A stretch of 64,000 nucleotides of DNA, taken from IMG/VR virus record IMGVR_UViG_3300016476_001378, one strand, 5' to 3'. Positions 1-64,000 of the stretch are shown in pieces. Made by a program: the position numbers and the translations under genes. Within the stretch, counting starts at the first letter, position 1; each line of letters begins with the position of its first letter. The DNA comes from a virus (lineage: Duplodnaviria > Caudoviricetes). The notes under the pieces were generated by a model, which searched no databases, was not told the origin of the DNA, and was given only the letters and a program-made list of their open reading frames with translations.

Positions 1-868
1 TTTTTTCTAATATTTTAGCTTCTTTGGGTTCAGCTTTAGCAATCTTTTCTTTTGTGAGATCTATGTGTAAGCTTGTTTCTGCCAATCTGTTAGTGGCCTC
101 TTCTTTTTTAGAATTAAAGGCTTTTTCAGCTATTTCAAATTCAGCTTTAAGTTGGTCTAAGGTCTTTTTAGTTCCTTCTCCAGCAAGTTCATCTATCTCT
201 ATTTTATTTTTAGATTCACTAAATTTTTCATTGAAGGCAGCCAGCGCTGTTTGATAGGTACAAACATTTATACCACTGGGCTCTATATTATAAATGCCAT
301 CACCCATCATGCCAATAGAGGCTTCTTTACCATCTATTTTAAGATACTTAGAAAACTCTTTTTGGGTCTGCTTAAGCAACGATCTGGAAGGAACTGTAAA
401 AATAACGGGGCCAACACCCATTTGCGCGATCAATTCGCATGCTGTCATAGTTTTTCCAGCACCTGTGGCCAAAGCCAAGACGCCTCTGGAAACTTTAATG
501 GCCTTGTCTACAGCCTCTATTTGATAATCATAGAGCGATCTGTTAAATTCTTCAAATCTAGTCTCAACATTTAAATTTTTAACTGGTTTGATTCTATTAT
601 CAATTAATTTAAAAGAGACCCCTTGTAATTTAAGGGCATTGAGAACAGAGCTTAAAAGCCCTGTTGGAAAAGTTTGCGTTCTCTTATCGTAAAGAGTTAT
701 AATACCATCCCACTGATGGCTTTTATAAGCAGCAGACCATTCGGCATTAGGCACCATGTAACCACACTTCTCTCGAAGCATGTTATGAAATGCATGCTGA
801 TGTTCTTTATCGGGGTGTAATTCACCGATAATTTGGCATTTGGTATTAGTAATGCTAATAGACACCAT
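1..868 (-). CDS. Superfamily 2 DNA helicase (UvsW/Rad25-like), N-terminal part; runs off the left edge
   Basis: Not in ORF track. Manual translation from ATG at 868: MVSISITNTKCQ...HQWDGIITLY...FPTGLL...LYDYQIEAV (Q motif)...GVLALATGAGKT (Walker A)...FTVPSRSLLKQT (Ia)...VCTYQT; open to position 1. Confidence 0.85.
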   Translation of the reverse strand, partial: MVSISITNTKCQIIGELHPDKEHQHAFHNMLREKCGYMVPNAEWSAAYKSHQWDGIITLYDKRTQTFPTGLLSSVLNALKLQGVSFKLIDNRIKPVKNLNVETRFEEFNRSLYDYQIEAVDKAIKVSRGVLALATGAGKTMTACELIAQMGVGPVIFTVPSRSLLKQTQKEFSKYLKIDGKEASIGMMGDGIYNIEPSGINVCTYQTALAAFNEKFSESKNKIEIDELAGEGTKKTLDQLKAEFEIAEKAFNSKKEEATNRLAETSLHIDLTKEKIAKAEPKEAKILEK

Positions 869-892
869 AATAATTAAATTATGGTGTCTATT
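857..892. promoter_or_regulatory. Perfect 15-bp inverted repeat (6-nt loop) covering the helicase start codon
   Basis: AATAGACACCATAAT (857-871) / ATTATGGTGTCTATT (878-892); the minus-strand ATG (868-866) lies in the stem. Confidence 0.7.
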
Positions 893-918
893 TTAAGATA
901 AAAATACTAAAATTTAAA

Positions 919-1257
919 TTAAACTAAGCCAGCGTCTTTTAAAGCTTGAGCTAATTCTAATCTAAAGAGATCTGCCTTTGCTGGCTCGTGAGCTATCAAG
1001 TTAGCAAAGTTGGACTCAATGTCCTCACGAGTTCTCTTGATTTCAGCTGCCTTTTCTGCTGCAGACTTTCTGCCTCTTCTTGACATTGCCTCTACCTCAG
1101 GCTCAGCTGCTTCAGTTTCTGCAATCTCTTCAGCCTTTGCTTCAACAACCTCTACTACAGGTTCTGCTGCAGGTACTTCAACTACTTCTTCGACAACTGG
1201 TTCTACAATTGGCTCCTTAGCTTTTGGAGCTTCTTTCTTTGGTCTTTCTACTGCCAT
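919..1257 (-). CDS. Hypothetical protein, acidic E/V/P/A-rich with helical C-terminus
   Basis: 112-aa ORF in the minus-strand run; AAAGGT SD-like sequence upstream. Confidence 0.75.
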   Translation of the reverse strand: MAVERPKKEAPKAKEPIVEPVVEEVVEVPAAEPVVEVVEAKAEEIAETEAAEPEVEAMSRRGRKSAAEKAAEIKRTREDIESNFANLIAHEPAKADLFRLELAQALKDAGLV

Positions 1258-1269
1258 TTTTATACCTTT

Positions 1270-1686
1270 TTATTTCTTAGATAAGATTTGTACTGCTATT
1301 TTATTTTTTTGACCATTAAGCGAACTTATAGTCATTTGTGCTGCTTCTTCAACAGCAGCTTCTTCTTCTTTATTCAGCGGAGCAACAGAAGATGCTTTCA
1401 TTTTAATTATTTTCATAAATTCATCGAGCATTTCCTGGTCTGTGAAATCACCATCTTTGATAGCGTTCAAACCATCTAGCCAAATATCGAATATCAAAGA
1501 ACCCTTGTCACCCAGCCTGTCGCCTAGTAAGCCTTTGACTTTTAAAAGCGAAGATTCTACAGAATTAATCTGTTTTTGCCTTCCAGCCAAATAGCTAAAG
1601 GACAGAACTGTTCCTAAGGCGAACAAAATCCACCAACCATAAATAGACAAATAATATTCTATTAAATGTTTGATAGTATTAAGCAT
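1270..1686 (-). CDS. Single-TM membrane protein, possible holin
   Basis: Hydrophobic segment YGWWILFALGTVLSFSYLAG followed by a charged helical tail; holin role is inference only. Confidence 0.5.
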   Translation of the reverse strand: MLNTIKHLIEYYLSIYGWWILFALGTVLSFSYLAGRQKQINSVESSLLKVKGLLGDRLGDKGSLIFDIWLDGLNAIKDGDFTDQEMLDEFMKIIKMKASSVAPLNKEEEAAVEEAAQMTISSLNGQKNKIAVQILSKK

Positions 1687-1687
1687 G

Positions 1688-1924
1688 TTAGCACTTTACA
1701 GCAACGACATCGTCGTCATCATCGTCAGCTAATGCATCAGGAATGTCAACCTTTTCAAGGCTGGCGTGGACGTTTCTGTGGCAAAATGGGCAATTGTTAT
1801 TGGGCCCTAAATTTACCTTAAAAATTACATGGGAGCAAGCTTTACAAACTACAACACCATTTGTGTCATTGTTCTGCTCTGCTACGTTTTCAATGCGGCC
1901 AGTGGCCCTTCTAATCATAGACAT
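1688..1924 (-). CDS. Small Zn-ribbon protein with acidic tail
   Basis: CKAC...CPFC pair, DDDDDD tail, AAGGA SD. Confidence 0.7.
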   Translation of the reverse strand: MSMIRRATGRIENVAEQNNDTNGVVVCKACSHVIFKVNLGPNNNCPFCHRNVHASLEKVDIPDALADDDDDDVVAVKC

Positions 1925-1958
1925 TTTTTATTTCCTTTTCCTGTTGGGCTATTTTATT

Positions 1959-2939
1959 TTATTTACCAATCAAGGCCAGATACTGCTTGAGTGCAGCTTC
2001 CTGTTCTGAATTCAGATCTGTTGGTATCTTATGATTTATCTCAATGATAAAATCCGAGCGTTGTATCGGATGGACATAAAATCCCTTGCCTCTGAATTTT
2101 AATTTTTGCCCAGACTTTGCAGCCTTAGGCACCTTAATTAATATTTCTGTGTTTTCTAGGGTCTTGACCTTCTTTTCAGCACCGATCATAGCCTCAACAG
2201 GATCCACGTCAAGAGTGACACAACAACACATGTTGTCGTCAATCTTAAAATAATCATCGTGTTTTAATTTGCAAATAATGATTAAGGGGCCAGGTTGTTG
2301 TTCTGGATCTTCTTGAGAACCAGAGCCTTGTAAGATAAATTGTTTATGCAAGCAACCAAGTGGGAAATTTAATTCAGAATCTTTCTTTTCTTTTTTGACC
2401 CCAAAGCCCTGACAAGTATTGCAAACTACTTTGTGTAAGAACCCTCTGGTTCTACATCTTTTACAGGGGCCAAAATCTTGTTGCATGTTAAACATGCCAT
2501 CATTCCAGATTTTAATAATTCTGCCAAGGCCTTGGCAGTCTGGACATACGCTTGGTACTTGGCCTTCAGAAGCACCGCCTTCGCCATTACAATCAGAGCA
2601 AAAAATTACACGTTCGTAATTTACAGATCTCGTAAAAGGCTTCATACTCTCAAGAGGACTAATCTCAACAACAATCTGCACTGCAGAATTGGGCTCTTTA
2701 TGAATGTGCCTTTGTTGGCGCATTTGAGAAAATATATTGTCTCTGTTATCATACTCAGATCTTTTTCTTGGATCTGACAAAGTTTCATAAGCTTCAGTAA
2801 CTTGTTTGAACTTTTCTTCTGCGCCAGTGGCTTTGTTTACATCTGGATGAAATTCCTTTGCAAGCTTCCTGTAAGCACTTTTGATTTCATCGGGTGTGGC
2901 ATTTTTAGAAACACCCAGGACAGAATAAAAATCAGACAT
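1959..2939 (-). CDS. dnaJ: DnaJ co-chaperone (J domain, Zn finger, C-terminal domain; G/F region nearly absent)
   Basis: DFYSVLGV...[13 protein letters not shown]...AYETLSDP; repeats [32 protein letters not shown]; C-terminal LKFRGKG. Confidence 0.95.
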
Positions 2940-2991
2940 AATTCGAACTACCTCGAATTACATTATACTATTTTTGTATAGATTGAAGCAA
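2939..2991 (-). promoter_or_regulatory. Sigma70-like promoter (TTGCTT-N18-TATAAT) plus 8-bp hairpin over the dnaJ SD/start
   Basis: Minus strand: TTGCTT caatctatacaaaaatag TATAAT g TAATTCGA GGTAGT TCGAATTA TG. Confidence 0.5.
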
Positions 2992-3687
2992 TCTTTGAAT
3001 TTTATTAGAAGGACAAATTGCCCGCTCACCAATGCCTATGTCTGCGTGTTGGCCAGTTACACCCATGATGCTTCCATAAATCAAACCATCTGTGCCTATG
3101 GCCATTCCACCACTTGAACCTTGAAGAATATCAGCATCAATGAAGATTATATCATTCCATGCTTGGCTAGGAGCATTTTCGCCCATAGATTGGTGAACAT
3201 TTGAAATTCTGCCAACTGTGGCTGTGTCATGCCATCCCTCTGGAGAGCTAATTACGGCAACAATGTCGCCAAGTTGGGCTTTATTGCTATCTGCCAAATT
3301 GGCTGCAGGAATAGTTTTTGCAACTTGTGCGTTATAAATAATTCCAGAATCTATGCTAGGATCAGAAATAACGAACTGCATAGGAAATAAAACTTTACCA
3401 TCAAATGTGGCCGAAATTTCAGCGCCAGAACCCTGAAGCTCAGGTGGAACTACGTGACCAGCTGTGGCAACATAACCGTTACCTAAATGGAAACCGCTGC
3501 CTGTCCATTGTTTTCTGCCAGATTTAACAAAGATAGTACACGAAGACTGTAAAGATTTTTGAATAATGTCAAAAATGGGATCATGAATCTTTTGGGGCTG
3601 CTCTTGATTTAGTGCAGGTGTAGCTGCTGGAGCTTCCTGTGCTAATCTCAAACGCCATTCAAGTGAATTAATATCTAATTTAAACAT
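2968..3687 (-). CDS. Trypsin-like (S1C/HtrA-type) serine protease without PDZ domain
   Basis: TGSGF...VATAGHVV (His), IDSG (Asp), GDIVAVISSPEG, IDADILQGSSGG (Ser). Confidence 0.9.
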   Translation of the reverse strand: MFKLDINSLEWRLRLAQEAPAATPALNQEQPQKIHDPIFDIIQKSLQSSCTIFVKSGRKQWTGSGFHLGNGYVATAGHVVPPELQGSGAEISATFDGKVLFPMQFVISDPSIDSGIIYNAQVAKTIPAANLADSNKAQLGDIVAVISSPEGWHDTATVGRISNVHQSMGENAPSQAWNDIIFIDADILQGSSGGMAIGTDGLIYGSIMGVTGQHADIGIGERAICPSNKIQRLLQSIQK

Positions 3688-3690
3688 AAT

Positions 3691-4176
3691 TTATCGCCCA
3701 ATAATCTTCGCTTTGATGTTTTTGATTGGCACAGGTCCGAATGTTCTAGAATCTTCAGATTCTCCCTCATTGTCACCCAGTACATAAACATATTCTTTAG
3801 GAATTTCTAAAACAAATGCATGTATGCCATATTTAGCCAAAGTTTGTATTTCTCTATCTACATCAGGCAAAGCTGGCATAGGCGAGAATTTTCTTTCACC
3901 CAAATCTGCACAAACTAATTTTTGTCCAGAAGTATAAGCTACTCTCTTTATTATAAATTCCGAATCTTGATCTATAACCACTACATCGCCAACTTGAAAA
4001 TTTCTATCTAGCGAATTTGCAAAAACAATGCTATTCGCATGAAAATTTGGTTCCATTGAAACACCAACTACTTTGGTTATAAAAATTGGTCTAAAACATA
4101 CAAATACACAAGCTAAAATTAAAATGAAAATTTGAATCCCAGTTTTAATTATCTTTTTTTGAGTCTTTTTTATCAT
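3691..4176 (-). CDS. lepB: Signal peptidase I (peptidase S26)
   Basis: N-terminal TM, GVSMEP (Ser), GDVVV, IIKRV (Lys), YVLGDN...SEDSRTFGPV. Confidence 0.92.
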   Translation of the reverse strand: MIKKTQKKIIKTGIQIFILILACVFVCFRPIFITKVVGVSMEPNFHANSIVFANSLDRNFQVGDVVVIDQDSEFIIKRVAYTSGQKLVCADLGERKFSPMPALPDVDREIQTLAKYGIHAFVLEIPKEYVYVLGDNEGESEDSRTFGPVPIKNIKAKIIGR

Positions 4177-4420
4177 GAGCTAAGCCTTCAGCAACTTTTA
4201 AAGCTTTTTTCAAATCTTCTTCTTTGCTAACTTCTTCTCGATTCTTTCTGATCAAATAGATTGTTACCGGGACATTTTTGCTATTTAGCTCACTGCTCTT
4301 GTAAACATCAAAATCAGTATTTCGTAATAGCCATACATTTTCAGGCACAATTTCAAACCAAACCTCATTTATAAGAGGTTTGGTTTCTTGTTTCTTCTTC
4401 TTTGCTATTCTATACCACAT
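4145..4420 (-). CDS. Hypothetical protein with N-terminal MWYRIA motif
   Basis: 91-aa ORF between two protease genes, overlapping the signal peptidase start. Confidence 0.65.
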   Translation of the reverse strand: MWYRIAKKKKQETKPLINEVWFEIVPENVWLLRNTDFDVYKSSELNSKNVPVTIYLIRKNREEVSKEEDLKKALKVAEGLAHDKKDSKKDN

Positions 4421-4429
4421 AATTTATGA

Positions 4430-5344
4430 TTAAATATTGTTACAATCTTTTGGAATTCCGAAACCAATGTTTCCTTCTTTCCCAGTAACAACTTTACCCT
4501 TTGGGTCACACAATCTATCTAATTCTCTATACATATCTTGTAAAGTTTTTAATTCTGGAAGTGAAGAATCATTTCTATGCTTTGCCAAGATCAACGCACA
4601 TAAGCCAGCTACAAAAGGTGAAGCTTGGCTGGTGCCTCTTAAGATTGCATACTGATTGTTTAAATATGTGCTGTAAATGTTATCGCCAGGAGCAATAACA
4701 CTAATTTGGGGCCCTAAAGAAGAGAAGTTCGTAAGATTGCCATTCTGATCTATCGCACCAACTGCAATAACCTCTGGGTATCTAGCTGGCCAGTTTACAG
4801 CACCTGAATCATTACCCGCTGCGGCAACAATAAAAATGCCTTGATTTGCAGCATCAATAATTGCCTGATGGAAAGACTGGGGTGGCTCAATTGGCGAACC
4901 AAGGCTCATGTTGATAATGTCAACACCCTCTGCCATAGCGGCTCGAATGCCTTGCTCAATATTTGAGTATCCACCATGTCCGCCATTGTCAAGAACTTTA
5001 ATAGCAACAAGCTTTGACTCTGGAGCTACACCCAAGATTCCAAAATCATTATCACAAGCAGCAACAATGCCTGCTACATGAGTGCCATGTCCTTGAAGGT
5101 CATTCGCATCGCCATCGCCCGAGCAGTCGATAGCCTTGATAAGGTTAGGATTGACATCATTATGATTTGGGGCCCCAGTGTCTAAAATAGCAACTGTAAT
5201 CCCGGCACCTTTTGTTACTTTATGAGCTGCAGGGATATTTGCTTGCATCAAACCCCAGTCAGTGCTTTGTGAAAGCTGTGTAAAAGGCTTGAAGATTGGA
5301 ATCAAATCATCTTCAGGTAAAAATTTAATATTCTCTTCTGACAT
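4430..5344 (-). CDS. Subtilisin-family (S8) serine protease, intracellular type (no signal peptide)
   Basis: AILDTG (Asp), HGTHVAG (His), INMSLG, AAAGND, GTSQASP (Ser); AGGAG SD. Confidence 0.95.
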   Translation of the reverse strand: MSEENIKFLPEDDLIPIFKPFTQLSQSTDWGLMQANIPAAHKVTKGAGITVAILDTGAPNHNDVNPNLIKAIDCSGDGDANDLQGHGTHVAGIVAACDNDFGILGVAPESKLVAIKVLDNGGHGGYSNIEQGIRAAMAEGVDIINMSLGSPIEPPQSFHQAIIDAANQGIFIVAAAGNDSGAVNWPARYPEVIAVGAIDQNGNLTNFSSLGPQISVIAPGDNIYSTYLNNQYAILRGTSQASPFVAGLCALILAKHRNDSSLPELKTLQDMYRELDRLCDPKGKVVTGKEGNIGFGIPKDCNNI

Positions 5345-5358
5345 TTTCTTTTCTCCTA

Positions 5359-5616
5359 CTATTGCAATTGAGTCTGCACATCATAACTAAAACTAACATG
5401 AACTTGCGGGTAGCGCTTAAGCAAAATTGTGTAAACATCTCCTGGCTTGTTGAATTCATAGCCAATAATTGTTTGAATATCGCCAGAAGATTGATACTCT
5501 GCTATAAGCTTTGTAACGATATCACCTTGATTTTGATAAGCAACATTAACTATTAGGCCTTTTGCCCAATAGTGGCCCCCAAAATACTTATTGGTAAAAT
5601 ATCTAGATGGAAACAT
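5359..5616 (-). CDS. Small hypothetical protein with aromatic N-terminus, probably virion-associated
   Basis: MFPSRYFTNKYFGGHYW start; starts 1 nt after the upstream stop. Confidence 0.6.
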   Translation of the reverse strand: MFPSRYFTNKYFGGHYWAKGLIVNVAYQNQGDIVTKLIAEYQSSGDIQTIIGYEFNKPGDVYTILLKRYPQVHVSFSYDVQTQLQ

Positions 5617-5617
5617 A

Positions 5618-6220
5618 TTATGTTAAGTCCCTAGTGACAGCAGTTCTATTTCCATAAGAGTCTACTGTTGCAACAATTCTGTTCTTGGAATCATTAATGT
5701 CTCTGATAGTAATTGTATTTGTTGCAGCGCCAGAAACCTTGCCAGCAGAAGCTGCGACAATAAGCTTAAGTGCTTCTCTTAAGGTCAAATCTGTTTCGAT
5801 GCTATCTGCAAGATCCAAAAGTGCATTGGCTGCATTATCTGCGCCTGTAGCATCCAATTGGACACCACCTGTTGAAGAAACCGATGTCAAGTAAGAAACT
5901 GTAAGCATTCTACTCACTGGAACATGATTATCTGCAGCTGACTTTGCATACTCTAAACAAACTTCTCCATTTGTCCAAGGAGATGCAGACAAGGTAATTG
6001 TCCAATGTCCATCAGCCTGATGAGTCATGGCATTTGCTGTTTCGCTTGCTTGCCAAGTGCCGTCAGAATTTCTCCACCACTTGCCAGCATTTGCACCCGA
6101 AATGTTCTTTAAATACCAGTTAACTGTACCACTAGTTAAGCCAGAGCCACTAGTCTTGTCGATGATCGTAAAAGCTCTTGGCAGAGTACTACCAGCGCCC
6201 TGTGTTCTAAATTCACTCAT
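5618..6220 (-). CDS. Hypothetical virion/tail-associated protein
   Basis: 200 aa, T/S/A/G-rich; C-terminal LTLREALKLIVAASAGKVSG...RIVATVDSYGNRTAV resembles phage tail-region proteins; 4-nt overlap with the upstream gene. Confidence 0.6.
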   Translation of the reverse strand: MSEFRTQGAGSTLPRAFTIIDKTSGSGLTSGTVNWYLKNISGANAGKWWRNSDGTWQASETANAMTHQADGHWTITLSASPWTNGEVCLEYAKSAADNHVPVSRMLTVSYLTSVSSTGGVQLDATGADNAANALLDLADSIETDLTLREALKLIVAASAGKVSGAATNTITIRDINDSKNRIVATVDSYGNRTAVTRDLT

Positions 6221-7074
6221 AATGCAACTCCGTATGCGTTTTGTAGCATTGTGTAATAAAGCCAGGGAGAAGCAAGAGGGAAAGCTTTGCCCAAGCTAAA
6301 TCTATTCAATGTTGTAGGATAATCAGATCGGCCCTCGTTGTAAATTCTCTGAGGATAATTGGTGCCAAGGGCTATGTTATAAATACTTACATCATCTATG
6401 TAGCCTTGCAAGTATTGATGGGTTGAAGCGTTTGTGACCATTTCGCCAAGCAAGACACTTTGAGAGCCGCTACTTATGTCTAAAACTATTGCAGAAGTAC
6501 CACTGGCTACTAATTTCCCGTTTACATAAAGATAAGCGTTGATGCCTTGTCTCACAGCAACAAAATGATACCAAGTATTTGCCGCAATGGTTGAGTTGGA
6601 TGATGAAAACTCACTGCCAATTGCTGCACTTTGTTGTATTTTAAAAATTATGGCCCCGCTTGTATTAATATCTATACTAAAACCTTTGCTAGAAGCTGAT
6701 TCGTATCTAGAAATAACAGTCTGTCTTCCGTTTGAATTAGTATTATTCAAAGTTTCTAAATTAAACCAACCAGAAATACTAAAATTATTAGTGCTAAATT
6801 GAAAAATTGAAGAGTCTGCAATTGAAACATAATCGCCATTTCCGCTCAATCTTACATTACCAAATCCACCTGGCCTGCTGCTTGACACCCATCCATAAGA
6901 GCCTGAAGGTATGCTTGTCAATGTACCGTTGTTCAGTTCAAAAAGATCATAAAAATATTTACCACCTGAAGTATTTGGCAAACTTAACCACCAGGCGATT
7001 TTATTTTGATTTAAAACCGCCTGAGTGTTCACAACATTATCATACTGCAATAAAAGTGGTGAAATATAATACAT
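6217..7074 (-). CDS. LamG/concanavalin A-like jelly-roll protein
   Basis: LSGNGDYVSI...FSISGWF...NTWYHFVAVR...LYVNG...GYIDDVSIYNIAL. Confidence 0.88.
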   Translation of the reverse strand: MYYISPLLLQYDNVVNTQAVLNQNKIAWWLSLPNTSGGKYFYDLFELNNGTLTSIPSGSYGWVSSSRPGGFGNVRLSGNGDYVSIADSSIFQFSTNNFSISGWFNLETLNNTNSNGRQTVISRYESASSKGFSIDINTSGAIIFKIQQSAAIGSEFSSSNSTIAANTWYHFVAVRQGINAYLYVNGKLVASGTSAIVLDISSGSQSVLLGEMVTNASTHQYLQGYIDDVSIYNIALGTNYPQRIYNEGRSDYPTTLNRFSLGKAFPLASPWLYYTMLQNAYGVAL

Positions 7075-7077
7075 TAT

Positions 7078-7515
7078 TTACACGCTTTGCAAGGTTAGAG
7101 GTCTGATTTTTAAAGTATGCCCAGAAGATGTAAAAGCTTGGCCTGTGCCATCATTTCTGACAAGTGGTTTGAAAGTTCCAGGAGGCAAAACACAAGTTTT
7201 AATAATTCTTTGTGCCAAACTTGTCGACCTAACAGGTAAAACTATATCGGGGTTCCTTGGCGGGGTGATTGCAGAACCGCCATCTTCATAATTTGAACCA
7301 TCTACTTCACGCAAAAACCAAATGCTTACACTGGTGTTTGCTGTAGGAGCTGACGCAAAAGTTACATACAATTCAACTTCTGCCAAAGCATATTGAGCGG
7401 TTGTCAAAGAAACAGCAGAGCCCTTGACGACATTGGAGTTATTAGCCAAAGAATTTAACTCAGTAGACATTACAGTGTCTATAGTACCCCTTGACCATTG
7501 TTGTGTTGTTGCCAT
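7078..7515 (-). CDS. Hypothetical beta-rich virion protein
   Basis: 145-aa ORF, translationally coupled (TAATG) to the upstream ORF. Confidence 0.65.
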   Translation of the reverse strand: MATTQQWSRGTIDTVMSTELNSLANNSNVVKGSAVSLTTAQYALAEVELYVTFASAPTANTSVSIWFLREVDGSNYEDGGSAITPPRNPDIVLPVRSTSLAQRIIKTCVLPPGTFKPLVRNDGTGQAFTSSGHTLKIRPLTLQSV

Positions 7516-7982
7516 TATACGTTACCCTCATTCAAAGAATCGCTAACTTCATCAACTTTCACAAGAGAACCAAATAATTTCTCTGATCTTGTTCCCTGTC
7601 TCAACGTAATTAAGTCTTTGTCCTGTTGAGTCAACACAGAGTCGTCCATCATTTGGTCCAAGAGTGTAATGAAATTTGGATCTTCTGTATTAATTGTATC
7701 TGAATTAGCAACCAATCTATCAAAAACAGAAAGCCAAAATGTTGCTTGAGCATCACTAAGGTGTGTCATCTGCATAATTCTAAACACAATAGCAGAAGTA
7801 ATATCTAAAAATGAATCTTTACTGATTCTGCCACGAGAAATTACATGTTCGGAATCTTGTCTGATCTCATTGAGTATAGAAGCGATAGCAACATCATTTC
7901 TGATCGCTAAAAATTGAGAATAGCCTAAATTAATAGGATCGTTCTCAATTTCTTGTTTTAATAAATTTAAATTGATAGCCAT
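7515..7982 (-). CDS. Hypothetical protein
   Basis: 155-aa ORF in a tightly packed operon. Confidence 0.7.
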   Translation of the reverse strand: MAINLNLLKQEIENDPINLGYSQFLAIRNDVAIASILNEIRQDSEHVISRGRISKDSFLDITSAIVFRIMQMTHLSDAQATFWLSVFDRLVANSDTINTEDPNFITLLDQMMDDSVLTQQDKDLITLRQGTRSEKLFGSLVKVDEVSDSLNEGNV

Positions 7983-7989
7983 TTTTATT

Positions 7990-8739
7990 TTATCCTAAAT
8001 CTACTGCACTAACAGTTAATTGTGCCTGATAAACACCAGTTGGGTCTGTTGAGCTTACTACTTGTCTTACCCAGAATCTAAAGAATCCTGTTACTTCTGA
8101 CAATGTTATGCTAGAGCTACCAGAATTGCTACCAGCCAAATAAAGCTCGGATCTGCCAGCTATAGGTGTCAAGTAATAATTTATGCCTGTTGCATTAGTT
8201 GCCAAAGAAATAGAAGCCACAGTTATAGACTGTCCGCTTGTAATTGTAATACTTGTAGTTGGGCTTACTAGTGTTTCACCATTCGCATTGGTAAAAGAAT
8301 AAGCAACTTTGTATGTACCAGCTGCAAGATTGGAAGCAGTGGAACTAGATGACAAAGATGGGCCCGTTGAAGGATTTGTGATGTCCACGCTTGTATTAAC
8401 TGTTGGCTCAGATTGGCTGGGAGCTAATTCTCCAGAATAAACAAGGACATTATTTCCCAATGTGCCGTATGCCCCAGGAGTGCCATAGGAATCAGGAGCT
8501 ATTTGCATGTTGCTTACAAAGTCAGAGCCGTGAACTCCAGTGCCAGCTGTTGGCTGAATGTAAACATCCAACATGGTAGTAGTACCAGTGTTCAAGCCAT
8601 AGCCAGCCACCCCAGAAGAAGTAACTGTACCACTAACTGGAACAGTTGTGGTTGGTAAAATGATTGACTGAACCCAAGAACTATTTGATAAATCCTGTGT
8701 CAATGCAGAGTTCTTGTAAAGCGTTATGATTCCTGACAT
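7990..8739 (-). CDS. Virion structural protein with inserted Ig/FN3-like AAGTYKVAYSFTN module
   Basis: S/T/G-rich; module shared with 8799..12005; AGGTGG SD. Confidence 0.7.
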   Translation of the reverse strand: MSGIITLYKNSALTQDLSNSSWVQSIILPTTTVPVSGTVTSSGVAGYGLNTGTTTMLDVYIQPTAGTGVHGSDFVSNMQIAPDSYGTPGAYGTLGNNVLVYSGELAPSQSEPTVNTSVDITNPSTGPSLSSSSTASNLAAGTYKVAYSFTNANGETLVSPTTSITITSGQSITVASISLATNATGINYYLTPIAGRSELYLAGSNSGSSSITLSEVTGFFRFWVRQVVSSTDPTGVYQAQLTVSAVDLG

Positions 8740-8772
8740 TTATGACCACCTGTAATAAGATCTTATTTTAAC

Positions 8773-8800
8773 TATTTATATAATTGAAATCAAGATTCCT
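8773..8800 (-). promoter_or_regulatory. Putative phage promoter AGG-N17-TATAAATA
   Basis: AGG 8800-8798, TATAAATA 8780-8773; same spacing at six other gene-upstream sites. Confidence 0.55.
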
Positions 8801-11800
8801 ATGTCATTAAGATGGTTGAACTCCAAACTGGAACCCCATAACGCACTCCATTATAAGGTGTTGCCTTAAAAATGTAAACTTCATTTTTCTTTGTTGAATT
8901 TGCAGGTACTGTTTTGCCAACAAACTTCACAACATTTGGATTGTCTTGCAAATACCATTCAATAAGAGTTTCATCTGGTGTGTTGTCAACATTGCCAGGA
9001 TTTCTATAAGTGTATCTGGCTGTCAATTCATCCTTGATAGATGCAGAAGCCAATCCAGTTATTGAGTCTACAGACAAGCTTGGAGAAGAAATAAATACAG
9101 CTTCAGACATCTCTGACAGAGTCGTATTAATCCCGCCGCTATTGCTTTGAGATAGATAAACAATACTGCTTCCAGGCACTAAAGAAACATAATAATTGAC
9201 ACCTGTCGCATTTGTTGTCAATGCTATAGGAGAAACAACAATTGACTGACCTGCAGTAATTACTATAGTTGCCAAATTACTTATTACTGTTTCGCCGCTG
9301 TTATTGGTGAAAGAATAAGCAACTTTGTATGTGCCAGCTGCAAAATTGCTCGTAGTACTGCTAGAAGCAGATACAGTTGGTGCTGTTGCAGGAGGCGCAA
9401 TAACAGGGCTTGAGGTATTGGTTGTCACCGGCTTCTTTAATGATAAAATATAAGGGGGCTCATCATTATCAAGAGTTACCACTTGCGATGCAACTTTTGA
9501 GCCTATTTTATATCCATCAGAAGGTATGACTTCTACAAAAATTTTGTCAGCATTTCCAAAAACAGAGCCTGTACCAACGTCAGACTTCTTTTCTGTGACC
9601 CTGTTGTTGTAATCAGTTAAAAGAATATAAGTTTGTCCATTGTATGTTTGTGTTGCTTGGCCAACAGTACTCTGCCCAGATCTGTATCTCCACCATTTAA
9701 TTTGGGTACCATTTTCACTGGCCCCTTCATTTGAATTAAATGTGTATCCTACAGTCAGCCTCTCATAAATTGTTGGGTTAATAACTGAACCAACAGAATC
9801 TAAATGTATTGGCAACAATTTAACATCAGTGGCGTAAGGAGCTGTTGTATTTTCATATTCTCCTATAAGCTGTGGGTTATCCAAAACACTATAGAACAAT
9901 GTAAAATTTTTAATGTCTAAAGGTATTGCATTACCAAAAGAGTCTACCGTTGGATCAAAATTTCTAATTTCAACACCAACTTTATAAACTCCAGAATGTT
10001 CTACAAATACAGATACTGTATCAGTTAATTCTCTTTCTTTGTGGAATGTTATCGTTCCGTCATCTGGACTTGACCAATAACCACCTCTAAAGATTTCCTG
10101 GTTTATCAAAACAACAATAGAAGCGTCGTGTGGCCATCTCCCGTTAGACAAATAATAAGTTTTATAATCTAACGTGGATGTTGTTTCACCCCTTGTGGCA
10201 TAAAGACCAGGTGGTGTTGTAATGGTTACTCTAATTGTTGTTCCAGATTGACTTGTTGAAAAAGTTATAAGGCCCAAATTATTATTATAAATATAGGCCG
10301 TTGGAGGTACAACCACTTCCAAGCCAGACCCTATCTGTTGGTAAACTTTTACCACATCAGTAGTAGCCCAAGTTTTTATTGTGGCATAAGTAGTGTCGGT
10401 GTAAACATAATATTGCTTACCTTCTGAATCTGTTCTTGTTGGCAATCTGTCAACAACCACTTCCTTAGTAAACAAAACGCCCTGTTGCCTATTTGGCAAT
10501 GCACTTTTACGGGTTGTGTGTACTGGTGAAAAATCAGCAAAATCTGTAGATTCTCCTCGACAAATACCCCATGTTGCCCTCGCTGTCTCTGGCAAAAATT
10601 GAGTGGCCGTAAGAAGAGTTTCAAACATCATACCATTAATTGGCTGCGAAGGAGTAAACAAATATTGAATTGATGGGCTTACGACAGTGTGGGTCAAAGA
10701 TGTAATAAATGGCTTATCTGGTGCAGAACCAGTCCATCCATCTTTTAGCGTTATCTTATATTCTAATACCAAAATTTCTTCTTTAATAATAAATGGAACT
10801 GCTGTTTCAATAGTTACCCAAGGCGTGAAATTTAATCTGTCAAAAGACCATCTGGCTTGAACAATACAAGTTTTGCCATTAATACTTGGGGTTGAAGGAG
10901 AATAAACTGCATCAATTTGACTGATCCATGTTGGGTCATCATAATCAAATGTCTTACTCCAAGTTGCAGCAAATAAAGAATTAGTACCATTGTGCAAAAG
11001 TGAAGTCTTGGCATCATCCCAGTCATTGCCAGATGCAATGTGAAAATGTCTACCAAAACTTTCAGAAGACATAGTTCTTAAATAAGTTTCTTTGTGCGAA
11101 GAGCCTATGCCAAAAGTAAATACAGGGGCCCCTGTATCATTCCAAGCGCCCTGCGCCGCCTGAACAGATTGACCCACAGAATCAGGGCTTGAATTGTCTC
11201 CATCTGCTATTATCATAGCCATTGGAGTAAATGAGTTAGCCCATCTGCTAACAACGAATTCGGAAACATCGTTATAAAAACAGATAGTGTCAGCTGTTTG
11301 ATTGCCGCCACTCACATCTCCCCATGTACTTCTGGTTACTGGGGGTAAAGATTCCCAATAAGCTATAATGTCGTTAAGTCTCAAGCATCCTATTTCTTGC
11401 AAATACAAGACCAATTCATTTACTCTTGTAGCATTATTTAAATCATCATTCGGTTTGATAAATGCATCTAAAACACTCTGGTAATTTAAGCCATTGATGA
11501 CAAGCGGGGCGGTTCCTAAAAGAGTTGATGTAAGTCCTCTTTGGAAGAGCGATGTTGAAAACGTGCTAATGTCTGTGGCAGAATTTGTGTATCCAGAAGA
11601 TCTATTGATTTCTGCAGAACTGTAAATCCAAAAATCTAAATAAGAAACAGAATATGGGGACGAGGCACCAGGCAATGTCACCGTTGCTGTTCTATCAAAA
11701 ATATCACTTATGAATGTTGGCAAAGTATCTTTTAAAGAATAGGATAAAGTCGAAGGGTCGCTCCAAGACATAGACACAGTATCATCAACTAGCATTGCAA

Positions 11801-12005
11801 CTAAAAATTTTGCATCTGTAGTCATTTGGCCGCTGTCATCAACAATGGCACCACGATAAGTGCCAGAAGCAAAATCTGCATCTACTTCTACATAGGTGGG
11901 TGTAACAGGCGTGTCAAAATAGGCCTTAAAGAAGAAATCCTCGGACGAACTGGCTGTCCAGCTGCTTCCTGAGTATCTTATTAATTTTCCGTCTGAATAT
12001 GGCAT
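8799..12005 (-). CDS. Large tail/baseplate-like protein with vWA domain and Ig-like repeats
   Basis: MLVDDTVSM (MIDAS-like DxTxS), MIIADGD, PVFTFGIG, YLRTMSSESFGRHFHI; two C-terminal Ig-like repeats (LT.xYT...I.WW/WY...P.DG/NG). Confidence 0.7.
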   Translation of the reverse strand: MPYSDGKLIRYSGSSWTASSSEDFFFKAYFDTPVTPTYVEVDADFASGTYRGAIVDDSGQMTTDAKFLVAMLVDDTVSMSWSDPSTLSYSLKDTLPTFISDIFDRTATVTLPGASSPYSVSYLDFWIYSSAEINRSSGYTNSATDISTFSTSLFQRGLTSTLLGTAPLVINGLNYQSVLDAFIKPNDDLNNATRVNELVLYLQEIGCLRLNDIIAYWESLPPVTRSTWGDVSGGNQTADTICFYNDVSEFVVSRWANSFTPMAMIIADGDNSSPDSVGQSVQAAQGAWNDTGAPVFTFGIGSSHKETYLRTMSSESFGRHFHIASGNDWDDAKTSLLHNGTNSLFAATWSKTFDYDDPTWISQIDAVYSPSTPSINGKTCIVQARWSFDRLNFTPWVTIETAVPFIIKEEILVLEYKITLKDGWTGSAPDKPFITSLTHTVVSPSIQYLFTPSQPINGMMFETLLTATQFLPETARATWGICRGESTDFADFSPVHTTRKSALPNRQQGVLFTKEVVVDRLPTRTDSEGKQYYVYTDTTYATIKTWATTDVVKVYQQIGSGLEVVVPPTAYIYNNNLGLITFSTSQSGTTIRVTITTPPGLYATRGETTSTLDYKTYYLSNGRWPHDASIVVLINQEIFRGGYWSSPDDGTITFHKERELTDTVSVFVEHSGVYKVGVEIRNFDPTVDSFGNAIPLDIKNFTLFYSVLDNPQLIGEYENTTAPYATDVKLLPIHLDSVGSVINPTIYERLTVGYTFNSNEGASENGTQIKWWRYRSGQSTVGQATQTYNGQTYILLTDYNNRVTEKKSDVGTGSVFGNADKIFVEVIPSDGYKIGSKVASQVVTLDNDEPPYILSLKKPVTTNTSSPVIAPPATAPTVSASSSTTSNFAAGTYKVAYSFTNNSGETVISNLATIVITAGQSIVVSPIALTTNATGVNYYVSLVPGSSIVYLSQSNSGGINTTLSEMSEAVFISSPSLSVDSITGLASASIKDELTARYTYRNPGNVDNTPDETLIEWYLQDNPNVVKFVGKTVPANSTKKNEVYIFKATPYNGVRYGVPVWSSTILMT

Positions 12006-12019
12006 TAAAATTCACCTGT

Positions 12020-15000
12020 TTATAAATTGGATTTAAACCACTTAATAATGTTAGTTGGAGATGGCCCCGTAATTGGATTTTCACTGCTATCAAGTTCTCT
12101 TGCAACTAACGCGTATGTAGTTGTGGTTGTAAGACCAGTAACATTAATTATAAATGATTTAAAGCCAGGATATTCTATTTCTGAAGCAATTAATTTTTCA
12201 GGAAGAGTGTATTGAATAGAATTATTATAAACCCTAAAATCCCCAATCCTTGCTATTCTTGTTGGAGGCGTGTCAAGATTAGTATCAACACTGTCCTTGA
12301 GAGCTATTCTCCAATATTGATGGCTTGCTAAATTTGCAGATGTGTTGATAGACGGAGGAGAAGCCGCTCCACCAGCTGGTCCTACACCCTTATCAAGATA
12401 GACGGTGGTGGCAGAATTTCCAAGATAAACTTCAGAACCACCAACTCTTCCATAGATGTTATAAGAAATAGCTCCAGCAACTGCTGACCATTGAATAATG
12501 TTATAGTTTGAAACATCCAAGGTAGAATTTAAACCTGACCTTGACACTGTTGCCGCAGTAGTTTCGCCCAAATAACTCACAGCTGTAATCTTGTAAGAAT
12601 AGGAGCCAAGTCCATCGATGGTGCCAATACCATTAAGGGTTACATTTGCTGGTAAGTCTAATGGAGCATCAAATAACTTCCAAGTGACATCTTCCCATTT
12701 TCCAGCACCACCATGGATCGGAGCAATAAATTCATGAACTAGAGTCCAATCTGTTCCATTGTCTGAGTACTCAAAAATAAATGTAGGATTCTGTGTGTAA
12801 TAAACCTGAGCAGTCATTTGGTTTACATTTTTGCTTGATGTTAAATTGTAAATGGCTGTGATGCCAGCGTATGCAAGTGGGTCACCAATTAATGTATTAG
12901 TTGACTCTTCATAAGTTTTCTTGTCATTTAAGTAATTATCAGTTAAATTTTTTGTAGCCGAGCCAGAATTATTTCTATAATCGGGGCCCCAAATCAATGT
13001 ATTAGTTGATAAATTATTAATTGTCAAAGGTGAAGATAAGTTTGGCAAATATTCTCCACCTGATAAAACAGTATTATAAATACCCACTGTCAAAACATTA
13101 TCGAGTGATGGATCTGTTGGATCAACATCGTCTCTTCCAAGGTATAAAGACACCTTATTTAAAGTACTTGATTTTGGCTTAAATGTTTGTGCCAAATAAC
13201 CATTGGTAAAATATTCACCAGAGTCTATGCTGCTTCTAAAGCTAACGCATGGGTCACCTTCATCAGGTAATTCATTTGTTTTGTACCAAGAGTCACCTTC
13301 GTCATTTGAATACCAAAGGCCTTGATCCGTAGCGACAAGCAAGCAATCACCGCCCAAAGATTTGATATCATGTATTGCTAAATCTTGACCGTTGATTCTT
13401 TCGCATCTTTCAAATGTTCTAGCATCATCGAAACTGCGATAGACACCCTTGTCCGTTCCTACAAAAATCTTGTAAATGAACTTGTCTTCTCCAATAAGCT
13501 CACTGGCAGTTGCATAACATGTACATGAAAGCCCTTCAAGGTTATGGTTTGCAACTACAAAATCTCCCGAAGAAGCATCATTTGGATCACACCAGCGCCA
13601 ATTTATAACAGTAAACACTCCATTCGAAGATAAAATTATAATTGGTACAGGCGGCTGGTTGTTCTTAGTGGGCTTGGGGCTATTAAAGACCTTATAGTAT
13701 TTAACACTTACCTGTTTTGTGCCGCCATCAGGAAGATTTACAGTTACTAAGTTTGGATTGGCCCCAAACATTTCTCTACCAGAAAGCAATGAAGAATAGT
13801 CACTGCTACGAGCACCATCACAAACTCCATAGAGTCCGTTGTTGGTGCACAGGAACAAAACATCTACTAGTGTTTGTTTTTGTCCACCTTGGCCGTCGTC
13901 GACCAAACGATAGAATTTATTTTTATAAAGACCATAAACATTCTTTTCATCAACTGCATCAAAGTGGTCTGAAATAAATGAACCATCTGACTTTTGTCGA
14001 ACAAAAGACAAACCGTCATTTTTACCATAGGCTATAAACGTATAATTTGTGCCCCAAGCACCTGTAGCATGATCAAATATTGCTTGTGGGAATGTTGCGT
14101 TTAAAGACCAAGATAAATCATCTTGCTGTTCAAATAATCCAATATCTGTCCCAGCCATGAGCGAAGAACTACCATCTTGTGGCTTGATAAAATACACCTT
14201 GCCAGCATTATTTAAAGCTGTTTCTTTTTTCCACAAGCCAGCAGATGATGAGTAAATCCAAATACCCTTGTCTGTTCCGATTCTTAAGTTATCACCAGAA
14301 TACGATGGGTTATAGATGTAATAAAAAGATCTTGGTGGAGCAGCAGAGTTTGTTTCTGAAGGAACCAAACCTACATAATATGAGGATGAAGAACCTCTTA
14401 CATCTGGCGGTGTTGTTGAAAAATCATAGAATAATGAATTAACGGGGCCCCTTTTTGCAAATTCAGCATAAACAGGAACTGGCTCAGAGAAAAAGTTCGT
14501 AAAGAGCTTAGGAAAAATCAAATTATCACTTAGGTCTTTTGCAGACATAGCGGCCAAACTCAATTGAGACAAGTTTGCTCCAGCTACAGAATTAAAATGA
14601 TAATATTGATTTGCCTGTGCAAGTGTAATTTGGTCTTCTATTCCTGGAACAGAACCAGCGGCGACAGCATAAACTTCTGTATTTGTTGCTGGTAGAGTCA
14701 AAGATGTTGAAGGTCTTGTACTTAATAAGAAGATTTCCCTAATGCCTGTTTTTGAATTTACAGAAACCTTAACAGGTGTGCGCTCATAAACCGCACCTGC
14801 TGTCCAGACCAAGTCTAATAGAGTGGTATTTAAAGGAATAGAATTTGGCTCTGACACAAAAATCTGAGTATTGCTTGGTGCTGCAGAAATTAAATCTGAT
14901 GCAAGTTTAGTGAGCAAAGCACCTCTTACAAGAGAGTTAGGCTGTTCTGCATGTGGAGTCACACCTGTATTTTTTATGTACTTATTTAATTTAATTATTG

Positions 15001-18000
15001 TAATTTTAACAACATCAGCAGGTGCCAAATTTGCCAAGAAAATAATCTGTCCCGTTGTTGGATAAACTGTGTATGGCTTTGTGGTTGCCACTTCATTCAC
15101 ATAAACAAAAACCTGGGCATCTGAATCCCAAGGATCTGTATAGAATGCAGTGAAATCATTTTCGTAAAGAAAACTTTTGCCAATTTCTGCAGCAGATGAA
15201 AATTTTACAAGCTGAAAAGCTTCATTTATAGAATAATCTGCACTATCTACAAGGCCCTCTAAGGTAGTGCCATCTGAAGAAATTGCCAATAATGATTCAG
15301 AATAAATATTAGGTGGATTTACAGCTAAGAACTTTGTAGATAATCTTTTCCAAGTTATGTTTGTAACTTTTCTATCATCTTCTAAAACTTCAACTATTGT
15401 ATTTGCTATAGAGAATACTGAAGTTCTAGTTGGAGAACTAATGATATCAATAGAGTAAATGTCAACACCATTTATGGTTGAAACATTGACATCAATTCCC
15501 AATTCTACAGAGTCTGTCGTTGATGTTAAAACAACCTTAGTATAGCCAAATAATTTGCTGGGTTCTGTGACTATAAGAATAGTATCTGTTGTATTTAATT
15601 GTGCGCCCAGGGCTAATGTCAGCAAATTGTCGGGGTTTGCAGTGTAATACAAACCCTCTTTGGTTGCAGCATAAAGATATGAAGAGTTAGAAGTGTTGAA
15701 GAAAGCCGATTTAATCTCTGCTTGGTCTTCGCTCCAATTGCCTTTATAAACGTAAGGATAATCCCACGCATAATCTTGTCCAACAATTTTCCTATCCGTT
15801 ATCAGCCATGTATTTGCTGTGCTGGTAACAACATATTTATTAGTGCCAACGCGCTCTAAAGCGTCTACGAATGGATAATCCGAAGTTGGCAAAACAATAG
15901 GATTGATTAAAATTTCTGTGAAATTTATTAAATCTACACCAAGGTTGATGGATGAATTTTGTGGATCGCTCTGCTCTGTGTAAAATAAAGCCCAAACACT
16001 TCTTGCCCAGTTAGTTCCTGCAGTAATTTGAACCCAAGTAGAAGTCGTAAGAGTGTCTGAAGATCTTGCCCAAACACCATTAGAGCCTGTACCAGCGCTA
16101 GTTACAGAATAAATTCCATTTTGTTTTTGGTCTGTTTGTCCCTTGACTAAAATTTTATTACCGTTACTAAGAGTTATTCCATCTACAATTAATGGGGCCG
16201 CATTTAAATTTATATTGCTTGTGGTAATAGTCAGACAGCTAATTTTATTAGCCAAAGAAAATCTAGTAGTGCTATAATCTGATAATGGGTGTAACCATTC
16301 AGATGTGTATGAATTAGTTCCTCTAGTTTCAATTCTACGAGCTGTGTGGGAAATGTTTACTTTGGTATCTGTAAACCACAATAAATCATTCGTTGAGGTT
16401 CCCCTTATCCAAAGGAATCCCTTTGGAATCTCTGTGGACACAAGCCTGGTTGAAACATAAGCACCGCTGTCAGAAGCTACTGAGAATCCTTTATCAGAAC
16501 CAATGTAAATGGTTCTGTCGTACGAATATGTTGTGCTTCCTTCAACTGTGTTTACTCGCTGGGTAACAACCTCTGCGAGTGCATAAATTTTCTTATCACC
16601 TGACACATTGGACCAAGCATCTGACCAAGCCCAATCTGCATCTGATTGATTTTCTTGTATGATTGCTGTAAATAATCCGACATTGGTTCCAAGGTACAAA
16701 AGTGTGTACCATTTATACTTTATTAATCCATTTTCTTCATAAGACTCTATCTGAGTGCTTGCCAAAAACGCAGTGGCAACAACAGAAGAACTAGTTGCGC
16801 CTATAACTGGCATTTTTAATTTTTGCCATGTAACACCCTTATCATAAGACTTATAAACTCTGCCCTGATTTGTTAAAACATAAATGGTTTCAAATCTATT
16901 GGAAGATACATTAACTTCACTAGCTCTCATGATATCATCTACCACAGAGATGATTTCACCATTGTCAGGGTTCCAAGAAGAATCAAAGTTTACATTTGTA
17001 AGAGCTGTGCCTTGCATCAGCCCTCTTTTTGTGCCAAAATAAAATGTTCCAGCTTTATTAACAGATGTTGAAATTCTCAAAATTTCAGTGTTGTATTGTA
17101 AATCTTGTGTTGTATCTTCTGGATAAAATTTTTGGTGGTCGCCTGCTGAAAAAAGTTTTTTAGTCGGTCTTAAAAGAGCACTTTCAAAATATCTAACCTG
17201 ACCAACGTGATCCATGGGTGAAATTCTTCTAGGATCTAATTGATTTTTAGTAAATAATGAACCATTGATGTTTTTTAATCTTGTTCCTGGTAACAAGCCA
17301 GTAATTTCTCTGCCAACTTTTTCAAGTACTACATACAGATTTAATGTTGGATCTGTCAAAATTGGATCGAAAGCGATTGTGCCTTGTCCTGGCACTAAGG
17401 TATACAAATCAGAAGAGACAACTACATCATTTAAATAAACAGTAGGCTCTAAATATTCTCCAGAATCCCAAGTTTGTGTTAAAAAGATTAAATTGTCTGT
17501 TACAGTTGAGCCTTGCTTTATTGTTAATTTAATTTGTGGTGATAATGGCAAAATAATTTGAATGACAGAATCAACAGTTAATGAATTTTTTAAATAAATG
17601 CGGCCTGTGGCAGGGTCTAAAGTGTATGCACTTGCAGGAAGTAAAGTATTGTTTAATCTAACTTCTGGGAAGCCATAGTTTGCCGCCACCCAACTCGACA
17701 CTCTGCTGTCATTTTCGTCATAGGTTAAGAAGATGGTGGATCCAATGGGGCCCTTTGCAAAAAGCGTTCTTGTTGTTGAAAGATTGATCTTGCTTGGATG
17801 GTCTGCACCACCCAGGTGGACATGCTTGTAAAATCCACGTCTAAGAGCAGCTTCAAATGCGCCCTCTAGATTTTGCAAAGCATTTCTGCGATCATCGTAC
17901 TCTACATAATCAACATAGACATTGAATAGTCCACCAGTTTTTGTATTAACCTGCACATTGGCAAGATAAGTTGCTAGATGATAACTATCATAATTATAAT

Positions 18001-18859
18001 CTGGATCAGATGGACTGACTATTAAAGCCTTGCCTTCTGTTGCCAAACATGGACTACTAGAAGCCCAAACATAATAAACGTTTGATGCGTAGTATCTAAA
18101 GTAAACAGTTTCTTCTGTGTAAGCCTTGTAAAGACCAACTATTCCTTCACCAGGGGTAACTCGCACACATTGCTCAAAAGCATTTTGGAAATTTATAGCA
18201 GTTGAGCCAAGAGTAAAAGAAGGGTTGATATCTAATGTCCAAATAGTCTTGCCATTAGTGTCGCCAGACAATGACCAATAACAATAAAAAGCGGCCTTAG
18301 ACGCTAAAAATTCACTCCCTGAATTTAAACTGGAGTGTCGAGTCAAGACCCAATTCTGGCTTTCAGATCCTTGATTTGTTACTGTATAGATACCGTTTTG
18401 TTGTGGTGTGCTTTGGTTTTTTACAATGACATTGTTGCCATTTGAAAGTGTAACACCATCAATTGCAAGTCTGGCTTGTGTGCTATTGTTGGTAAGGGTA
18501 CCTAAGCCATTATCGTAATTAGCAGAAAGGCTGCCAACAGTAGCAGCGGAGCAGCTTATAATAGGCTGCATGTTCATAGCTATAATTCTGCGACCCAAAT
18601 AAGAATCCAAGCTACTAATAGCCCCATCGAATAAAGCTATCTGTTCATTCCTAATGGCTGTATTTAATGATTCAGAATAGCTGGGATCAGATACCATTTT
18701 AGTAACATCCCAGCCTGTTCGAACACCGACACCAATAAATCCATAAAGGCCCCCAAATTGATTATCGCTGGTGACCATGTTTTTCTCATCGTTGTAAGGG
18801 TAAACGATGTCGCCCCTCTCATGAGTATAAAATTGATAAATTGGTGTTATTTTTGCCAT
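12020..18859 (-). CDS. Giant mosaic tail fibre/receptor-binding-like protein (Asp-box propellers, two QNGIY modules, FN3-like domain)
   Basis: 2279 aa; Asp-boxes SYDKGVTW, SFDDARTF, SNDEGDSW; repeated GTDxGL/V blades; KNQ..QNGIY and KGQ..QNGIY modules. Confidence 0.75.
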   Translation of the reverse strand: MAKITPIYQFYTHERGDIVYPYNDEKNMVTSDNQFGGLYGFIGVGVRTGWDVTKMVSDPSYSESLNTAIRNEQIALFDGAISSLDSYLGRRIIAMNMQPIISCSAATVGSLSANYDNGLGTLTNNSTQARLAIDGVTLSNGNNVIVKNQSTPQQNGIYTVTNQGSESQNWVLTRHSSLNSGSEFLASKAAFYCYWSLSGDTNGKTIWTLDINPSFTLGSTAINFQNAFEQCVRVTPGEGIVGLYKAYTEETVYFRYYASNVYYVWASSSPCLATEGKALIVSPSDPDYNYDSYHLATYLANVQVNTKTGGLFNVYVDYVEYDDRRNALQNLEGAFEAALRRGFYKHVHLGGADHPSKINLSTTRTLFAKGPIGSTIFLTYDENDSRVSSWVAANYGFPEVRLNNTLLPASAYTLDPATGRIYLKNSLTVDSVIQIILPLSPQIKLTIKQGSTVTDNLIFLTQTWDSGEYLEPTVYLNDVVVSSDLYTLVPGQGTIAFDPILTDPTLNLYVVLEKVGREITGLLPGTRLKNINGSLFTKNQLDPRRISPMDHVGQVRYFESALLRPTKKLFSAGDHQKFYPEDTTQDLQYNTEILRISTSVNKAGTFYFGTKRGLMQGTALTNVNFDSSWNPDNGEIISVVDDIMRASEVNVSSNRFETIYVLTNQGRVYKSYDKGVTWQKLKMPVIGATSSSVVATAFLASTQIESYEENGLIKYKWYTLLYLGTNVGLFTAIIQENQSDADWAWSDAWSNVSGDKKIYALAEVVTQRVNTVEGSTTYSYDRTIYIGSDKGFSVASDSGAYVSTRLVSTEIPKGFLWIRGTSTNDLLWFTDTKVNISHTARRIETRGTNSYTSEWLHPLSDYSTTRFSLANKISCLTITTSNINLNAAPLIVDGITLSNGNKILVKGQTDQKQNGIYSVTSAGTGSNGVWARSSDTLTTSTWVQITAGTNWARSVWALFYTEQSDPQNSSINLGVDLINFTEILINPIVLPTSDYPFVDALERVGTNKYVVTSTANTWLITDRKIVGQDYAWDYPYVYKGNWSEDQAEIKSAFFNTSNSSYLYAATKEGLYYTANPDNLLTLALGAQLNTTDTILIVTEPSKLFGYTKVVLTSTTDSVELGIDVNVSTINGVDIYSIDIISSPTRTSVFSIANTIVEVLEDDRKVTNITWKRLSTKFLAVNPPNIYSESLLAISSDGTTLEGLVDSADYSINEAFQLVKFSSAAEIGKSFLYENDFTAFYTDPWDSDAQVFVYVNEVATTKPYTVYPTTGQIIFLANLAPADVVKITIIKLNKYIKNTGVTPHAEQPNSLVRGALLTKLASDLISAAPSNTQIFVSEPNSIPLNTTLLDLVWTAGAVYERTPVKVSVNSKTGIREIFLLSTRPSTSLTLPATNTEVYAVAAGSVPGIEDQITLAQANQYYHFNSVAGANLSQLSLAAMSAKDLSDNLIFPKLFTNFFSEPVPVYAEFAKRGPVNSLFYDFSTTPPDVRGSSSSYYVGLVPSETNSAAPPRSFYYIYNPSYSGDNLRIGTDKGIWIYSSSAGLWKKETALNNAGKVYFIKPQDGSSSLMAGTDIGLFEQQDDLSWSLNATFPQAIFDHATGAWGTNYTFIAYGKNDGLSFVRQKSDGSFISDHFDAVDEKNVYGLYKNKFYRLVDDGQGGQKQTLVDVLFLCTNNGLYGVCDGARSSDYSSLLSGREMFGANPNLVTVNLPDGGTKQVSVKYYKVFNSPKPTKNNQPPVPIIILSSNGVFTVINWRWCDPNDASSGDFVVANHNLEGLSCTCYATASELIGEDKFIYKIFVGTDKGVYRSFDDARTFERCERINGQDLAIHDIKSLGGDCLLVATDQGLWYSNDEGDSWYKTNELPDEGDPCVSFRSSIDSGEYFTNGYLAQTFKPKSSTLNKVSLYLGRDDVDPTDPSLDNVLTVGIYNTVLSGGEYLPNLSSPLTINNLSTNTLIWGPDYRNNSGSATKNLTDNYLNDKKTYEESTNTLIGDPLAYAGITAIYNLTSSKNVNQMTAQVYYTQNPTFIFEYSDNGTDWTLVHEFIAPIHGGAGKWEDVTWKLFDAPLDLPANVTLNGIGTIDGLGSYSYKITAVSYLGETTAATVSRSGLNSTLDVSNYNIIQWSAVAGAISYNIYGRVGGSEVYLGNSATTVYLDKGVGPAGGAASPPSINTSANLASHQYWRIALKDSVDTNLDTPPTRIARIGDFRVYNNSIQYTLPEKLIASEIEYPGFKSFIINVTGLTTTTTYALVARELDSSENPITGPSPTNIIKWFKSNL

Positions 18860-18861
18860 TT

Positions 18862-19527
18862 TTAGTAAATCTTAATGAAGCCCTGTATTACTTTAAAGGG
18901 TCTGTCTCTTCTTGCAACAGCCCCGCCATTTGTGTTATCTGTATCTGAAGTATTAAATTCAACTGTTTTAACACTATCCGAATCTATAGAATCAACAATA
19001 CCCACATGGTCTGGCAAAGAATCAGAATCGAATTGGAACAAAACGATGTATCCTGGTTTTACCAATGCTCTGTTTTTTGCATTATTGACCAAATATCTAC
19101 CTTGGTTTATAGCTACATCTCTCATTTGGTAACATGATGGACTTGGTAAAAAGAATCTGTTTTTTATAGTTAATAAAACAGTTCTAAAAACCCTTAGTGC
19201 ATTATTTGCATTGTATTTTATGCCTGATAAATTACAAAAAGCCTTGGCTGCTGCAAAGCTTAGGCCAGCCGCACAATATGGCATCCACTTATTGCCGTCT
19301 TTTACTCCCAGATTAAATAAGGCTAAAAATCTGCCAACTTGATCAATGTTGTTAGCGCGGTCAATGCCAACATATTCTTTTGCTGTGTTTAACAACGCCA
19401 TTGCAAATGTCTTATTATCGAAGGCCGCCAAAGCAGACAAATCGACTTCAAACTCTTCACTTTTAACGAGTTCTTCTAAATTAATTTCTGGAATATCTCT
19501 GTCTAAAACTTCATCATCTCGTAACAT
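18862..19527 (-). CDS. CHAP/NlpC-P60-superfamily peptidoglycan hydrolase (endolysin or tail lysin)
   Basis: AKEYVG...PYCAAGLS (Cys)...PGYIVLF...DHVGIV (His)...TVEFNT; AGGAGG SD. Confidence 0.8.
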   Translation of the reverse strand: MLRDDEVLDRDIPEINLEELVKSEEFEVDLSALAAFDNKTFAMALLNTAKEYVGIDRANNIDQVGRFLALFNLGVKDGNKWMPYCAAGLSFAAAKAFCNLSGIKYNANNALRVFRTVLLTIKNRFFLPSPSCYQMRDVAINQGRYLVNNAKNRALVKPGYIVLFQFDSDSLPDHVGIVDSIDSDSVKTVEFNTSDTDNTNGGAVARRDRPFKVIQGFIKIY

Positions 19528-19548
19528 GGTTAAACCTCCTTGACAATA

Positions 19549-22500
19549 CTAAGGAACATCTGGATTCATCCAGTATAGATCTTTATCGCCCGTTTCTAAT
19601 TGTACTGCAAATTCGTCAACAATGGCGGCTGAGTTAGGGTCAAGCGAATCGCCTGCAGACACCAATTGTATGGCAAATCTGATGTATCTAGATGGAGTCG
19701 GTAAAGTAAACACAGTATTAGGCGTGATGTCAGTGTATTTGGCAACTTCGAATGCGTTAGCAGGATCTGCGTCTGCCAAATATTTAAATTGAATGTTGCC
19801 ACCATTGGCTGTTCCATTGAATGTAACGAGGCCTCTTTTAATTGTTGGATAAGGCAGCGCTGGATCTTCTGTGCTAGTATCAAACTGTCTTGTAAAGAAG
19901 TATGTATCTCTAGCTGAGAAATAGCTTAATGCAACATAGTTAACCTTTGGAGAAACACTTGATGTTGCGGTTGTCATTACAACTTTAAACTGTAGCCATT
20001 TGCCAGTATAGGAATGAATGTTGTATTGAGTTGTGATAATCCCCAAAGCAGATGTTGTATTGATCGTTGAATAGGTGAATGGATTTCCCCAATCTGCAGT
20101 TAAACAATCATCTCTGTTGCTTGCGGTTCTTACATAAACATCAATTTTGAGGCCAGATTCCAATCCTGCAGGTGCAGATGGTGTAGAAACAAACTGCGAC
20201 TGTATTGACAATTCATTCCATCTGTTAAGTGAAGGCGCATAGAATGGCTCTGATTCATAGAAGCCTGTTTGTCTTGTTGTTCTACTTGGCGCATAAAGGG
20301 CGGATGTTGCTGATGGCGTCTGATAAACACTAACTTGTGTCAGGCCCTGACTTGCAGGAGTCATCAAGGTGATGAAAATTGTTATGTTAACACCCTGGAT
20401 TGTTGCAAATGTTACAGTCCCATTATTGTTATTTGTATATTCGCTAGAATTAACTAAAATCTTAGCACCGCCCGAAGTAGATCTGTAAACTTCTATTGCA
20501 TCGGAAGAAGACCATTTTTGCACTGAGGTGTAGGTGTAGTTATCCGATGTGGTTGTAGGCAAATAGTAATAAGTTGTTGGAACCTTAATCTGGAAAATTT
20601 GACCAGCAGCAGGTTGGGTTCCTGATGTATTAGTTGTGTCCTTGGGCGCTGGTAAGCCAAAAATAATGTTATCTATTAAAGATGTTGTTGATTTATTTCC
20701 TGCCAAATCTCGTAATTGAACATAAACATTACGCTCTGCTGTTTGGAATAAAGTTAAATCTAATAAATAAATTTTACCATCAGTTGCTATACCATAAACA
20801 TTATTATTTAAATACGCCAATCCATTTATTGTATTTGGTGATGGTTGATAAACTTCATAATATGAGCCCAGATCTCTGGCGTAAACTAGTACACCTTCAA
20901 CATTTTTGTTAGTGATAATCCAAAAGAATGTTCCATCAGAACTGTCAACAAAATCTAAAAATTTGAATCCTGACCCGCCAGTTGATAACTGCTTGACCCT
21001 AGAGGTAGACCTAACAGTGCCATCTGTATTAAATTTAAATGAATAGATTGTTCCATCTGAGGCACCTGCCCAAACTTCGCCAAAGATTGTGTTAAATTGA
21101 ATAATCTCTACTCTATCCTGGCCGGTGTTGTATGCTTGTGTAAAGGTATTGCCATCAGTTAAATAAATGAGGCCCTTTTGTGAAGAAACCACATCTGACC
21201 CAAGTCCCATGAATAGGTAATTTGAACTAGAGCCCATCGACAATACTTGAGAATCTGCAAATGTACGCTTTAATCTCAAAGATACCCCATTGTAAGAATA
21301 AACATGGCCAAGGTTGTCTGCGTCTAATCCTGTTCCAATCCATAACCTGCCAGAAAACACACCTAATGTTTTTACTGGTGGTAAATTTGACAAAACAGAA
21401 GGCGTTGTAAAGCTAATACCAGTTGTAGATTGAATTACATTACCACTCTCAAGGGCTACATACAATTTGTTATCGTAGATAGCAAAATCATTAATTATTG
21501 TAGAAGAGGCATCATGAACTAAAGTTGCCAAGCCAGCTGAACTAACAGAATAAATTTTATTATCAGAAACAGCCATCAAAGAGTCGGCAAAATAAAATAA
21601 TTTAGTTCCTGCTTCCAATGTATTTAAATCTACAAATTCACTCCAAATCTTACTTTGATTGACAATATCCCAATCGAATGAAGAAACACCATCATTAAAG
21701 GCTATCCAGCCCTCGTCGGATGGGTCTAATAAATTTTCCACAGGAAAATTTGCTTCTGCAAATTCCTTGGCATCTCTAAAGTCAGAAAAGTGCGAAACTC
21801 GTACAGCATCTACATTAGAAACTGTGTCACGGGCCGCTATTGTTGTTAAACCTGAATTATTTTGATAATAATAATCGCCTCTGTATCTAATTCTTACAGC
21901 ATACAAAGAAAGTGCTGCAAGGAAAGCATAGCGATAATATTCTAACGTGACATTGCTTGCATACATGTATACAAGTTGAGTCCATGAACTTGTGGGAGTC
22001 TCTTTGACTTCAATTACATAGTTTTTAGGATTAGATGCTGTAATGCCAAATTCTATTGATTTTACAGTTGGATAAACCCCAGAAGAATTTGGAGTTAAAT
22101 AATTTACCAAATAATAATTATAGCCATCACCTATTGTTTCTGTTTGCTCTGGATAAACAGAACCTCCTAAACTTCTTGCAGCTCTTACTGTGTTCTCTTG
22201 AATGTCTAGAACAAAATACTTACCAGCTATAATATTTGCGCTTGTTTCAGTATTTCCATTTGTGGAATAGCACCCAAAGTAATGGACTTGCATGCCATCA
22301 AAAGTTTGTGTTTCGCCTTGGTGCAAAACTACATCGCCCACAGGAGGAACGATGTCATAAATAACAGGAGGGGACATAAATCCCACTCTTCTTTCAAGAA
22401 TTTGTCCATTGGGGATGGTGCCAGAGTAACCGTTTACAGCCCAATCAATAGGATCAAAGAATCCCAGTGGATATTTAACACCAGACACATCTACAATTTC

Positions 22501-23379
22501 ATCTGCGAAAGAAGCAAGTGCGTCGGGGGTGGATAATTTATTATTGGTTACAAAGTTTGTTAATCCAGGAAAATAAGAAAGCTTAACAGTAACATCGTGA
22601 GAAATAGGGGCCCCTAATTGAATAATATAATTGGAGCCAACACCAGAATCTAATTTTGTATAGATTAGTCCCGTAGAACCCATTGTGATAGAGCCTGTAG
22701 TTGTCAATCCCCAGGGGCCCTGATTTACCAATGTGCCTGATGTGCAGTAGGTAAACATGGAAGCAATTTCTGCTGCGGTGTCAGCATCTGTAGCTCTTTT
22801 CAAAACCCAAGGAGTACTGCCATCACCAACAGTCATTACATAATAGATGCCGTTTTGTTGTGGATCCACATCTTGATTTTTAACAAGGACACGGTTGTTT
22901 AAGGCCAAGCTTACACCATCTATAACAATTGCACCATTAGTTGTACTTGTCAATGTAGCATTTACGCCAGATGTACCATTGCTATAAGTTGCAGACAGAG
23001 TTGCAGTTGTAACAACTCTTACATCAGCTTTGTAATTAGTGTAATCACGTTGAATTTTGATAATTGGAACAGGTATGCCGTCATACTCTACTAAAAAAGT
23101 AGAAGGATCTACGGCTGGCAAAATTGGCAATGGAGATACACTATCAAAATAAACTGTAATAGATAGTCCATCTTCTGATGCTACAGCTCTGTTAAAAACA
23201 GGAGCTGTGTCTGCTAGAGCCACAAAGTTTACATCGCCGCTGCCTTCTGAAAGAAGACTTGCAGTTGAATTCCCTTGTTCTTCGAATGAATTTTGATTAT
23301 TTTCGAGGGAGTTCTGATTTGAATTTTGTTTTTCTACGTTATTTTTGCTATTTTTATTATTGTTTTTATTCCAACTCAT
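19549..23379 (-). CDS. Large tail-associated protein (QNGIY module, beta-propeller, Ig-like domains)
   Basis: 1276 aa; N/Q-rich N-terminus; RVLVKNQ...QNGIY...WVLKRATDAD; repeated LYVA/LWIG/LFMG/VWAG blades. Confidence 0.72.
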   Translation of the reverse strand: MSWNKNNNKNSKNNVEKQNSNQNSLENNQNSFEEQGNSTASLLSEGSGDVNFVALADTAPVFNRAVASEDGLSITVYFDSVSPLPILPAVDPSTFLVEYDGIPVPIIKIQRDYTNYKADVRVVTTATLSATYSNGTSGVNATLTSTTNGAIVIDGVSLALNNRVLVKNQDVDPQQNGIYYVMTVGDGSTPWVLKRATDADTAAEIASMFTYCTSGTLVNQGPWGLTTTGSITMGSTGLIYTKLDSGVGSNYIIQLGAPISHDVTVKLSYFPGLTNFVTNNKLSTPDALASFADEIVDVSGVKYPLGFFDPIDWAVNGYSGTIPNGQILERRVGFMSPPVIYDIVPPVGDVVLHQGETQTFDGMQVHYFGCYSTNGNTETSANIIAGKYFVLDIQENTVRAARSLGGSVYPEQTETIGDGYNYYLVNYLTPNSSGVYPTVKSIEFGITASNPKNYVIEVKETPTSSWTQLVYMYASNVTLEYYRYAFLAALSLYAVRIRYRGDYYYQNNSGLTTIAARDTVSNVDAVRVSHFSDFRDAKEFAEANFPVENLLDPSDEGWIAFNDGVSSFDWDIVNQSKIWSEFVDLNTLEAGTKLFYFADSLMAVSDNKIYSVSSAGLATLVHDASSTIINDFAIYDNKLYVALESGNVIQSTTGISFTTPSVLSNLPPVKTLGVFSGRLWIGTGLDADNLGHVYSYNGVSLRLKRTFADSQVLSMGSSSNYLFMGLGSDVVSSQKGLIYLTDGNTFTQAYNTGQDRVEIIQFNTIFGEVWAGASDGTIYSFKFNTDGTVRSTSRVKQLSTGGSGFKFLDFVDSSDGTFFWIITNKNVEGVLVYARDLGSYYEVYQPSPNTINGLAYLNNNVYGIATDGKIYLLDLTLFQTAERNVYVQLRDLAGNKSTTSLIDNIIFGLPAPKDTTNTSGTQPAAGQIFQIKVPTTYYYLPTTTSDNYTYTSVQKWSSSDAIEVYRSTSGGAKILVNSSEYTNNNNGTVTFATIQGVNITIFITLMTPASQGLTQVSVYQTPSATSALYAPSRTTRQTGFYESEPFYAPSLNRWNELSIQSQFVSTPSAPAGLESGLKIDVYVRTASNRDDCLTADWGNPFTYSTINTTSALGIITTQYNIHSYTGKWLQFKVVMTTATSSVSPKVNYVALSYFSARDTYFFTRQFDTSTEDPALPYPTIKRGLVTFNGTANGGNIQFKYLADADPANAFEVAKYTDITPNTVFTLPTPSRYIRFAIQLVSAGDSLDPNSAAIVDEFAVQLETGDKDLYWMNPDVP

Positions 23380-23389
23380 CGTAATAATA

Positions 23390-23417
23390 ATTTTACAGCT
23401 TAAAGGCTTAAAACCCT
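23390..23417 (-). promoter_or_regulatory. Putative phage promoter AGG-N17-TGTAAAAT
   Basis: AGG 23417-23415, TGTAAAAT 23397-23390, 10 nt before the ATG at 23379. Confidence 0.5.
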
Positions 23418-23425
23418 ATTGCAAC

Positions 23426-26400
23426 TTATTCAGTTGGGATGTTTTTTTGATTATTAATAAAACCAACTTGTCCAGATACCACCAGTGTGTCTTTGAAAGA
23501 AGTTACAGCAAAAGGTCTGATCAAACCCTTTCCTGCAATTGTCCTAGGTGTTGCAGGGCTTTCATAACGCCAAACTTCCTTGCCCGGCAGATAAGACCAA
23601 GCCTTGAAAGTTCGGTCATCTGGATTGTTGGTTATTTTATTCAAATAATAACCATCTGTCAGTGCCCAAATAGTGCCCTTGTGTTCAGAGAATCTTCTGA
23701 CTCCGCCAGCTGATGGGAATCTATAGGATGGATAAAACTCTTTAACCTCAGGAACTACAGGAGGAATCACATGTCCTATGTGATATTTAAAGCTGCCCCA
23801 TGCCCAAGTACTATTTGCCTGATCTGTCGATGTTTTACCAAATCTCACATAAGATAAGATAGTTTCTTGATTCATGAAATCATCTTCTTCAATTATAGGC
23901 TGTTCAAAATTACCAACCCAAAGTTTGATGTCTTTTCTTGTTGAACCACCAACAGACAATCTTACTGGAGTCAAATCTCTAATGACAGAATAGTAACCAC
24001 TTGAAGTACTCACTGCAACATAATCTATTTCAATAAGAGGCTTAGTTGCATAAGTGTATTTAGTATAATCTTCAAACTCAAAATACAAACTACGAACTGC
24101 ACCACGCCAGCTTGGCTTAATCATGTAAGTCAAATAATCATCTGAATAAGAGATTGGTGTTTCAGAGTATTCGTATTCTGTAAAATTAAGAATCTGACTA
24201 CTTAAACTCCAATAAGTTTTCAATTTCATTCTTGGAGCCATGACTGAAGAATAATAATTTACGTTGGAAGTACCAAGCACAAATGGTTCATCATAATGCA
24301 TGTAGAATGTTAAATTTTTATTCTGTATACCACCAGTTACTTTAACTCTTGGTGCTGCAATCATTTCTTCTGTTGTGTTAAAGCCTGCAGATCTTGTCCA
24401 GACACCATTTGAGCCAGTACCAACTGTAGTAACTTGATAAATACCATTTAGCTTGGAATCTTCTTGATTTTTAACGAGAATCAAATCCAAAGCTGACACT
24501 GTTTTGCCATCAACAACACTAGGTGCGCCTGTTGCTAAATTCACAATATTTGCGGTAGTAGCATAGTCTACAGTTGTATCATACCCATCGCCAAGATCTA
24601 ACTGGCGATTGATTCTCATCCTAACCAGCAGATAAGTATGAGTGTCGGTGACAAAAGGAGTAAAATTAGAGGCCCCTATAATTGGATCTCCTGTTCTAGT
24701 GCCCACTGCGTTGTATGTGACTTCAAGATAGTGGCTTGTGCCTGAACCTGTTGCAGGCTCAGCTGTAAAGTAAAGATCTGAAGTGCCAATAACAATAAAT
24801 TCACTATTGGATAAGTAGAATGTTTTGCCTTTGTTCACAGTACCATTTTCAGCTGTTGATACATTGCCAACAGCAATATATGTATTCTTTAGCATTTCTG
24901 ATTGCTCATCGAATAAATTCGAGCGAGTCAGAACACACTTAACACCTGTAGTGCCTACAGTAGATACATTATAGATGCCATTTTGCGCTCTGTTAGTTTG
25001 GTCTTTGACCAAAATGGTATTCTGGGTGTATGATGCAGCCAAAACAACAGATGTTGCTGATTCTGTTGGATAATCCACTAAAGTTATGGATGTGCCTGTC
25101 GAAGGCAATGTAGCAATCTCACCTACGATTCTATCATTATCAACATCATAAATAAAGCCTCCAACAGTTAGGCCAAAGTACTCAACATCGCCTAAGTCAA
25201 TAGACAAATCAACTTGCTTACTTGTTGTGCTGTATGTCATGGTTGGAGAAAATAAAGTATACAATGTATAAGTGTATCTTCTGGATAAAGCAACTCCATC
25301 TATAGATACTGCACCTGCTGTGTTGTATGTCAACTTTGCGCCAATAGCTGGGGCAGTTGGTTCAGGTCCAGCGGAATAAGCTGCATCTAAATTAGCAGTT
25401 GTTGCTAATTTTACATTTATACTTCTACCAGTTGCTGGTGTTGTTTTTGCTGCAACTGTACAGAATTCAACAGCGCCCCAATCTTGTACAGAAGCTACAC
25501 CCTGACCTTCAGGTTGGATTGGGTTTGTATCTTCTATTGAATCTGTAAGCGCAAAATTCCACATTTTTAGCAAACCGCGATCTGGGAATTTTTGCTCAAT
25601 TACAGAATATGGTGTGAAAATACTATCTCTGTTTAAGAAAGTTTTAGTTGTGGTATTATTACCACTGGTCACTGTAACGCCGGTTGTTGTCAATTGAACA
25701 TTGATTAAATAATGACCATCTCCAATTTCAAAACCTTGTGAACCGCTACCAGACTCGTGACGCATCTCAAACTCTAAAGTATAAGGTTCTAAATTAGTTT
25801 GTTGCCTATTGACAGCTTGCTCCCAGTCGGAACCTGTTTCTTGAGTAAACACAGTGGACTTGCCCAAGAAACCATTGATGTAAATGTACTCTTTTGTTCC
25901 GCTCTCGGCATACTTGCTGTCTATTGTCTTTGCGCCAACAACATTTAATTTGTTTCTTGAATTGGTTTCACCATCATGATAAAATTGCCAAGCCCAACCC
26001 GCAGGGTCTGTTACAAATGCCTTGCTAAATTCAAGCACATTCCAGCTTGAATTATAGAAAGCAAATGAAGTTTGGTTAGCAGACCAAGAATTGGCACTAG
26101 AGTTAATGACAATTGGCTCTGTAGTGTTAAGGTAGAAAGTTAAATTAGCATTTGTGCTTCCTGCTGTAACAAATACATTTGTGTTTGGCAAGGCTTTATA
26201 ATTTGTATCAAAATCTAAGGCCCTTGTTAGTTCAGTTTTTACACTCCCTGTGCCAAGTCTTGTGACTGTATAAATGCCATTTTGTATAGCAGATGCTTGA
26301 TTCTTAATTAAAATTCTATTCCCAAGGGCTACTGACACACCATCTATGCTTAAAGTGCCTACAGCTGGCGCCACAAGCTTACCAGAGGCATAAACCCAAG

Positions 26401-29400
26401 TGCCTGACAGAGCAGCAGTTGTTGCGAGTCTTACATTTGTAAGCTTGTGTGTAAAGAAATTATTAACAACTTCATTATTAATGCCTGGGAGAGATCTAAG
26501 CTGCTCAGAGTAGCTATGAATTTCAGGCCTATCACCTATAGCTGCGACCACCTGATTTGCATAACTAATAATATCTGAAACTTGAAGAACGGAAGATTCA
26601 TAATCATCTATGCCACTCTTGTTTAGATCTAGAACAAAAGTATATTGCGATTCAGTGGTCGCATTTGTTTTGTTTAGTCTACGGGTGTATTTAAACACTT
26701 TGCCTTGCTTCGTGCCAAAGAACAAAGCATCGTATGCACTGGTTATGCTGGTCAAATCATAATTTGCGTCATACATTGGCTCTGACTTAATGCGCTCCCA
26801 TGAATTTGAAAGAACATAATTATCAATAGGGGCCCTAAATATATAACTCTTTGATGCAGTGCCAATATAAATGTATGATTTTGTTTCATGCATAAATTGG
26901 TGGAGAGTCATGCAGCTAATAGGCAGCGGATTCAAATCAACATCGGATGCTGTAAAAATAGGACCAACTATTTCTTTGCCATCAAATGACCAAACCTTGC
27001 CATTGCCTGACCCCAATAAAATCTTGTCACTAAGCGCAACCATGCTTAAGATAGCACGTTCTCCTAAAGGACCAAGATCGACTACTCTTTCCAGCGTATT
27101 GTAATCCCATTTCCAAATTTGTGCGGCTGATCTCTCAACTACACAATTAAATGTCGATGTGTAAGTGCCAGAAGGTAAGTTTTGGAATACTAAGTAACCA
27201 GTTTCATTATCAACATAGAACTTAGGCTCTGCTGTAATTGAATCTGTGGCAGATGCTGCTCTGTTCCAAGTCGTGCCATTGACAGTCATAGTTATAGTGT
27301 CAATGTCGCCCAAAAATATCTTTCTATTATAAGTACCAGTAGATAAGGAAACAAGCTTGTATGCTGTCTCACCAGATGTTGACCAAGTTACACTATCAAA
27401 TCTAATATTTGGTGTTGCAAATTCATTAAATTTAATAGCGGCCATGTACACAGCTTCTTTTGCCTGTGTTGGATCTGTCCATTTGATCGAATTATTTACA
27501 AGAATGTTCTTTGGAAATTCAGTAACGCCAAAAATGCTAAAACTATTTCTAGTTAAATAAGTGTCTCGGGACAGTGTGTTCCAAACGCTGCTTGGTTGAG
27601 CGGCATTATTCCCATAATCTCTAACCTGAACTTCAATTCTTTTAATGCCATTTGGGTCTACAGATGTTGTTGTGCCACCACCTGAGCCACCTGAGCCACC
27701 TGAGCCACCTGAGCCACCTGTAGAGCCGCCTGCGTCTGTATTTCCTGTGTTGCCTGTATTGCCACCTATAGGGTCAGGATTAGGATTGGTGCCAGGATCT
27801 CCTGAGGGCAGTGGTGGTTCTTCTGATCCAGAAACGGCGCCACCAGATCCAGCAAATGCACTAAAGCCACCATTAAATGATGCGGAAACAACATCAAATG
27901 CTATTGGCTTCTTTGAAATTTCGGCATAAGGCTCCCAGTTACTCCATGCACCTATGCCATTGCCATCAATAAGCCTAAAACGCATGTCTTTGACAGACGA
28001 TACAGCATCCTGGCCCTCTATTTTTACATTAACAATTGTTTTGTTAGTATATTCAGACACAACACCATCTGGATCAATTATTGTAACTTCTGCTGATGGT
28101 GGCACAGTGTCGACCAATGAAATTAATTGAGCATTGACAGTTATAGGATAAGATTCAGATAAATTACCAGCATTATCAATAACTTCAACCCAAACTTTTC
28201 TGGGGCCATCTGTGCCCATGTTTTGCGGTGTATAGTTTGGATCATCGACATAAGGATCTGTTGTTCCATCGGGATTTTTCCACCATGAACCATAATGATA
28301 GATAGTATAAACTATTTCATCATCTATAAGATTTCCAGAGAGATCTCTTTTCTTAAAAGAATCCCACTCAAGCCAATCTGTGTAAGAAATTTTACCAAAG
28401 TCAGTTTCCTTGCCAACCCTGAAAAGCCAGTTACCAGAATCTGCATCTGTCGCTCTTACATCCAACATTGTAGTTCTTACGGTTGGGTGAAGAACTGTAG
28501 TTACATAAGGTCTGTCAGATTCAGTGTTTACAGACAGGGTAGAAAGAATGGAAGGCGTATAGTACGGTGCAGAAATATCAACAGTCACTGCATCTGACAA
28601 ACCCGAGGCATCAGATGAAACTAGAGCGTGGCTTTCTGCACATACTCTGAATTGCAAAGAAGCCTGATGAAAAACATTGTCATATCTTTCTCTAAAGCTA
28701 TGGAAAAGCTTATACCAAAGAAGTGGAACAATTTGCCAACCAGTGCCCTGAACTTGACCAGCAGGTATGCCAGGCAATGCACTTCCACTGTAATTTACAA
28801 AAATTTCTGTTGAAATTTGATCAAATCCCTTTGCCCTTGCCAGACTCATGCCTCTTGGCAATTTGACAACCATCCAATATTTCGTACCCGCTGTTAGATT
28901 TGGTGCAGTGTCGTTGCCTAAGTTAAATTGAACTAAATTATTATTTGGAATTTTATATCCAGTAAGTGCAAAGTCGGTTGAAGTCTCTTTTGCTGGTGCT
29001 ATCCAGTCAGTGACAGCAGCGCCAATGTAACTATTACCAGCTGTTGTAGGTGTGGTGTATGCATAAATTCTAACTTCAGGATGTCTTGGTAAAACATTAG
29101 GGTCGGTTAAAGCATCTGTATCTTCAACCATAACTTCCAAAAGTTGAGGATATAAAGCAGTTTCTGTCAATGTTCTAGATCTAGGAATAAACTCCTGAAC
29201 AATGTATTTATATTCAAGTGTGGAAGCCACAGAGGCCTTATAGACATAGTCTCTAAACTCTGTATTGCCAGCAAGCATTAATTGGCCCAATAATGGCTTT
29301 TGGTATGCCGACCCACCAGTGCCTTTGATAAAATGTCTTTGATTTGGCAGATCACTATTGCCAACAACTGCCTTGGGAACAAGCCCTGTAATTGAAATGT

Positions 29401-31708
29401 TCTTTAAAATAGCTCTTGAATTAACTGAGGTTGGAGAATCTACCGCACCTCCAAAATCTAAATACAACTGGCTTCTAACACCCACTGCAACATGCCAACC
29501 CATACCCATTCGAGCCGTTGGTAAATCAGAAGTATGTTTAAAGTTAGCTATTGTTTCTCCATTGCGATTAATTATAATCCAAAGACCTTCACCGACAGAA
29601 GGAGTGTTACTGACAAGTATTTCAATGTTCTCACTTGTAGCGTCTGCTAGATATTCATAGGTTGAAATAATTTCGCTACTGACACTATTATCATTTTTGC
29701 GATGAATAAGACTGATGTTTTTATTAGTTTGATCAAATTTGATCATGACAGTTGGCTTGTTTAAATTGCTGCTTGAATTTACATAGGCATCATCACATCT
29801 TGTACCCATGGGCTCTTCTGAAGCAAAAACTGGCCTTGGACTTAATGCTACATAAAACTGGCCCTGAATCATTTGATAATCAAATGTAATCTTGGCTCTG
29901 TCAGAAAATGTTGGCATTTGTGAAAGTAACTCAGCATAAGATCTGCCTGTGCCACTCGAAGTTTTCTTATCGACATCAAGGTCTGCCTTTAAGAAATAGC
30001 CCAATAATTCATCTACGCCAGAGCCAGAAGCTGGATCTGCGTCATAAACCGGGTCATTAAAACTAAGCTCTGTCCAAGTTCCATTATCTAATGCAGCTTG
30101 CCAACCCTCTTTAGTGGTATTCGTACTGACATTTGTATCTATTTGTATGTCGTCATCTTTACAGTCGCCAAGATCTACATCTAATAAAATTCTTGCCGTA
30201 CCTTGAGCCAATTCTTCAAGGGCATAAGTTAAACTGCCCGCGACAGATTCTATCAAAACATTTGCTTGGACATTGGTGGAAACACCCTCCCAGTCAGACA
30301 TCGAATCCAAAGTTGCAGTGCCTAGTAAAAACGATTTAGTTTTATCAGAGAAAGGTGTGAAATATGATTTCACAATTCTTTTATTATCAAAAGCATTTGT
30401 TGGAGAAATTGCTGCTGGTCGAGCCAACTTAGTCATGTAAAGTTCAATGACGCCACCTTCTCTTAATTCTTTGACTATTGACTTAGATAATGTTGTAGTT
30501 TGTATTGTTGTTGCAGTAGTGCCAGTTCTCTTGATAATTTTAGCTGTAGGATAAGTATTCAAACCGTCATTCTGGCATTCGATCTTTATCTCAACTTCTT
30601 TGCAAGTAGAAGAGTTTGCAGCCTCATCTGCATTTCGAATATTAAGCCTCAAAGAAACAGCATAATGAGATTGTTGATCCTTGTCAGCATTAATCGACAA
30701 AACTGTTTGAGCAAATAAATCTGGCTGTATTGTCAAATTCGGATCTGAATAGACAGCAGAGGGCGAATTAAATGCCACACCAGAATCTGATGACAAAGTG
30801 GCAGTGACAGTTGTATTAATTGAAACACTAGAGCTTGAAGCATAAGTTCTAGTACTAGGGGTAAAATTTCTTTTTACAAGCGCAGGGGATGGAGTATTTG
30901 CACTAAAATTAGGGGCCAATGTTCTATTGGAATTTGAAGACAAATTCGATGTTATCACATAAGCCAAGGGAGTAGCTGTGTCTGGCCCCCTTAATTCAAT
31001 TAAATCACCTGTGTATCTAGCAACACCTGTGCCATAAAGAGCAGTAGCAGCCTCGTTGGCAGCATTAAATTTCCATAAAGCCTTACGGCCTGCATAATCT
31101 GGATTTCTTGCAATAATTTGTGGTAAACCTGGTCTAATGCCAGACTCAGGCTGCCAATAAATCTGATCAAAAACACCCATGTTGTTAGGGTATGTGCTTT
31201 GATCTCCGACAATAGACTCGGCTATTATCCTAAAATAAACTGTTGATAATCCACCATTACCAGAAAGCGGCCAGTTATTAATGATAAATAAATCATTACC
31301 AGCTTCTTCACTTCTTGCTCCTAAAGAAGTGTTATCTGGATCAAAAAAGGCGACTGGGTCTATGTCAAAAATGTAATTTTTATTACTGCCAGTAACTTTA
31401 TTTCCAATATTTGGGTCATACTCTGTTGAGTCGTAAGGCCAGTCAGTAATTGTTATTGTAGACGAAGGCAAGAAAAGTGGATCGTTGGAAAGCCGAATTG
31501 ACTTAATAGTCTTAAGCTTAACAGGGTCTCTATTTTCAACATCTACGAGTTCCAATCCAAATTTTAAAGTAACTTTATTGTTGTCAATGTAGGGTGAAAG
31601 ATTTAACTTACCAGTAAAATAATTCTCGCCCTCGTTAAGGACGAAATCATTGTTTAAAAAAGTATTGTTAAGATTTGGTGGAAGAACAAGTCTGATAGCA
31701 TTGGGCAT
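23426..31708 (-). CDS. Giant mosaic tail/structural protein (three QNGIY-type modules, Ig-like domains, propeller, G/S linker)
   Basis: 2760 aa; three ILxK[N/D]Q...NGIY modules; motifs VWVEVIDNAGN and IEVQVRDYGN. Confidence 0.75.
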   Translation of the reverse strand: MPNAIRLVLPPNLNNTFLNNDFVLNEGENYFTGKLNLSPYIDNNKVTLKFGLELVDVENRDPVKLKTIKSIRLSNDPLFLPSSTITITDWPYDSTEYDPNIGNKVTGSNKNYIFDIDPVAFFDPDNTSLGARSEEAGNDLFIINNWPLSGNGGLSTVYFRIIAESIVGDQSTYPNNMGVFDQIYWQPESGIRPGLPQIIARNPDYAGRKALWKFNAANEAATALYGTGVARYTGDLIELRGPDTATPLAYVITSNLSSNSNRTLAPNFSANTPSPALVKRNFTPSTRTYASSSSVSINTTVTATLSSDSGVAFNSPSAVYSDPNLTIQPDLFAQTVLSINADKDQQSHYAVSLRLNIRNADEAANSSTCKEVEIKIECQNDGLNTYPTAKIIKRTGTTATTIQTTTLSKSIVKELREGGVIELYMTKLARPAAISPTNAFDNKRIVKSYFTPFSDKTKSFLLGTATLDSMSDWEGVSTNVQANVLIESVAGSLTYALEELAQGTARILLDVDLGDCKDDDIQIDTNVSTNTTKEGWQAALDNGTWTELSFNDPVYDADPASGSGVDELLGYFLKADLDVDKKTSSGTGRSYAELLSQMPTFSDRAKITFDYQMIQGQFYVALSPRPVFASEEPMGTRCDDAYVNSSSNLNKPTVMIKFDQTNKNISLIHRKNDNSVSSEIISTYEYLADATSENIEILVSNTPSVGEGLWIIINRNGETIANFKHTSDLPTARMGMGWHVAVGVRSQLYLDFGGAVDSPTSVNSRAILKNISITGLVPKAVVGNSDLPNQRHFIKGTGGSAYQKPLLGQLMLAGNTEFRDYVYKASVASTLEYKYIVQEFIPRSRTLTETALYPQLLEVMVEDTDALTDPNVLPRHPEVRIYAYTTPTTAGNSYIGAAVTDWIAPAKETSTDFALTGYKIPNNNLVQFNLGNDTAPNLTAGTKYWMVVKLPRGMSLARAKGFDQISTEIFVNYSGSALPGIPAGQVQGTGWQIVPLLWYKLFHSFRERYDNVFHQASLQFRVCAESHALVSSDASGLSDAVTVDISAPYYTPSILSTLSVNTESDRPYVTTVLHPTVRTTMLDVRATDADSGNWLFRVGKETDFGKISYTDWLEWDSFKKRDLSGNLIDDEIVYTIYHYGSWWKNPDGTTDPYVDDPNYTPQNMGTDGPRKVWVEVIDNAGNLSESYPITVNAQLISLVDTVPPSAEVTIIDPDGVVSEYTNKTIVNVKIEGQDAVSSVKDMRFRLIDGNGIGAWSNWEPYAEISKKPIAFDVVSASFNGGFSAFAGSGGAVSGSEEPPLPSGDPGTNPNPDPIGGNTGNTGNTDAGGSTGGSGGSGGSGGSGGGTTTSVDPNGIKRIEVQVRDYGNNAAQPSSVWNTLSRDTYLTRNSFSIFGVTEFPKNILVNNSIKWTDPTQAKEAVYMAAIKFNEFATPNIRFDSVTWSTSGETAYKLVSLSTGTYNRKIFLGDIDTITMTVNGTTWNRAASATDSITAEPKFYVDNETGYLVFQNLPSGTYTSTFNCVVERSAAQIWKWDYNTLERVVDLGPLGERAILSMVALSDKILLGSGNGKVWSFDGKEIVGPIFTASDVDLNPLPISCMTLHQFMHETKSYIYIGTASKSYIFRAPIDNYVLSNSWERIKSEPMYDANYDLTSITSAYDALFFGTKQGKVFKYTRRLNKTNATTESQYTFVLDLNKSGIDDYESSVLQVSDIISYANQVVAAIGDRPEIHSYSEQLRSLPGINNEVVNNFFTHKLTNVRLATTAALSGTWVYASGKLVAPAVGTLSIDGVSVALGNRILIKNQASAIQNGIYTVTRLGTGSVKTELTRALDFDTNYKALPNTNVFVTAGSTNANLTFYLNTTEPIVINSSANSWSANQTSFAFYNSSWNVLEFSKAFVTDPAGWAWQFYHDGETNSRNKLNVVGAKTIDSKYAESGTKEYIYINGFLGKSTVFTQETGSDWEQAVNRQQTNLEPYTLEFEMRHESGSGSQGFEIGDGHYLINVQLTTTGVTVTSGNNTTTKTFLNRDSIFTPYSVIEQKFPDRGLLKMWNFALTDSIEDTNPIQPEGQGVASVQDWGAVEFCTVAAKTTPATGRSINVKLATTANLDAAYSAGPEPTAPAIGAKLTYNTAGAVSIDGVALSRRYTYTLYTLFSPTMTYSTTSKQVDLSIDLGDVEYFGLTVGGFIYDVDNDRIVGEIATLPSTGTSITLVDYPTESATSVVLAASYTQNTILVKDQTNRAQNGIYNVSTVGTTGVKCVLTRSNLFDEQSEMLKNTYIAVGNVSTAENGTVNKGKTFYLSNSEFIVIGTSDLYFTAEPATGSGTSHYLEVTYNAVGTRTGDPIIGASNFTPFVTDTHTYLLVRMRINRQLDLGDGYDTTVDYATTANIVNLATGAPSVVDGKTVSALDLILVKNQEDSKLNGIYQVTTVGTGSNGVWTRSAGFNTTEEMIAAPRVKVTGGIQNKNLTFYMHYDEPFVLGTSNVNYYSSVMAPRMKLKTYWSLSSQILNFTEYEYSETPISYSDDYLTYMIKPSWRGAVRSLYFEFEDYTKYTYATKPLIEIDYVAVSTSSGYYSVIRDLTPVRLSVGGSTRKDIKLWVGNFEQPIIEEDDFMNQETILSYVRFGKTSTDQANSTWAWGSFKYHIGHVIPPVVPEVKEFYPSYRFPSAGGVRRFSEHKGTIWALTDGYYLNKITNNPDDRTFKAWSYLPGKEVWRYESPATPRTIAGKGLIRPFAVTSFKDTLVVSGQVGFINNQKNIPTE
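27678..27720. repeat. 9-bp tandem repeat (CCACCTGAG x4.8) encoding a GGS linker on the minus strand
   Basis: Exact tandem copies at 27678, 27687, 27696, 27705 plus a partial copy. Confidence 0.9.
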
Positions 31709-31785
31709 TTTTATTAAACCAGAGATGAAGTTTTGTTTTCTAAGTTTAATTATTCTTTATACAAGATGGCTTGTACCTGTTAGAA

Positions 31786-32793
31786 TTAAAATAAATCTAT
31801 CTCTGTTGTTGAAGATGCAAAGACCGCTGCGGGATCGTCAGCTTTCAAAGCTATTGAGGCTTGTTGAACAATGTCTGTGTATACTGAAAAATAAACAAAG
31901 CCATCTACAGAATAAACGGTATCTTCTTCATAGAAAGTGTATTCTCCAACATAGACCGATGGAACACTTGTGCCTGAAATCAATGTTAAATTAATAAAAT
32001 CTGGAGCTGTAATAGTATCAACGCCATTTGGCAAGTAGATAAGAAGCTTCACGTTGATACTTGACAAATATTGATTACAAACTACTCTAAAATAAACAGT
32101 TCTGCTATTTGGGCCTTTACCTTGATTATAATAGTAAAGTTCGTCATCTGGCAAATTTAAATCAAACACTGGCACTGTAGAAATAACAGGTACGCCCAAT
32201 CTGATGGGCCTTACACGCTCATGGTTTTGAGCTGATGTGTCGTATGTATCAAATAAACCAATTGAAAATTCGGGGCCTCTAGAACCAGATGGAACAAAGA
32301 TCTCAGTGCTTGTAAACATTGAAACCGGAGGATCTGGAACGGGATCAGCTTCTACAGCTGTCAGCTGAGAAAAAGCCCCTTCTTGAAAGAAATTAATCTT
32401 AAAGCTGTCTGAAGAAGTAAATATAGTCAAGATTCCATTTGTAAAATTGACAAATCTGGCATCGAAACATTCAAGCCTAATGTTATTTTTATCAGTGTGC
32501 AAAAACGCAAAATTATCATTAAAACTGATATTGAATGAACTATCAAACTTTAAGTGAACATTTCTAACCTTTGGTGATGTTTGATTGTAGTTTACTATAA
32601 TTAGATTGTCATCTTGATAAACTGCACAATTAAAATTTTCTTCAATTTTAAATACAACTGCATCTCCAACATTCCCAAGCATAGAATTGCTCGGAACTTC
32701 GAGCAACGAAACACTGATGACTTCATCTTTTAATTCAATAGTAAAAACATTACTATTTTTGATTGTATTTAATAAAAATTTATTTTCGTCCAT
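31786..32793 (-). CDS. Hypothetical beta-rich protein, likely structural
   Basis: 335-aa ORF within the tail gene block. Confidence 0.7.
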   Translation of the reverse strand: MDENKFLLNTIKNSNVFTIELKDEVISVSLLEVPSNSMLGNVGDAVVFKIEENFNCAVYQDDNLIIVNYNQTSPKVRNVHLKFDSSFNISFNDNFAFLHTDKNNIRLECFDARFVNFTNGILTIFTSSDSFKINFFQEGAFSQLTAVEADPVPDPPVSMFTSTEIFVPSGSRGPEFSIGLFDTYDTSAQNHERVRPIRLGVPVISTVPVFDLNLPDDELYYYNQGKGPNSRTVYFRVVCNQYLSSINVKLLIYLPNGVDTITAPDFINLTLISGTSVPSVYVGEYTFYEEDTVYSVDGFVYFSVYTDIVQQASIALKADDPAAVFASSTTEIDLF

Positions 32794-32800
32794 TTTAAGA

Positions 32801-35800
32801 TTACTCGGATACTAAAAGATCGCCATTCTCAGTAAAGTTTAAACCAACAGGGTGTGTAATGACTTGGCCACCCCAGTCTAATTTAACGTTGCCAGCTGAA
32901 TCATATTTTACAACTCTACTGCTAATTCCACCGTTGACAACATCATCTAAAGCAACCCAATAATGAACCTTGTCATAGTCTGGCATTGCTCTGACTGCAT
33001 CAACACCCTCTGTTGTAAAGCTAGAGAGCAATAAATTATTAGTTGGATTCTGGCTAATCAAAAGAACTTTGCCATTATCGTTGGTCTGTGAAGGTGCTGC
33101 AATTAATAAATTTCTGTATGCCAAATTGCTGCCTATTGTCATTAGATAAGCACTTCCACCACGGCCTTCTAAGAATCTCACAGTTGTGTAAGGGATTCTC
33201 TTTGACTCAATATTTGTGCCATAAGAATCATATCTATTTACAGAATATTCTCCAACAGACGCTACAACCCATTGATCAGATTCAATTACCTGTATACTTA
33301 GTGGAGAATACAGATTGTCAAACACAACCTCTCCCACAAAAACCTTTATTCTAACAGGAGTGTTACCATCTGGCCCCATTAATGTATCTGTATTTGTAGA
33401 ATTGTCATTAAAATCACCTTCAACAGTGACTACTGTATCTTTAATAAGGCCCTTGAATGATACAAACTCTTCAGATTTAAATTTGCCAGTTCCACCCACA
33501 TTTTTATAGAGTTTTGTTGTGCCATCTACATAAGCGGGCAAGTCTGTGCCATCGTTTTTGTCTGTAGAAGAGCTTGGAGTTGTGTATGCGACCCCATCAT
33601 TACCATCAGATTTTATGACATTATTTGCTGTATTTGTATCTGTTTCAATGTTTAAATAAAATTCATTAGCAAGCCAAGAATTCAATTGGTCTTTTAGTGT
33701 GCCTGTAAATTGAACTTCTAAAGTAGCTGTTTTTTGTCCAGTCCATGACACTCCATTTAAATTATCGGGGCCACCATTTCCAGCTCCGCTTGCATAAGTT
33801 AAAGGTTTAAATAGTGTTACAGTTACTTGATTATCATTTGTTCTGCCAGTATTATCAAATGTTACTACCTGATCTCCAGACTGAACAGTGATTTTTGCAG
33901 CCTTTGCTGGATCGTAGGTAACATATTGGCTAAATGAAATCCACATCTTACCCAGCCTTGGATTGTATTGAGCTGTGAGTGCAACTAAGTCTCTTTGGTT
34001 GCGCTTTAATCTTACATTACCTTGTATGGCTCTTACAAAATAACCACTCTCATCAACTTCGACAACTCTATCATTATAAGTATCTGCAATTACAATGTGC
34101 TGATTGTTTAAAATGAAAACATCTCTAGGCTTTTCTAAACCATTTGCAACAGATTGGCTCCATGCCTGCACAGGGGTGGTATAAAGTCCACCACTTGCTA
34201 CATCTGCATTCATACCTGTATAAATGCTAGTTTCCGCTGAACCATCTGCGTCATAGAAGAAGCCATGGCCTTCTGCTGTAAATTTTAAAAATTTATAATT
34301 GCCAACTTCTGATGTATTTGTTAATTCTAAATAAGCCTCATCTGCTGTATTATCGCCAAAGATATCTGGATCTATAGTGACACCAACATTAGTGAAAGTT
34401 CTACCCTGATTTATAAATTCATCTTGTGTGTCCCAAGTCTTATCGGCAGATTCACCAGCTCTAATATAAAAGAGGCCCACAAGCTGAACAGATGGTGCTG
34501 ATTGCTTATCAGAAGAAGTCTCAAGGCGGACTTTGATATCTATCCAATTTCCAGCATTGTTTGTAGAACTAATAATGCCAGTAGTGGCATCTACAGGAAT
34601 AAATCCAGAACTATTTAATGCAGACTCTGAAGCAGCTACTCTCGTAGAAATTGAAACAGTTGCACCATTTGAATCGCCTGTGACTTCAGCCGTCACATTG
34701 CTAAAAATTGGGGTTCCAGAAGAATCATTGAATCTAAAAATTAACTGGCCATTATCATAGAAATACAGTGTGTTCCAGACGAACATAGCACTATCTGGTG
34801 CTGGAGCTATAGATTCTTCGTCTATGCCATTAATTCTGGCGTATTGAGCCCTTTTAAGATCTGCTTGGCTAGACAATTTGCCACTATTTGCGTTTAAATC
34901 TGCATCTTTTAACTGAATGTTAATGTCTCTGTCATTGATCCAATAGAATCCCATTCCAATGACTCTTTGTCTTTGGGAGACCAGAGTTGCAAAAAAGGTG
35001 TCTAAATCGAAAGTAGCAATGTCTTCATCAGATCCAGTAGATTCTAATGTGTAAAGAACACTCTTCGGTGTAATGTTGATGCTTGATATTGAAGTATTAG
35101 ATGAGTTAAAGTTTACCGCAGTACCACCTGACTCAACAACAAAATAAACACTAACATTAGAACTGGCGCTGGCAATAGCATAAGAGATAGCAAATTTATT
35201 TAAATTACTAAAGTCTCTGGCTAAAACGTTACCTGTCGAATCTTTAAATGTTAAAAATAAATAAGTAGCTACATCATACTGGTTTGCATCGTTTGGATTG
35301 TTAAATTCATTTACAAATGCAAACGTCCATCCTCTTGATGTTGAAAAAATACCAGATCCATAAAGCGAACTTGTTTCAGGATTGGAAATAACACCAAATC
35401 TATAGGGCTGCAAAAGCGTAAAATAAGCTGGATCCCCAGTATTTATGATTTCTATGTGCTCAGACTTGTCATTCGCCAAAGTGTTGGTAGCATTAAAAGC
35501 ATTTGTAAAATCTGTATCAGATTTCCAAAATAAGCTATCGCTGGAGATAGCTGTTGGATTACCACCAATGATCCTATGATTGGTTTTGTCAATAGTCGCC
35601 AAGGCCAAAGTTGTTGGTACATAAGGGGCCTCCACAGCTGTCAAACCATCCGCGCTCCATGTTGAGTAATAAGCCACAAAAGAATCATCGCTGTTGTAGC
35701 CTGGGAGATACAAAATGGCATTAATTAAATTCTTATCAATTTCAGAAAGCCCAGATTGTTTCTTCAAGGCCATTGTTAATTGCAGCATGTTTGCAACAAA

Positions 35801-36592
35801 CAAATCCGATAATCTGCTTCCTGTTGGATAAGTTAAATTTGCAAGAAGAGAATCTATTTCTGTGTGAGTTAGTGTGCCCTTGTTTGACAAATTATTATGA
35901 TCAATTTGAGGCAATCTTTCAACAGGTATTGTGCCTGTTGTAATCTTTGATGCGTCTAAGTTGGATAAATACTCGCCAGAAAGCTTGCCCTGGACATGAG
36001 CCCCTAAATCAATTGGACTTGGATTTCTAGTTCCACCAATGTGCTTATGTGCATTGATTCTATTGTTTAAGGTATTAAACAGGCTAATTACAACACGGCC
36101 ATTGTCTGCATCATTTGCAATTGCAAAAACATAATTACCTGCATCTGAAACACTTACTGTTACAGCCCCAAGTCCTATGTAATAATTAGGGTTGTTTATT
36201 TCGATTAAAGATGCAACAAATGTAACTGTACTTAATTCTGGAGTTGTTGAATCAGGGGTTGCATAAATCCAAAATTTAGCTGGGAAGCTAGATGTTGAGA
36301 TTGGTAATTCAAGTGAGAAATTTGAAGTTGTCTTAGCATACTTCCAAGCAACATGTCCTTCGCCTGGTGTAATTGTTACAGATAAAGATGTTAAATCGCT
36401 AGGCTCTACTATTCTCCAAGAGGAGCCAGAATTTGTCAAATTATCTTCAAGCACACCATTGCCAAAGATCTTATAGAGATGAAGCAGATTGTTTTCCAGC
36501 GCAAGAAATCTGCGCTGATCCATATCTAAAATTTCACCTGTTCTATCTGCTGGTTCTAAATAACCAAACCCGTAAATGCTTGTTTTCTTCAT
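32801..36592 (-). CDS. Large tail protein with NHL-like repeats; N-terminus paralogous to 12020..18859
   Basis: LEKPRDVFILNNQHIVIADTYNDRVVEVDESG and HPVGLNFTENGDLLVSE (NHL-like); LDASKITTGTIPVERLP fibre-type repeat. Confidence 0.72.
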   Translation of the reverse strand: MKKTSIYGFGYLEPADRTGEILDMDQRRFLALENNLLHLYKIFGNGVLEDNLTNSGSSWRIVEPSDLTSLSVTITPGEGHVAWKYAKTTSNFSLELPISTSSFPAKFWIYATPDSTTPELSTVTFVASLIEINNPNYYIGLGAVTVSVSDAGNYVFAIANDADNGRVVISLFNTLNNRINAHKHIGGTRNPSPIDLGAHVQGKLSGEYLSNLDASKITTGTIPVERLPQIDHNNLSNKGTLTHTEIDSLLANLTYPTGSRLSDLFVANMLQLTMALKKQSGLSEIDKNLINAILYLPGYNSDDSFVAYYSTWSADGLTAVEAPYVPTTLALATIDKTNHRIIGGNPTAISSDSLFWKSDTDFTNAFNATNTLANDKSEHIEIINTGDPAYFTLLQPYRFGVISNPETSSLYGSGIFSTSRGWTFAFVNEFNNPNDANQYDVATYLFLTFKDSTGNVLARDFSNLNKFAISYAIASASSNVSVYFVVESGGTAVNFNSSNTSISSINITPKSVLYTLESTGSDEDIATFDLDTFFATLVSQRQRVIGMGFYWINDRDINIQLKDADLNANSGKLSSQADLKRAQYARINGIDEESIAPAPDSAMFVWNTLYFYDNGQLIFRFNDSSGTPIFSNVTAEVTGDSNGATVSISTRVAASESALNSSGFIPVDATTGIISSTNNAGNWIDIKVRLETSSDKQSAPSVQLVGLFYIRAGESADKTWDTQDEFINQGRTFTNVGVTIDPDIFGDNTADEAYLELTNTSEVGNYKFLKFTAEGHGFFYDADGSAETSIYTGMNADVASGGLYTTPVQAWSQSVANGLEKPRDVFILNNQHIVIADTYNDRVVEVDESGYFVRAIQGNVRLKRNQRDLVALTAQYNPRLGKMWISFSQYVTYDPAKAAKITVQSGDQVVTFDNTGRTNDNQVTVTLFKPLTYASGAGNGGPDNLNGVSWTGQKTATLEVQFTGTLKDQLNSWLANEFYLNIETDTNTANNVIKSDGNDGVAYTTPSSSTDKNDGTDLPAYVDGTTKLYKNVGGTGKFKSEEFVSFKGLIKDTVVTVEGDFNDNSTNTDTLMGPDGNTPVRIKVFVGEVVFDNLYSPLSIQVIESDQWVVASVGEYSVNRYDSYGTNIESKRIPYTTVRFLEGRGGSAYLMTIGSNLAYRNLLIAAPSQTNDNGKVLLISQNPTNNLLLSSFTTEGVDAVRAMPDYDKVHYWVALDDVVNGGISSRVVKYDSAGNVKLDWGGQVITHPVGLNFTENGDLLVSE

Positions 36593-36613
36593 TTAGCAAT
36601 AAGACCTTATTTG

Positions 36614-36829
36614 TTAGCTGTCTTTATATTGTGATGTAATAGTATCTAGCCCCCAAACAGATTCACCCCATCTGAAATCTTTACTATTTTTACTTAAATT
36701 GTAATCTTGGGGTAGAGGTATTCTACCTGTCTGGACATTAATAGCCGAGCCATCTGGAAAGTGAACATCTGGTACTGTTTGTCTAATCTGATTCGCGACA
36801 ACATCAGATAGAGTTTTAAATCTAGGCAT
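36614..36829 (-). CDS. Small hypothetical protein with FRWGESVWG motif
   Basis: 71-aa ORF filling the gap between two large genes. Confidence 0.6.
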   Translation of the reverse strand: MPRFKTLSDVVANQIRQTVPDVHFPDGSAINVQTGRIPLPQDYNLSKNSKDFRWGESVWGLDTITSQYKDS

Positions 36830-36839
36830 CTATTTATTC

Positions 36840-39800
36840 TTAAGTTATTTGCGGGAAATAACTTCCTTCTACTCTGGCTGTTATTAAATTTTTCTCTACA
36901 TCTATAGCGTAACTGACAGAACTATAGATATATTCTTCAGTTGTGTCTAATTCTACTCCACCTGCAAATGATTTTATTTTAAATTTACCATAAGACTTCA
37001 ATGGCTTTGTGACATAAACATTTACAGATAAAGATTGAAAAGTTTTTCGTGCAACGTTTTCTCTTGCATCAAAAATTTGTTTTCCAAGTATTTTAGACTG
37101 TATCAAACCTGGGTTTGGTGACAAGTCATTATAATAATCATCTTTATTGAAGCCAACGTAACCCAAAACTTCTTGATATTGAACATTGGGGCCGACCAGT
37201 GCATTTAATCTGGCAAATGCAGAATCACCTACAGCTTGAGTTATAAATTCATTATTAGAATCAAAAATAGATGGATAACCATCAAAGTTTTGATGAATCA
37301 AAACAACTTGAGAGTGAAGATTGTTGACAGCGGTTTCTTCTATCCAACCGTCAGATGTTGCCAAGCCATGCAACCCTTCAGGGTTTGAATTTACAAGATA
37401 AGTTATACCCTGACCATCTATTGCTGCATCTCCTGCAAAAAATAATTCTTCTGCATTGTCAACACCTCTAGTCGTGAGCTCAAATAATTCTTTTTCAGGA
37501 TTCCAATAAATCACAGGAAGATTACTTGCCAAATTTGACCCAGAGGGGCTTGAAACGTGAATCATCATTGAAAGTAAGGGCTGGACGATGTCTTTGATCT
37601 TCTTATCTCTAGATGCAGAAATCACACGGCTAGATAACGCATTTTGATATTGAGGCAAGCCTGTGTATTGATTAAAATAAATGTCATAAAGCACATCAAA
37701 GTCAGATACTCGACTTCTTGGCACGTAATATTTTGCAAGACCAGCAAATTCAAAACAATCCTCTAAAATATATTGATAAGTTCTAAAATGTAATGAGACT
37801 GGGTTGGATACATTAAAGTGTATTCCAGAAAGCAACGTGTCTCCAATGTCATCACACTTGACTTCTACTTCATAAGAATCAGGCTTTCTTACAACTTTGA
37901 CACCCTTTGTCATGCCCTGGAAGAAAGTATGTTTATCATTGCCATAGCCAGCTTTTAGAGTAAATGTGAGAATGTTTTCTTGTAAGGCATTTAGAATCTG
38001 TCTGCCTATCAGATCATTTGTCATATTTTTAAAAGTCAAAGTTGCACTTGCTTTTCTGTACGACAAGTTCTTGCCCTCAAAATCTTCATCTATTCTTGCG
38101 CTTACCAAATAACCTGTAACATCAGAATATTCGCCCCATAATGGCTTGTTAATACCTGAAACTTTTTTATCAGTAACAGTTGTGTAGTTCCTTAGGTAGA
38201 AGAATACAGGCCCCTCTATTGTTGTATTGTATGTAACAACACCATCGATAGAATATCTTGGATTTTGTGGGCGTGAATTATCTTGAGCCCTATTTAATTC
38301 ACGATAATAAAACTCAGGATTTTTAACATAATCAGCGTCTTTAATTACTCCGCCCTCGCCATCATTTATTCTTCTCCAGTCAGAATAATATGTAGGGGCC
38401 TCTTTTGTATTTTGTCTCAAGTCAGAAGCTGGATCATTATAAACATTAGTTGGATTTTTGCGTGTAAGAAGATCTGTATTTAAGGCAGTTTCTGTAAATG
38501 TATCAACACCAACAGCAACATCGCCATGGATTTTAATTTTGCCATAGCCCTGTGTGCCAGTAATAGAAATTCCAGAAAATGATTCTGTATTTGTGGCATT
38601 CACTTCTTCGTAATTTAAATTATCAAAACAGATTGGAGAATAAGTGTAAGAGCATTGCAAATTTGTAAATAAAATCTGAATCATAGAGTCTTGTGGAATT
38701 CTACATTCGAAATATTCACTATAGTTTGTTTGATTGGCTTCAGATTTTAATTTAAAAGGCTCAATAGAATTCCAAGTAGACACATCTGGATCAAAACCAA
38801 TGTACATATTGGGGCCAGCGAAATGAACAAATACATCAAATTCAGTAGAATTGTTTAAGCCTAAAGTATTGCCTTGTAATTCTATTTCATCGAAAGATCC
38901 ACTAAGTGGATTCTCATATCTTAAAAATGTTCTATTGGTTTGCAAGAAAATACTAAAATGTGAAACATATTTAGACTTGCCAGGCTTGCCAAAGTTAATT
39001 ACAATTGAGCTATTTTCTGGTGTTGAATCAGAGCCATCAATAAAAGCTGAAGGCTTTGTGTGATTAAATCTTAACCAAAAACCGCAATTGACTCCGCCTC
39101 TGGCTTGAACAACCTTCGGAGCTACCGCAACATTGCCAACTTTAGAGAAATAAATATTAGGTGATTCATACAGAAGGTCATCAGCAATGGGAAAAATTCT
39201 TTTGACTAAACACTTTGTATTTTGTGCGTGTACTGTAACTTGGCTGCCAGTTCCATTGTATTGGGTGCTTATGTGAGCATACCCATTTGGCTCATAGTTT
39301 GTTACGCCTAAATTGACAAAAAATGTTTTGATAAAATCTGTGCTTGTGACTTGTTGCCAAATGTTATAAGTCTTTCTGGCAGTAAGCCCAGTATAAGGAG
39401 CTCTTTTATAAAATGGGATAAAACCACTGCCGCCTGTTCTTAAGATTTGGTCATCTAAAACATTATTTGGCGTATTTGTAATAGATTCTGTCAGACGTTG
39501 TTCAATTATCGGGGAGCCTGCGGGAACCACGTATGCAGCTGTGCTAAATTTTGACTTTGAAGCACCAGATAATAAATTAAGTACAGGATGCTCCATCCCT
39601 GGGCCTATAGCACCTTCGCCAAAGGTACAGGCAGGAGCCCCAATATTAAGATTGAGCTTTGGAATAATACCGCCAGATCCAGATGCTAAAGTTGCTAATT
39701 TTTTAGAAAATGTAGATCTTTCTATCTGGTGTGTGTAAGTGGCGGTGATTGTGTTGGTTTTATCTTTTTGCTGTCTAAATCTTGATTGAACAGACTGAAT

Positions 39801-39884
39801 AGAACCAATTTCTGGCAAATTGACTGCACCTATAACGCAACTAATATTTAACGGTTTTGGCGCAGTTGGATCTGTACTTGCCAT
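36840..39884 (-). CDS. Probable baseplate hub/tail-tip protein
   Basis: C-terminal half SATLTFKN...TLKAGYG...FFQG...VKCDD...ILEDCFEFAGL resembles hub-type proteins; GAGAGG SD; function inferred. Confidence 0.55.
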   Translation of the reverse strand: MASTDPTAPKPLNISCVIGAVNLPEIGSIQSVQSRFRQQKDKTNTITATYTHQIERSTFSKKLATLASGSGGIIPKLNLNIGAPACTFGEGAIGPGMEHPVLNLLSGASKSKFSTAAYVVPAGSPIIEQRLTESITNTPNNVLDDQILRTGGSGFIPFYKRAPYTGLTARKTYNIWQQVTSTDFIKTFFVNLGVTNYEPNGYAHISTQYNGTGSQVTVHAQNTKCLVKRIFPIADDLLYESPNIYFSKVGNVAVAPKVVQARGGVNCGFWLRFNHTKPSAFIDGSDSTPENSSIVINFGKPGKSKYVSHFSIFLQTNRTFLRYENPLSGSFDEIELQGNTLGLNNSTEFDVFVHFAGPNMYIGFDPDVSTWNSIEPFKLKSEANQTNYSEYFECRIPQDSMIQILFTNLQCSYTYSPICFDNLNYEEVNATNTESFSGISITGTQGYGKIKIHGDVAVGVDTFTETALNTDLLTRKNPTNVYNDPASDLRQNTKEAPTYYSDWRRINDGEGGVIKDADYVKNPEFYYRELNRAQDNSRPQNPRYSIDGVVTYNTTIEGPVFFYLRNYTTVTDKKVSGINKPLWGEYSDVTGYLVSARIDEDFEGKNLSYRKASATLTFKNMTNDLIGRQILNALQENILTFTLKAGYGNDKHTFFQGMTKGVKVVRKPDSYEVEVKCDDIGDTLLSGIHFNVSNPVSLHFRTYQYILEDCFEFAGLAKYYVPRSRVSDFDVLYDIYFNQYTGLPQYQNALSSRVISASRDKKIKDIVQPLLSMMIHVSSPSGSNLASNLPVIYWNPEKELFELTTRGVDNAEELFFAGDAAIDGQGITYLVNSNPEGLHGLATSDGWIEETAVNNLHSQVVLIHQNFDGYPSIFDSNNEFITQAVGDSAFARLNALVGPNVQYQEVLGYVGFNKDDYYNDLSPNPGLIQSKILGKQIFDARENVARKTFQSLSVNVYVTKPLKSYGKFKIKSFAGGVELDTTEEYIYSSVSYAIDVEKNLITARVEGSYFPQIT

Positions 39885-39927
39885 TTTTTATTCCTCTCAC
39901 AATAAATCTATTTACTGCTGTTTTGTT

Positions 39928-40473
39928 TTAATTTTTAGGTGCAATAACCATAGACATGGCCTTGCCATCCAAAACTGCTGGCTTTTCTATAATAGATATT
40001 TCTGATGTAGCTTCCACAATCCTGTTAATTAATTTTTCTGCGAATTCTGGATAAGCTATTTCGCGGCCTTTGAACTTAATTAAAATCTTAACTTTGTCTC
40101 CATGTTTGAGAAATTTAATAGCATTATTGACTTTCACTTTAAAGTCATGCTCTTCAATGCTCATGCCAAAGTTTAAAATTTTTAAATCAGATTGCTTGGA
40201 AGAATTATGTAAATCTCTTTGCTTTTTCGATTGTTGATATTTATATTTGCCATAATCAACAATTTTACAAACTGGCGGTGTGGCGGTCGGAGCAATTTCA
40301 ACCAGATCTAAACTAAGCTCCCTTGCCATGTCAAGTGCCTTATTTGCACTTACCACACCCTTTTGCTCACCATTCTCATCAATTAAACGAACTTCTCGCA
40401 GCTTTGGGAGGTTATTGAAAAATCTCAAAATTTGTTCGTTAATTCGTGGTTCTTGCAAATCTCTATCTGTCAT
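39928..40473 (-). CDS. infC: Translation initiation factor IF-3
   Basis: RINEQI...EVRLIDENGEQKGVV...LDLVEIAP...PPVCKIVDYGKYKY...KFLKHGDKVK...FKGRE; ATG start with AAGGA SD. Confidence 0.97.
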   Translation of the reverse strand: MTDRDLQEPRINEQILRFFNNLPKLREVRLIDENGEQKGVVSANKALDMARELSLDLVEIAPTATPPVCKIVDYGKYKYQQSKKQRDLHNSSKQSDLKILNFGMSIEEHDFKVKVNNAIKFLKHGDKVKILIKFKGREIAYPEFAEKLINRIVEATSEISIIEKPAVLDGKAMSMVIAPKN

Positions 40474-40515
40474 CTAATTTCCTTTTAAGTAAGTTATAGT
40501 TTTATATTACAAAAA

Positions 40516-43500
40516 TTAATCGGCAATCTTATAAAGTGCCGATACCGACCCGCCAGCATAAATCTGGCGACCAACCAATTCACCCGATAATAATCTATAA
40601 TAAATAAACAAAGAGCCAGCATTTTGACCAGAATTGCTAATAAAAAATCCTGGAGCTTGCACAGGCACATCTGATTCTTCTAAATTTGTAGAATTTAAAA
40701 TCAAGAAACCTTTATTGACCATTTCTCTAAAACTAGGATGGGCTTTGTTAGTTTCTTTATTATTTATTGGATTTATATTTCTATTTCCGCCTACCATTGT
40801 AATGTAATTAGTGACATAGCTCTGGAATCCGCTTGCACAAGATACATGTGCCATGAAAATTTTACCTGCACACCAATAGGCTACATAAATAACTTTTGTT
40901 TTCTCATAATAATATAAAACAGGGCAAAAAACATTTAAGTAAACATTGCCAGTTGTTGCAGTCGCCATGTCAACTAATGCAAATGGCCTTGGCCCCAAAT
41001 TATTAAGTGAAGAAATCACCAAGCCTGTAATTTCATTAGCCCTGCCTTCAAGTACATAAGCAACCATTACATTGCCATACTGATCGATTGTTATGCCTGG
41101 ATGCGTTGACAATACATTTAATCCACTAAGGGAATTTGAATAAACTATAGGTTCTTTTTTATCATAAATAATAGTAGAAGCTATATCAGAAGGCCCGTCT
41201 AATACATAAGTATAGCCTTTTATCAAATAAGAATCTGTTTCTGCAGTTGCAGCACTCAACAAAGATACCTTTTTCATAACAAGGGCGCCGGGATTCGCCA
41301 GGCCCACAACGTAAACATGCTTGTCCAAAGACGAATAAGCAATGCTCATCTTGTCAATGTTTTTAGAAATTTTTAATACAATGCTATTCAAATCGGCAGA
41401 AAATCCATCAATTGTTGGAGTTTTCCAAGTATTTAAGAGGCCCCCATTTGCACTAACAAGCGATTTCAAATAAGCGTTATTTGCATCAGAATTTTCTGTT
41501 GCAATGACCAATGCAGACCTTTGACCATTTGTTGAATTGTAATCAATATTTAATAAACTTGGATTTTCGCCCGAAAGAATATTTGCAACATTGTTATATA
41601 ATCCCGTAACCAAACCCTGAAACTGAGGTAAATTCAAGGGATCATTTAGTTTATATTGAACCACTTGATTTGTGTCAGATAAAATGTTTACAGTGTCAGA
41701 TTTTTTAGAATTTGCAGCTATGTGTGTTGTATTTTCTAGTCCAATTTCTATTGCAGCAATTTTTTCCTCTGCAACTTCATCTTCTGCTCCTAATACCGTT
41801 CTGACTCCAAGCGTTCCAAAGTCATTCTGCAAAAATGGATTACCCTTAATAAAAACCTCTGTACCCTTGGGCATGTTTATGTACCAAGTAGGAGAATAAA
41901 CTGCGCCGCTTACTATGTAATCATCTTCAGTTGCCATGAATTGTGTGAAATTCATAGTATTTGTATCACCTACAAACCAAAACTGCTGCGAATCCAGCGA
42001 GGTGCTTGGTATTATCTGCAAATCCTCATAATATCTGGTTCCAGAACTAGATGGTTCGGTGAGATTTAATTTCAAAATACTGGAATCTGTAGTTGTGACA
42101 GTTATGGTGTTAATTCTAACGCCCAGAGGTTTTGCTTTTAGCTTTTCTGTTATAATGTCTAATTCTTCTTGTGTTATCTCTGCCCCATTTGAAGAATAAG
42201 GGTAAACATATAGTCTGAAAACAAGCTGGGATTGTTCACCACTCACATAGAATGGATAATTTATGGTTGTTTGATAAGTTGTATTCGACACATTGTCTGT
42301 CAAAAATGGAGAAACAAATAGTCTTTCTGTTATAGTGCCATAAACATCAACAAAGAAAGCCATTATTCTATAGCTATAACGCTTTCTCGACGTATCAGCA
42401 TCTATGTCAAAGCCTATCTGTACAGTCCATGATCCGGTGTTAACCTTAGCTCCTGTAAAAGTATTTCCAGTTGTAACAAAATCTACAAAATAAACAACAC
42501 TCTTATCGTTTGTTAAAGCATAATCTGGAGTTTCAATGTAAATTTTTAATTGATCTAAATTTGAAGGGGCCAAGATTAATAAATTATTGTAAGAAATACC
42601 AAATGGATTAGTGGTTGAATTTATTTTGTTAAAATTCTCTTCATATTTAACAAATTCATTTGGCAAACTGGAATATGTAATACCATTGTATTGCTTATTA
42701 TTTAGGTTTATTACAGTGTCTTCCAAAGGCTGATAAGTAGCATTTGTAAAATCATAATAACGCGATGCGCTTAAAGTACCTGGTGTGTTTTTTAATAAAG
42801 TAGTTTCTAGTCTAGTAACAGTAGGATCTATTTGAATCTCAATTGAGGGTGGATTAATTCTATTTATAGCAACAGGATCTACAGTCCCCGTGGGGTATGT
42901 AAGAGCGTAGATGGCTACGACAATGTTTGTCGTAGGTGAGGTGAAAGGACTAGAATAAACATTATTTCTGTCTATCAACCCATCTGTAAATTTGATAACA
43001 TCAAAATCAGTAAAATCTTGCGGCAATGGTGCAGATACAATTAAATCATCTAGGTTTTGAGGTGTGCCTATAACTGTTTTTGTAGATGTGCCACTTGCAG
43101 TTTCATAAGTTTTAAAAATAATTTCGGTTCCAGCACCTCTATGCTGATGTGGGTTTTCTGGATTGACCTCAGCAGTGCCTGGATGGAACCACATTCTAAG
43201 AAATAAATGGGTATTGACAGCATAATTTGTATCTACAGAACGTCCTTTGAAATGAAATTTAAATATGCCTTTGCGGAATGAGATACTTGATCCATAAAGA
43301 TCGTCCTGTGTTGGGTTGATTGTAAAAAAGGCTATGGGGTCTAAATTCAATGGATTCTGCAAACTTTGTGAATAATATCTAATGATATTGGATGTTGCTG
43401 CAGAAGATGAGCCTGTAGTATTTAATTCAAGTGTTGTTTTTTCAGTATAAAGCTCGCCCAAGAATGGTTGGCCAGCAGTTAATGCACCAGTGTTTTCATT

Positions 43501-44880
43501 CTTCTGAATGATTCTATACCAAGACTTAGATGTCGCACTTGAATCATAGAATATCCAAGGAGAAGGCTGAAAATCAGAAATTGCAATTGTGTCTTGGACA
43601 TCAAATTCATAAAATAATTGCCAGTCATCTGTTTCAAGAGGCTGAGTTGAAGAATTAAACTTCTGAATAGTTATTCTAGTTGTTGAACTTAAAATAATAG
43701 CATTGCCAACCCTTACCAATCTTCCTGTGAGTCCAGAAATTGTATTTGGAGTCAGATAAAAAATTGATGTTTGTTTACCTAAAATGGGGCCCACAAAAAT
43801 TACTATAATCCAGGAAGGGTTGTTAATATCAGCGAGTAAGCCCGCCAATGAGCCACTCACGCTACCTAGTCCATACTGCGGGAATCCAGCTATTAGAAAT
43901 CTAATGTTGATAGAATGTGCAAAGCCCCTTGTTTTTATTAAATCATCTGGAGTAAAAACTTTGACACTGTAGGTTGGGTCTGAATTGTTGTTTGGCCAAT
44001 AATATTGGCTCATGGTATTTTGTGCAGTTATTTTAAAATCAATAGGTATTGCATAAGACAAAAGTTTACATGGCAAATTCGCGTCTGGAATATTGCAGCG
44101 GACAGCATTAAAGAACATTACCTTTCTCAAGTAAAGCTTAACCGCTATCCCGGAATTGACAATTCTAACTCTGTCAATTACTTTATAGTCATTGACAATG
44201 GTAGTTGTACCAAACCTAACAGTTGTTGTTTTAAATGAATCATTGGATTCAAATTTATTGTAATAATAACCCGATGTCTGTAACTCAGAATTGTCAGCTG
44301 GATAAAATGTACCTGCGGCATCATCCTCGCCAGCGACATAAACTTTGATTTTTGTAAAAACGTATTTACTCCAATCAATATCCATGATGACACTGGCGCC
44401 GCTTAAAAATGCTCGTACTTTATCAATGTCTGATTGTGCATTTTCTGCAGCAGATTCTTCCATTAACCCTATAAGGGCTGGGTCTGCAATGTCTACAAGC
44501 AAATTATATTGCAGTGTGATAGCTGAAATTCTAACAGGAATTTTAAATTGGGCTTGCCAATAAAAGTCGGTACTTTTTAATGAATAGTCATCATTGACAA
44601 TTGAAACAAATTTATTTGGAGTTTGTAATTTTCTAAAAGCCCTATTAATTGGATTATAAGGAGACAAAGTGCCAGAAGAATTTTTTGCATACTCTGTTGC
44701 AACTACAGTGCTGTCTGTATTGCTGACATAATAATCATTTCTAAATCTGCCACGAGTCAGTGTAAGAAAATTCCAACCAAGCCCAACAGTGCCACCTGCA
44801 CTTGGATTATTTCTTGGCACCCATTTAAATTTTCCATCTGCTGGCACTCGGCCAGGATTTTCATAAGGATCGTATGGCAT
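40516..44880 (-). CDS. Large beta-rich structural protein (tail/baseplate region)
   Basis: 1454-aa ORF, T/N/S/Y-rich, propeller-like C-terminus; no family recognised. Confidence 0.7.
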   Translation of the reverse strand: MPYDPYENPGRVPADGKFKWVPRNNPSAGGTVGLGWNFLTLTRGRFRNDYYVSNTDSTVVATEYAKNSSGTLSPYNPINRAFRKLQTPNKFVSIVNDDYSLKSTDFYWQAQFKIPVRISAITLQYNLLVDIADPALIGLMEESAAENAQSDIDKVRAFLSGASVIMDIDWSKYVFTKIKVYVAGEDDAAGTFYPADNSELQTSGYYYNKFESNDSFKTTTVRFGTTTIVNDYKVIDRVRIVNSGIAVKLYLRKVMFFNAVRCNIPDANLPCKLLSYAIPIDFKITAQNTMSQYYWPNNNSDPTYSVKVFTPDDLIKTRGFAHSINIRFLIAGFPQYGLGSVSGSLAGLLADINNPSWIIVIFVGPILGKQTSIFYLTPNTISGLTGRLVRVGNAIILSSTTRITIQKFNSSTQPLETDDWQLFYEFDVQDTIAISDFQPSPWIFYDSSATSKSWYRIIQKNENTGALTAGQPFLGELYTEKTTLELNTTGSSSAATSNIIRYYSQSLQNPLNLDPIAFFTINPTQDDLYGSSISFRKGIFKFHFKGRSVDTNYAVNTHLFLRMWFHPGTAEVNPENPHQHRGAGTEIIFKTYETASGTSTKTVIGTPQNLDDLIVSAPLPQDFTDFDVIKFTDGLIDRNNVYSSPFTSPTTNIVVAIYALTYPTGTVDPVAINRINPPSIEIQIDPTVTRLETTLLKNTPGTLSASRYYDFTNATYQPLEDTVINLNNKQYNGITYSSLPNEFVKYEENFNKINSTTNPFGISYNNLLILAPSNLDQLKIYIETPDYALTNDKSVVYFVDFVTTGNTFTGAKVNTGSWTVQIGFDIDADTSRKRYSYRIMAFFVDVYGTITERLFVSPFLTDNVSNTTYQTTINYPFYVSGEQSQLVFRLYVYPYSSNGAEITQEELDIITEKLKAKPLGVRINTITVTTTDSSILKLNLTEPSSSGTRYYEDLQIIPSTSLDSQQFWFVGDTNTMNFTQFMATEDDYIVSGAVYSPTWYINMPKGTEVFIKGNPFLQNDFGTLGVRTVLGAEDEVAEEKIAAIEIGLENTTHIAANSKKSDTVNILSDTNQVVQYKLNDPLNLPQFQGLVTGLYNNVANILSGENPSLLNIDYNSTNGQRSALVIATENSDANNAYLKSLVSANGGLLNTWKTPTIDGFSADLNSIVLKISKNIDKMSIAYSSLDKHVYVVGLANPGALVMKKVSLLSAATAETDSYLIKGYTYVLDGPSDIASTIIYDKKEPIVYSNSLSGLNVLSTHPGITIDQYGNVMVAYVLEGRANEITGLVISSLNNLGPRPFALVDMATATTGNVYLNVFCPVLYYYEKTKVIYVAYWCAGKIFMAHVSCASGFQSYVTNYITMVGGNRNINPINNKETNKAHPSFREMVNKGFLILNSTNLEESDVPVQAPGFFISNSGQNAGSLFIYYRLLSGELVGRQIYAGGSVSALYKIAD

Positions 44881-44889
44881 TTTTTATAC

Positions 44890-47800
44890 TCAACTATTTA
44901 ACATGTCTAAATACATTTGTTCAATCATTTTTCTGTAGACTATTCTTAGTTTTTTCTCATGGTCTATTTGCATTTGATTGAATTCGTATTTAAGTTCTCT
45001 TTCTATTCTTTGTCTTAATAAGAACTCATCTATTTCTTTCGCGCTTTCGTTTTCTTTTTGCTTTTCTTGAATCATTTGAATGATCTTTGTAGCATCTATG
45101 AAAACTTTTTCGGGGCCCTTTTCTTGTGATGTTTTAATGGCCTCCAATGTTTCTTTTTGAGCAACCTTGTTTGCTTCTTGCTGTCTTTCTTGAACATTCT
45201 GAATAGTATTTTGTATACTTTCAGTTTCGCGTTCAAGGGCGAATTCTCTATCTTCTTTGATTATAGACTGGATAATCTGATTAATAGGGCTTGAATTTTC
45301 ACTTTCGGCCTCCAAAGGCTGCTCAGTTATAACCTTAACAAGTTCCTGCTGAATCTGCTGCTCTGCTCGTCTAAGATTAGCCCTGTTGTTACCTCTCTCA
45401 TTCTCCAGATTTGCTCTAAATCTTTCTCTTTCTTTTAATAACTCTTGATAAATTATACTTTCAGAACTCAAAGCTTCTTTTATCTGCTGAGTGGTAGCTG
45501 AATCTGTTGGCTGGTCTTTTGGAACTTCAGTTTTCATTAGTGTATCACCACCAACTGTGATGTATTTTACACTTTTGAGCTTTACATTGTTTTCGTCTTC
45601 TTCTTCAGCTTCTGAAGAGCCGCTTGCGCTAACCCCAGTAATAACAGGATTTAAAGGTCTAGGCTGTTGCTGCTCTATTCCCTGATAGTCAAATTGTGTC
45701 AACCCTGAAGCCTCTTGGGTCTGCGGTATAAGTCCTTCGTTTATAATTTGCTCTGAGATTTTTTCTATGTCTCTCGGCTGCAAAGCATTATTTAAATTAA
45801 TTCTACCAGGCTGTTGCACATTGTCTTCAGCGGCATCGTCCGGTCTTGAGGTGCGTCTATTGACTGCAAACAATCTAGGTATGGAAGTTTCGGGACTATC
45901 TGTCCCTGACTCACCAACCTGAGGAGCCTGTGGCAATGACACCTGTTGCAAACTGGTTAAATCTTGCCCTCTGGTATTTCCTTGCCCTTGTTGAATAGTA
46001 GCATCAAAAATACCACCAGTTTGTGCAGATTGCCCAGGAATACTTCCAAAATCATTTTGTTCTGCTTGGCCAGATTGTGTCTGAATAGAAACTTCTTGAA
46101 CTCCAGCAGGTGATAAAATTGTATTTCCAGCTGTACCAGAGCTTAAATTAATTCTATCTCTTCGTCTCTCTTGTGCTTCCTCCTGTGTTGCAAAGCCTGG
46201 CGCTTGACTTTCTGGCAAGGCTTCATAAGTTGTTTGATTTAAATTATCGTTTGCAGAAGATGGCAAAACTTTGCCATTTGAATCAATCTGAGGAGAAACA
46301 TTTATTTGATCTGTAACAGAATAAACTTTAGACTGCTGAGATACTAACTCGGGACTAGATACTGCATCAGTTGTTATTGTACCCTGGACATTCCCATCAG
46401 CATCAAGAGTTTGTCTAGTGTCTGCCTGGGTACCTTGAGCCGTTTGGGCTTCAGGCAAAGATACCATTTCTGGAGAATTAATTCTAGTCGCGAACTGACC
46501 AGATGCTTGTATGGCTTCTGAAATCGCCTGGGAGGCTTCAGCTTGGACAGCTTGAGTTGCCGCTTGAACGGCTTGAGCTGTCACCTGAGATGCTGCTGTT
46601 TCTATTACTTGAGAAGATTCGCTCTGAGCAACCTGAGGTGCGGATAGGTCAGTTCCAGATGTAGCTGATGCTTCTGTACCAGATGCAGCTGATGCTTCTG
46701 CGCCAGGGCGATTTCCCATGTTATTTACGGGCTGGCCAGTTATAGGGGAAACAGAAGCCTCTAAATAGTTTCTTTGTGCATCTGGAGTGGAGCCTTCAAA
46801 ACCTGGAAGTTGCACTTGCTCAACGCCATCAGGCCCCTGTTGATTTACAAATTGTGGGTTAGGCTGCTCTACAAAAACACCATCTTCATTATAATACCCA
46901 GGTGTAGGCTGTGTGTTAGAGCCTAAATTATCGCCAGGAATCTGCCCGGCTCTTTGGATGGAAATTCTTCCACTCTGATTCTGCTCTATTGCATTAAGTG
47001 TTGCTTCTGTTTGCTCTAATGTTTCATCTAATGCCTGAATAGCATCAGATGCCTGTCCTAATCCAGAAGCCTGTGCAAGTTCTTGGTAAGTTAATTGCTT
47101 TAAATCATCAGCTTCTGCTGGGCTTTCAGAGTTAACAATTGATGATTCTAAATTTTGAGCATCTTGAATAGTGTCTCTAATAACAACTCTTGCCGCATCC
47201 TGGACAGTATCAACTAGTCCTTGTGTGGTTTCTTGAATGGACTCACTTGCAACTTGGGCTGCAGTTGTAACAGACTCTTTAATGACACCTTGTATGGTTT
47301 CTCCTGTTACCATTTGAGAAACTTGCTGCATCGAGCCTTCAGCAATTTGCTCAGCTGTTTGTAAAGCACTCTGTGTTACGGCGCGAGAGACATCTTGTGA
47401 AACTTGCTGTATTACATTCTGCCCTACAATCTGTTCTGTTATTTTATCTGCTATGTCTGCGGCGTTTTGAATAACTTCTTGTGCTGCATTAGCCACTGCA
47501 TTCTGTGCTGTTGACTCCAAGACATTTTGGACTACATCCTGAACGGAGTCTACATTGGAATTTTGCAACGCACCCTGAACAGCTCTCTGAGCTGCATCTT
47601 GGGCCGCACTTTCTGCAACACCCTGAGCTGTAGCCTGAGTGGTATTTTGAAGTGTGTTAATAGCCGCATTTTGCGATGCAACTTGATCTGCTATTTGAGC
47701 TGAGCCTTGGTAAAGAACTCTGTTTGCAATTTCTGCTATTTTATTTACTGCTACAGTTGCCCCAATAACATTACCATTGTCATCATAAATAGGCCCATCA

Positions 47801-49029
47801 GAATTATTGACTCTTGCCTTAATATTTTCAACCGCTTCTTCATAAGCTTTCGTGCCTGGTTGTGCATAAAAAGTTGTTCCATCATCATTGTAAAAAACAC
47901 CCGTTGAAACAGATGTCAATAATTTTTGATAAACGGGGCCCTTTAATTCATCTTTAGTCTCAGATTGACCAACCTGCCCAGACTGGGGCTGATTTTGATC
48001 TGTGGCATCAGAAGCCAATCCTAGATTTTGGGCTAAATTTTGTATTCCTCTGCTTACATTTTGGGCCAGACTTTGAAATCCCTGTATTATCCTGGGGCTT
48101 TCTTCTGATCTTTCCGATACAGATTGATTAGGCTTATTGTCTTGTGCAGGAGTTGTAAGGCTTGTTTGATTGACTGTTGTGGTCTGATTACCTAAAATCC
48201 CTTCTTCAGATGTGTTTTCCCCAGTTGTTTCTGCAGCTGACATAGTTGTGCCAGTAACATCATTGATTGATTGCCCTGGCACAGATGGTGATACCGCGCC
48301 TTGATTATTTGGCTGAGCCAGGGTGCTAGTTTGGTTAGCAATTTCTGTGCTCTCAGAAGGATTCGCTTGCGCTCGAGGTTGTGCAACGTCCTGTTGTTCT
48401 GTCGAAATTAATGACTCTACAGTTGTTTGTAAAATAGAATCATTTTCATTAAAAGGGGCCTCTTGATTAAATATTTCCGATTGGCTTGCTTCACCTAATG
48501 GCTGGAATTCAGTTTCTGTTAAGTTGTCGGCATTTGTCTCATTTTCAATTTTGTTAATAAATTCTGGAGACTCCATTGACTGGCCAGGTATGGAACCTAC
48601 TTTACCGAGTGTAACTGCGTTGGACTCTAAATTGCTAAGTTCGTTGCTATTACCTTCACTGATGCTTTGGCCAACACTATCTAAGTCAATGACAACAACT
48701 TCTTCCTCTAGGGGTTGAGAGGACTTGGGTTGGGCTGGCTTGACGTTTGCCCTAAAGGGTTGAAGAGTTGTTTTGTTGCTTGAAATTTCTACAGAATAAG
48801 ACCCACTCTTAACACCAACTTTGCCAAGGTCAATAATTTGACCAGATGTTAATGTTCCATCAAAAGTCCCTGCTACTTTACCAAAGCCATCTACAAATCT
48901 AACTTGGTATGATTCGCCAGGTTCCCCTAAATCCTTACCAGAAAAAGCTACATTGCTGCCTTCTGAGAATTCTATAGAAGAAATTTGAGGTGTATTTTGT
49001 GTGGCTGTTTGATTAACTATATTGTAATC
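44890..49029 (-). CDS. Long Q/E/A/S-rich protein (tape-measure-like or ejected protein); frame open ~150 codons upstream of the tracked ATG, probably expressed as a frameshift fusion with 49017..49670
   Basis: Frame of the 1228-aa ORF continues without a stop from 48576 to about 49050 (DYNIVNQTATQNTPQ...GSIPGQS-MESPEF) with no ATG/GTG/TTG; bounded by TAA just upstream of the A9 run. Confidence 0.75.
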   Translation of the reverse strand, partial: DYNIVNQTATQNTPQISSIEFSEGSNVAFSGKDLGEPGESYQVRFVDGFGKVAGTFDGTLTSGQIIDLGKVGVKSGSYSVEISSNKTTLQPFRANVKPAQPKSSQPLEEEVVVIDLDSVGQSISEGNSNELSNLESNAVTLGKVGSIPGQSMESPEFINKIENETNADNLTETEFQPLGEASQSEIFNQEAPFNENDSILQTTVESLISTEQQDVAQPRAQANPSESTEIANQTSTLAQPNNQGAVSPSVPGQSINDVTGTTMSAAETTGENTSEEGILGNQTTTVNQTSLTTPAQDNKPNQSVSERSEESPRIIQGFQSLAQNVSRGIQNLAQNLGLASDATDQNQPQSGQVGQSETKDELKGPVYQKLLTSVSTGVFYNDDGTTFYAQPGTKAYEEAVENIKARVNNSDGPIYDDNGNVIGATVAVNKIAEIANRVLYQGSAQIADQVASQNAAINTLQNTTQATAQGVAESAAQDAAQRAVQGALQNSNVDSVQDVVQNVLESTAQNAVANAAQEVIQNAADIADKITEQIVGQNVIQQVSQDVSRAVTQSALQTAEQIAEGSMQQVSQMVTGETIQGVIKESVTTAAQVASESIQETTQGLVDTVQDAARVVIRDTIQDAQNLESSIVNSESPAEADDLKQLTYQELAQASGLGQASDAIQALDETLEQTEATLNAIEQNQSGRISIQRAGQIPGDNLGSNTQPTPGYYNEDGVFVEQPNPQFVNQQGPDGVEQVQLPGFEGSTPDAQRNYLEASVSPITGQPVNNMGNRPGAEASAASGTEASATSGTDLSAPQVAQSESSQVIETAASQVTAQAVQAATQAVQAEASQAISEAIQASGQFATRINSPEMVSLPEAQTAQGTQADTRQTLDADGNVQGTITTDAVSSPELVSQQSKVYSVTDQINVSPQIDSNGKVLPSSANDNLNQTTYEALPESQAPGFATQEEAQERRRDRINLSSGTAGNTILSPAGVQEVSIQTQSGQAEQNDFGSIPGQSAQTGGIFDATIQQGQGNTRGQDLTSLQQVSLPQAPQVGESGTDSPETSIPRLFAVNRRTSRPDDAAEDNVQQPGRINLNNALQPRDIEKISEQIINEGLIPQTQEASGLTQFDYQGIEQQQPRPLNPVITGVSASGSSEAEEEDENNVKLKSVKYITVGGDTLMKTEVPKDQPTDSATTQQIKEALSSESIIYQELLKERERFRANLENERGNNRANLRRAEQQIQQELVKVITEQPLEAESENSSPINQIIQSIIKEDREFALERETESIQNTIQNVQERQQEANKVAQKETLEAIKTSQEKGPEKVFIDATKIIQMIQEKQKENESAKEIDEFLLRQRIERELKYEFNQMQIDHEKKLRIVYRKMIEQMYLDMLNS

Positions 49030-49670
49030 TTTTTTTTTACCCCAGAGGGGTTTTTAGACATTGAGTCAGGGACATAAAGCCTTGGAGATTCTCTCATCCT
49101 TTGGCTTGCAGAAATCCTATCTGGATTATTTTCTGATCTATTTTTTGCCTTTAGTTTAGCAGACAATGTAACTTCTGTTGGAACAGACATACCTGTCTTT
49201 TTCATAAGGCCAATAACATTAGGGTCCGCTGCGACAAAGTCATTCATTGCCTCAGATTCAAAGTCATGATAAATTGTATCTTGATTTGACTCATTTTGGA
49301 ACTGGTTGATTTTTGTATATTTTTCTTCTGCTCTAGGATAAGCTATCCCAGCATCAACTTGTTGTTTTTGGTCATTAAAAAGAGGAAATTCTGGCCTCTC
49401 CTTTGATGTAAGTAAAGGCTTGTTATCCTGAGATGAAGGGACATACCTGCGAGTAATTCTCATAGGAGCTCGCCCTAAAGGGGCATCAGGAAACTGCTCA
49501 CTATCTTCATCGACAGTATACATAGTAACAGGCAAGGGTCTGGCATGAAGTGCTGATCCAGAAATAACAGGTTCGTATGCGTCTGTCAAGCCTACTTCCA
49601 ATTGAGAAGCATCAACGTATTCGGATTCGTCAGGTTTAATGATAGATGATAGTGAGAATCTTTTTGCCAT
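49017..49670 (-). CDS. Hypothetical protein; zero-frame product/N-terminal part of the putative fusion
   Basis: 217-aa ORF; TAG four codons after the slippery AAG. Confidence 0.75.
   Translation of the reverse strand: MAKRFSLSSIIKPDESEYVDASQLEVGLTDAYEPVISGSALHARPLPVTMYTVDEDSEQFPDAPLGRAPMRITRRYVPSSQDNKPLLTSKERPEFPLFNDQKQQVDAGIAYPRAEEKYTKINQFQNESNQDTIYHDFESEAMNDFVAADPNVIGLMKKTGMSVPTEVTLSAKLKAKNRSENNPDRISASQRMRESPRLYVPDSMSKNPSGVKKKITI
49029..49051 (-). other. Candidate recoding site: A9 run containing A_AAA_AAG, preceded by ACCCC-TCT-GGGGT mini-hairpin
   Basis: Minus strand AAC CCC TCT GGG GTA AAA AAA AAG ATT ACA ATA TAG; -1 frame ...TAA AAA CCC CTC TGG GGT AAA AAA AAA GAT TAC... Confidence 0.65.
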
Positions 49671-49682
49671 GTTTTTACTTTT

Positions 49683-49724
49683 AAAAAAATAATTTGAACC
49701 ACATATTGCAGTGGTTCAAATTAT
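49683..49724 (-). terminator. Intrinsic terminator-like hairpin
   Basis: 14-bp perfect stem ATAATTTGAACCAC/GTGGTTCAAATTAT, 8-nt loop, followed by a T run on the minus strand. Confidence 0.7.
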
Positions 49725-49728
49725 ACAG

Positions 49729-49950
49729 TTATTTTGGTTCTTCTTTTTTGAACCTATTTGTAGCCTTCTTTTTAAATCTACTTTTTCTATGCTTTGCGGT
49801 ATCTTCTTCAACAGTTAAATCACCATGTTTGGGTTTTTCTTCAACAATTGTTCCCCAGGGCACTGGACTTTTAGACTGTTCCATTAAAGAGTCCCAATAG
49901 GATTTCCATCTAGCATCACTTGTTACTTCTTTATCCATAATTAGCCTCAC
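49729..49950 (-). CDS. Small basic hypothetical protein
   Basis: 73 aa, GTG start overlapping the upstream stop; true start may be the internal ATG after GAGG. Confidence 0.6.
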   Translation of the reverse strand: MRLIMDKEVTSDARWKSYWDSLMEQSKSPVPWGTIVEEKPKHGDLTVEEDTAKHRKSRFKKKATNRFKKEEPK

Positions 49951-51887
49951 TTTTTACCCACAGCAACTGGGGTATAATTTACCTGACCTCCACCAAGACC
50001 TGTTTTTGCAAGATTTTCCATTAACATTTTATTATTTTCAACTTCTTGCTTGACAGCAGCTTTGTAATAATTACTTGCATTTTTAGCCATTGATTCGCCC
50101 ATAGGACCATGACCTGTACTAGCTTGTAAGGCCTGAGAAATCTGCATAAGCAAATTAACAATCTTCTTACCTGTTTCCCAGGTGTTTTTAATAGCAATCG
50201 GTCTAGTGACTCTTGTATTAATTGTTTTTGTTTTGCCACTTCTATCTGTTGTTGTTTTCAAATTGTTTACCATTAAGGCTGATATTGGCGCATCTAATTG
50301 TGCTTTATTGGTATCATATTCTTCTTTTAACTCAAAATATTCTAATTCTTTTGGAAGAACTTTTCTTTGTATTTCCAAGTCTTGTTTAATTGCTTCAAGA
50401 TCCTGGAGCATTGCTGTAAATTTCATTTCATTCAAAGAAATAGTATCGCTTTGGGCTGACAATTGTTCAGAACCAGATACAGGATTGCTAATCCATTTTT
50501 TAGATTCACTTATAACAAGATTAATTTCTTCCTTCTGCTTATTAATTTCTCTTAAAGTCTCATCAATTTTTTTAACAACATTTCCAGATGTAACCAAACT
50601 TGAAAATAATCCCAAGTCTCCAGATAGGCCCTTGGTCTTCTGTTCGCTTATATTGTTAATTTGCTTTAAATTATTTTCAATGACTCTTTGTCTTTGTTCA
50701 ATCAGTGCTGATTTTCTGGTAATAAGATTACCAGCTGCACGAGCTGCCTGCTCCGCAGGAGACAATGTGCCAGAACTAGTTGTTGAAGTGGTTGTAGAAG
50801 ACGTTCCACTTCCCGATGCTCCGCTTCCTGATGCTCCAGCTGAAGCACCTGCTGCTAAAATAGTTTTAAATAACTTGCTTGAACCTTTACGCCTTTTACT
50901 ATTTAGATCTATACCCAGCGCATCTAAACCTTCTAGGCCTTTTGTTATTCTGTCTACTAGGCCTTTCTTTTTCATTTCAACCCTAATTAAATTTTGTATA
51001 AAAGCACCAGCATCAAAAGTTCTATCTTTTATTTCTTTTTTGGCATTTTCTAATTCCAAAATATTGGTTTCCATAAACCATGCCAAAAAGCTTCTATAAA
51101 AAATTTCAAACGCGGTAGTTAATTCATTCTGAGCCTTCATATTTCTTATAGCAAGTGCCATGTCTTCTGTAGGTGTGCGTGTAAGCTCCATAACTGTAGC
51201 AACTTGTGACACTGATTTAGAAAAATCATTCGGATCTATCGGAGTTTTGGACCAAATTGATTTATAAAAAGGCAAAGAAATTAATAAGTTTTGATATTTT
51301 GTAAAATTTCCAGTATTTATGGCATCTAAAGCAACATTCATAATGTATTCTGGGGTAAAAACAGGTGCTCCATCTTGCATAGATTCGAATAATTTCTTAC
51401 TCCACTCCAAAACATCTTGTGGGTTACTAAATGTCTTAGCAGCTTTGGAAATAAAATTAAGAAATGTATCCCATGTATATCTTCCACTCCAAGCAGGCCA
51501 AACTTGTAAAATCATTGCAATGGCAGCATCTTCAGGTATAGATGAATCTGCTGTTATTTTTGCAATTACAGTATCGGCATATATTTCAGCAGGCGACCTT
51601 GTACCAGGGCTCGGTGGCTTATCATCAAGGCCTTTCATAGGTTTAATGATTTTAGAAATTAATTCTTGCTTATTAGATGCTATTGTTCGTTGTTGATCTA
51701 TAATGCCTTCGACTGCCTTCGCCGCAGAACCAGGCTTTGTCGTAAAATCAAATATGGCCTCGTTTATTGCGCCTTCTGGACTTGATGGCGCGCCCAACCC
51801 TTGGGTCATCTGCACGATTCCGGATTGTAGTTCGTCTGAGTCAGGTAGTGGCCAGATTGCTAATCTATAATTTCTTTGTTCAGGCAT
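49947..51887 (-). CDS. Helical/coiled-coil protein with S/G/T linker; possible internal virion protein
   Basis: 646 aa; GASAGASGSGASGSGTSSTTTSTTSSG linker; heptad-like C-terminal half. Confidence 0.7.
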   Translation of the reverse strand: MPEQRNYRLAIWPLPDSDELQSGIVQMTQGLGAPSSPEGAINEAIFDFTTKPGSAAKAVEGIIDQQRTIASNKQELISKIIKPMKGLDDKPPSPGTRSPAEIYADTVIAKITADSSIPEDAAIAMILQVWPAWSGRYTWDTFLNFISKAAKTFSNPQDVLEWSKKLFESMQDGAPVFTPEYIMNVALDAINTGNFTKYQNLLISLPFYKSIWSKTPIDPNDFSKSVSQVATVMELTRTPTEDMALAIRNMKAQNELTTAFEIFYRSFLAWFMETNILELENAKKEIKDRTFDAGAFIQNLIRVEMKKKGLVDRITKGLEGLDALGIDLNSKRRKGSSKLFKTILAAGASAGASGSGASGSGTSSTTTSTTSSGTLSPAEQAARAAGNLITRKSALIEQRQRVIENNLKQINNISEQKTKGLSGDLGLFSSLVTSGNVVKKIDETLREINKQKEEINLVISESKKWISNPVSGSEQLSAQSDTISLNEMKFTAMLQDLEAIKQDLEIQRKVLPKELEYFELKEEYDTNKAQLDAPISALMVNNLKTTTDRSGKTKTINTRVTRPIAIKNTWETGKKIVNLLMQISQALQASTGHGPMGESMAKNASNYYKAAVKQEVENNKMLMENLAKTGLGGGQVNYTPVAVGKK

Positions 51888-51919
51888 AATAAAGCACCAT
51901 TAAAAATTTAATATTTAAA

Positions 51920-51947
51920 ATATTATAAAACTAACCACCCATGCCCT
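51920..51947 (-). promoter_or_regulatory. Putative phage promoter AGG-N17-TATAATAT
   Basis: AGG 51947-51945, TATAATAT 51927-51920. Confidence 0.5.
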
Positions 51948-53001
51948 TGAACAAAGCACGGAAAAATCTACTTCTGCCACCAGGAAGCATGTATTCTGGT
52001 GTAACAATTGTTCTACTGGTTGGGTATCTGGCAAGAGGAATCTTTTCTAAGAATTTATCAAAATCTTCTTTATAAAGTTTTGCATCTTCTCTTATCTGAC
52101 CAAACACATCATTGTTCTCGGGGTCGGCTATTAATAGCTTAAATTCTCTATTCTTAAGCTGAATTAATAAACTTCTTAATAAATAATAAGTGGCCCCTGT
52201 AATTAATGCAGCATCATAATAAAATGGGGCTAATCCTACAGATGTATACTTAGATGTACCTGGCTGTGCATTAATTGCCTGTAGGGCCATGTAAAGGGCA
52301 TTATTGAGTTCACTATGAGAGAACATCCTAGTCCAGTAACTTGCATAAACCGTATCATAAGGCTCTAAGTTAACAGGATTGCCACTTGCATCTTTAAAAT
52401 GAATTCTGCCATTATAATCTGCTTGATAGGTTAAACCTTGTGGATAGTTATCTTCATTCCCGTTAATTGTTCTATAAATTGGATTCACATCATCAAGGTG
52501 AATAAATGGATCTACATTACCATCCAAAGAAGCTCCTGAAATTCTAATTTCTGGTTTTGGATAGGAATTCCAATATTTATGAACAAACCTACATGAACTT
52601 CTATTAAAATGCTCAAAGATAGCCTCTTCACTTTCAACATGAACTTCCATGAGTTGTCTAACTTGATAAATTAAAGAGGCCTTAACAAGCATTTCTGAGC
52701 CCATCATTGGCTGGCTTGTTGAAAGAACAGTGTTATCTGGAGCGATTTCTCTAACTCTGTAAAAATGACTTGGGTTGCCTTGTGGATCAACAAAGTCAAA
52801 AGCTGGAAATGGTAAAGTTGCAATTGTAATAAAGGAGCTATCAAGAGTTGGCCCCCTTAAAATTTGATAAAAAGCTACGGGAGAGGTTGATTTCCTCTCC
52901 CAAGAGATATATACACCTGGATTGGCTGCAGTGGACATGTAGTCCAGCCAAGAAGTATTCGGATAATCTAACGCGGTGAATTCTTGATTTTCTGCAGCCA
53001 A
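51931..53001 (-). CDS. Probable neck/head-tail adaptor protein with N-terminal FN3-like domain
   Basis: TTG start after GAGGT; ISWE...YQILR...FYRVR FN3-like pattern; helical C-terminus (ALQAINAQP...AALITGATYYLL) resembles adaptors; inferred. Confidence 0.55.
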   Translation of the reverse strand: MAAENQEFTALDYPNTSWLDYMSTAANPGVYISWERKSTSPVAFYQILRGPTLDSSFITIATLPFPAFDFVDPQGNPSHFYRVREIAPDNTVLSTSQPMMGSEMLVKASLIYQVRQLMEVHVESEEAIFEHFNRSSCRFVHKYWNSYPKPEIRISGASLDGNVDPFIHLDDVNPIYRTINGNEDNYPQGLTYQADYNGRIHFKDASGNPVNLEPYDTVYASYWTRMFSHSELNNALYMALQAINAQPGTSKYTSVGLAPFYYDAALITGATYYLLRSLLIQLKNREFKLLIADPENNDVFGQIREDAKLYKEDFDKFLEKIPLARYPTSRTIVTPEYMLPGGRSRFFRALFKGMGG

Positions 53002-53013
53002 TTTGTTACCTCA

Positions 53014-53820
53014 TTATCGCTTGCGCTTTACAGAGCCCTTCTTTGACTCTTCCTCATACGCATCCATCTCATCATCATCTCCGATAAGAATTTCTTCAGC
53101 GTATGATTCATTAGAATCAATGACCAAATTTGTATGGTCGATGCCTGCTAGGCGCTGATCTCTATTAAAGTTAGTCATGCTGGCCTGTGCTGGTGCTCTA
53201 TTGTCACCATCGCCGTATGAAGGTACAGCATAAGTTGCCTTACCTCTACCTGGATCTCCAGACCAAGATCCTGTGCTTGTTCTGTTCATATAGTTACGAA
53301 CAATGTCAGGATTATCCTGTGTCATTTGGCCAAATTCTCGAGCTGTGAGAATCTTGCCTTGCTCTGCATAAGCTGTGCGGAGGTTGTTAAAAGCCTGTGC
53401 GTAAGATGAGTGATCTGTAGCGAAACCAGCTGTTGAAACCAATCCACTCTTATCGCCACCACCTGCGCGAGCTGCATCAAATGTGTCTGCTACAATTTGC
53501 TTGCCATCGACATTAATGATACTGGATTCACGCTGTGCAGCTTCCTTGCGCTGCTCCTGCTGAAGCATGGCGATTTCCATCTCCATGAGCTGATCAGCCT
53601 CTTCACGGGAAATCTTTTGCAAGTTTCCGAGAGCCAAAGAACGACGAATGTCTCTTGACTTCTTAAGAAGTGTTGGGTCTTCTGAAAGAAGATCCTTAAC
53701 CTCATAAGGCTCAAAATAGATACCCATGTCTGAAACGAAGTGATGTCCTGGTGTTACGTTTTGAACGAAGAATGAATCCTCTTCAAGCTCAGGAGAGACT
53801 ACTGTCTTTGTATTATTCAT
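53014..53820 (-). CDS. Hypothetical protein, probably highly expressed
   Basis: 268 aa, AAGGA SD, upstream promoter motif, visibly more GC-rich codons than its neighbours. Confidence 0.75.
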   Translation of the reverse strand: MNNTKTVVSPELEEDSFFVQNVTPGHHFVSDMGIYFEPYEVKDLLSEDPTLLKKSRDIRRSLALGNLQKISREEADQLMEMEIAMLQQEQRKEAAQRESSIINVDGKQIVADTFDAARAGGGDKSGLVSTAGFATDHSSYAQAFNNLRTAYAEQGKILTAREFGQMTQDNPDIVRNYMNRTSTGSWSGDPGRGKATYAVPSYGDGDNRAPAQASMTNFNRDQRLAGIDHTNLVIDSNESYAEEILIGDDDEMDAYEEESKKGSVKRKR

Positions 53821-53877
53821 TTTAATTTTCCTTTTTATTTTTTGGAATTTAACATTGTTTTTAAATGTTAAGATCTA

Positions 53878-53905
53878 CTTTTCTATCAAATGGGGTAAAA
53901 ATCCT
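53878..53905 (-). promoter_or_regulatory. Putative phage promoter AGG-N17-TAGAAAAG
   Basis: AGG 53905-53903, TAGAAAAG 53885-53878. Confidence 0.55.
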
Positions 53906-53909
53906 GTTT

Positions 53910-54257
53910 TTACTTTTTCTTTTTGGAAGAGGGGCCCTTCCATACAGTTTTATCGTACTCTCCGCCAGTCCACAGTTCATTAGATTGGCCTTCTCTGCTA
54001 TTTGGTCCAAATTCTTTTTTGCGTTTGTCCCTAGCATCCTTCATGTAGGCTCCCATGTCTCGCCTACTCTTTTTAACACCAGCGTTTTTCTCACCGAGTG
54101 TTAGACCCATGTGAAAAGATGCCAAACCGGGCACCTTTTTTGTGTCTTTTGAACCACATTCCTCGCAAGCCCACTGTTCTGAGGTTGATTTTTCAAAGGT
54201 TGTAAAAACTTCAAAATCACATTCACAGTCATTGCACATAAAAGAATAAATTGGCAT
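53910..54257 (-). CDS. FmdB-family Zn-ribbon protein
   Basis: MPIYSFMCNDCECDFE...CEECGS pattern; GGAGG SD. Confidence 0.85.
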   Translation of the reverse strand: MPIYSFMCNDCECDFEVFTTFEKSTSEQWACEECGSKDTKKVPGLASFHMGLTLGEKNAGVKKSRRDMGAYMKDARDKRKKEFGPNSREGQSNELWTGGEYDKTVWKGPSSKKKK

Positions 54258-54299
54258 ACAAATCCTCCAAAAATAGATTGTACAAAATTATTTGAAACA

Positions 54300-54327
54300 A
54301 GGTCATTTTGAGGCTAAATTATAAATA
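54300..54327 (+). promoter_or_regulatory. Putative phage promoter AGG-N17-TATAAATA
   Basis: AGG 54300-54302, TATAAATA 54320-54327, ahead of the first plus-strand gene. Confidence 0.55.
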
Positions 54328-54348
54328 TTTAAAAGAGGGTTTATTAAA

Positions 54349-54537
54349 ATGGATAACAAAAAAAGTACAACTATTACAGTGCCTATGTACTGTGTCAAAT
54401 GCAGATCTAAAGTTATAGTTACAGGCCCCAAATTGATTACTTGGCCGAATGGCAAAAAGGCTATTGAGGGTCATTGTCCACACTGCAATACTAAAACTTT
54501 CAAAGTCGTAAAGAGTACGTTTACATTGGAGGGTTAA
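54349..54537 (+). CDS. Small Zn-ribbon protein (DUF5679-like)
   Basis: YCVKCR...NGKKAIEGHCPHCNTKTFK; GAGGG SD. Confidence 0.8.
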   Translation: MDNKKSTTITVPMYCVKCRSKVIVTGPKLITWPNGKKAIEGHCPHCNTKTFKVVKSTFTLEG

Positions 54538-54541
54538 TAAA

Positions 54542-54850
54542 ATGGGTGGAATTAATTTAGGTAACTTATTAATAAAGAAGCCTTTGAGATGGGCTTTCTC
54601 TCAAGCTTTTGGTTCTAAGATGAAAATTTGGTTTGATGATAATGTTTCAGGTGTAATTGATGCAGCATTAGCCAGTGGCATCTTTACTCCAGAAACTGCA
54701 GTATTAAAATTTGTAGAAGGTAACTTTGTAGATGGCTTATTTAAGCAAGCTGTAAGTAACTTAGGCATTCCTAAGCAATACCAAGGTTTTGCAAAAGAGT
54801 ACATTGAAAAAGAAATCAAGAAACAAATTGAAAACAAGTTAAAAGGTTAA
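54542..54850 (+). CDS. Hypothetical protein
   Basis: 102 aa, GGAGG SD, followed by a terminator. Confidence 0.75.
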   Translation: MGGINLGNLLIKKPLRWAFSQAFGSKMKIWFDDNVSGVIDAALASGIFTPETAVLKFVEGNFVDGLFKQAVSNLGIPKQYQGFAKEYIEKEIKKQIENKLKG

Positions 54851-54855
54851 CTAAT

Positions 54856-54884
54856 AAAGGGGATGGAAACATCCTCTTTTTCTT
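54856..54884 (+). terminator. Intrinsic terminator
   Basis: AAAGGGGATG-GAAA-CATCCTCTTT then TTCTT; GNRA loop. Confidence 0.8.
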
Positions 54885-54890
54885 ATTAGT

Positions 54891-54918
54891 AGGTAAATTA
54901 TAACACTTGTTGTAAAAA
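54891..54918 (+). promoter_or_regulatory. Putative phage promoter AGG-N17-TGTAAAAA
   Basis: AGG 54891-54893, TGTAAAAA 54911-54918, just after the terminator. Confidence 0.45.
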
Positions 54919-55044
54919 GCTAAATAGATATTTAAATACTATATCTATTATAATACCTCTAAATAGGGGTTCAAAAAACTGAAAATAATCATAGTCAAAA
55001 AGACATTATGAAATTTTCAAATAGATTAAAAGGTTGCTCAAGAA

Positions 55045-55299
55045 ATGGATAATTATTTGCCACAAGAACCAATCGAGCCAATGCACGATTTCCATCCAGC
55101 TATCAAGAACTTCGCTATGCCAACTATTAACAGGAAAGAAGAGACCGGTAAGAAGCATACTTGTTCGATCACCTTTCAGGCCCCTAGTGATGTTAAAGAG
55201 CATGACATGATGGATTATATTTTAGGTATTGAAAGTGCTTTAGGCGCCAAGGTTGTTAAATTCACTTGGACATTGTCTGAAGACAAGAACAAAGACTGA
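55045..55299 (+). CDS. Hypothetical protein
   Basis: 84 aa, AAGGT SD, followed by a terminator. Confidence 0.7.
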   Translation: MDNYLPQEPIEPMHDFHPAIKNFAMPTINRKEETGKKHTCSITFQAPSDVKEHDMMDYILGIESALGAKVVKFTWTLSEDKNKD

Positions 55300-55323
55300 T
55301 TGTATAATTTAATTAGATTATGC

Positions 55324-55354
55324 AGCCCGCTTAATCGCGGGCTTTTTCTTTTTT
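55324..55354 (+). terminator. Intrinsic terminator
   Basis: AGCCCGC-TTAATC-GCGGGCT followed by TTTTCTTTTTT. Confidence 0.85.
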
Positions 55355-55364
55355 GAGGTAATAG

Positions 55365-55967
55365 ATGGAAGAAACAGAAAACAGAATATCATTTAGGCAA
55401 GACAAGAAAACAGCAGCCTTGAATATTCATAAAAATAAATTTGGCCATACTGTAACCAGCGATACATCTGGCCAAAGTTTAGATGAAGCAGTCCAGCTCA
55501 GAGTTGGAGGCACAGGCGTGGAAGCTTATGTAGATCTTTTTGAAACTCCTACAATGAAAAAATTTATGGAGCAAAATAATCTAGACATAAATGAAGACAG
55601 CAATGAAATTGAAAAAATGGTGGAAATTGATTTATCAGAAGAAGCCGAAGAGGAATTTGTTCAGGCTCCTTATATTCGCCCTGGTACACTAGAAGAATTT
55701 GATAAATTTGCAGATAAAATCATAGGCAGGCCAGCCACGCAAAATACAACACCTGTTCAAACTGCTTCTGCCAAAAAACCATCTGTGTTTGCAACTCCTG
55801 AATCTCAAAAATTCTGCACCAATTGTAAATGCAAAATTAAAAAAGATGCAAAGTTTTGCCCAGAGTGCGGCACACCTCAAACTTTAGCACAATTTTGCAA
55901 AAACTGTGGTATTAAATTTGAAGGTTTGGAAAAATTTTGTTCTGAATGTGGCACCAAAAGAGAATAG
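55365..55967 (+). CDS. Protein with C-terminal double zinc ribbon
   Basis: FCTNC...FCPECG...FCKNCG...FCSECG; GAGGT SD. Confidence 0.88.
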   Translation: MEETENRISFRQDKKTAALNIHKNKFGHTVTSDTSGQSLDEAVQLRVGGTGVEAYVDLFETPTMKKFMEQNNLDINEDSNEIEKMVEIDLSEEAEEEFVQAPYIRPGTLEEFDKFADKIIGRPATQNTTPVQTASAKKPSVFATPESQKFCTNCKCKIKKDAKFCPECGTPQTLAQFCKNCGIKFEGLEKFCSECGTKRE

Positions 55968-55993
55968 GTTTATCTCCTTTTAATATAGAAAAT
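55966..55993 (+). promoter_or_regulatory. Putative phage promoter AGG-N17-TAGAAAAT
   Basis: AGG 55966-55968, TAGAAAAT 55986-55993, then AAGGAG SD. Confidence 0.55.
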
Positions 55994-56012
55994 TTAATGA
56001 AGGAGTTAAAAG

Positions 56013-56738
56013 ATGAGCTGGTACAGATACGCTAGAACTACAACTGCTTTAAGAAAACACATGATGAGAGTTGATCTTCATGTGCATGCTGGTGACGAAG
56101 CCGATTACACAGACGAACAAATTAAAGAAGATGCTATTAGATCTATTCTTTCAGCTGCTGTTATCAAGGGTCTAGATGTAATTGGAATTGTAGCCCACGA
56201 TGGACTTACAATGGGCCAAAGAGCCATTAACATTTCGGCAAATGAACAATTAGATCTCTGGGTTGTAGCTGGCCATGAATATCTCTGTACTGATAAATTT
56301 AGAATCATAGCTTACAATATTAAACAACCAGTTCCACCAAATTTAACTTATCAACAAGCAGCAGAATGGGTTCATAAAAATAAAGGCCTTGTAATGATTA
56401 TTGACCTTACAAAAAGACAGGCTCAGATCATCAATAAGCTTAAAGGCACGAGTGCACAGCCAGATGCAGTAGAACTCTATAATGCAGAGGTTGGCTGGTT
56501 TATGGACATTGATGTGCATGATTATTATGAGTTTATGAACTCAGCAGCAAAAAGTGCAAAAATGCTAGAAGATACCAACGTTTACACTCTAATCAACAGA
56601 AAAGATTTTGAGCAATTAGGTTTTATGCCTGAGGGTGAAGGAACAGACTATGTTCCTAAATATTTAAAGAGATCTGATGAATTAGAAGCGCAAAAAGAGC
56701 AGCAGCAAGCTAACCAGCCAGCACAAGGAGGCGTTTAA
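56013..56738 (+). CDS. PHP-domain protein with degenerate metal site
   Basis: RVDLHVH, GLDVIGIVAHDG, VVAGHEY, PDAVELYNA; NSAAKS where SDAH is expected. Confidence 0.8.
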   Translation: MSWYRYARTTTALRKHMMRVDLHVHAGDEADYTDEQIKEDAIRSILSAAVIKGLDVIGIVAHDGLTMGQRAINISANEQLDLWVVAGHEYLCTDKFRIIAYNIKQPVPPNLTYQQAAEWVHKNKGLVMIIDLTKRQAQIINKLKGTSAQPDAVELYNAEVGWFMDIDVHDYYEFMNSAAKSAKMLEDTNVYTLINRKDFEQLGFMPEGEGTDYVPKYLKRSDELEAQKEQQQANQPAQGGV

Positions 56739-57232
56739 TGTCTAGAAAATATTGCACAGTGGACAATGTAAAGCAGTATCTGCCACAAAACATTATTGTC
56801 GAGGGACAAAATCCAGATCCAAATCCTTTCAACCCTTCACCAGAAACATTACCTGCTATAAACATAGAATTTTTTATTGAGCAAGCCTGCATTGAGATCG
56901 ATTCTGCGCTTGCCACAATTTACGACGTACCGCTTAAAAAAATTAACTTTGGGGGAGATGTTCAATATCCACCTCCAATCCCTTCCATTGCGGCTCTCCT
57001 GGCCTCACAGATGATCTGGGAACAGAGACTGCAGGGTACAGATAGCCAAAGAAGCGAATCTCAAAAAGAAAGAGAAAAATGGGCCCATGATGAATTAACA
57101 ATGATTCAAAATGGCGAAAGAAGACTTATGGCCCAAAGAGCGACAAGGGGCAATCGTTATGTTAGAAATACAGCCCTTGACATTCCTAAGAACCCTGTTA
57201 AAGATGGTAAATCAACAGGCGCACCAAGATAA
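56738..57232 (+). CDS. Head-tail adaptor-like protein (Mu gp36/DUF1320-like)
   Basis: YCTVDNVKQYL...IEQACIEIDSAL...YDVPL...ELTMIQNG pattern. Confidence 0.7.
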   Translation: MSRKYCTVDNVKQYLPQNIIVEGQNPDPNPFNPSPETLPAINIEFFIEQACIEIDSALATIYDVPLKKINFGGDVQYPPPIPSIAALLASQMIWEQRLQGTDSQRSESQKEREKWAHDELTMIQNGERRLMAQRATRGNRYVRNTALDIPKNPVKDGKSTGAPR

Positions 57233-57255
57233 TAAATTTACTTATTGGTTAAAAA

Positions 57256-58035
57256 ATGCAACAACAAATTTACGAAACTATCCAAGCAATGTTATTCTTG
57301 GAAATGCCAAAAAATCAAGCTGGCAACATAGTTATCTTTGACAGAGAGGTAAAAGGCTGGAGCTTAGGCGATAGAAAGCTTAAGCCAGCCACTCCTGCCA
57401 TCGTCATTTATGGTCAATCCATAAATAGAAAAGATATTGCAACTCGTACTTATGAAGTAGAGCATACCGTAACCATTAAATTAGAACTTGGCAGTGACAA
57501 TCAAACTATTTCGGCATCAATACTTCAGGAGTTTGAAAGATTAGTCAATGAAGTATTTTTAAGCCACAGACAAATCTGGGTAATGGGCCAATGCCCAGTT
57601 TGTATGAAGAAAACATTATCACCAGAGCACTTTCTTATCGAGCATGCCAACATCTTCCAGAGCTATGCCGACGATGCAGTTGCCGATGCCGAAGCGGCGT
57701 GGGCAGAGACACATACAACTACTATGCCAACAATGGCAAACTCCAGACAAGCAGTGCTCGCATTTAATCGCGTGGTAGAAGCTATTAGAAACAATAACCC
57801 TGTAAAAAATCTTACAGCTGAAGCTAAGAGAGCTTTTGATTTTGTAATTTCTACAAAAATGAAACCCATTAGAGTTCTGTATGATGTTAGAATTTCAGAC
57901 ATCAAACCTACAGACAATGGAATTGATAAGCAAACTTATCACACTGGAGAAGTTACAATACACGCAATGGAACTTTCATTAATACCAGCAACAGGCCCCG
58001 ATAATGTATCTACAGAGTCTTGGAGTGTTAGATGA
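57256..58035 (+). CDS. Probable tail completion/terminator-like protein with internal Zn-finger-like insert
   Basis: TPAIVIYG...HTVTIKLE pattern, position next to the adaptor gene; insert CPVC-x8-H-x4-H. Confidence 0.5.
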   Translation: MQQQIYETIQAMLFLEMPKNQAGNIVIFDREVKGWSLGDRKLKPATPAIVIYGQSINRKDIATRTYEVEHTVTIKLELGSDNQTISASILQEFERLVNEVFLSHRQIWVMGQCPVCMKKTLSPEHFLIEHANIFQSYADDAVADAEAAWAETHTTTMPTMANSRQAVLAFNRVVEAIRNNNPVKNLTAEAKRAFDFVISTKMKPIRVLYDVRISDIKPTDNGIDKQTYHTGEVTIHAMELSLIPATGPDNVSTESWSVR

Positions 58036-61000
58036 CCGATATCTCAAGGCTAGGTTTAGAAAAAATAGCATCAAACCTAGGAGCAGCACAAGCATCAATA
58101 GCAAATCAATTAGGCGACACTAATAAAAATCCAGGGGCCCTACTTGATTTAGAAGCAGTCTTGTGCAAATTGAGAGGCAGTACATTATTTTACAATGATG
58201 ACTATAGCCGATTTTATTACCCTGCCCCATCTAATCCCTCTGTCATAGAGCCATTTGATTTTGTAAAATTTAATTCATCAGATCTTGTAGGTCTTGGAAT
58301 TCAAGGGGCCTCAATTTCAAAAGATAATGAAGCCTCAAACTTGGGTTTCCCTGCGCTTGGAATGGCAAGTTGGCACCCTGGTTATTTAGGACCGCCTTGT
58401 CCAGAAGGATTTGGCACATGGTATTACAATGCTTGGGCTGGATACCACAAAGATCCACCTTCCTCAGGATTCGAAAATGGTAACTATCAAGATCGCTATG
58501 GTTATGAAAATCCTGTCAGATACAATTCAAGTAACCAATCTTATAACCGCGTACCATTTTTTGAGCATGCAAGATGGATTTCCATATTAAATAGCAGTGG
58601 TAGCAGTAGAACCACTGGTACTTATTCATTTGCTATAAATAAAGATAAAATTTATGGCATAAAAATAAAAGATCACATCACTGGATTCCCACAAGATATT
58701 CGATTTATGTATTACACCAAGCTTGTGCAAGGACGCTCAAGCACAACCTGGGAAAGCATAAATGTAACCACAAATGCAAATTATGAACTAAGTTATCTAG
58801 CTTACTCTGTAGAGGAAGTAGATGATACTTATGTATTTAAAATAAACATACCAAACGATTTGACTTATAATCCAACAGTTGGTTCCAGTGGTAGTGGGCA
58901 CGTTGCCAATAAATGGTGGCATTTTGTAATGTTCTGGGGCTCAATAGATGAAAAAGCTTTTCAGGATGTTATTGAATTTGATGGCGGCCTTACAGAAATT
59001 GACATATTCTCCAATGAGTTAATAGTTTGGAATGTTAAGCACTTCTTTAGAGACGGTTTGGACTCAAAGCTAAAATGGCTGCAACAATCTATTAATGATT
59101 CTGCAGAGAATAATTTAAAGGGCACTGATTATAGATATTTGGTGGCCCAAAACAGAACCCATTTTTTATTGGAAGATGGCGGGACGTTGGTTGCCTCCAA
59201 TCCAGATAAGTATTCTTTAGCAACTACTATTTTAGGCGATAATCTTAGTAGTATTAATAGTGTGTCCAATGACGTAATAGAATTGGATGCAGATCAATTC
59301 CAGTCTGCTATACTTACCGTTAAAACATCGGGCGATAATCAAGGCATTGGCGAAACAGCCTATAAATTAACTTTGGGCCCCAAATTTTATTCTGATTTTG
59401 CAACAACTAATTGGGAAGATTTTGAATATTACCCAGAACCAGAAGCAGACTACATTACTATAGCGAAGATAATTTTAAAAAGAGCATCTGCTGAAAACTA
59501 TGAAGCTATAGAATCGAATATCATCAATGGAACAAAAGTTGACGTAATTAATCCCTTGTACGGAATTAACCAAACAACTATAGTTCAAAATGCTGTTATT
59601 CATTGGATGCAACAAGTTGTGCCATCGCATGCTGTCGCTCCACATGGTGATCCACTTTTGTCAAGCCGACTACTAACGGGTATGTATAAATCTGTTCGCA
59701 ACTTTAGGTTCCACAGAACAGAAGATCCAATTGTAGTTGCAGCAACTAGACTTTTAACATACGGCTCTAGGACTCCAGAAGCCTTATTTAGCACCAGAAC
59801 TTCTGTTTATAATGTAAACAGCCAAGGCTCAATTATTTTCAGGAGATTGCTCAAAAATCCAACAGATGATCTATTGCAACCTTCACCAGATGAGCCTCTT
59901 GCAATCCAATTTGACTCTAATACTAGAAAAACTATTGAAAGCATAGCTTCTGCTGCACCATCAACAGAAATGCTAAGACTTAATGCCGATCATTTATTTT
60001 TGACAAATAATAAATTAAACATAGCAAATACGTTTGAAGTTTATTTAGAGTCCTCAGACAATTGTACGGCTGCAGATACTAGCGCCACTGGCAATAGGGT
60101 TGGTTTGGATTATACTTTGAGAATGTACTTAGAAGATAGTAATGAAAACTTACTTAAAAAAGACTGGTACATTATGGCTAGTAAATATTTATTAACCAAT
60201 CAAGAAATGGCTGATAGAATTACTAAAGAGCAATCTACCGTTGGTTATTTTACATTTGACACTCTGTCAAATATTCAAGAATGGAGACTTCAGGGCTATG
60301 CTGGCATAGTTCCAGATTTAGTCATGAATGAAAGCAGAGTTCTTACAACTAGATTCGCAAGTCCGCCCGATAGTACGCAAGTTACAGAAGCCCAATACAG
60401 AGCTAATTTAGAGGCCCAAGGTTATTCACAAAGCGAGATAGATGAATTAGTTCTTAGGTACTTAGAAGATGGCAATGAATTCTATTCTGAGAATCTTTTT
60501 CAGTATGATAATAACTTTGTTGCATTAAGAGAAGCTGCTTTAAATATAACTACATTTACAGAAGGTACACCATACTGGCAATCAAACATAGCTGGCCTCT
60601 ATGATGTTACTCAACCAGATCCAGAGTCTGGTACTGTTTTTTATTCTGATAGTTTTACCATAGCATTAGAAGGGGCCTCTCCTTCAGATCTTGAGTCCGT
60701 TGGTAAGCTTGCTCAGACAATTTATTCTTACACTCCAAGCTCAAGTATAACAGACCTAATACTTGAGAACAATAGAACTGCTTTTAAATTCAATAGTGGA
60801 TCTGGCGGATCAATTTCAGAAGTCTCCTTGAAACTTAAAAGTAGTATTTTTGATGCTGCAGACACTGCTATAACAAATAATGGAAGAATTTATCTTAAAA
60901 TTTATTCTTCTACTGGAACTCAACCAGATAGCCTTTTAGCATCTAGTATTGATTATGTAGATTACACAACCATTCTGGAGAGTGACTACAATGCATACAG

Positions 61001-62024
61001 ATGGAAGGTTAGTGCTCAGCTTTTAGCGGGTGAAGATTATTGGGCTGTTTTAGAATTAAACTCTGTTCCTCAAGGTGGAGATATTCTTATAGCAACATCA
61101 AACCCTTATGATGAAACTGTCAGAGAAATAGATTTCCAAGCTTTTTCTTTTATTAGTCTTGCAGATACAAATACATTTACGTGTTCAATACCAATCAAAT
61201 TTATTCAATCTAGTGCTAACACTGGCGAAAATTTGACAAATTCTTCTGGCAGACTTGATTTTGTTGTTTATTCATCGACAGATGCTGGAACCATTGGAGC
61301 ACCAATTTCTATCACTGCGATGCCTGGTTTTAATACTTATGTTAATTTCTCTGACATTTTAACATACAATAAGAATTTCCAATTCTCTGTATCCTTCTCA
61401 GCGGCAAAAGATACAAAATATTGGGTTGGTTTAGTGCCTAACGTAAGGCCAAGGGGCGGCACAATTGTTGCCGACATGGCAAATACATTCTTAGATCAAA
61501 TACAATTTACTTTGCAAACCAATGATGTGGGGCAATACACAGCATGGGATAACTGGGATGGCAGCAATTACAAAGCATGGATGGAAGTTTATTATGAAGT
61601 GTCTGAGATCTATGGATATTTCAATAGAGATGAAGACTACTCCATTCAGAAATGGCTACCATCTTCAAACAAAAGTAGAATAACTACAGCCCTATTACAA
61701 AAGGAAGGCTCGTGGGCATTCACAGCTAAAAAATTCCCACAGCCTTCAGCTGTTTATATTTATCCAAGATACGCTCCAGGCTATTATGTCCCAAGTTATA
61801 ATAATATCTATGTGTCTATTAGATTGGTAGTTGGCGGAAAATTAACAGATTACATTGTTCAAATAGACCCAACCGCATCACCAGTAGAGCCAATTAGAGT
61901 CAACCCTGTTGGGGAAGAAGCTGAAAGCATCGCTTACCTCTATGTTGCAAAGACCCTAGAAGAATTACAGAATGGAACACATGGGGCCCCTCCAGGTGAT
62001 AGAATAATTATAAGGAGTTCATAA
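58032..62024 (+). CDS. Large structural protein with two jelly-roll-like C-terminal domains
   Basis: 1330 aa; repeated unit (SEVSLKLK)...IY/VYSS...YW[AV][VG]L..N..P.GG. Confidence 0.7.
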   Translation: MTDISRLGLEKIASNLGAAQASIANQLGDTNKNPGALLDLEAVLCKLRGSTLFYNDDYSRFYYPAPSNPSVIEPFDFVKFNSSDLVGLGIQGASISKDNEASNLGFPALGMASWHPGYLGPPCPEGFGTWYYNAWAGYHKDPPSSGFENGNYQDRYGYENPVRYNSSNQSYNRVPFFEHARWISILNSSGSSRTTGTYSFAINKDKIYGIKIKDHITGFPQDIRFMYYTKLVQGRSSTTWESINVTTNANYELSYLAYSVEEVDDTYVFKINIPNDLTYNPTVGSSGSGHVANKWWHFVMFWGSIDEKAFQDVIEFDGGLTEIDIFSNELIVWNVKHFFRDGLDSKLKWLQQSINDSAENNLKGTDYRYLVAQNRTHFLLEDGGTLVASNPDKYSLATTILGDNLSSINSVSNDVIELDADQFQSAILTVKTSGDNQGIGETAYKLTLGPKFYSDFATTNWEDFEYYPEPEADYITIAKIILKRASAENYEAIESNIINGTKVDVINPLYGINQTTIVQNAVIHWMQQVVPSHAVAPHGDPLLSSRLLTGMYKSVRNFRFHRTEDPIVVAATRLLTYGSRTPEALFSTRTSVYNVNSQGSIIFRRLLKNPTDDLLQPSPDEPLAIQFDSNTRKTIESIASAAPSTEMLRLNADHLFLTNNKLNIANTFEVYLESSDNCTAADTSATGNRVGLDYTLRMYLEDSNENLLKKDWYIMASKYLLTNQEMADRITKEQSTVGYFTFDTLSNIQEWRLQGYAGIVPDLVMNESRVLTTRFASPPDSTQVTEAQYRANLEAQGYSQSEIDELVLRYLEDGNEFYSENLFQYDNNFVALREAALNITTFTEGTPYWQSNIAGLYDVTQPDPESGTVFYSDSFTIALEGASPSDLESVGKLAQTIYSYTPSSSITDLILENNRTAFKFNSGSGGSISEVSLKLKSSIFDAADTAITNNGRIYLKIYSSTGTQPDSLLASSIDYVDYTTILESDYNAYRWKVSAQLLAGEDYWAVLELNSVPQGGDILIATSNPYDETVREIDFQAFSFISLADTNTFTCSIPIKFIQSSANTGENLTNSSGRLDFVVYSSTDAGTIGAPISITAMPGFNTYVNFSDILTYNKNFQFSVSFSAAKDTKYWVGLVPNVRPRGGTIVADMANTFLDQIQFTLQTNDVGQYTAWDNWDGSNYKAWMEVYYEVSEIYGYFNRDEDYSIQKWLPSSNKSRITTALLQKEGSWAFTAKKFPQPSAVYIYPRYAPGYYVPSYNNIYVSIRLVVGGKLTDYIVQIDPTASPVEPIRVNPVGEEAESIAYLYVAKTLEELQNGTHGAPPGDRIIIRSS

Positions 62025-62905
62025 TGAGTGAAACACCAGAAGTTACAGCAGAACTATTAAACTCATTGCTGCTCCAATATGATAAATTAGTTGAAGGCGA
62101 TGATCTTTATTTGAGTTTGGAAGAATTTGCCATCGGCCAACCAGTAACTAATAGGCCCCTAGATTTATGTTGGGGCTATGCTTCTGTAGAGGCAAGTACG
62201 CAATCTTTAGCAGAGTATGAAGTTGTCATTGGCAGGGGTATAACTAGATCAACCACATCCAATGTTACCAAACAAATTAATAGAGTTAATTATGATTTCA
62301 CAGGCTTGAATTTAACAGATTTATTACCAAATAACCAATATCAAAACATTTATGCTTTTGGTAGTATTTTTATAAGCCCTGGCGATGACTCAGGACTGAT
62401 TAAAAATCCCACATCTATAATCGAAGCTGTGTTGCTAAAGGGTGAATTAGGTGGTTATCCTCTTTTGATGACGCATGATTTAGAAATAAATAATGTTCTC
62501 AGAATGATAAGAGATGAAGAGATCCCAGCTGCTATTAAGCCAAATGATAATTCAATAGAAATTTTTAGATTTGTATTAGAAATTAATTATTATAGCACAG
62601 ATGATTACACCACCAAAGATGTTAAAATACATTTTTTGGACAAAAGAAAACCCAGAGGTTGGGGTGGCTTTGCAGAAGAGGCACTGGCTGCAACCATAAC
62701 TCCTTTTTTGATTTACAAAAAAGAAGATTATGCCACATTTTTAAATGCATTTGATAATAATATTTATAATTTAATAAAAAGCTGGATAAATCTAAGGTAT
62801 TGGTCGCCAAACTTTCTTGACTATTGGCAAAATCCAAGCAATTCAGTGCTGATGCCAGATAGATTAAAAGACTATTTAAAAATAAAATTCAGTATCACGA
62901 TTTGA
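62024..62905 (+). CDS. Hypothetical protein, likely structural
   Basis: 293 aa, AAGGAG SD, TAATG coupling. Confidence 0.72.
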   Translation: MSETPEVTAELLNSLLLQYDKLVEGDDLYLSLEEFAIGQPVTNRPLDLCWGYASVEASTQSLAEYEVVIGRGITRSTTSNVTKQINRVNYDFTGLNLTDLLPNNQYQNIYAFGSIFISPGDDSGLIKNPTSIIEAVLLKGELGGYPLLMTHDLEINNVLRMIRDEEIPAAIKPNDNSIEIFRFVLEINYYSTDDYTTKDVKIHFLDKRKPRGWGGFAEEALAATITPFLIYKKEDYATFLNAFDNNIYNLIKSWINLRYWSPNFLDYWQNPSNSVLMPDRLKDYLKIKFSITI

Positions 62906-62912
62906 GGTTAAA

Positions 62913-64000
62913 ATGGCAGACATTAATGAGGAATTTATTGCAGAATACGCAAGAGTTGTGGGCAATGCTTTTACGGCTATAGACAGCGGCATTGGCGATG
63001 AAAATACTCCTGGGTCAGCAATTTTTACCCTAAATCAACTTTCGTTTTTGGCAGACAGAAAGCTACCAGCTTTTGGAATTGTCCAAAACATGAATTCAAC
63101 AGGATTTACAGTCACTGTAGATGAGAATGATCCTGCTTTTATTAAAGTTAGTTCTGGTCAAATAGCCTATAAAAACAATAACATTAATGTGCCATCGCAA
63201 AGAGTTTCTATAGTAAGAACTGTTGTTGGAACTTATAACAACACTGATGTTTATGGCATGAGAATTGGTTTCCCATATTCTGAAGCAGTTAAAACATCTG
63301 GTCAAATTTATTCTTCAGTTTTGACACAAACAACTTCAATGACCTCAAATGTTGTTTATGTTGAAAACCCACAAAGAATTATTGATTTAGGATTCCCTAT
63401 AACAGCATACATTGGCAGCAATACCTATGTGGTATTTAATGGAACAAATGCAGACAACACGGGATTCACAATAGATCCAGCAATCAATGGTGGATTTCTG
63501 CCAACAGTTTTTGATGAAGGCACTAATGTAAATTTCATTTATGAGCCTAAAATCAAGGCCATTTACGGACTTCCAGTCCCTGTTGCATCTAATGACCCAA
63601 GTGCTTTTAAATATTATCCTAATTTGCCATCTGACTGGTTGCCCATAGCTGACATTCTAATAGAAAATCCAAATGATCCTGCTGTGGCAATTTTTGGATC
63701 AGATAATGCAATTTTAAGAACAGCTATTGATTATCCGCCAGTAAATTCAGCAACACCTATTTTTTCTGATACAGATGCACAAATTATTGCAAGCTCTATA
63801 AAGGTTGCAAAATCTCAATTAGTAAGTAACAAAGACAGAGCTTCTGTATCTGAGGCTGTAAGAGCTTTAGAAAATTACACAAGTGCCCTCCAAACAAATG
63901 CAGGATTAGGCTTTAGACAATTTTGGGGAGCAAGGCCGTTAAAGCAAACAACTTACTACAATAAGGGTGTTAGCTATGAAGGGCTTGAAAGATTTGAATT
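62913..64000 (+). CDS. Structural-like protein, partial; runs off the right edge
   Basis: Not in ORF track. GAGGT SD, ATG 62913: MADINEEFIAEYARVVGNAF...IKVSSGQIAYKN...; open to the end of the window. Confidence 0.8.
   Translation, partial: MADINEEFIAEYARVVGNAFTAIDSGIGDENTPGSAIFTLNQLSFLADRKLPAFGIVQNMNSTGFTVTVDENDPAFIKVSSGQIAYKNNNINVPSQRVSIVRTVVGTYNNTDVYGMRIGFPYSEAVKTSGQIYSSVLTQTTSMTSNVVYVENPQRIIDLGFPITAYIGSNTYVVFNGTNADNTGFTIDPAINGGFLPTVFDEGTNVNFIYEPKIKAIYGLPVPVASNDPSAFKYYPNLPSDWLPIADILIENPNDPAVAIFGSDNAILRTAIDYPPVNSATPIFSDTDAQIIASSIKVAKSQLVSNKDRASVSEAVRALENYTSALQTNAGLGFRQFWGARPLKQTTYYNKGVSYEGLERFE

Follow-up and report, generated by a model that had tools for sequence, protein, structure and literature searches.

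The stretch of DNA analysed here, referred to below as the window, comprises 64 kb of the genome of an uncultured freshwater giant (jumbo) phage of >200 kb. The window is AT-rich, G and C making up 18.3% and 19.4% of its bases, and the GC content of the phage is 37.6%. A blastn search with positions 49000-56900 of the window against the phage collection INPHARED produced zero matches, and a PHROGs search with the proteins of the window returned almost nothing.

Distribution of GGGGCC in the window

The hexamer GGGGCC and its complement GGCCCC are scattered over the whole window (Table 1). A recount exactly reproduced the 31 GGGGCC, 26 GGCCCC and 6 octamers GGGGCCCC which an earlier note on this DNA had counted by hand on the plus strand, and the 18-bp perfect palindrome which it had described around one of the octamers was likewise found. 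Most copies (54 of 57) are located in open reading frames, where every frame and either sense is represented. The other three (5574, 54424 and 55179) are intergenic; intergenic DNA makes up 5% of the window, and the density of the motif is equal in genes and spacers.

There is no polarity of the motif, either along the window, where the two orientations are mixed at random (25:20, runs test p 0.65), or with transcription (31:23 relative to the sense strand). The copies are spaced more evenly than expected by chance, both in the window (Greenwood p 0.008, with 3859 bp as the largest gap) and in its relative L003 (p 0.027), and the per-strand spacing is ~2.1-2.5 kb. Position counts of the flanks of the motif sites revealed no information beyond A/T richness and an avoided following G, and the idea that GGGGCC belongs to a longer concealed repeat or to a mobile element was therefore rejected.

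Table 1. GGGGCC/GGCCCC in the window: positions on the plus strand, and sites that differ between the window and its relative L003
Feature	Position	Remarks
GGGGCC/GGCCCC dispersed set	407..62159	both orientations; 51 loci, 57 oriented copies, ~1 per 1.2-1.25 kb; first site 407, last 62154-62159
GGGGCC starts	407, 2286, 2466, 4708, 5169, 11125, 12983, 14444, 16194, 17747, 22607, 22714, 26829, 28202, 30912, 32272, 33767, 35625, 37188, 38395, 38811, 42566, 43786, 45112, 47935, 48455, 53931, 58134, 58305, 60672, 61983	
GGCCCC starts	5171, 5574, 6652, 9720, 11127, 12063, 12985, 13760, 14446, 18748, 22609, 24671, 30984, 33372, 38209, 40991, 41439, 46832, 52192, 52850, 54424, 55179, 57994, 59376, 61985, 62154	
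Octamer GGGGCCCC	5169..5176	one motif copy per strand
Octamer GGGGCCCC	11125	centre of the 18-bp palindrome
Octamer GGGGCCCC	12983..12990	
Octamer GGGGCCCC	14444..14451	
Octamer GGGGCCCC	22607..22614	
Octamer GGGGCCCC	61983..61990	
18-bp palindrome ATACAGGGGCCCCTGTAT	11120..11137	within a gene of 1068 aa, encodes TGAPV; the only motif site with extended symmetry
Junction-shift site	43786..43792	coding GGGCCCC here, GGGGCCC in L003; G/C junction moved by one base, motif copy now on the other strand; alignment column 1997
Site kept despite an amino-acid change	45112..45118	K-G-P-E (AAG GGC CCC GAA) here, K-A-P-E (AAG GCC CCT GAA) in L003; alignment columns 670-671
Strand-flip site	48455..48460	coding GAG GCC CCT (E-A-P) here, GAG GGG CCT (E-G-P) in L003; motif retained through two G<->C swaps that replace one amino acid; alignment column 21317

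Excess and asymmetry of the hexamer

The excess of GGGGCC/GGCCCC in the window is real. The earlier note had put the zero-order expectation at about 2 copies per hexamer and under 0.1 octamers; it is indeed small, but recalculation gives ~2.7-3.0 per hexamer and ~0.1 for the octamer. Under Markov models of orders 0-2 GGGGCC/GGCCCC is the top hexamer, with 57 copies versus 5.7-11.7 expected. It is again the top hexamer when synonymous codons are shuffled while the protein and the codon usage of each gene are kept, the 54 copies in coding sequences comparing with 6.5 expected (sd 2.6, z 18) and with a maximum of 16 in 1000 runs. A stricter shuffle, which also keeps all dinucleotide counts including those at codon junctions, sets the same 54 copies against 17.3 (sd 3.2, z 11.6; maximum of 28 in 300 runs). 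Disappearance of the excess under a codon- and dipeptide-preserving shuffle had been set beforehand as its refutation, and the excess did not disappear.

Placements of the word that can be reached by synonymous changes number 262, and GGGGCC is present in 54 of them (21%), where 5.7 are expected. Among the 39 Gly-Pro pairs, 18 are written GGC-CCC (1.3 expected), and although CCC is a rare proline codon (9%), it serves in 18 of the 21 GGC-Pro pairs. In line with the earlier note, the sites inside genes do force rare codon pairs, and the signal is one at the level of DNA which is independent of the frame and not an artefact of composition or dipeptides. A by-product of composition or of codon-pair or dipeptide usage might have been considered, given that GGC is the commonest glycine codon (36%), that GpC is over-represented (odds 1.32) and that CpG is depleted (0.46). 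This origin is however already refuted, as the three null models and the spread of the motif over all frames and both senses rule out a codon, dipeptide or dinucleotide artefact, and the relatives L007 and L032 have the same composition and proteins without the excess. An assembly artefact is contradicted by assemblies made independently (JGI, NCBI and ENA), which contain the same sites, and we give next to no credence to any explanation of this kind.

The repeated unit is not a palindrome, contrary to what had been proposed in analogy to the iterated palindromes (HIPs) of cyanobacteria. When all maximal blocks of G followed by C are tabulated, G3C3 (2 versus 2.9 expected), G2C2 (80 versus 73) and G3C2 (27 versus 25) are all near expectation, and the only enriched blocks are those which contain G4C2, namely G4C2 itself (28 versus 4.4), G4C3 (10 versus 0.9), G5C2 (4 versus 0.5) and G4C4 (6 versus 0.2). 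The 7- and 8-mers are accounted for by the hexamer, and the number of octamers (6) by the counts of hexamer and heptamers. Nor is the signal centred on GGCC, as had also been suggested, because 51 of the 157 coding GGCC are within motif loci and the remainder matches the 108 expected. The table of blocks rules out both the palindrome and GGCC as the iterated unit; the palindromes are by-products of the asymmetric hexamer GGGGCC.

Conservation and turnover of sites among relatives

Two close relatives, L003 (86% identical) and L054, were compared with the window, overall identities being 85-89%. In all six comparisons made between these three sequences, G or C at wobble positions was kept at 0.70-0.90 within the motif versus 0.44-0.57 outside of it (Fisher p 1e-4 to 5e-3). 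In addition, G<->C swaps account for 4 of 10 changes inside the motif but only for 36 of 994 outside (binomial estimate p ~3e-4). Those inside the motif shift or flip it instead of destroying it, and some of them alter an amino acid; examples are given in Table 1. Sites are also gained. In L054, GGT CCT or GGA CCA has become GGC CCC and GGAGTC has become GGGGCC, so that new sites arise through double substitutions. This uncultured giant phage offers a clear example of a short DNA word under selection, with an amino acid now and then given up for it.

The window, L003 and L054 share GGGGCC as their iterated word. In a monophyletic sister clade of seven members (100% support) the iterated word is GGGGGC, with 11-13 copies versus ~1 expected (z 9-13), and its sites are conserved among close members of that clade; they are clustered rather than even, with stretches of 9-10 kb that lack a site. 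No word is iterated in the sister pair L007/L032 or in more distant relatives, and a search for iterated 7-8-mers in the motif-free relatives, covering 13-23 kb per locus, gave none that was convincing. The GGGGCC sites are maintained and still being gained, and the trait is lineage-specific.

Possible readers of the word

These observations point to GGGGCC as a selected DNA recognition signal and not a palindrome or a quirk of codon usage. The earlier interpretation, which had left open a methylation- or repair-driven signal and a protein-binding one, is partly supported, the evidence favouring the direction of a protein-binding signal. Very-short-patch (VSP) repair by Vsr/Dcm leaves a signature in E. 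coli in which CCWGG is raised and CTWGG and CTAG are lowered, and the window resembles it in the motif excess and in one missing transition neighbour, GGGACC (0 versus 6.8 expected). Unlike in that signature, the other five transition neighbours are not depleted (observed/expected 1.6 for AGGGCC, 1.9 for GAGGCC, 1.1 for GGAGCC, 0.9 for GGGGTC and 1.4 for GGGGCT), which speaks against the repair-driven (T:G mismatch) origin proposed in the earlier note, and VSP repair produces a far smaller excess. GGGTCC is nearly absent as well (1 versus 7.4), and GGWCC in general is avoided (12 versus 36); the scarcity of GGGACC and GGGTCC fits a separate avoidance of GGWCC, which explains the missing words better.

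A wider form of this idea is that a cytosine methyltransferase of the phage or the host marks GGGGCC, which would accumulate as a repair mark at about kilobase distance (Elhai's model) or by biased repair. Only cytosine methylation would be possible, since neither strand of GGGGCC contains an adenine. Like HIP1 (GCGATCGC) and the alternate HIPs of cyanobacteria, GGGGCC is a GC-rich word that occurs about once per kb or gene in coding DNA against the codon bias. Its density of ~1 per 1.2 kb agrees with the 'about once every 1000 nucleotides' of the repair model (PMC4390886). HIP1 sites are likewise conserved between genomes, here also above background, and are non-randomly spaced (PMC5861425), and in some lineages alternate HIPs with a matching methyltransferase replace HIP1 (PMC4390886, PMC5861425), which resembles the pattern of GGGGCC, GGGGGC or no word. 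Furthermore, two genomes of the presumed host phylum (G162 and G253) carry a hyper-iterated palindrome of their own, TCGAGTACTCGA, at ~1.25 per kb, and the near absence of GGGACC and GGGTCC (0 and 1 versus ~7 each) would also suit this explanation. However, HIPs are palindromes of cellular genomes with cognate methyltransferases and 15-300-fold enrichment, whereas GGGGCC is a non-palindromic word of a phage, enriched ~8-fold, and neither G3C3 nor GGCC alone is enriched. An asymmetric site would require separate handling of the two strands, and conversion of GGWCC to GGSCC would have raised G3C2 too, which is at expectation. Several transition neighbours are enriched instead of depleted, and a Pfam scan of 33 ORFs of the window (>=100 aa) detected no methyltransferase or Vsr domain. 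We regard a methylation- or repair-linked mark as unlikely.

GGGGCC may instead be a recognition site of a phage primase that would require a long G/C-rich template word, spread by selection to both strands to let Okazaki fragments of 1-3 kb begin at any place, with a primase of the sister clade reading GGGGGC. The asymmetry fits recognition of a single strand, both strands are populated with even spacing, the per-strand spacing of ~2.1-2.5 kb is covered by the range of phage Okazaki fragments, and T7 primase favours templates with G-runs such as 5'-GGGTC-3'. T7 primase recognition sequences are the subject of PMC2910064. A difference in specificity between clades would suit this explanation as well. 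However, a trinucleotide core suffices for the known primases, relatives without the motif replicate perfectly well, and the long stretches free of sites in the GGGGGC clade would be hard to reconcile with a priming site that is obligatory. We know of no report of primase sites being enriched in genomes, and a priming site appears quite improbable. Binding of some other genome-wide protein of phage or host, which might assist condensation or packaging, mark the genome as self against a phage nuclease that degrades host DNA or act as an anti-defence decoy, would agree with a motif that is dispersed, orientation-independent, conserved and lineage-specific. To our knowledge there is no phage precedent for a binding site with this anatomy and no candidate protein, and the clustering in the GGGGGC clade speaks against uniform coverage being needed; such a role seems rather doubtful. 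In a more specific version, the reader would be encoded by the phage and GGGGCC would be a genome-wide self-mark, e.g. sparing the phage DNA from its own nuclease or loading its own recombination or replication machinery, and the specificity would have shifted by a single base, from GGGGCC to GGGGGC, between sister clades while disappearing from others. That the motif is apparently not shared with sampled bacterial genomes favours a phage-encoded reader, although we do not hold it to be likely. If true, it would amount to a self-recognition system of a new type, the specificity of which can be followed through the phylogeny, and to a new kind of phage genome signature in which reader and sites co-evolve.

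Among these explanations we tentatively favour the one that GGGGCC acts as a Chi-like signal, by analogy with phage P1, which has 50 E. coli Chi sites thought to serve the same protective and recombination role. The asymmetric unit fits a single-strand reader (RecC/AddB) better than a dimeric reader of duplex DNA. On this Chi-like reading, GGGGCC would be a positively selected word that works either way round and is read on one strand, and which the phage lineage would have written into its genome at about kilobase spacing, mostly by synonymous codons and sometimes at the cost of an amino acid. An end-processing helicase-nuclease of the AddAB/RecBCD type, probably of the host and possibly of the phage, would enter injected or replicating linear DNA and reach a correctly oriented GGGGCC within a few kb of any end. 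There it would switch from degradation to the loading of recombinase, thereby shielding the genome and promoting the recombination that circularises or concatemerises a terminally redundant jumbo genome, presumably packaged by the headful. The GGGGGC of the sister clade would then reflect a nuclease whose specificity differs by one base, and the motif-free relatives may follow another strategy.

Chi-rich phages include P1 and its relatives (Chi GCTGGTGG), the lambdoid phage LLS and the Pseudomonas phage MD8 (GCTGGCGC). There, as here, no k-mer is more frequent than an asymmetric G-rich word, theirs occurring ~1 per 1.9 kb; in LLS the density is 1 Chi per 1.86 kb and MD8 contains 32 copies of the Pseudomonas Chi, while Chi is lacking from close relatives of these phages (PMC12315714; PMC3784561). 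In P1, Chi is found on both strands and at equal density in ORFs and non-ORFs, and its orientation in P1 relatives is near-random, an anatomy which is nearly the same as that of GGGGCC. In the cos phages, by contrast, Chi has a strong polarity and is concentrated towards the genome ends, and GGGGCC shows neither feature, as far as a 64-kb window of a genome of >200 kb shows. Also unlike in the Chi-rich phages, the word here is a hexamer, the candidate hosts are not enriched in it, and a sister clade has a variant differing by one base. The median observed/expected ratio of Chi is 2-5 in phages lacking recombinases (PMC3784561); the 8-fold excess and the 21% occupancy of reachable positions found here exceed the values reported for Chi. 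Evidence against a Chi-like role comes from the clustering of the sites in the GGGGGC clade and from the bacterial genomes considered below.

GGGGCC may also be compared with the DNA uptake sequences (DUS/USS) known from Neisseria and Haemophilus, which are 9-12-mers spread by transformation among bacteria with natural competence. Both are dispersed on both strands and often lie within genes, and the density of DUS/USS is kept by molecular drive; unlike for those bacteria, a lytic jumbo phage has no transformation route.

If GGGGCC is Chi-like, k-mer statistics of phages could show which recombination hotspot a never-cultured host uses and help to match phages with hosts. Whether Chi-like or read by a phage protein, the word provides a simple experimental handle and marks the genomes of this phage group for binning.

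The presumed host phylum is that of G001, an Armatimonadetes MAG with a related prophage-like block. An apparent 100% strand bias of the motif on contig 4 of G001 proved to be an artefact of sorting order. None of 401 genomes of this phylum has an excess of GGGGCC, which counts against the Chi-like reading, although the true host may be unsampled. Two outliers (G214 and G108) were rejected as GGGGCC-rich genomes because CCGGGG is depleted in them and GGGGCC is not enriched, and the further candidates G047, G117, G162 and G253 had no excess of GGGGCC. The DnaK of the phage was uninformative as a clue to the host, its nearest cellular homologues (Bacillota) being only ~50% identical. Sampled genomes of the phylum have 53-59% GC versus 37.6% in the phage, a mismatch which makes the host assignment itself shaky. 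AddB-like proteins of ~1050-1185 aa, present in ~11 of 41 sampled genomes of this phylum, speak for the Chi-like reading; RecC was detected in just 1 of 61.

The iterated word and its placement

The window (64 kb, 37.6% GC, 95% coding) carries a series of very large genes of virion type with almost no family matches, and the same DNA is present in two lake metagenomes from JGI (L001 and L002, 99.7% identity). Open reading frames were called mechanically, and the data comprise 64 kb of the phage genome and 13-23 kb for each relative. An exact count of the plus strand yielded 31 GGGGCC, 26 GGCCCC and six GGGGCCCC, and the hand counts of the earlier note, including its 18-bp palindrome, were all found to be exact. 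GGGGCC/GGCCCC is the most over-represented hexamer of the window (57 copies versus 5.7-11.7 expected with Markov orders 0-2).

A gene by gene shuffle of synonymous codons, which retains the proteins (and hence the dipeptides) as well as the codon usage, gave 6.5±2.6 copies with a maximum of 16 among 1000 shuffles, compared to 54 copies in the coding sequences. A stricter shuffle that also retains all dinucleotide counts, codon junctions included, and alters only 38% of the codons gave 17.3±3.2 copies with a maximum of 28 among 300 shuffles. As the excess outlasts both codon shuffles, the codon- and dipeptide-preserving test which had been suggested along with the initial observation does not refute the finding. 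Composition or assembly artefacts are excluded as the cause of the excess.

When maximal blocks of a G-run followed by a C-run were tallied against the synonymous shuffle, G4C2 stood far above its expectation and G3C3 did not (see table), and it is therefore concluded that the iterated unit is the non-palindromic word GGGGCC. By-products of this word are GGCC, GGGCCC and the octamer: a GGGGCC overlaps 16 of the 19 GGGCCC sites, and the excess of 7- and 8-mers is accounted for by the hexamer. The palindromic, GGCC-centred unit proposed in the earlier note is thus not borne out by the G2C2 and G3C3 blocks. The flanks are A/T-rich, a following G is avoided and a following C preferred two-fold; otherwise they are uninformative.

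Sequence blocks, codon framings and located features of the window
Feature	Position (strand)	Observed	Expected (shuffle)
Block G2C2		80	73
Block G3C2		27	25
Block G4C1		30	25
Block G3C3		2	2.9
Block G5C1		1	3.7
Block G4C2		28	4.4
Block G4C3		10	0.9
Block G5C2		4	0.5
Block G4C4		6	0.2
ORF copies, GGC CCC		18	
ORF copies, GGG GCC		12	
ORF copies, xxG GCC CCx		11	
ORF copies, xxG GGG CCx		7	
ORF copies, other codon framings		6	
18-bp palindrome	11120-11137		
1014-aa virion protein gene	36840-39884 (-)		
IF3 gene (IF3_N + IF3_C)	39928-40473 (-)		

The 54 copies in open reading frames use all three frames and both senses, while the three intergenic copies, located in 5% of the window, have the same density as those in coding DNA. 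Given the encoded proteins, the motif could be placed silently at 262 positions, of which 54 (21%) are used versus 5.7 expected from codon usage, and Gly-Pro pairs are encoded as GGC-CCC in 18 of 39 cases versus 1.3 expected, even though CCC accounts for 9% of Pro codons. The orientation is random (25:20 with the octamers set aside; runs test, p 0.65), and the sites are spaced more evenly than by chance (p 0.008 by the Greenwood statistic), the largest gap being 3.9 kb.

Among the 18 one-base neighbours of GGGGCC only changes at position 4 stand out, namely GGGACC (0 versus 6.8) and GGGTCC (1 versus 7.4), and this deficit belongs to a wider avoidance of GGWCC, which is three-fold in the window (12 versus 36; GGGWCC 1 versus 14). 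The remaining transition neighbours are at expectation or higher. These counts argue against a process turning neighbours into the motif and are compatible with decay products of selected sites combined with a separate restriction-type avoidance.

Relatives and evolution of the sites

Homologues of the 1014-aa virion protein were found at approximately 90%, 40% and 27% identity, and the 13-23 kb fetched around many of them were put through the same shuffle, locus by locus. GGGGCC is also the top hexamer of L003 (14 versus 1.6), and many sites are common to the window and its nearest relative L054 (89% nucleotide identity). In five other loci (L005, L029, L041, L044 and L050) the top hexamer is GGGGGC/GCCCCC (9-13 versus about 1, z 9-13), with a weaker excess in L036 and L049. 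Among the contigs, JACCDW011229710.1 carries GGGGCC like the window, and ERZ28594486 scaffold_2 (207 kb) and JACCDG010431470.1 (204 kb) are examples with GGGGGC. The remaining relatives, including L007 and L032, showed no comparable iterated hexamer in the shuffle, nor 7- or 8-mers, within the 13-23 kb of each locus. In a protein tree from a quick IQ-TREE search, all seven GGGGGC loci are placed in one clade (SH-aLRT support 100), and the window and L003 form a separate clade, the sister of which (L007 and L032) is devoid of the motif. It follows from this distribution that the trait is heritable and clade-specific and exists in two one-base variants. The virion-gene block of these phages includes a gene for translation initiation factor IF3, which is conserved at the equivalent position in L003, L005, L007, L029, L030 and L054.

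Identity among the window, L003 and L054 is 85-89%. The 16 kb compared hold 19 site clusters, six of them common to all three genomes, eight to two genomes and five private to one. At wobble positions, 0.70-0.90 of G/C is conserved inside the motif versus 0.44-0.57 outside (p 1e-4 to 5e-3), with all six directional comparisons pointing in the same direction. In this three-genome comparison, in which not every change can be polarised, G<->C transversions account for 4 of 10 changes inside motifs versus 36 of 994 elsewhere; by these swaps the G/C junction slides or the word flips strand, in two cases (45112 and 48455 in the window) with an exchange between Ala and Gly. Private gains in L054 occurred by double substitution (GGT CCT or GGA CCA to GGC CCC, and GGAGTC to GGGGCC).

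Sites of the closer members of the GGGGGC clade behave likewise with respect to conservation. In the more distant member L036 almost all of the sites are different, and turnover in this clade is therefore complete over longer times. GGGGGC sites are clustered rather than even, and an alignment of L005, L029, L044 and L050 shows them concentrated downstream of a 1009-aa gene. Pairwise identities within the clade are mosaic (L005-L050 0.84, L029-L044 0.84, cross pairs 0.74), which implies recent recombination between its lineages.

Possible readers of the motif

These observations require a force working at the DNA level that favours a single asymmetric word irrespective of strand, preserves its old copies, makes new ones and varies between sister clades. 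Our best, albeit tentative, reading is that GGGGCC may be a Chi-like signal, which we rank first because of the asymmetry, an anatomy matching that of phage P1 and the clade-specific variants. Among analogues, the best documented are phages that rely on end-processing recombination by the host and have accumulated Chi. In P1, the Chi sites have been interpreted as ensuring that RecBCD encounters an active one whichever end of the injected, terminally redundant DNA it enters, and LLS and MD8 illustrate that close phage relatives may be Chi-rich or Chi-free (PMC12315714, PMC3784561).

A methylation- or repair-linked motif similar to HIP1 of cyanobacteria appears rather doubtful. It would predict the density seen (PMC4390886) and the conserved sites (PMC5861425); GGGGCC, however, lacks the palindromy that defines such motifs and no methyltransferase was found by Pfam in the 33 ORFs of the window that were scanned. 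That the word serves as another genome-wide binding site is less probable again, and a primase site is the least likely of these suggestions.

Candidate host phylum and other words

A 28%-identical homologue was found in an Armatimonadetes MAG, within a syntenic block of a 1.36-Mb contig (L004; JAFDWS010000002.1, 68164-91238). This block corresponds to the giant virion genes of the window, with products of 1024, 84, 1202, 326 and 2469 aa, has a host-like GC content of 53% and may represent a prophage or else a domesticated module from a jumbo phage. A GGGGCC excess was found neither in this block nor in its genome. In a scan of 401 genomes of the phylum with CCGGGG as control, the two outliers G214 and G108 were rejected as motif-bearing hosts as they are depleted in CCGGGG and not enriched in GGGGCC, and no GGGGCC excess was found in four further candidates (G047, G117, G162 and G253). 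The sampled genomes have 53-59% GC, far from the 37.6% of the phage, and the phylum is a candidate host only. RecC was present in one of 61 phylum genomes, and about 11 of 41 had AddB-like proteins.

In many genomes of the scan GGGGCC is 10-20 times rarer than CCGGGG. Other words are iterated: TCGAGTACTCGA with approximately 29 copies in 23 kb of G162 (L066-L070) and similarly in G253 (L071-L075), a CAAGTACTTG-type word in G117 (L061-L065; AGTACT 96 versus 10) and CGAGTACT in G047 (L060). These palindromes look like HIP-type motifs outside cyanobacteria. G214 (L010-L014) and G108 (L015-L019) are examples of extreme restriction-site avoidance, with GTAC absent (0 versus 47-610 expected), GGWCC near-absent (1 versus 84; 6 versus 258) and CCGGGG absent.

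Restriction-type avoidance is also seen in the phages. CCGG is depleted in the window (14 versus 58) and wholly avoided in some relatives (L020, 0 versus 25; L021, 0 versus 64), as is GGCC in L027 (0 versus 19). The CpG odds of the window are 0.46 and its GpC odds 1.32, CpG depletion (0.32-0.75) being common to the whole phage family. ATAT-containing words are very strongly depleted in the window under the synonymous shuffle (CATATG 0 versus 22.6, GCATAT 3 versus 41, ATATG/CATAT 41 versus 183, ATATA/TATAT 53 versus 239). This is a second strong constraint at the DNA level, and promoter-like or restriction sites might be what is avoided. More weakly enriched words in the window are TGGCAA/TTGCCA (112 versus 63, z 7.3) and TGCCAA/TTGGCA (99 versus 55), and CATTGCCA is enriched in L003 (11 versus 1.5).

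Follow-up and report, generated by a model that had tools for sequence, protein, structure and literature searches.

Programmed transcriptional slippage is known from Shigella mxiE, from IS elements and from dnaX of Thermus thermophilus, where it takes place on a run of nine; in Escherichia coli, expression of dnaX involves a -1 frameshift on the heptamer A_AAA_AAG that is stimulated by an upstream Shine-Dalgarno-like element and a downstream stem-loop. In phage lambda, the gene for the G and T parts, each of about 100-150 amino acids, is located between the tail tube and the tape measure genes. Among the systems closest to the one considered here are the Ig-like C-terminal extensions of phage virion proteins that are generated by programmed frameshifting (Fraser et al. 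2006, as reviewed in PMC5009743). According to this review, examples include gene 10 of T3, the major head protein of Lactobacillus phage A2 and the cps and tsh genes of the Listeria phages A118, A500 and PSA, and in-frame relatives with the same domains coexist with the frameshifted ones. The review also relates that nine A or T in a row suffice for efficient slippage by bacterial RNA polymerase and that, in the Roseiflexus IS630 transposase, slippage is stimulated by a nascent-RNA hairpin placed immediately 5' of the slip motif (Penno et al. 2015); that motif is T5C5, one C is deleted and the process is described as strictly hairpin-dependent (PMC5009743).

Here, we analyze a gene on the minus strand of a window of 64,000 nucleotides, the whole stretch of viral DNA under study (IMG/VR record IMGVR_UViG_3300016476_001378). 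Its first part, ORF1 (P0001; 49670-49017), encodes a conserved N-terminal module (the N-module) as a zero-frame product of 217 amino acids that ends in ...SGVKKKITI*; the 3' end of this ORF reads GGG GTA AAA AAA AAG ATT ACA ATA TAG. The frame-switch site is the run of nine A (A9) at 49038-49030, in the phase GTA AAA AAA AAG, and it holds the heptamer A_AAA_AAG (49035-49029). The zero frame terminates at a TAG four codons past the AAG (49017-49019). The -1 frame, closed upstream by a TAA at 49056-49054, opens 15 nt ahead of the run and remains open for 1,387 codons, until a stop at 44890-44892; the TAA and the zero-frame stop together confine any change of frame to an overlap of 37 nt. Counted from the run, the entire -1-frame part has 1,382 codons plus the stop (44890-49038) and, when joined to residues 1-214 of ORF1, gives a computed fusion of 1,593 amino acids. 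The first ATG, GTG or TTG in this frame is the ATG at 48576, and the start-less coding segment that precedes it (48577-49029) contains the apparent gap of 440 nt (48577-49016) between the two ORFs. A small hairpin, (A/G/C)CCCC-UCU-GGGGU, occupies 49039-49051, its 3' arm adjoining the A run. The original prediction had drawn this same layout, that is, the coordinates, the phase of the A9, the upstream TAA, the zero-frame stop four codons on and the ACCCC-TCT-GGGGT hairpin, and the sequence confirms all of it.

The frame break is common to all of the 27 related junctions that were compared, which come from independent ENA, JGI, Logan and NCBI assemblies of different samples and which range from 25 to 97% in protein identity and from 28 to 67% in GC content. 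They comprise six close genomes, 19 loci of a 60% identity tier and the distant loci L009, L010, L011/L012 and L013 (25-30% protein identity). The run is A9 in 26 of the 27 and A8 in the remaining one (L009), and in none is it A10. An AAG follows it in 26 junctions; the other, L013, has A9-C (A_AAA_AAA/A_AAA_AAC), which is not the shifty AAG form. The heptamer lies in the zero-frame X_XXY_YYZ phase in every locus compared, and L009 keeps both the heptamer and the frame relation with its A8 only. A zero-frame stop, either TAG or TGA, is found at the same position in 18 of the 19 loci of the 60% tier. Among the relatives, the overlap of the two frames varies from 22 to 172 nt and takes 18 distinct forms, all of which contain the run. 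Apart from the -1 frame there is no long open alternative; every +1 frame reaches a stop within 4-163 codons, and a +1 fusion was rejected on this ground. The short product is equally constant, with ORF1 being exactly 217 amino acids in the close relatives and almost uniformly so in the 29-member cluster that it forms at 90%; 61 columns of its family are invariant among 24 sequences at about 60% identity. More than 40 clusters of short-form proteins end in [V/L/A]KKK plus 2-7 residues, which puts a lysine run 3-8 codons ahead of the ORF1 stop. Of the alignments used for contig scans, the tighter one (A5) yielded loci; the two others (A3, A4) either proved too divergent or led to no confirmed locus. 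The INPHARED phage collection yielded no member of the family by DNA or by tblastn with ORF1, nor did scans of IMG/VR with ORF1, two family alignments and two in-frame relatives. Since 27 junctions from independent assemblies keep the split, homopolymer error is rejected, and the comparison of the sequences confirms that the A9 frame switch is real and built into the gene. The recurrence of both break and motif in related phages is what the original prediction had looked to; the contrary outcome that it had named, with all the homologues in-frame and devoid of a slippery site, is not the case.

The apparent gap had been taken for start-less coding sequence in the -1 frame, and the pattern of substitution agrees: its dN/dS in this frame is 0.06-0.18 at a dS of about 1, and the variable sites are distributed 41/28/111 over the three codon positions. 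Candidate ATG, GTG or TTG starts are scattered from +81 to +582 nt among the relatives and none is conserved before +462; conservation of the protein begins directly at the run, as KKKD[YSF][NDS][ILS]. The ORF1 half is likewise under purifying selection. The first folded domain past the switch is an Ig-like beta-sandwich (48739-48981, minus strand, residues ~20-100 from the lysine run), which AF2 models from a 16-sequence alignment with a pLDDT of 85-92 over the stretch. Foldseek matches it to Ig-like, CnaB and filamin-type sandwiches, and its further matches are accessory domains from baseplate and minor-tail proteins of phages; the domain is conserved in all the tiers, L009 and L013 included. 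Next comes a middle region rich in Q, A, S, T and E (45649-48738), hypervariable in both length and sequence and without BLASTP similarity between tiers, and then a conserved C-terminal domain of about 250 amino acids (44893-45648) that ends in ...MYLDMLNS. BLASTP comparison of this last domain with the 60% tier gives E values of 1e-30 to 1e-46, and its [L/I]NS terminus is kept in L010 and L011 too. In close genomes whose DNA identity across the locus is 83-96%, the -1-frame part has as few as 1,052 and as many as 1,382 codons; over the family as a whole, the total -1 product has between 250 and 1,382 residues.

An exhaustive search also recovered forms in which the two halves are fused in-frame. 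In P0013 (621 amino acids; three member sequences, four contigs) both halves form one uninterrupted ORF that is without the lysine run; it matches the N-module (E = 7.5e-21) and, at its own C-terminus, the conserved C-terminal domain (E = 2e-9). P0013 is the stronger case; with weaker support, P0021 (1,072 amino acids) may also be such a relative, its N-terminal residues 11-187 matching the N-module at E = 8.8e-4 and 30% identity, and the in-frame repeats that follow weakly resembling the Ig-like domain (E = 0.011). Fused proteins of greater length did not emerge from a profile search, which is a weak test. Taken together, the conserved split and run, the coding gap and the in-frame P0013 indicate that the gene would make both products, and they support the prediction of a 217-amino acid protein plus a 1,593-amino acid fusion from one gene; the pair of products originally proposed, of 217 and about 1,590 residues, thus gains support from the 27 junctions, from the more than 40 clusters ending in KKK and from P0013.

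The run itself is both exceptional in the window and conserved. It is the sole A/T run of eight or more on either strand of the window, where about 10 matches to A9 are expected from composition. Runs of seven A/T number 7 versus an expectation of 31, and runs of eight number 0 versus 10; three further in-phase A_AAA_AAG heptamers are tolerated in the same 64 kb. In a 1,113-nt alignment of the six close genomes, in which synonymous sites are near saturation, the longest invariant block is a segment of 34 nt, CCCCTCTGGGGTAAAAAAAAAGATTACAATATAG, and the end of ORF1 has 12 consecutive invariant third positions versus at most 8 elsewhere (P ~0.017). The ninth A lies outside A_AAA_AAG, where it fills the third position of a codon for Val, Ala, Leu or Ile. 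It is nonetheless kept in 9 of 10 lineages, for which the joint probability, calculated from the codon usage of each lineage, is ~7e-6, and GTA and TTA precede the run even in loci of 60% and 67% GC.

RNA structure around the run is less uniform. Most lineages have a predicted hairpin whose end lies 0-3 nt ahead of the run. In two subgroups it is a CCC...GGG(G) hairpin located 0 nt from the run, in different codon phases (AAC CCC TCT GGG GTA versus ACC CAA AAT GGG GTA). This upstream hairpin is short (4-5 bp) and shows no strict covariation among the lineages compared, and L010, L016 and L019 either lack it or have it 8-10 nt from the run; it is a possible candidate for a nascent-RNA stimulator of polymerase slippage. 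On the 3' side, the original prediction had seen no strong stimulator, and RNAalifold likewise gives no conserved covarying element 5-9 nt past the heptamer. It finds a weak AU-rich hairpin, GAUUAC..GUUAAUC (49011-49029, minus strand), of doubtful significance, and a helix located far off, neither of which has compensatory changes; all pairs of the AU-rich hairpin are invariant, and hence it shows no covariation. This hairpin starts at the G of the AAG, and with a spacer of 0 nt it is too close for a classical ribosomal stimulator. There is no Shine-Dalgarno-like element 10-14 nt ahead of the heptamer, the only G-rich element being a GGGG 4 nt ahead of it in some lineages only, and no Rfam frameshift element was found.

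With about even confidence, we read this locus as one virion-module gene with a programmed one-base change at A9 that is mainly transcriptional. Standard decoding would give the 217-amino acid N-module, terminating four codons past the run, and a fraction of the expression events would enter the -1 frame and yield the 1,593-amino acid protein, composed of the N-module, the Ig-like domain, a long variable spacer of low complexity and the conserved C-terminal domain. A putative RNA polymerase of bacterial type would slip on A9 and add a single A, so that the A10 mRNA would read V-K-K-K-D-Y-N; in many lineages, the small GC hairpin in the nascent RNA behind the run may assist it, and ribosomal -1 slippage on the embedded A_AAA_AAG probably raises the yield. 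Both forms would share one assembly site through their N-module, with the extension present on some copies only. The slipping machine, the ratio of the products and this shared site are what we infer. Polymerase slippage from A9 to A10, acting in preference to or together with ribosomal -1 shifting, is somewhat favoured by the conserved ninth A, by the A9-C of L013, by the avoidance of A/T runs of seven or more while heptamers are tolerated, by the lack of any covarying downstream structure and by the 5' hairpin near the run in most lineages. Each of these features, however, also has a ribosomal reading. In A9G, the heptamer A_AAA_AAA overlaps with A_AAA_AAG, and re-pairing of the E-site tRNA would be possible thanks to the ninth A. 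The depletion of A/T runs could come from replication slippage instead of transcription, and the A8 of L009 would count against polymerase slippage as the main route.

The same products could arise by a purely or mainly ribosomal route, a tandem -1 slippage of the Lys tRNAs on A_AAA_AAG like that of E. coli dnaX and the IS3 family, to which we give substantial weight, if less than an even chance. The heptamer phase is correct in every locus, the AAG is nearly always retained, L009 preserves the heptamer even with its shortened run, and termination in the zero frame follows soon after it, a common arrangement at programmed -1 sites. No bacterial -1 frameshift is known to be stimulated by a hairpin located immediately 5' of its shift site, and this, with the missing downstream stimulator and Shine-Dalgarno-like element, counts against such a route. 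It must also contend with a ninth A that is conserved though the heptamer can do without it, with the AAC of L013 and with a window that tolerates three other in-phase heptamers but no second run of eight or more. In its favor, no heptamer known in E. coli is more prone to shifting than A_AAA_AAG (PMC5009743). There is no tRNA gene in the 64-kb window. Mainly transcriptional recoding, our preferred reading, has a stricter version in which the 5' hairpin and A9 constitute a dedicated polymerase-slippage device, terminator-like, that sets the frequency of the one-A addition; this we advance tentatively and consider less likely than not.

Explanations that dispense with programmed recoding fare poorly. 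A9 might be a contingency locus at which an A10 subpopulation of genomes alone expresses the long protein; homopolymer tracts of nine are hypermutable, and the rest of the window avoids long A/T runs. Such phase variation at the DNA level is improbable: none of the 27 assembled junctions has the in-frame length, the 29-member ORF1 cluster is nearly uniform in size, the purifying selection on the -1 frame needs a regular expression that rare DNA variants would hardly supply, and the lineages in which the in-frame gene is fixed (P0013) have lost the lysine run altogether. It is very improbable that the long frame is a separate gene read from a non-canonical start within the gap, even though an IF3 gene of the phage, which might aid such initiation, lies two genes downstream and gene callers set GTG or TTG starts there in some relatives. 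The candidate starts are scattered and not conserved, coding constraint begins directly at the run, P0013 joins both parts, and independent initiation leaves the lysine run near the stop of ORF1 in more than 40 clusters without an explanation. An artefact or decay, whether a homopolymer error, a pseudogene or a stop read as sense, is barely credible: A9 tracts are classic sites of indel errors, but the run length is the same in 26 junctions from different samples, the frame relation is the same with A8, and both halves are under purifying selection. TAG, the stop of ORF1, is reassigned in some phages; its use here as a sense codon was rejected, the stop being TGA in other lineages and the substitutions fitting the -1 frame and not a zero-frame read-through.

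Our best explanation of the context is that the genome belongs to an uncultured freshwater jumbo phage and that the gene encodes a protein of the virion module. It sits in a 45-kb run of giant virion-type genes with Ig domains, its neighbors encoding 646 amino acids upstream and 1,454 amino acids downstream, without a family match. Searches of Pfam and PHROGs gave no match for either part of the gene or for most of the neighbors, sequence searches of the PDB were empty, and the ESM Atlas gave no usable match for ORF1 and only sub-threshold leads for the 646-amino acid neighbor; the AF2 model of the N-module is of low confidence (pLDDT 58). No tube or tape-measure genes are recognizable among the neighbors. 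A tape-measure-like or ejected protein, as originally suggested, is not supported, given the absence of a family match, the variable length (1,052-1,382 codons among close relatives) and the Ig-like nature of the first domain. A chaperone of the lambda G/GT type was rejected too, with no Pfam or PHROG match and a downstream part that has this same range of length in the close group.

These results suggest that such phages display a sub-stoichiometric and length-variable extension, tipped by an Ig-like domain, on a conserved virion subunit. If the dedicated device were real, the slip rate of the polymerase that transcribes the late genes would fix the number of virion subunits carrying a giant, length-variable Ig-tipped tether, and phage structural genes would thereby gain their first described case of transcriptional slippage assisted by a hairpin, conserved in genomes from 28% to 67% GC. 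The site is among the more deeply conserved A9 recoding signals, persisting at 25% protein identity and in DNA of 67% GC; this depth of conservation, with the natural in-frame controls, makes it a good system for weighing polymerase against ribosome and for studying whether a 5' hairpin tunes the switch. There is also a practical consequence. In each of the assemblies examined, gene callers have cut the gene in two, with invented GTG or TTG starts and a loss of as many as ~150 codons, and a family of giant proteins of uncultured jumbo phages is hence mis-annotated in the public data.

How the locus relates to the known systems can be stated feature by feature. With lambda G/GT it shares a -1 change shortly before a small ORF ends, among large virion genes and conserved in divergent phages; the downstream part here, however, has 1,380 codons versus ~150 and no match to the chaperone family. 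As in IS3 OrfA/OrfAB and retroviral Gag/Gag-Pol, the downstream part is start-less and made only as a fusion, and a -1 change would fix the ratio of short to long product. Those products, however, are enzymes (transposase, polymerase) whose sites have downstream pseudoknots or stem-loops, whereas this one is non-enzymatic, of low complexity and of structural type, and lacks such a stimulator. The motifs of the Thermus and E. coli dnaX genes are united here in one site, and there too the products share their N-terminus and an early stop gives the short one; yet in dnaX it is the short product (gamma) that comes from slipping or shifting, whereas here it is the long one, and the two stimulators of E. 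coli dnaX were not found. Much as in Roseiflexus IS630, a predicted GC hairpin is set immediately 5' of the run, which gives a terminator-like layout, and the functional long product would need the slip, but the run here is an A9, which slips unaided, an insertion is required and the hairpin is short and not universal. There is likeness, too, to the frameshifted Ig-like extensions: a short and a long form of one putative structural-module gene, with the switch at the 3' end of the short form, an Ig-like domain as the first one added and coexisting in-frame relatives. The differences are that the base protein here is not recognizable as a capsid or tail-tube protein, that the extension, at 1,050-1,380 residues, is five to six times as long as this protein, that it contains a hypervariable spacer and a second conserved domain, and that the A9 is invariant, being kept down to 25% protein identity. 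Judged from these comparisons of sequence, the recoding appears to belong to a known type, to which this gene family would be a new addition.

The putative frame switch lies on the minus strand, at the 3' end of ORF1 (49670..49017; protein P0001), whose 217-aa zero-frame product we call the N-module and whose final codons read GGG GTA AAA AAA AAG ATT ACA ATA TAG. Within GTA AAA AAA AAG is a run of nine A residues (A9; 49038..49030), immediately preceded by the last base of a hairpin, ACCCC-TCT-GGGGT. The -1 frame is closed upstream by a TAA (49056-49054, minus) and stays open for 1,387 codons to a stop at 44890-44892 (minus; P0002). Its earliest ATG, GTG or TTG is the ATG at 48576, where gene finders start their "1228-aa ORF", leaving an apparent gap between run and ATG. 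Re-reading of the minus strand found every element of this description, as given in the original prediction, to be correct (coordinates, frames, run and hairpin). Standard decoding would give the 217-aa product; one A inserted into the mRNA and tandem -1 slippage of tRNAs on A_AAA_AAG would each create the identical junction ...G-V-K-K-K-D-Y-N-I-V... and a recoded product of 214 + 1,379 = 1,593 aa.

Homologues of the long frame and of ORF1 were followed back to their DNA, which gave 27 readable junctions. In all 27 a long -1 frame opens at the A run, and the short ORF stops a few codons past it. Across six close genomes a 34-nt block, CCCCTCTGGGGTAAAAAAAAAGATTACAATATAG, is invariant; no longer invariant block occurs in the 1,113-nt alignment, where synonymous sites are nearly saturated. 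It holds 12 invariant third positions in a row; elsewhere in ORF1 the maximum is 8 (P about 0.017). In a tier at approximately 60% identity, taken from NCBI and JGI assemblies, the run is exactly A9 in 19 of 19 loci, always in the phase NNA AAA AAA AAG ATT. Four distant lineages, with only 25-30% protein identity, have ATA-A9-G (L010, 45% GC), GTA-A9-G (L011/L012, 60% GC), TTA-A9-C (L013, 67% GC) and GCT-A8-G (L009), and more than 40 clusters of short-form proteins end in [V/L/A]KKK plus 2-7 residues. The segment in which the frame must change, from the upstream -1-frame stop to the downstream zero-frame stop, spans 22-172 nt (mostly 25-49 nt); the run lies inside every one of these segments and is the only element common to them all. 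Fusion through the +1 frames is ruled out, as these are closed. A distant N-module relative of 226 aa (P0019, on an ENA contig of 3,038 bp) ends in ...TGERLRA with no Lys run; it may be recoded at a different site, or may stand alone.

An under-call of one base in sequencing or assembly is not credible, as the error would have to be repeated across samples, pipelines and lineages; none of the assemblies at the 27 readable junctions has an in-frame run length. No other A/T run of at least 8 is present on either strand of the 64-kb window, whose GC content is 37.6%. Shuffling with dinucleotides preserved predicts about 10 A9 matches and gave at least one in 100 of 100 trials. Under a first-order model, 31 A/T runs of 7 and 10 of 8 are expected in the window, where 7 and 0 are observed, and there is a single run of 9 or more; thus the genome avoids such runs except at this site.

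The original prediction that the apparent gap is coding is borne out by its pattern of divergence. Over gap codons 9-154, variable sites number 41, 28 and 111 by -1-frame codon position, and pairwise dN/dS is 0.06-0.18 (dS about 0.6-1.3, except for the closest pair, 0.17). Conservation of the protein begins right at the run, with KKKD[YSF][NDS][ILS]. The earliest possible -1-frame starts in the relatives are non-ATG codons spread over +81 to +582 nt, and because these are so scattered, gene callers assign the long frame differing lengths (1,004-1,331 aa). The gap is coding sequence, part of the same protein as ORF1. Some relatives encode this protein without interruption. P0013 (621 aa), with three member sequences found on four contigs of two sources, has the N-module within a single ORF (E = 7.5e-21 to P0001). 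The same ORF encodes an Ig-like region, and its C-terminus aligns with the P0002 C-terminus from end to end (E = 2e-9). At the junction the Lys run is missing, which argues that the Lys run serves the frame switch and not the protein. A second, weaker case, P0021 (1,072 aa), matches the N-module at E = 8.8e-4 and Ig-like repeats at E = 0.011. The split junctions, the coding gap and P0013 together support the two-product reading originally proposed, and programmed recoding, by either route, is very probable.

The site unites the classical bacterial heptamer with a homopolymer run of nine, a length sufficient for efficient slippage by bacterial RNA polymerase (PMC5009743). We give polymerase slippage about an even chance of being the main route, and ribosomal shifting a somewhat smaller one. 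The ninth A lies outside A_AAA_AAG, at the third position of a Val, Ala, Leu or Ile codon. It is kept in nine of ten lineages despite amino acid changes (joint probability about 7e-6 from each lineage's codon usage), even as GTA or TTA, codons rare in the GC-rich genomes of the set; L013 moreover has AAC rather than the shift-prone AAG. Both facts favour the polymerase and speak against the ribosome, although the ninth A could allow E-site re-pairing, A9G contains two overlapping heptamers, and L009 manages with A8. The polymerase is also favoured because the window holds three other in-phase A_AAA_AAG motifs and no other run of at least 8, a depletion that replication slippage may nonetheless underlie. 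These three motifs lie inside ORFs at 3691-4176 and 53910-54257 (both minus), two of them in the first 25 nt of a 161-aa ORF.

Secondary structure points the same way, since downstream of the site no structure has a suitable spacer or shows covariation, and no Rfam frameshift element matches, and since in most lineages a predicted hairpin adjoins the run on its 5' side, its 3' arm ending 0-3 nt away. Two subgroups that differ in codon phase and amino acids (AAC CCC TCT GGG GTA versus ACC CAA AAT GGG GTA) both keep the C-run/G-run pairing, which is reminiscent of the 5' hairpin behind slippage in Roseiflexus IS630 (PMC5009743). Against the polymerase, the hairpin is short, and L010, L016 and L019 lack it or have it displaced.

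Neither half of the protein has a sequence match in Pfam, PHROG or PDB. The N-module is strongly conserved, with 61 columns invariant across 24 sequences, yet poorly modelled (pLDDT 58, a few short helices), which suggests that it takes up its fold only when bound to a partner. The first domain after the switch is confidently modelled as a beta-sandwich (pLDDT 85-92); besides generic Ig-like, CnaB and filamin matches, it has matches to accessory domains from phage baseplate and minor-tail proteins. There follow a middle region without similarity between tiers, whose length sets the total (250 to 1,382 residues), and a conserved C-terminal domain of about 200-250 residues that ends in [L/I]NS in all tiers. 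At L010 (3883-8733) the -1-frame product has only about 250 residues, the Ig-like domain is absent (no BLASTP match) and the next gene is a separate 1,616-aa ORF; the giant middle region is therefore dispensable or relocated. The -1 frame of L027 (3142-6593) ends at 575 codons, versus 1,092-1,093 in the near-identical L024-L026, which reflects either natural truncation or a faulty assembly. The tentative suggestion of a tape-measure-like or ejected protein found no support: there is no family match, and the length varies from 1,052 to 1,382 codons among genomes 83-96% DNA-identical across the locus. The lambda G/GT pair likewise fits neither in size nor by family match. The N-module presumably sits at a fixed position in the virion, or in an intermediate of its assembly, and only the recoded fraction would carry the long Ig-tipped tether.

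The window comes from a jumbo phage, the exact ORF1 sequence being found on a 248 kb contig. The gene lies within a run, approximately 45 kb long, of giant genes on the minus strand; these encode Ig-type domains, proteases and an endolysin-like domain. Even at distant loci the order is a gene of ~650-714 aa, a small ORF, the frame-switch gene and a gene of ~1,450-1,616 aa. In the close tier a conserved ORF of about 69 aa (49729-49950, minus; L007:2014-2223 in a related locus) is always present between the 646-aa gene and ORF1; in L009 it has 101 aa. A terminator-like 14-bp hairpin followed by TTTTTT (49689-49724, minus) ends only 19 nt before the ORF1 ATG, with no clear Shine-Dalgarno sequence between them. 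Two genes downstream of the frame-switch gene, between giant virion-type genes, is a full-length gene for translation initiation factor IF3 (39928-40473, minus; IF3_N and IF3_C, E about 1e-30).

Judged by comparative sequence analysis, this is a genuine and deeply conserved programmed frame switch. What is new is the gene family, unannotated and absent from cultured-phage collections, a recoded part five to six times the size of the base protein, and how deeply the exact A9 is conserved. Our literature search found no report of such jumbo-phage genes, and the genes that PRFect-type surveys list are mostly those of tail chaperones; capsid, lysin and other genes appear occasionally (PMC10885494). 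Both candidate mechanisms and the biological theme are already established. Frameshifting adds Ig-like extensions to the coat and tail proteins of T3, A2 and A118/A500/PSA, and the present family resembles these both in its domain architecture and in the coexistence of in-frame relatives with frameshifted ones (PMC5009743).
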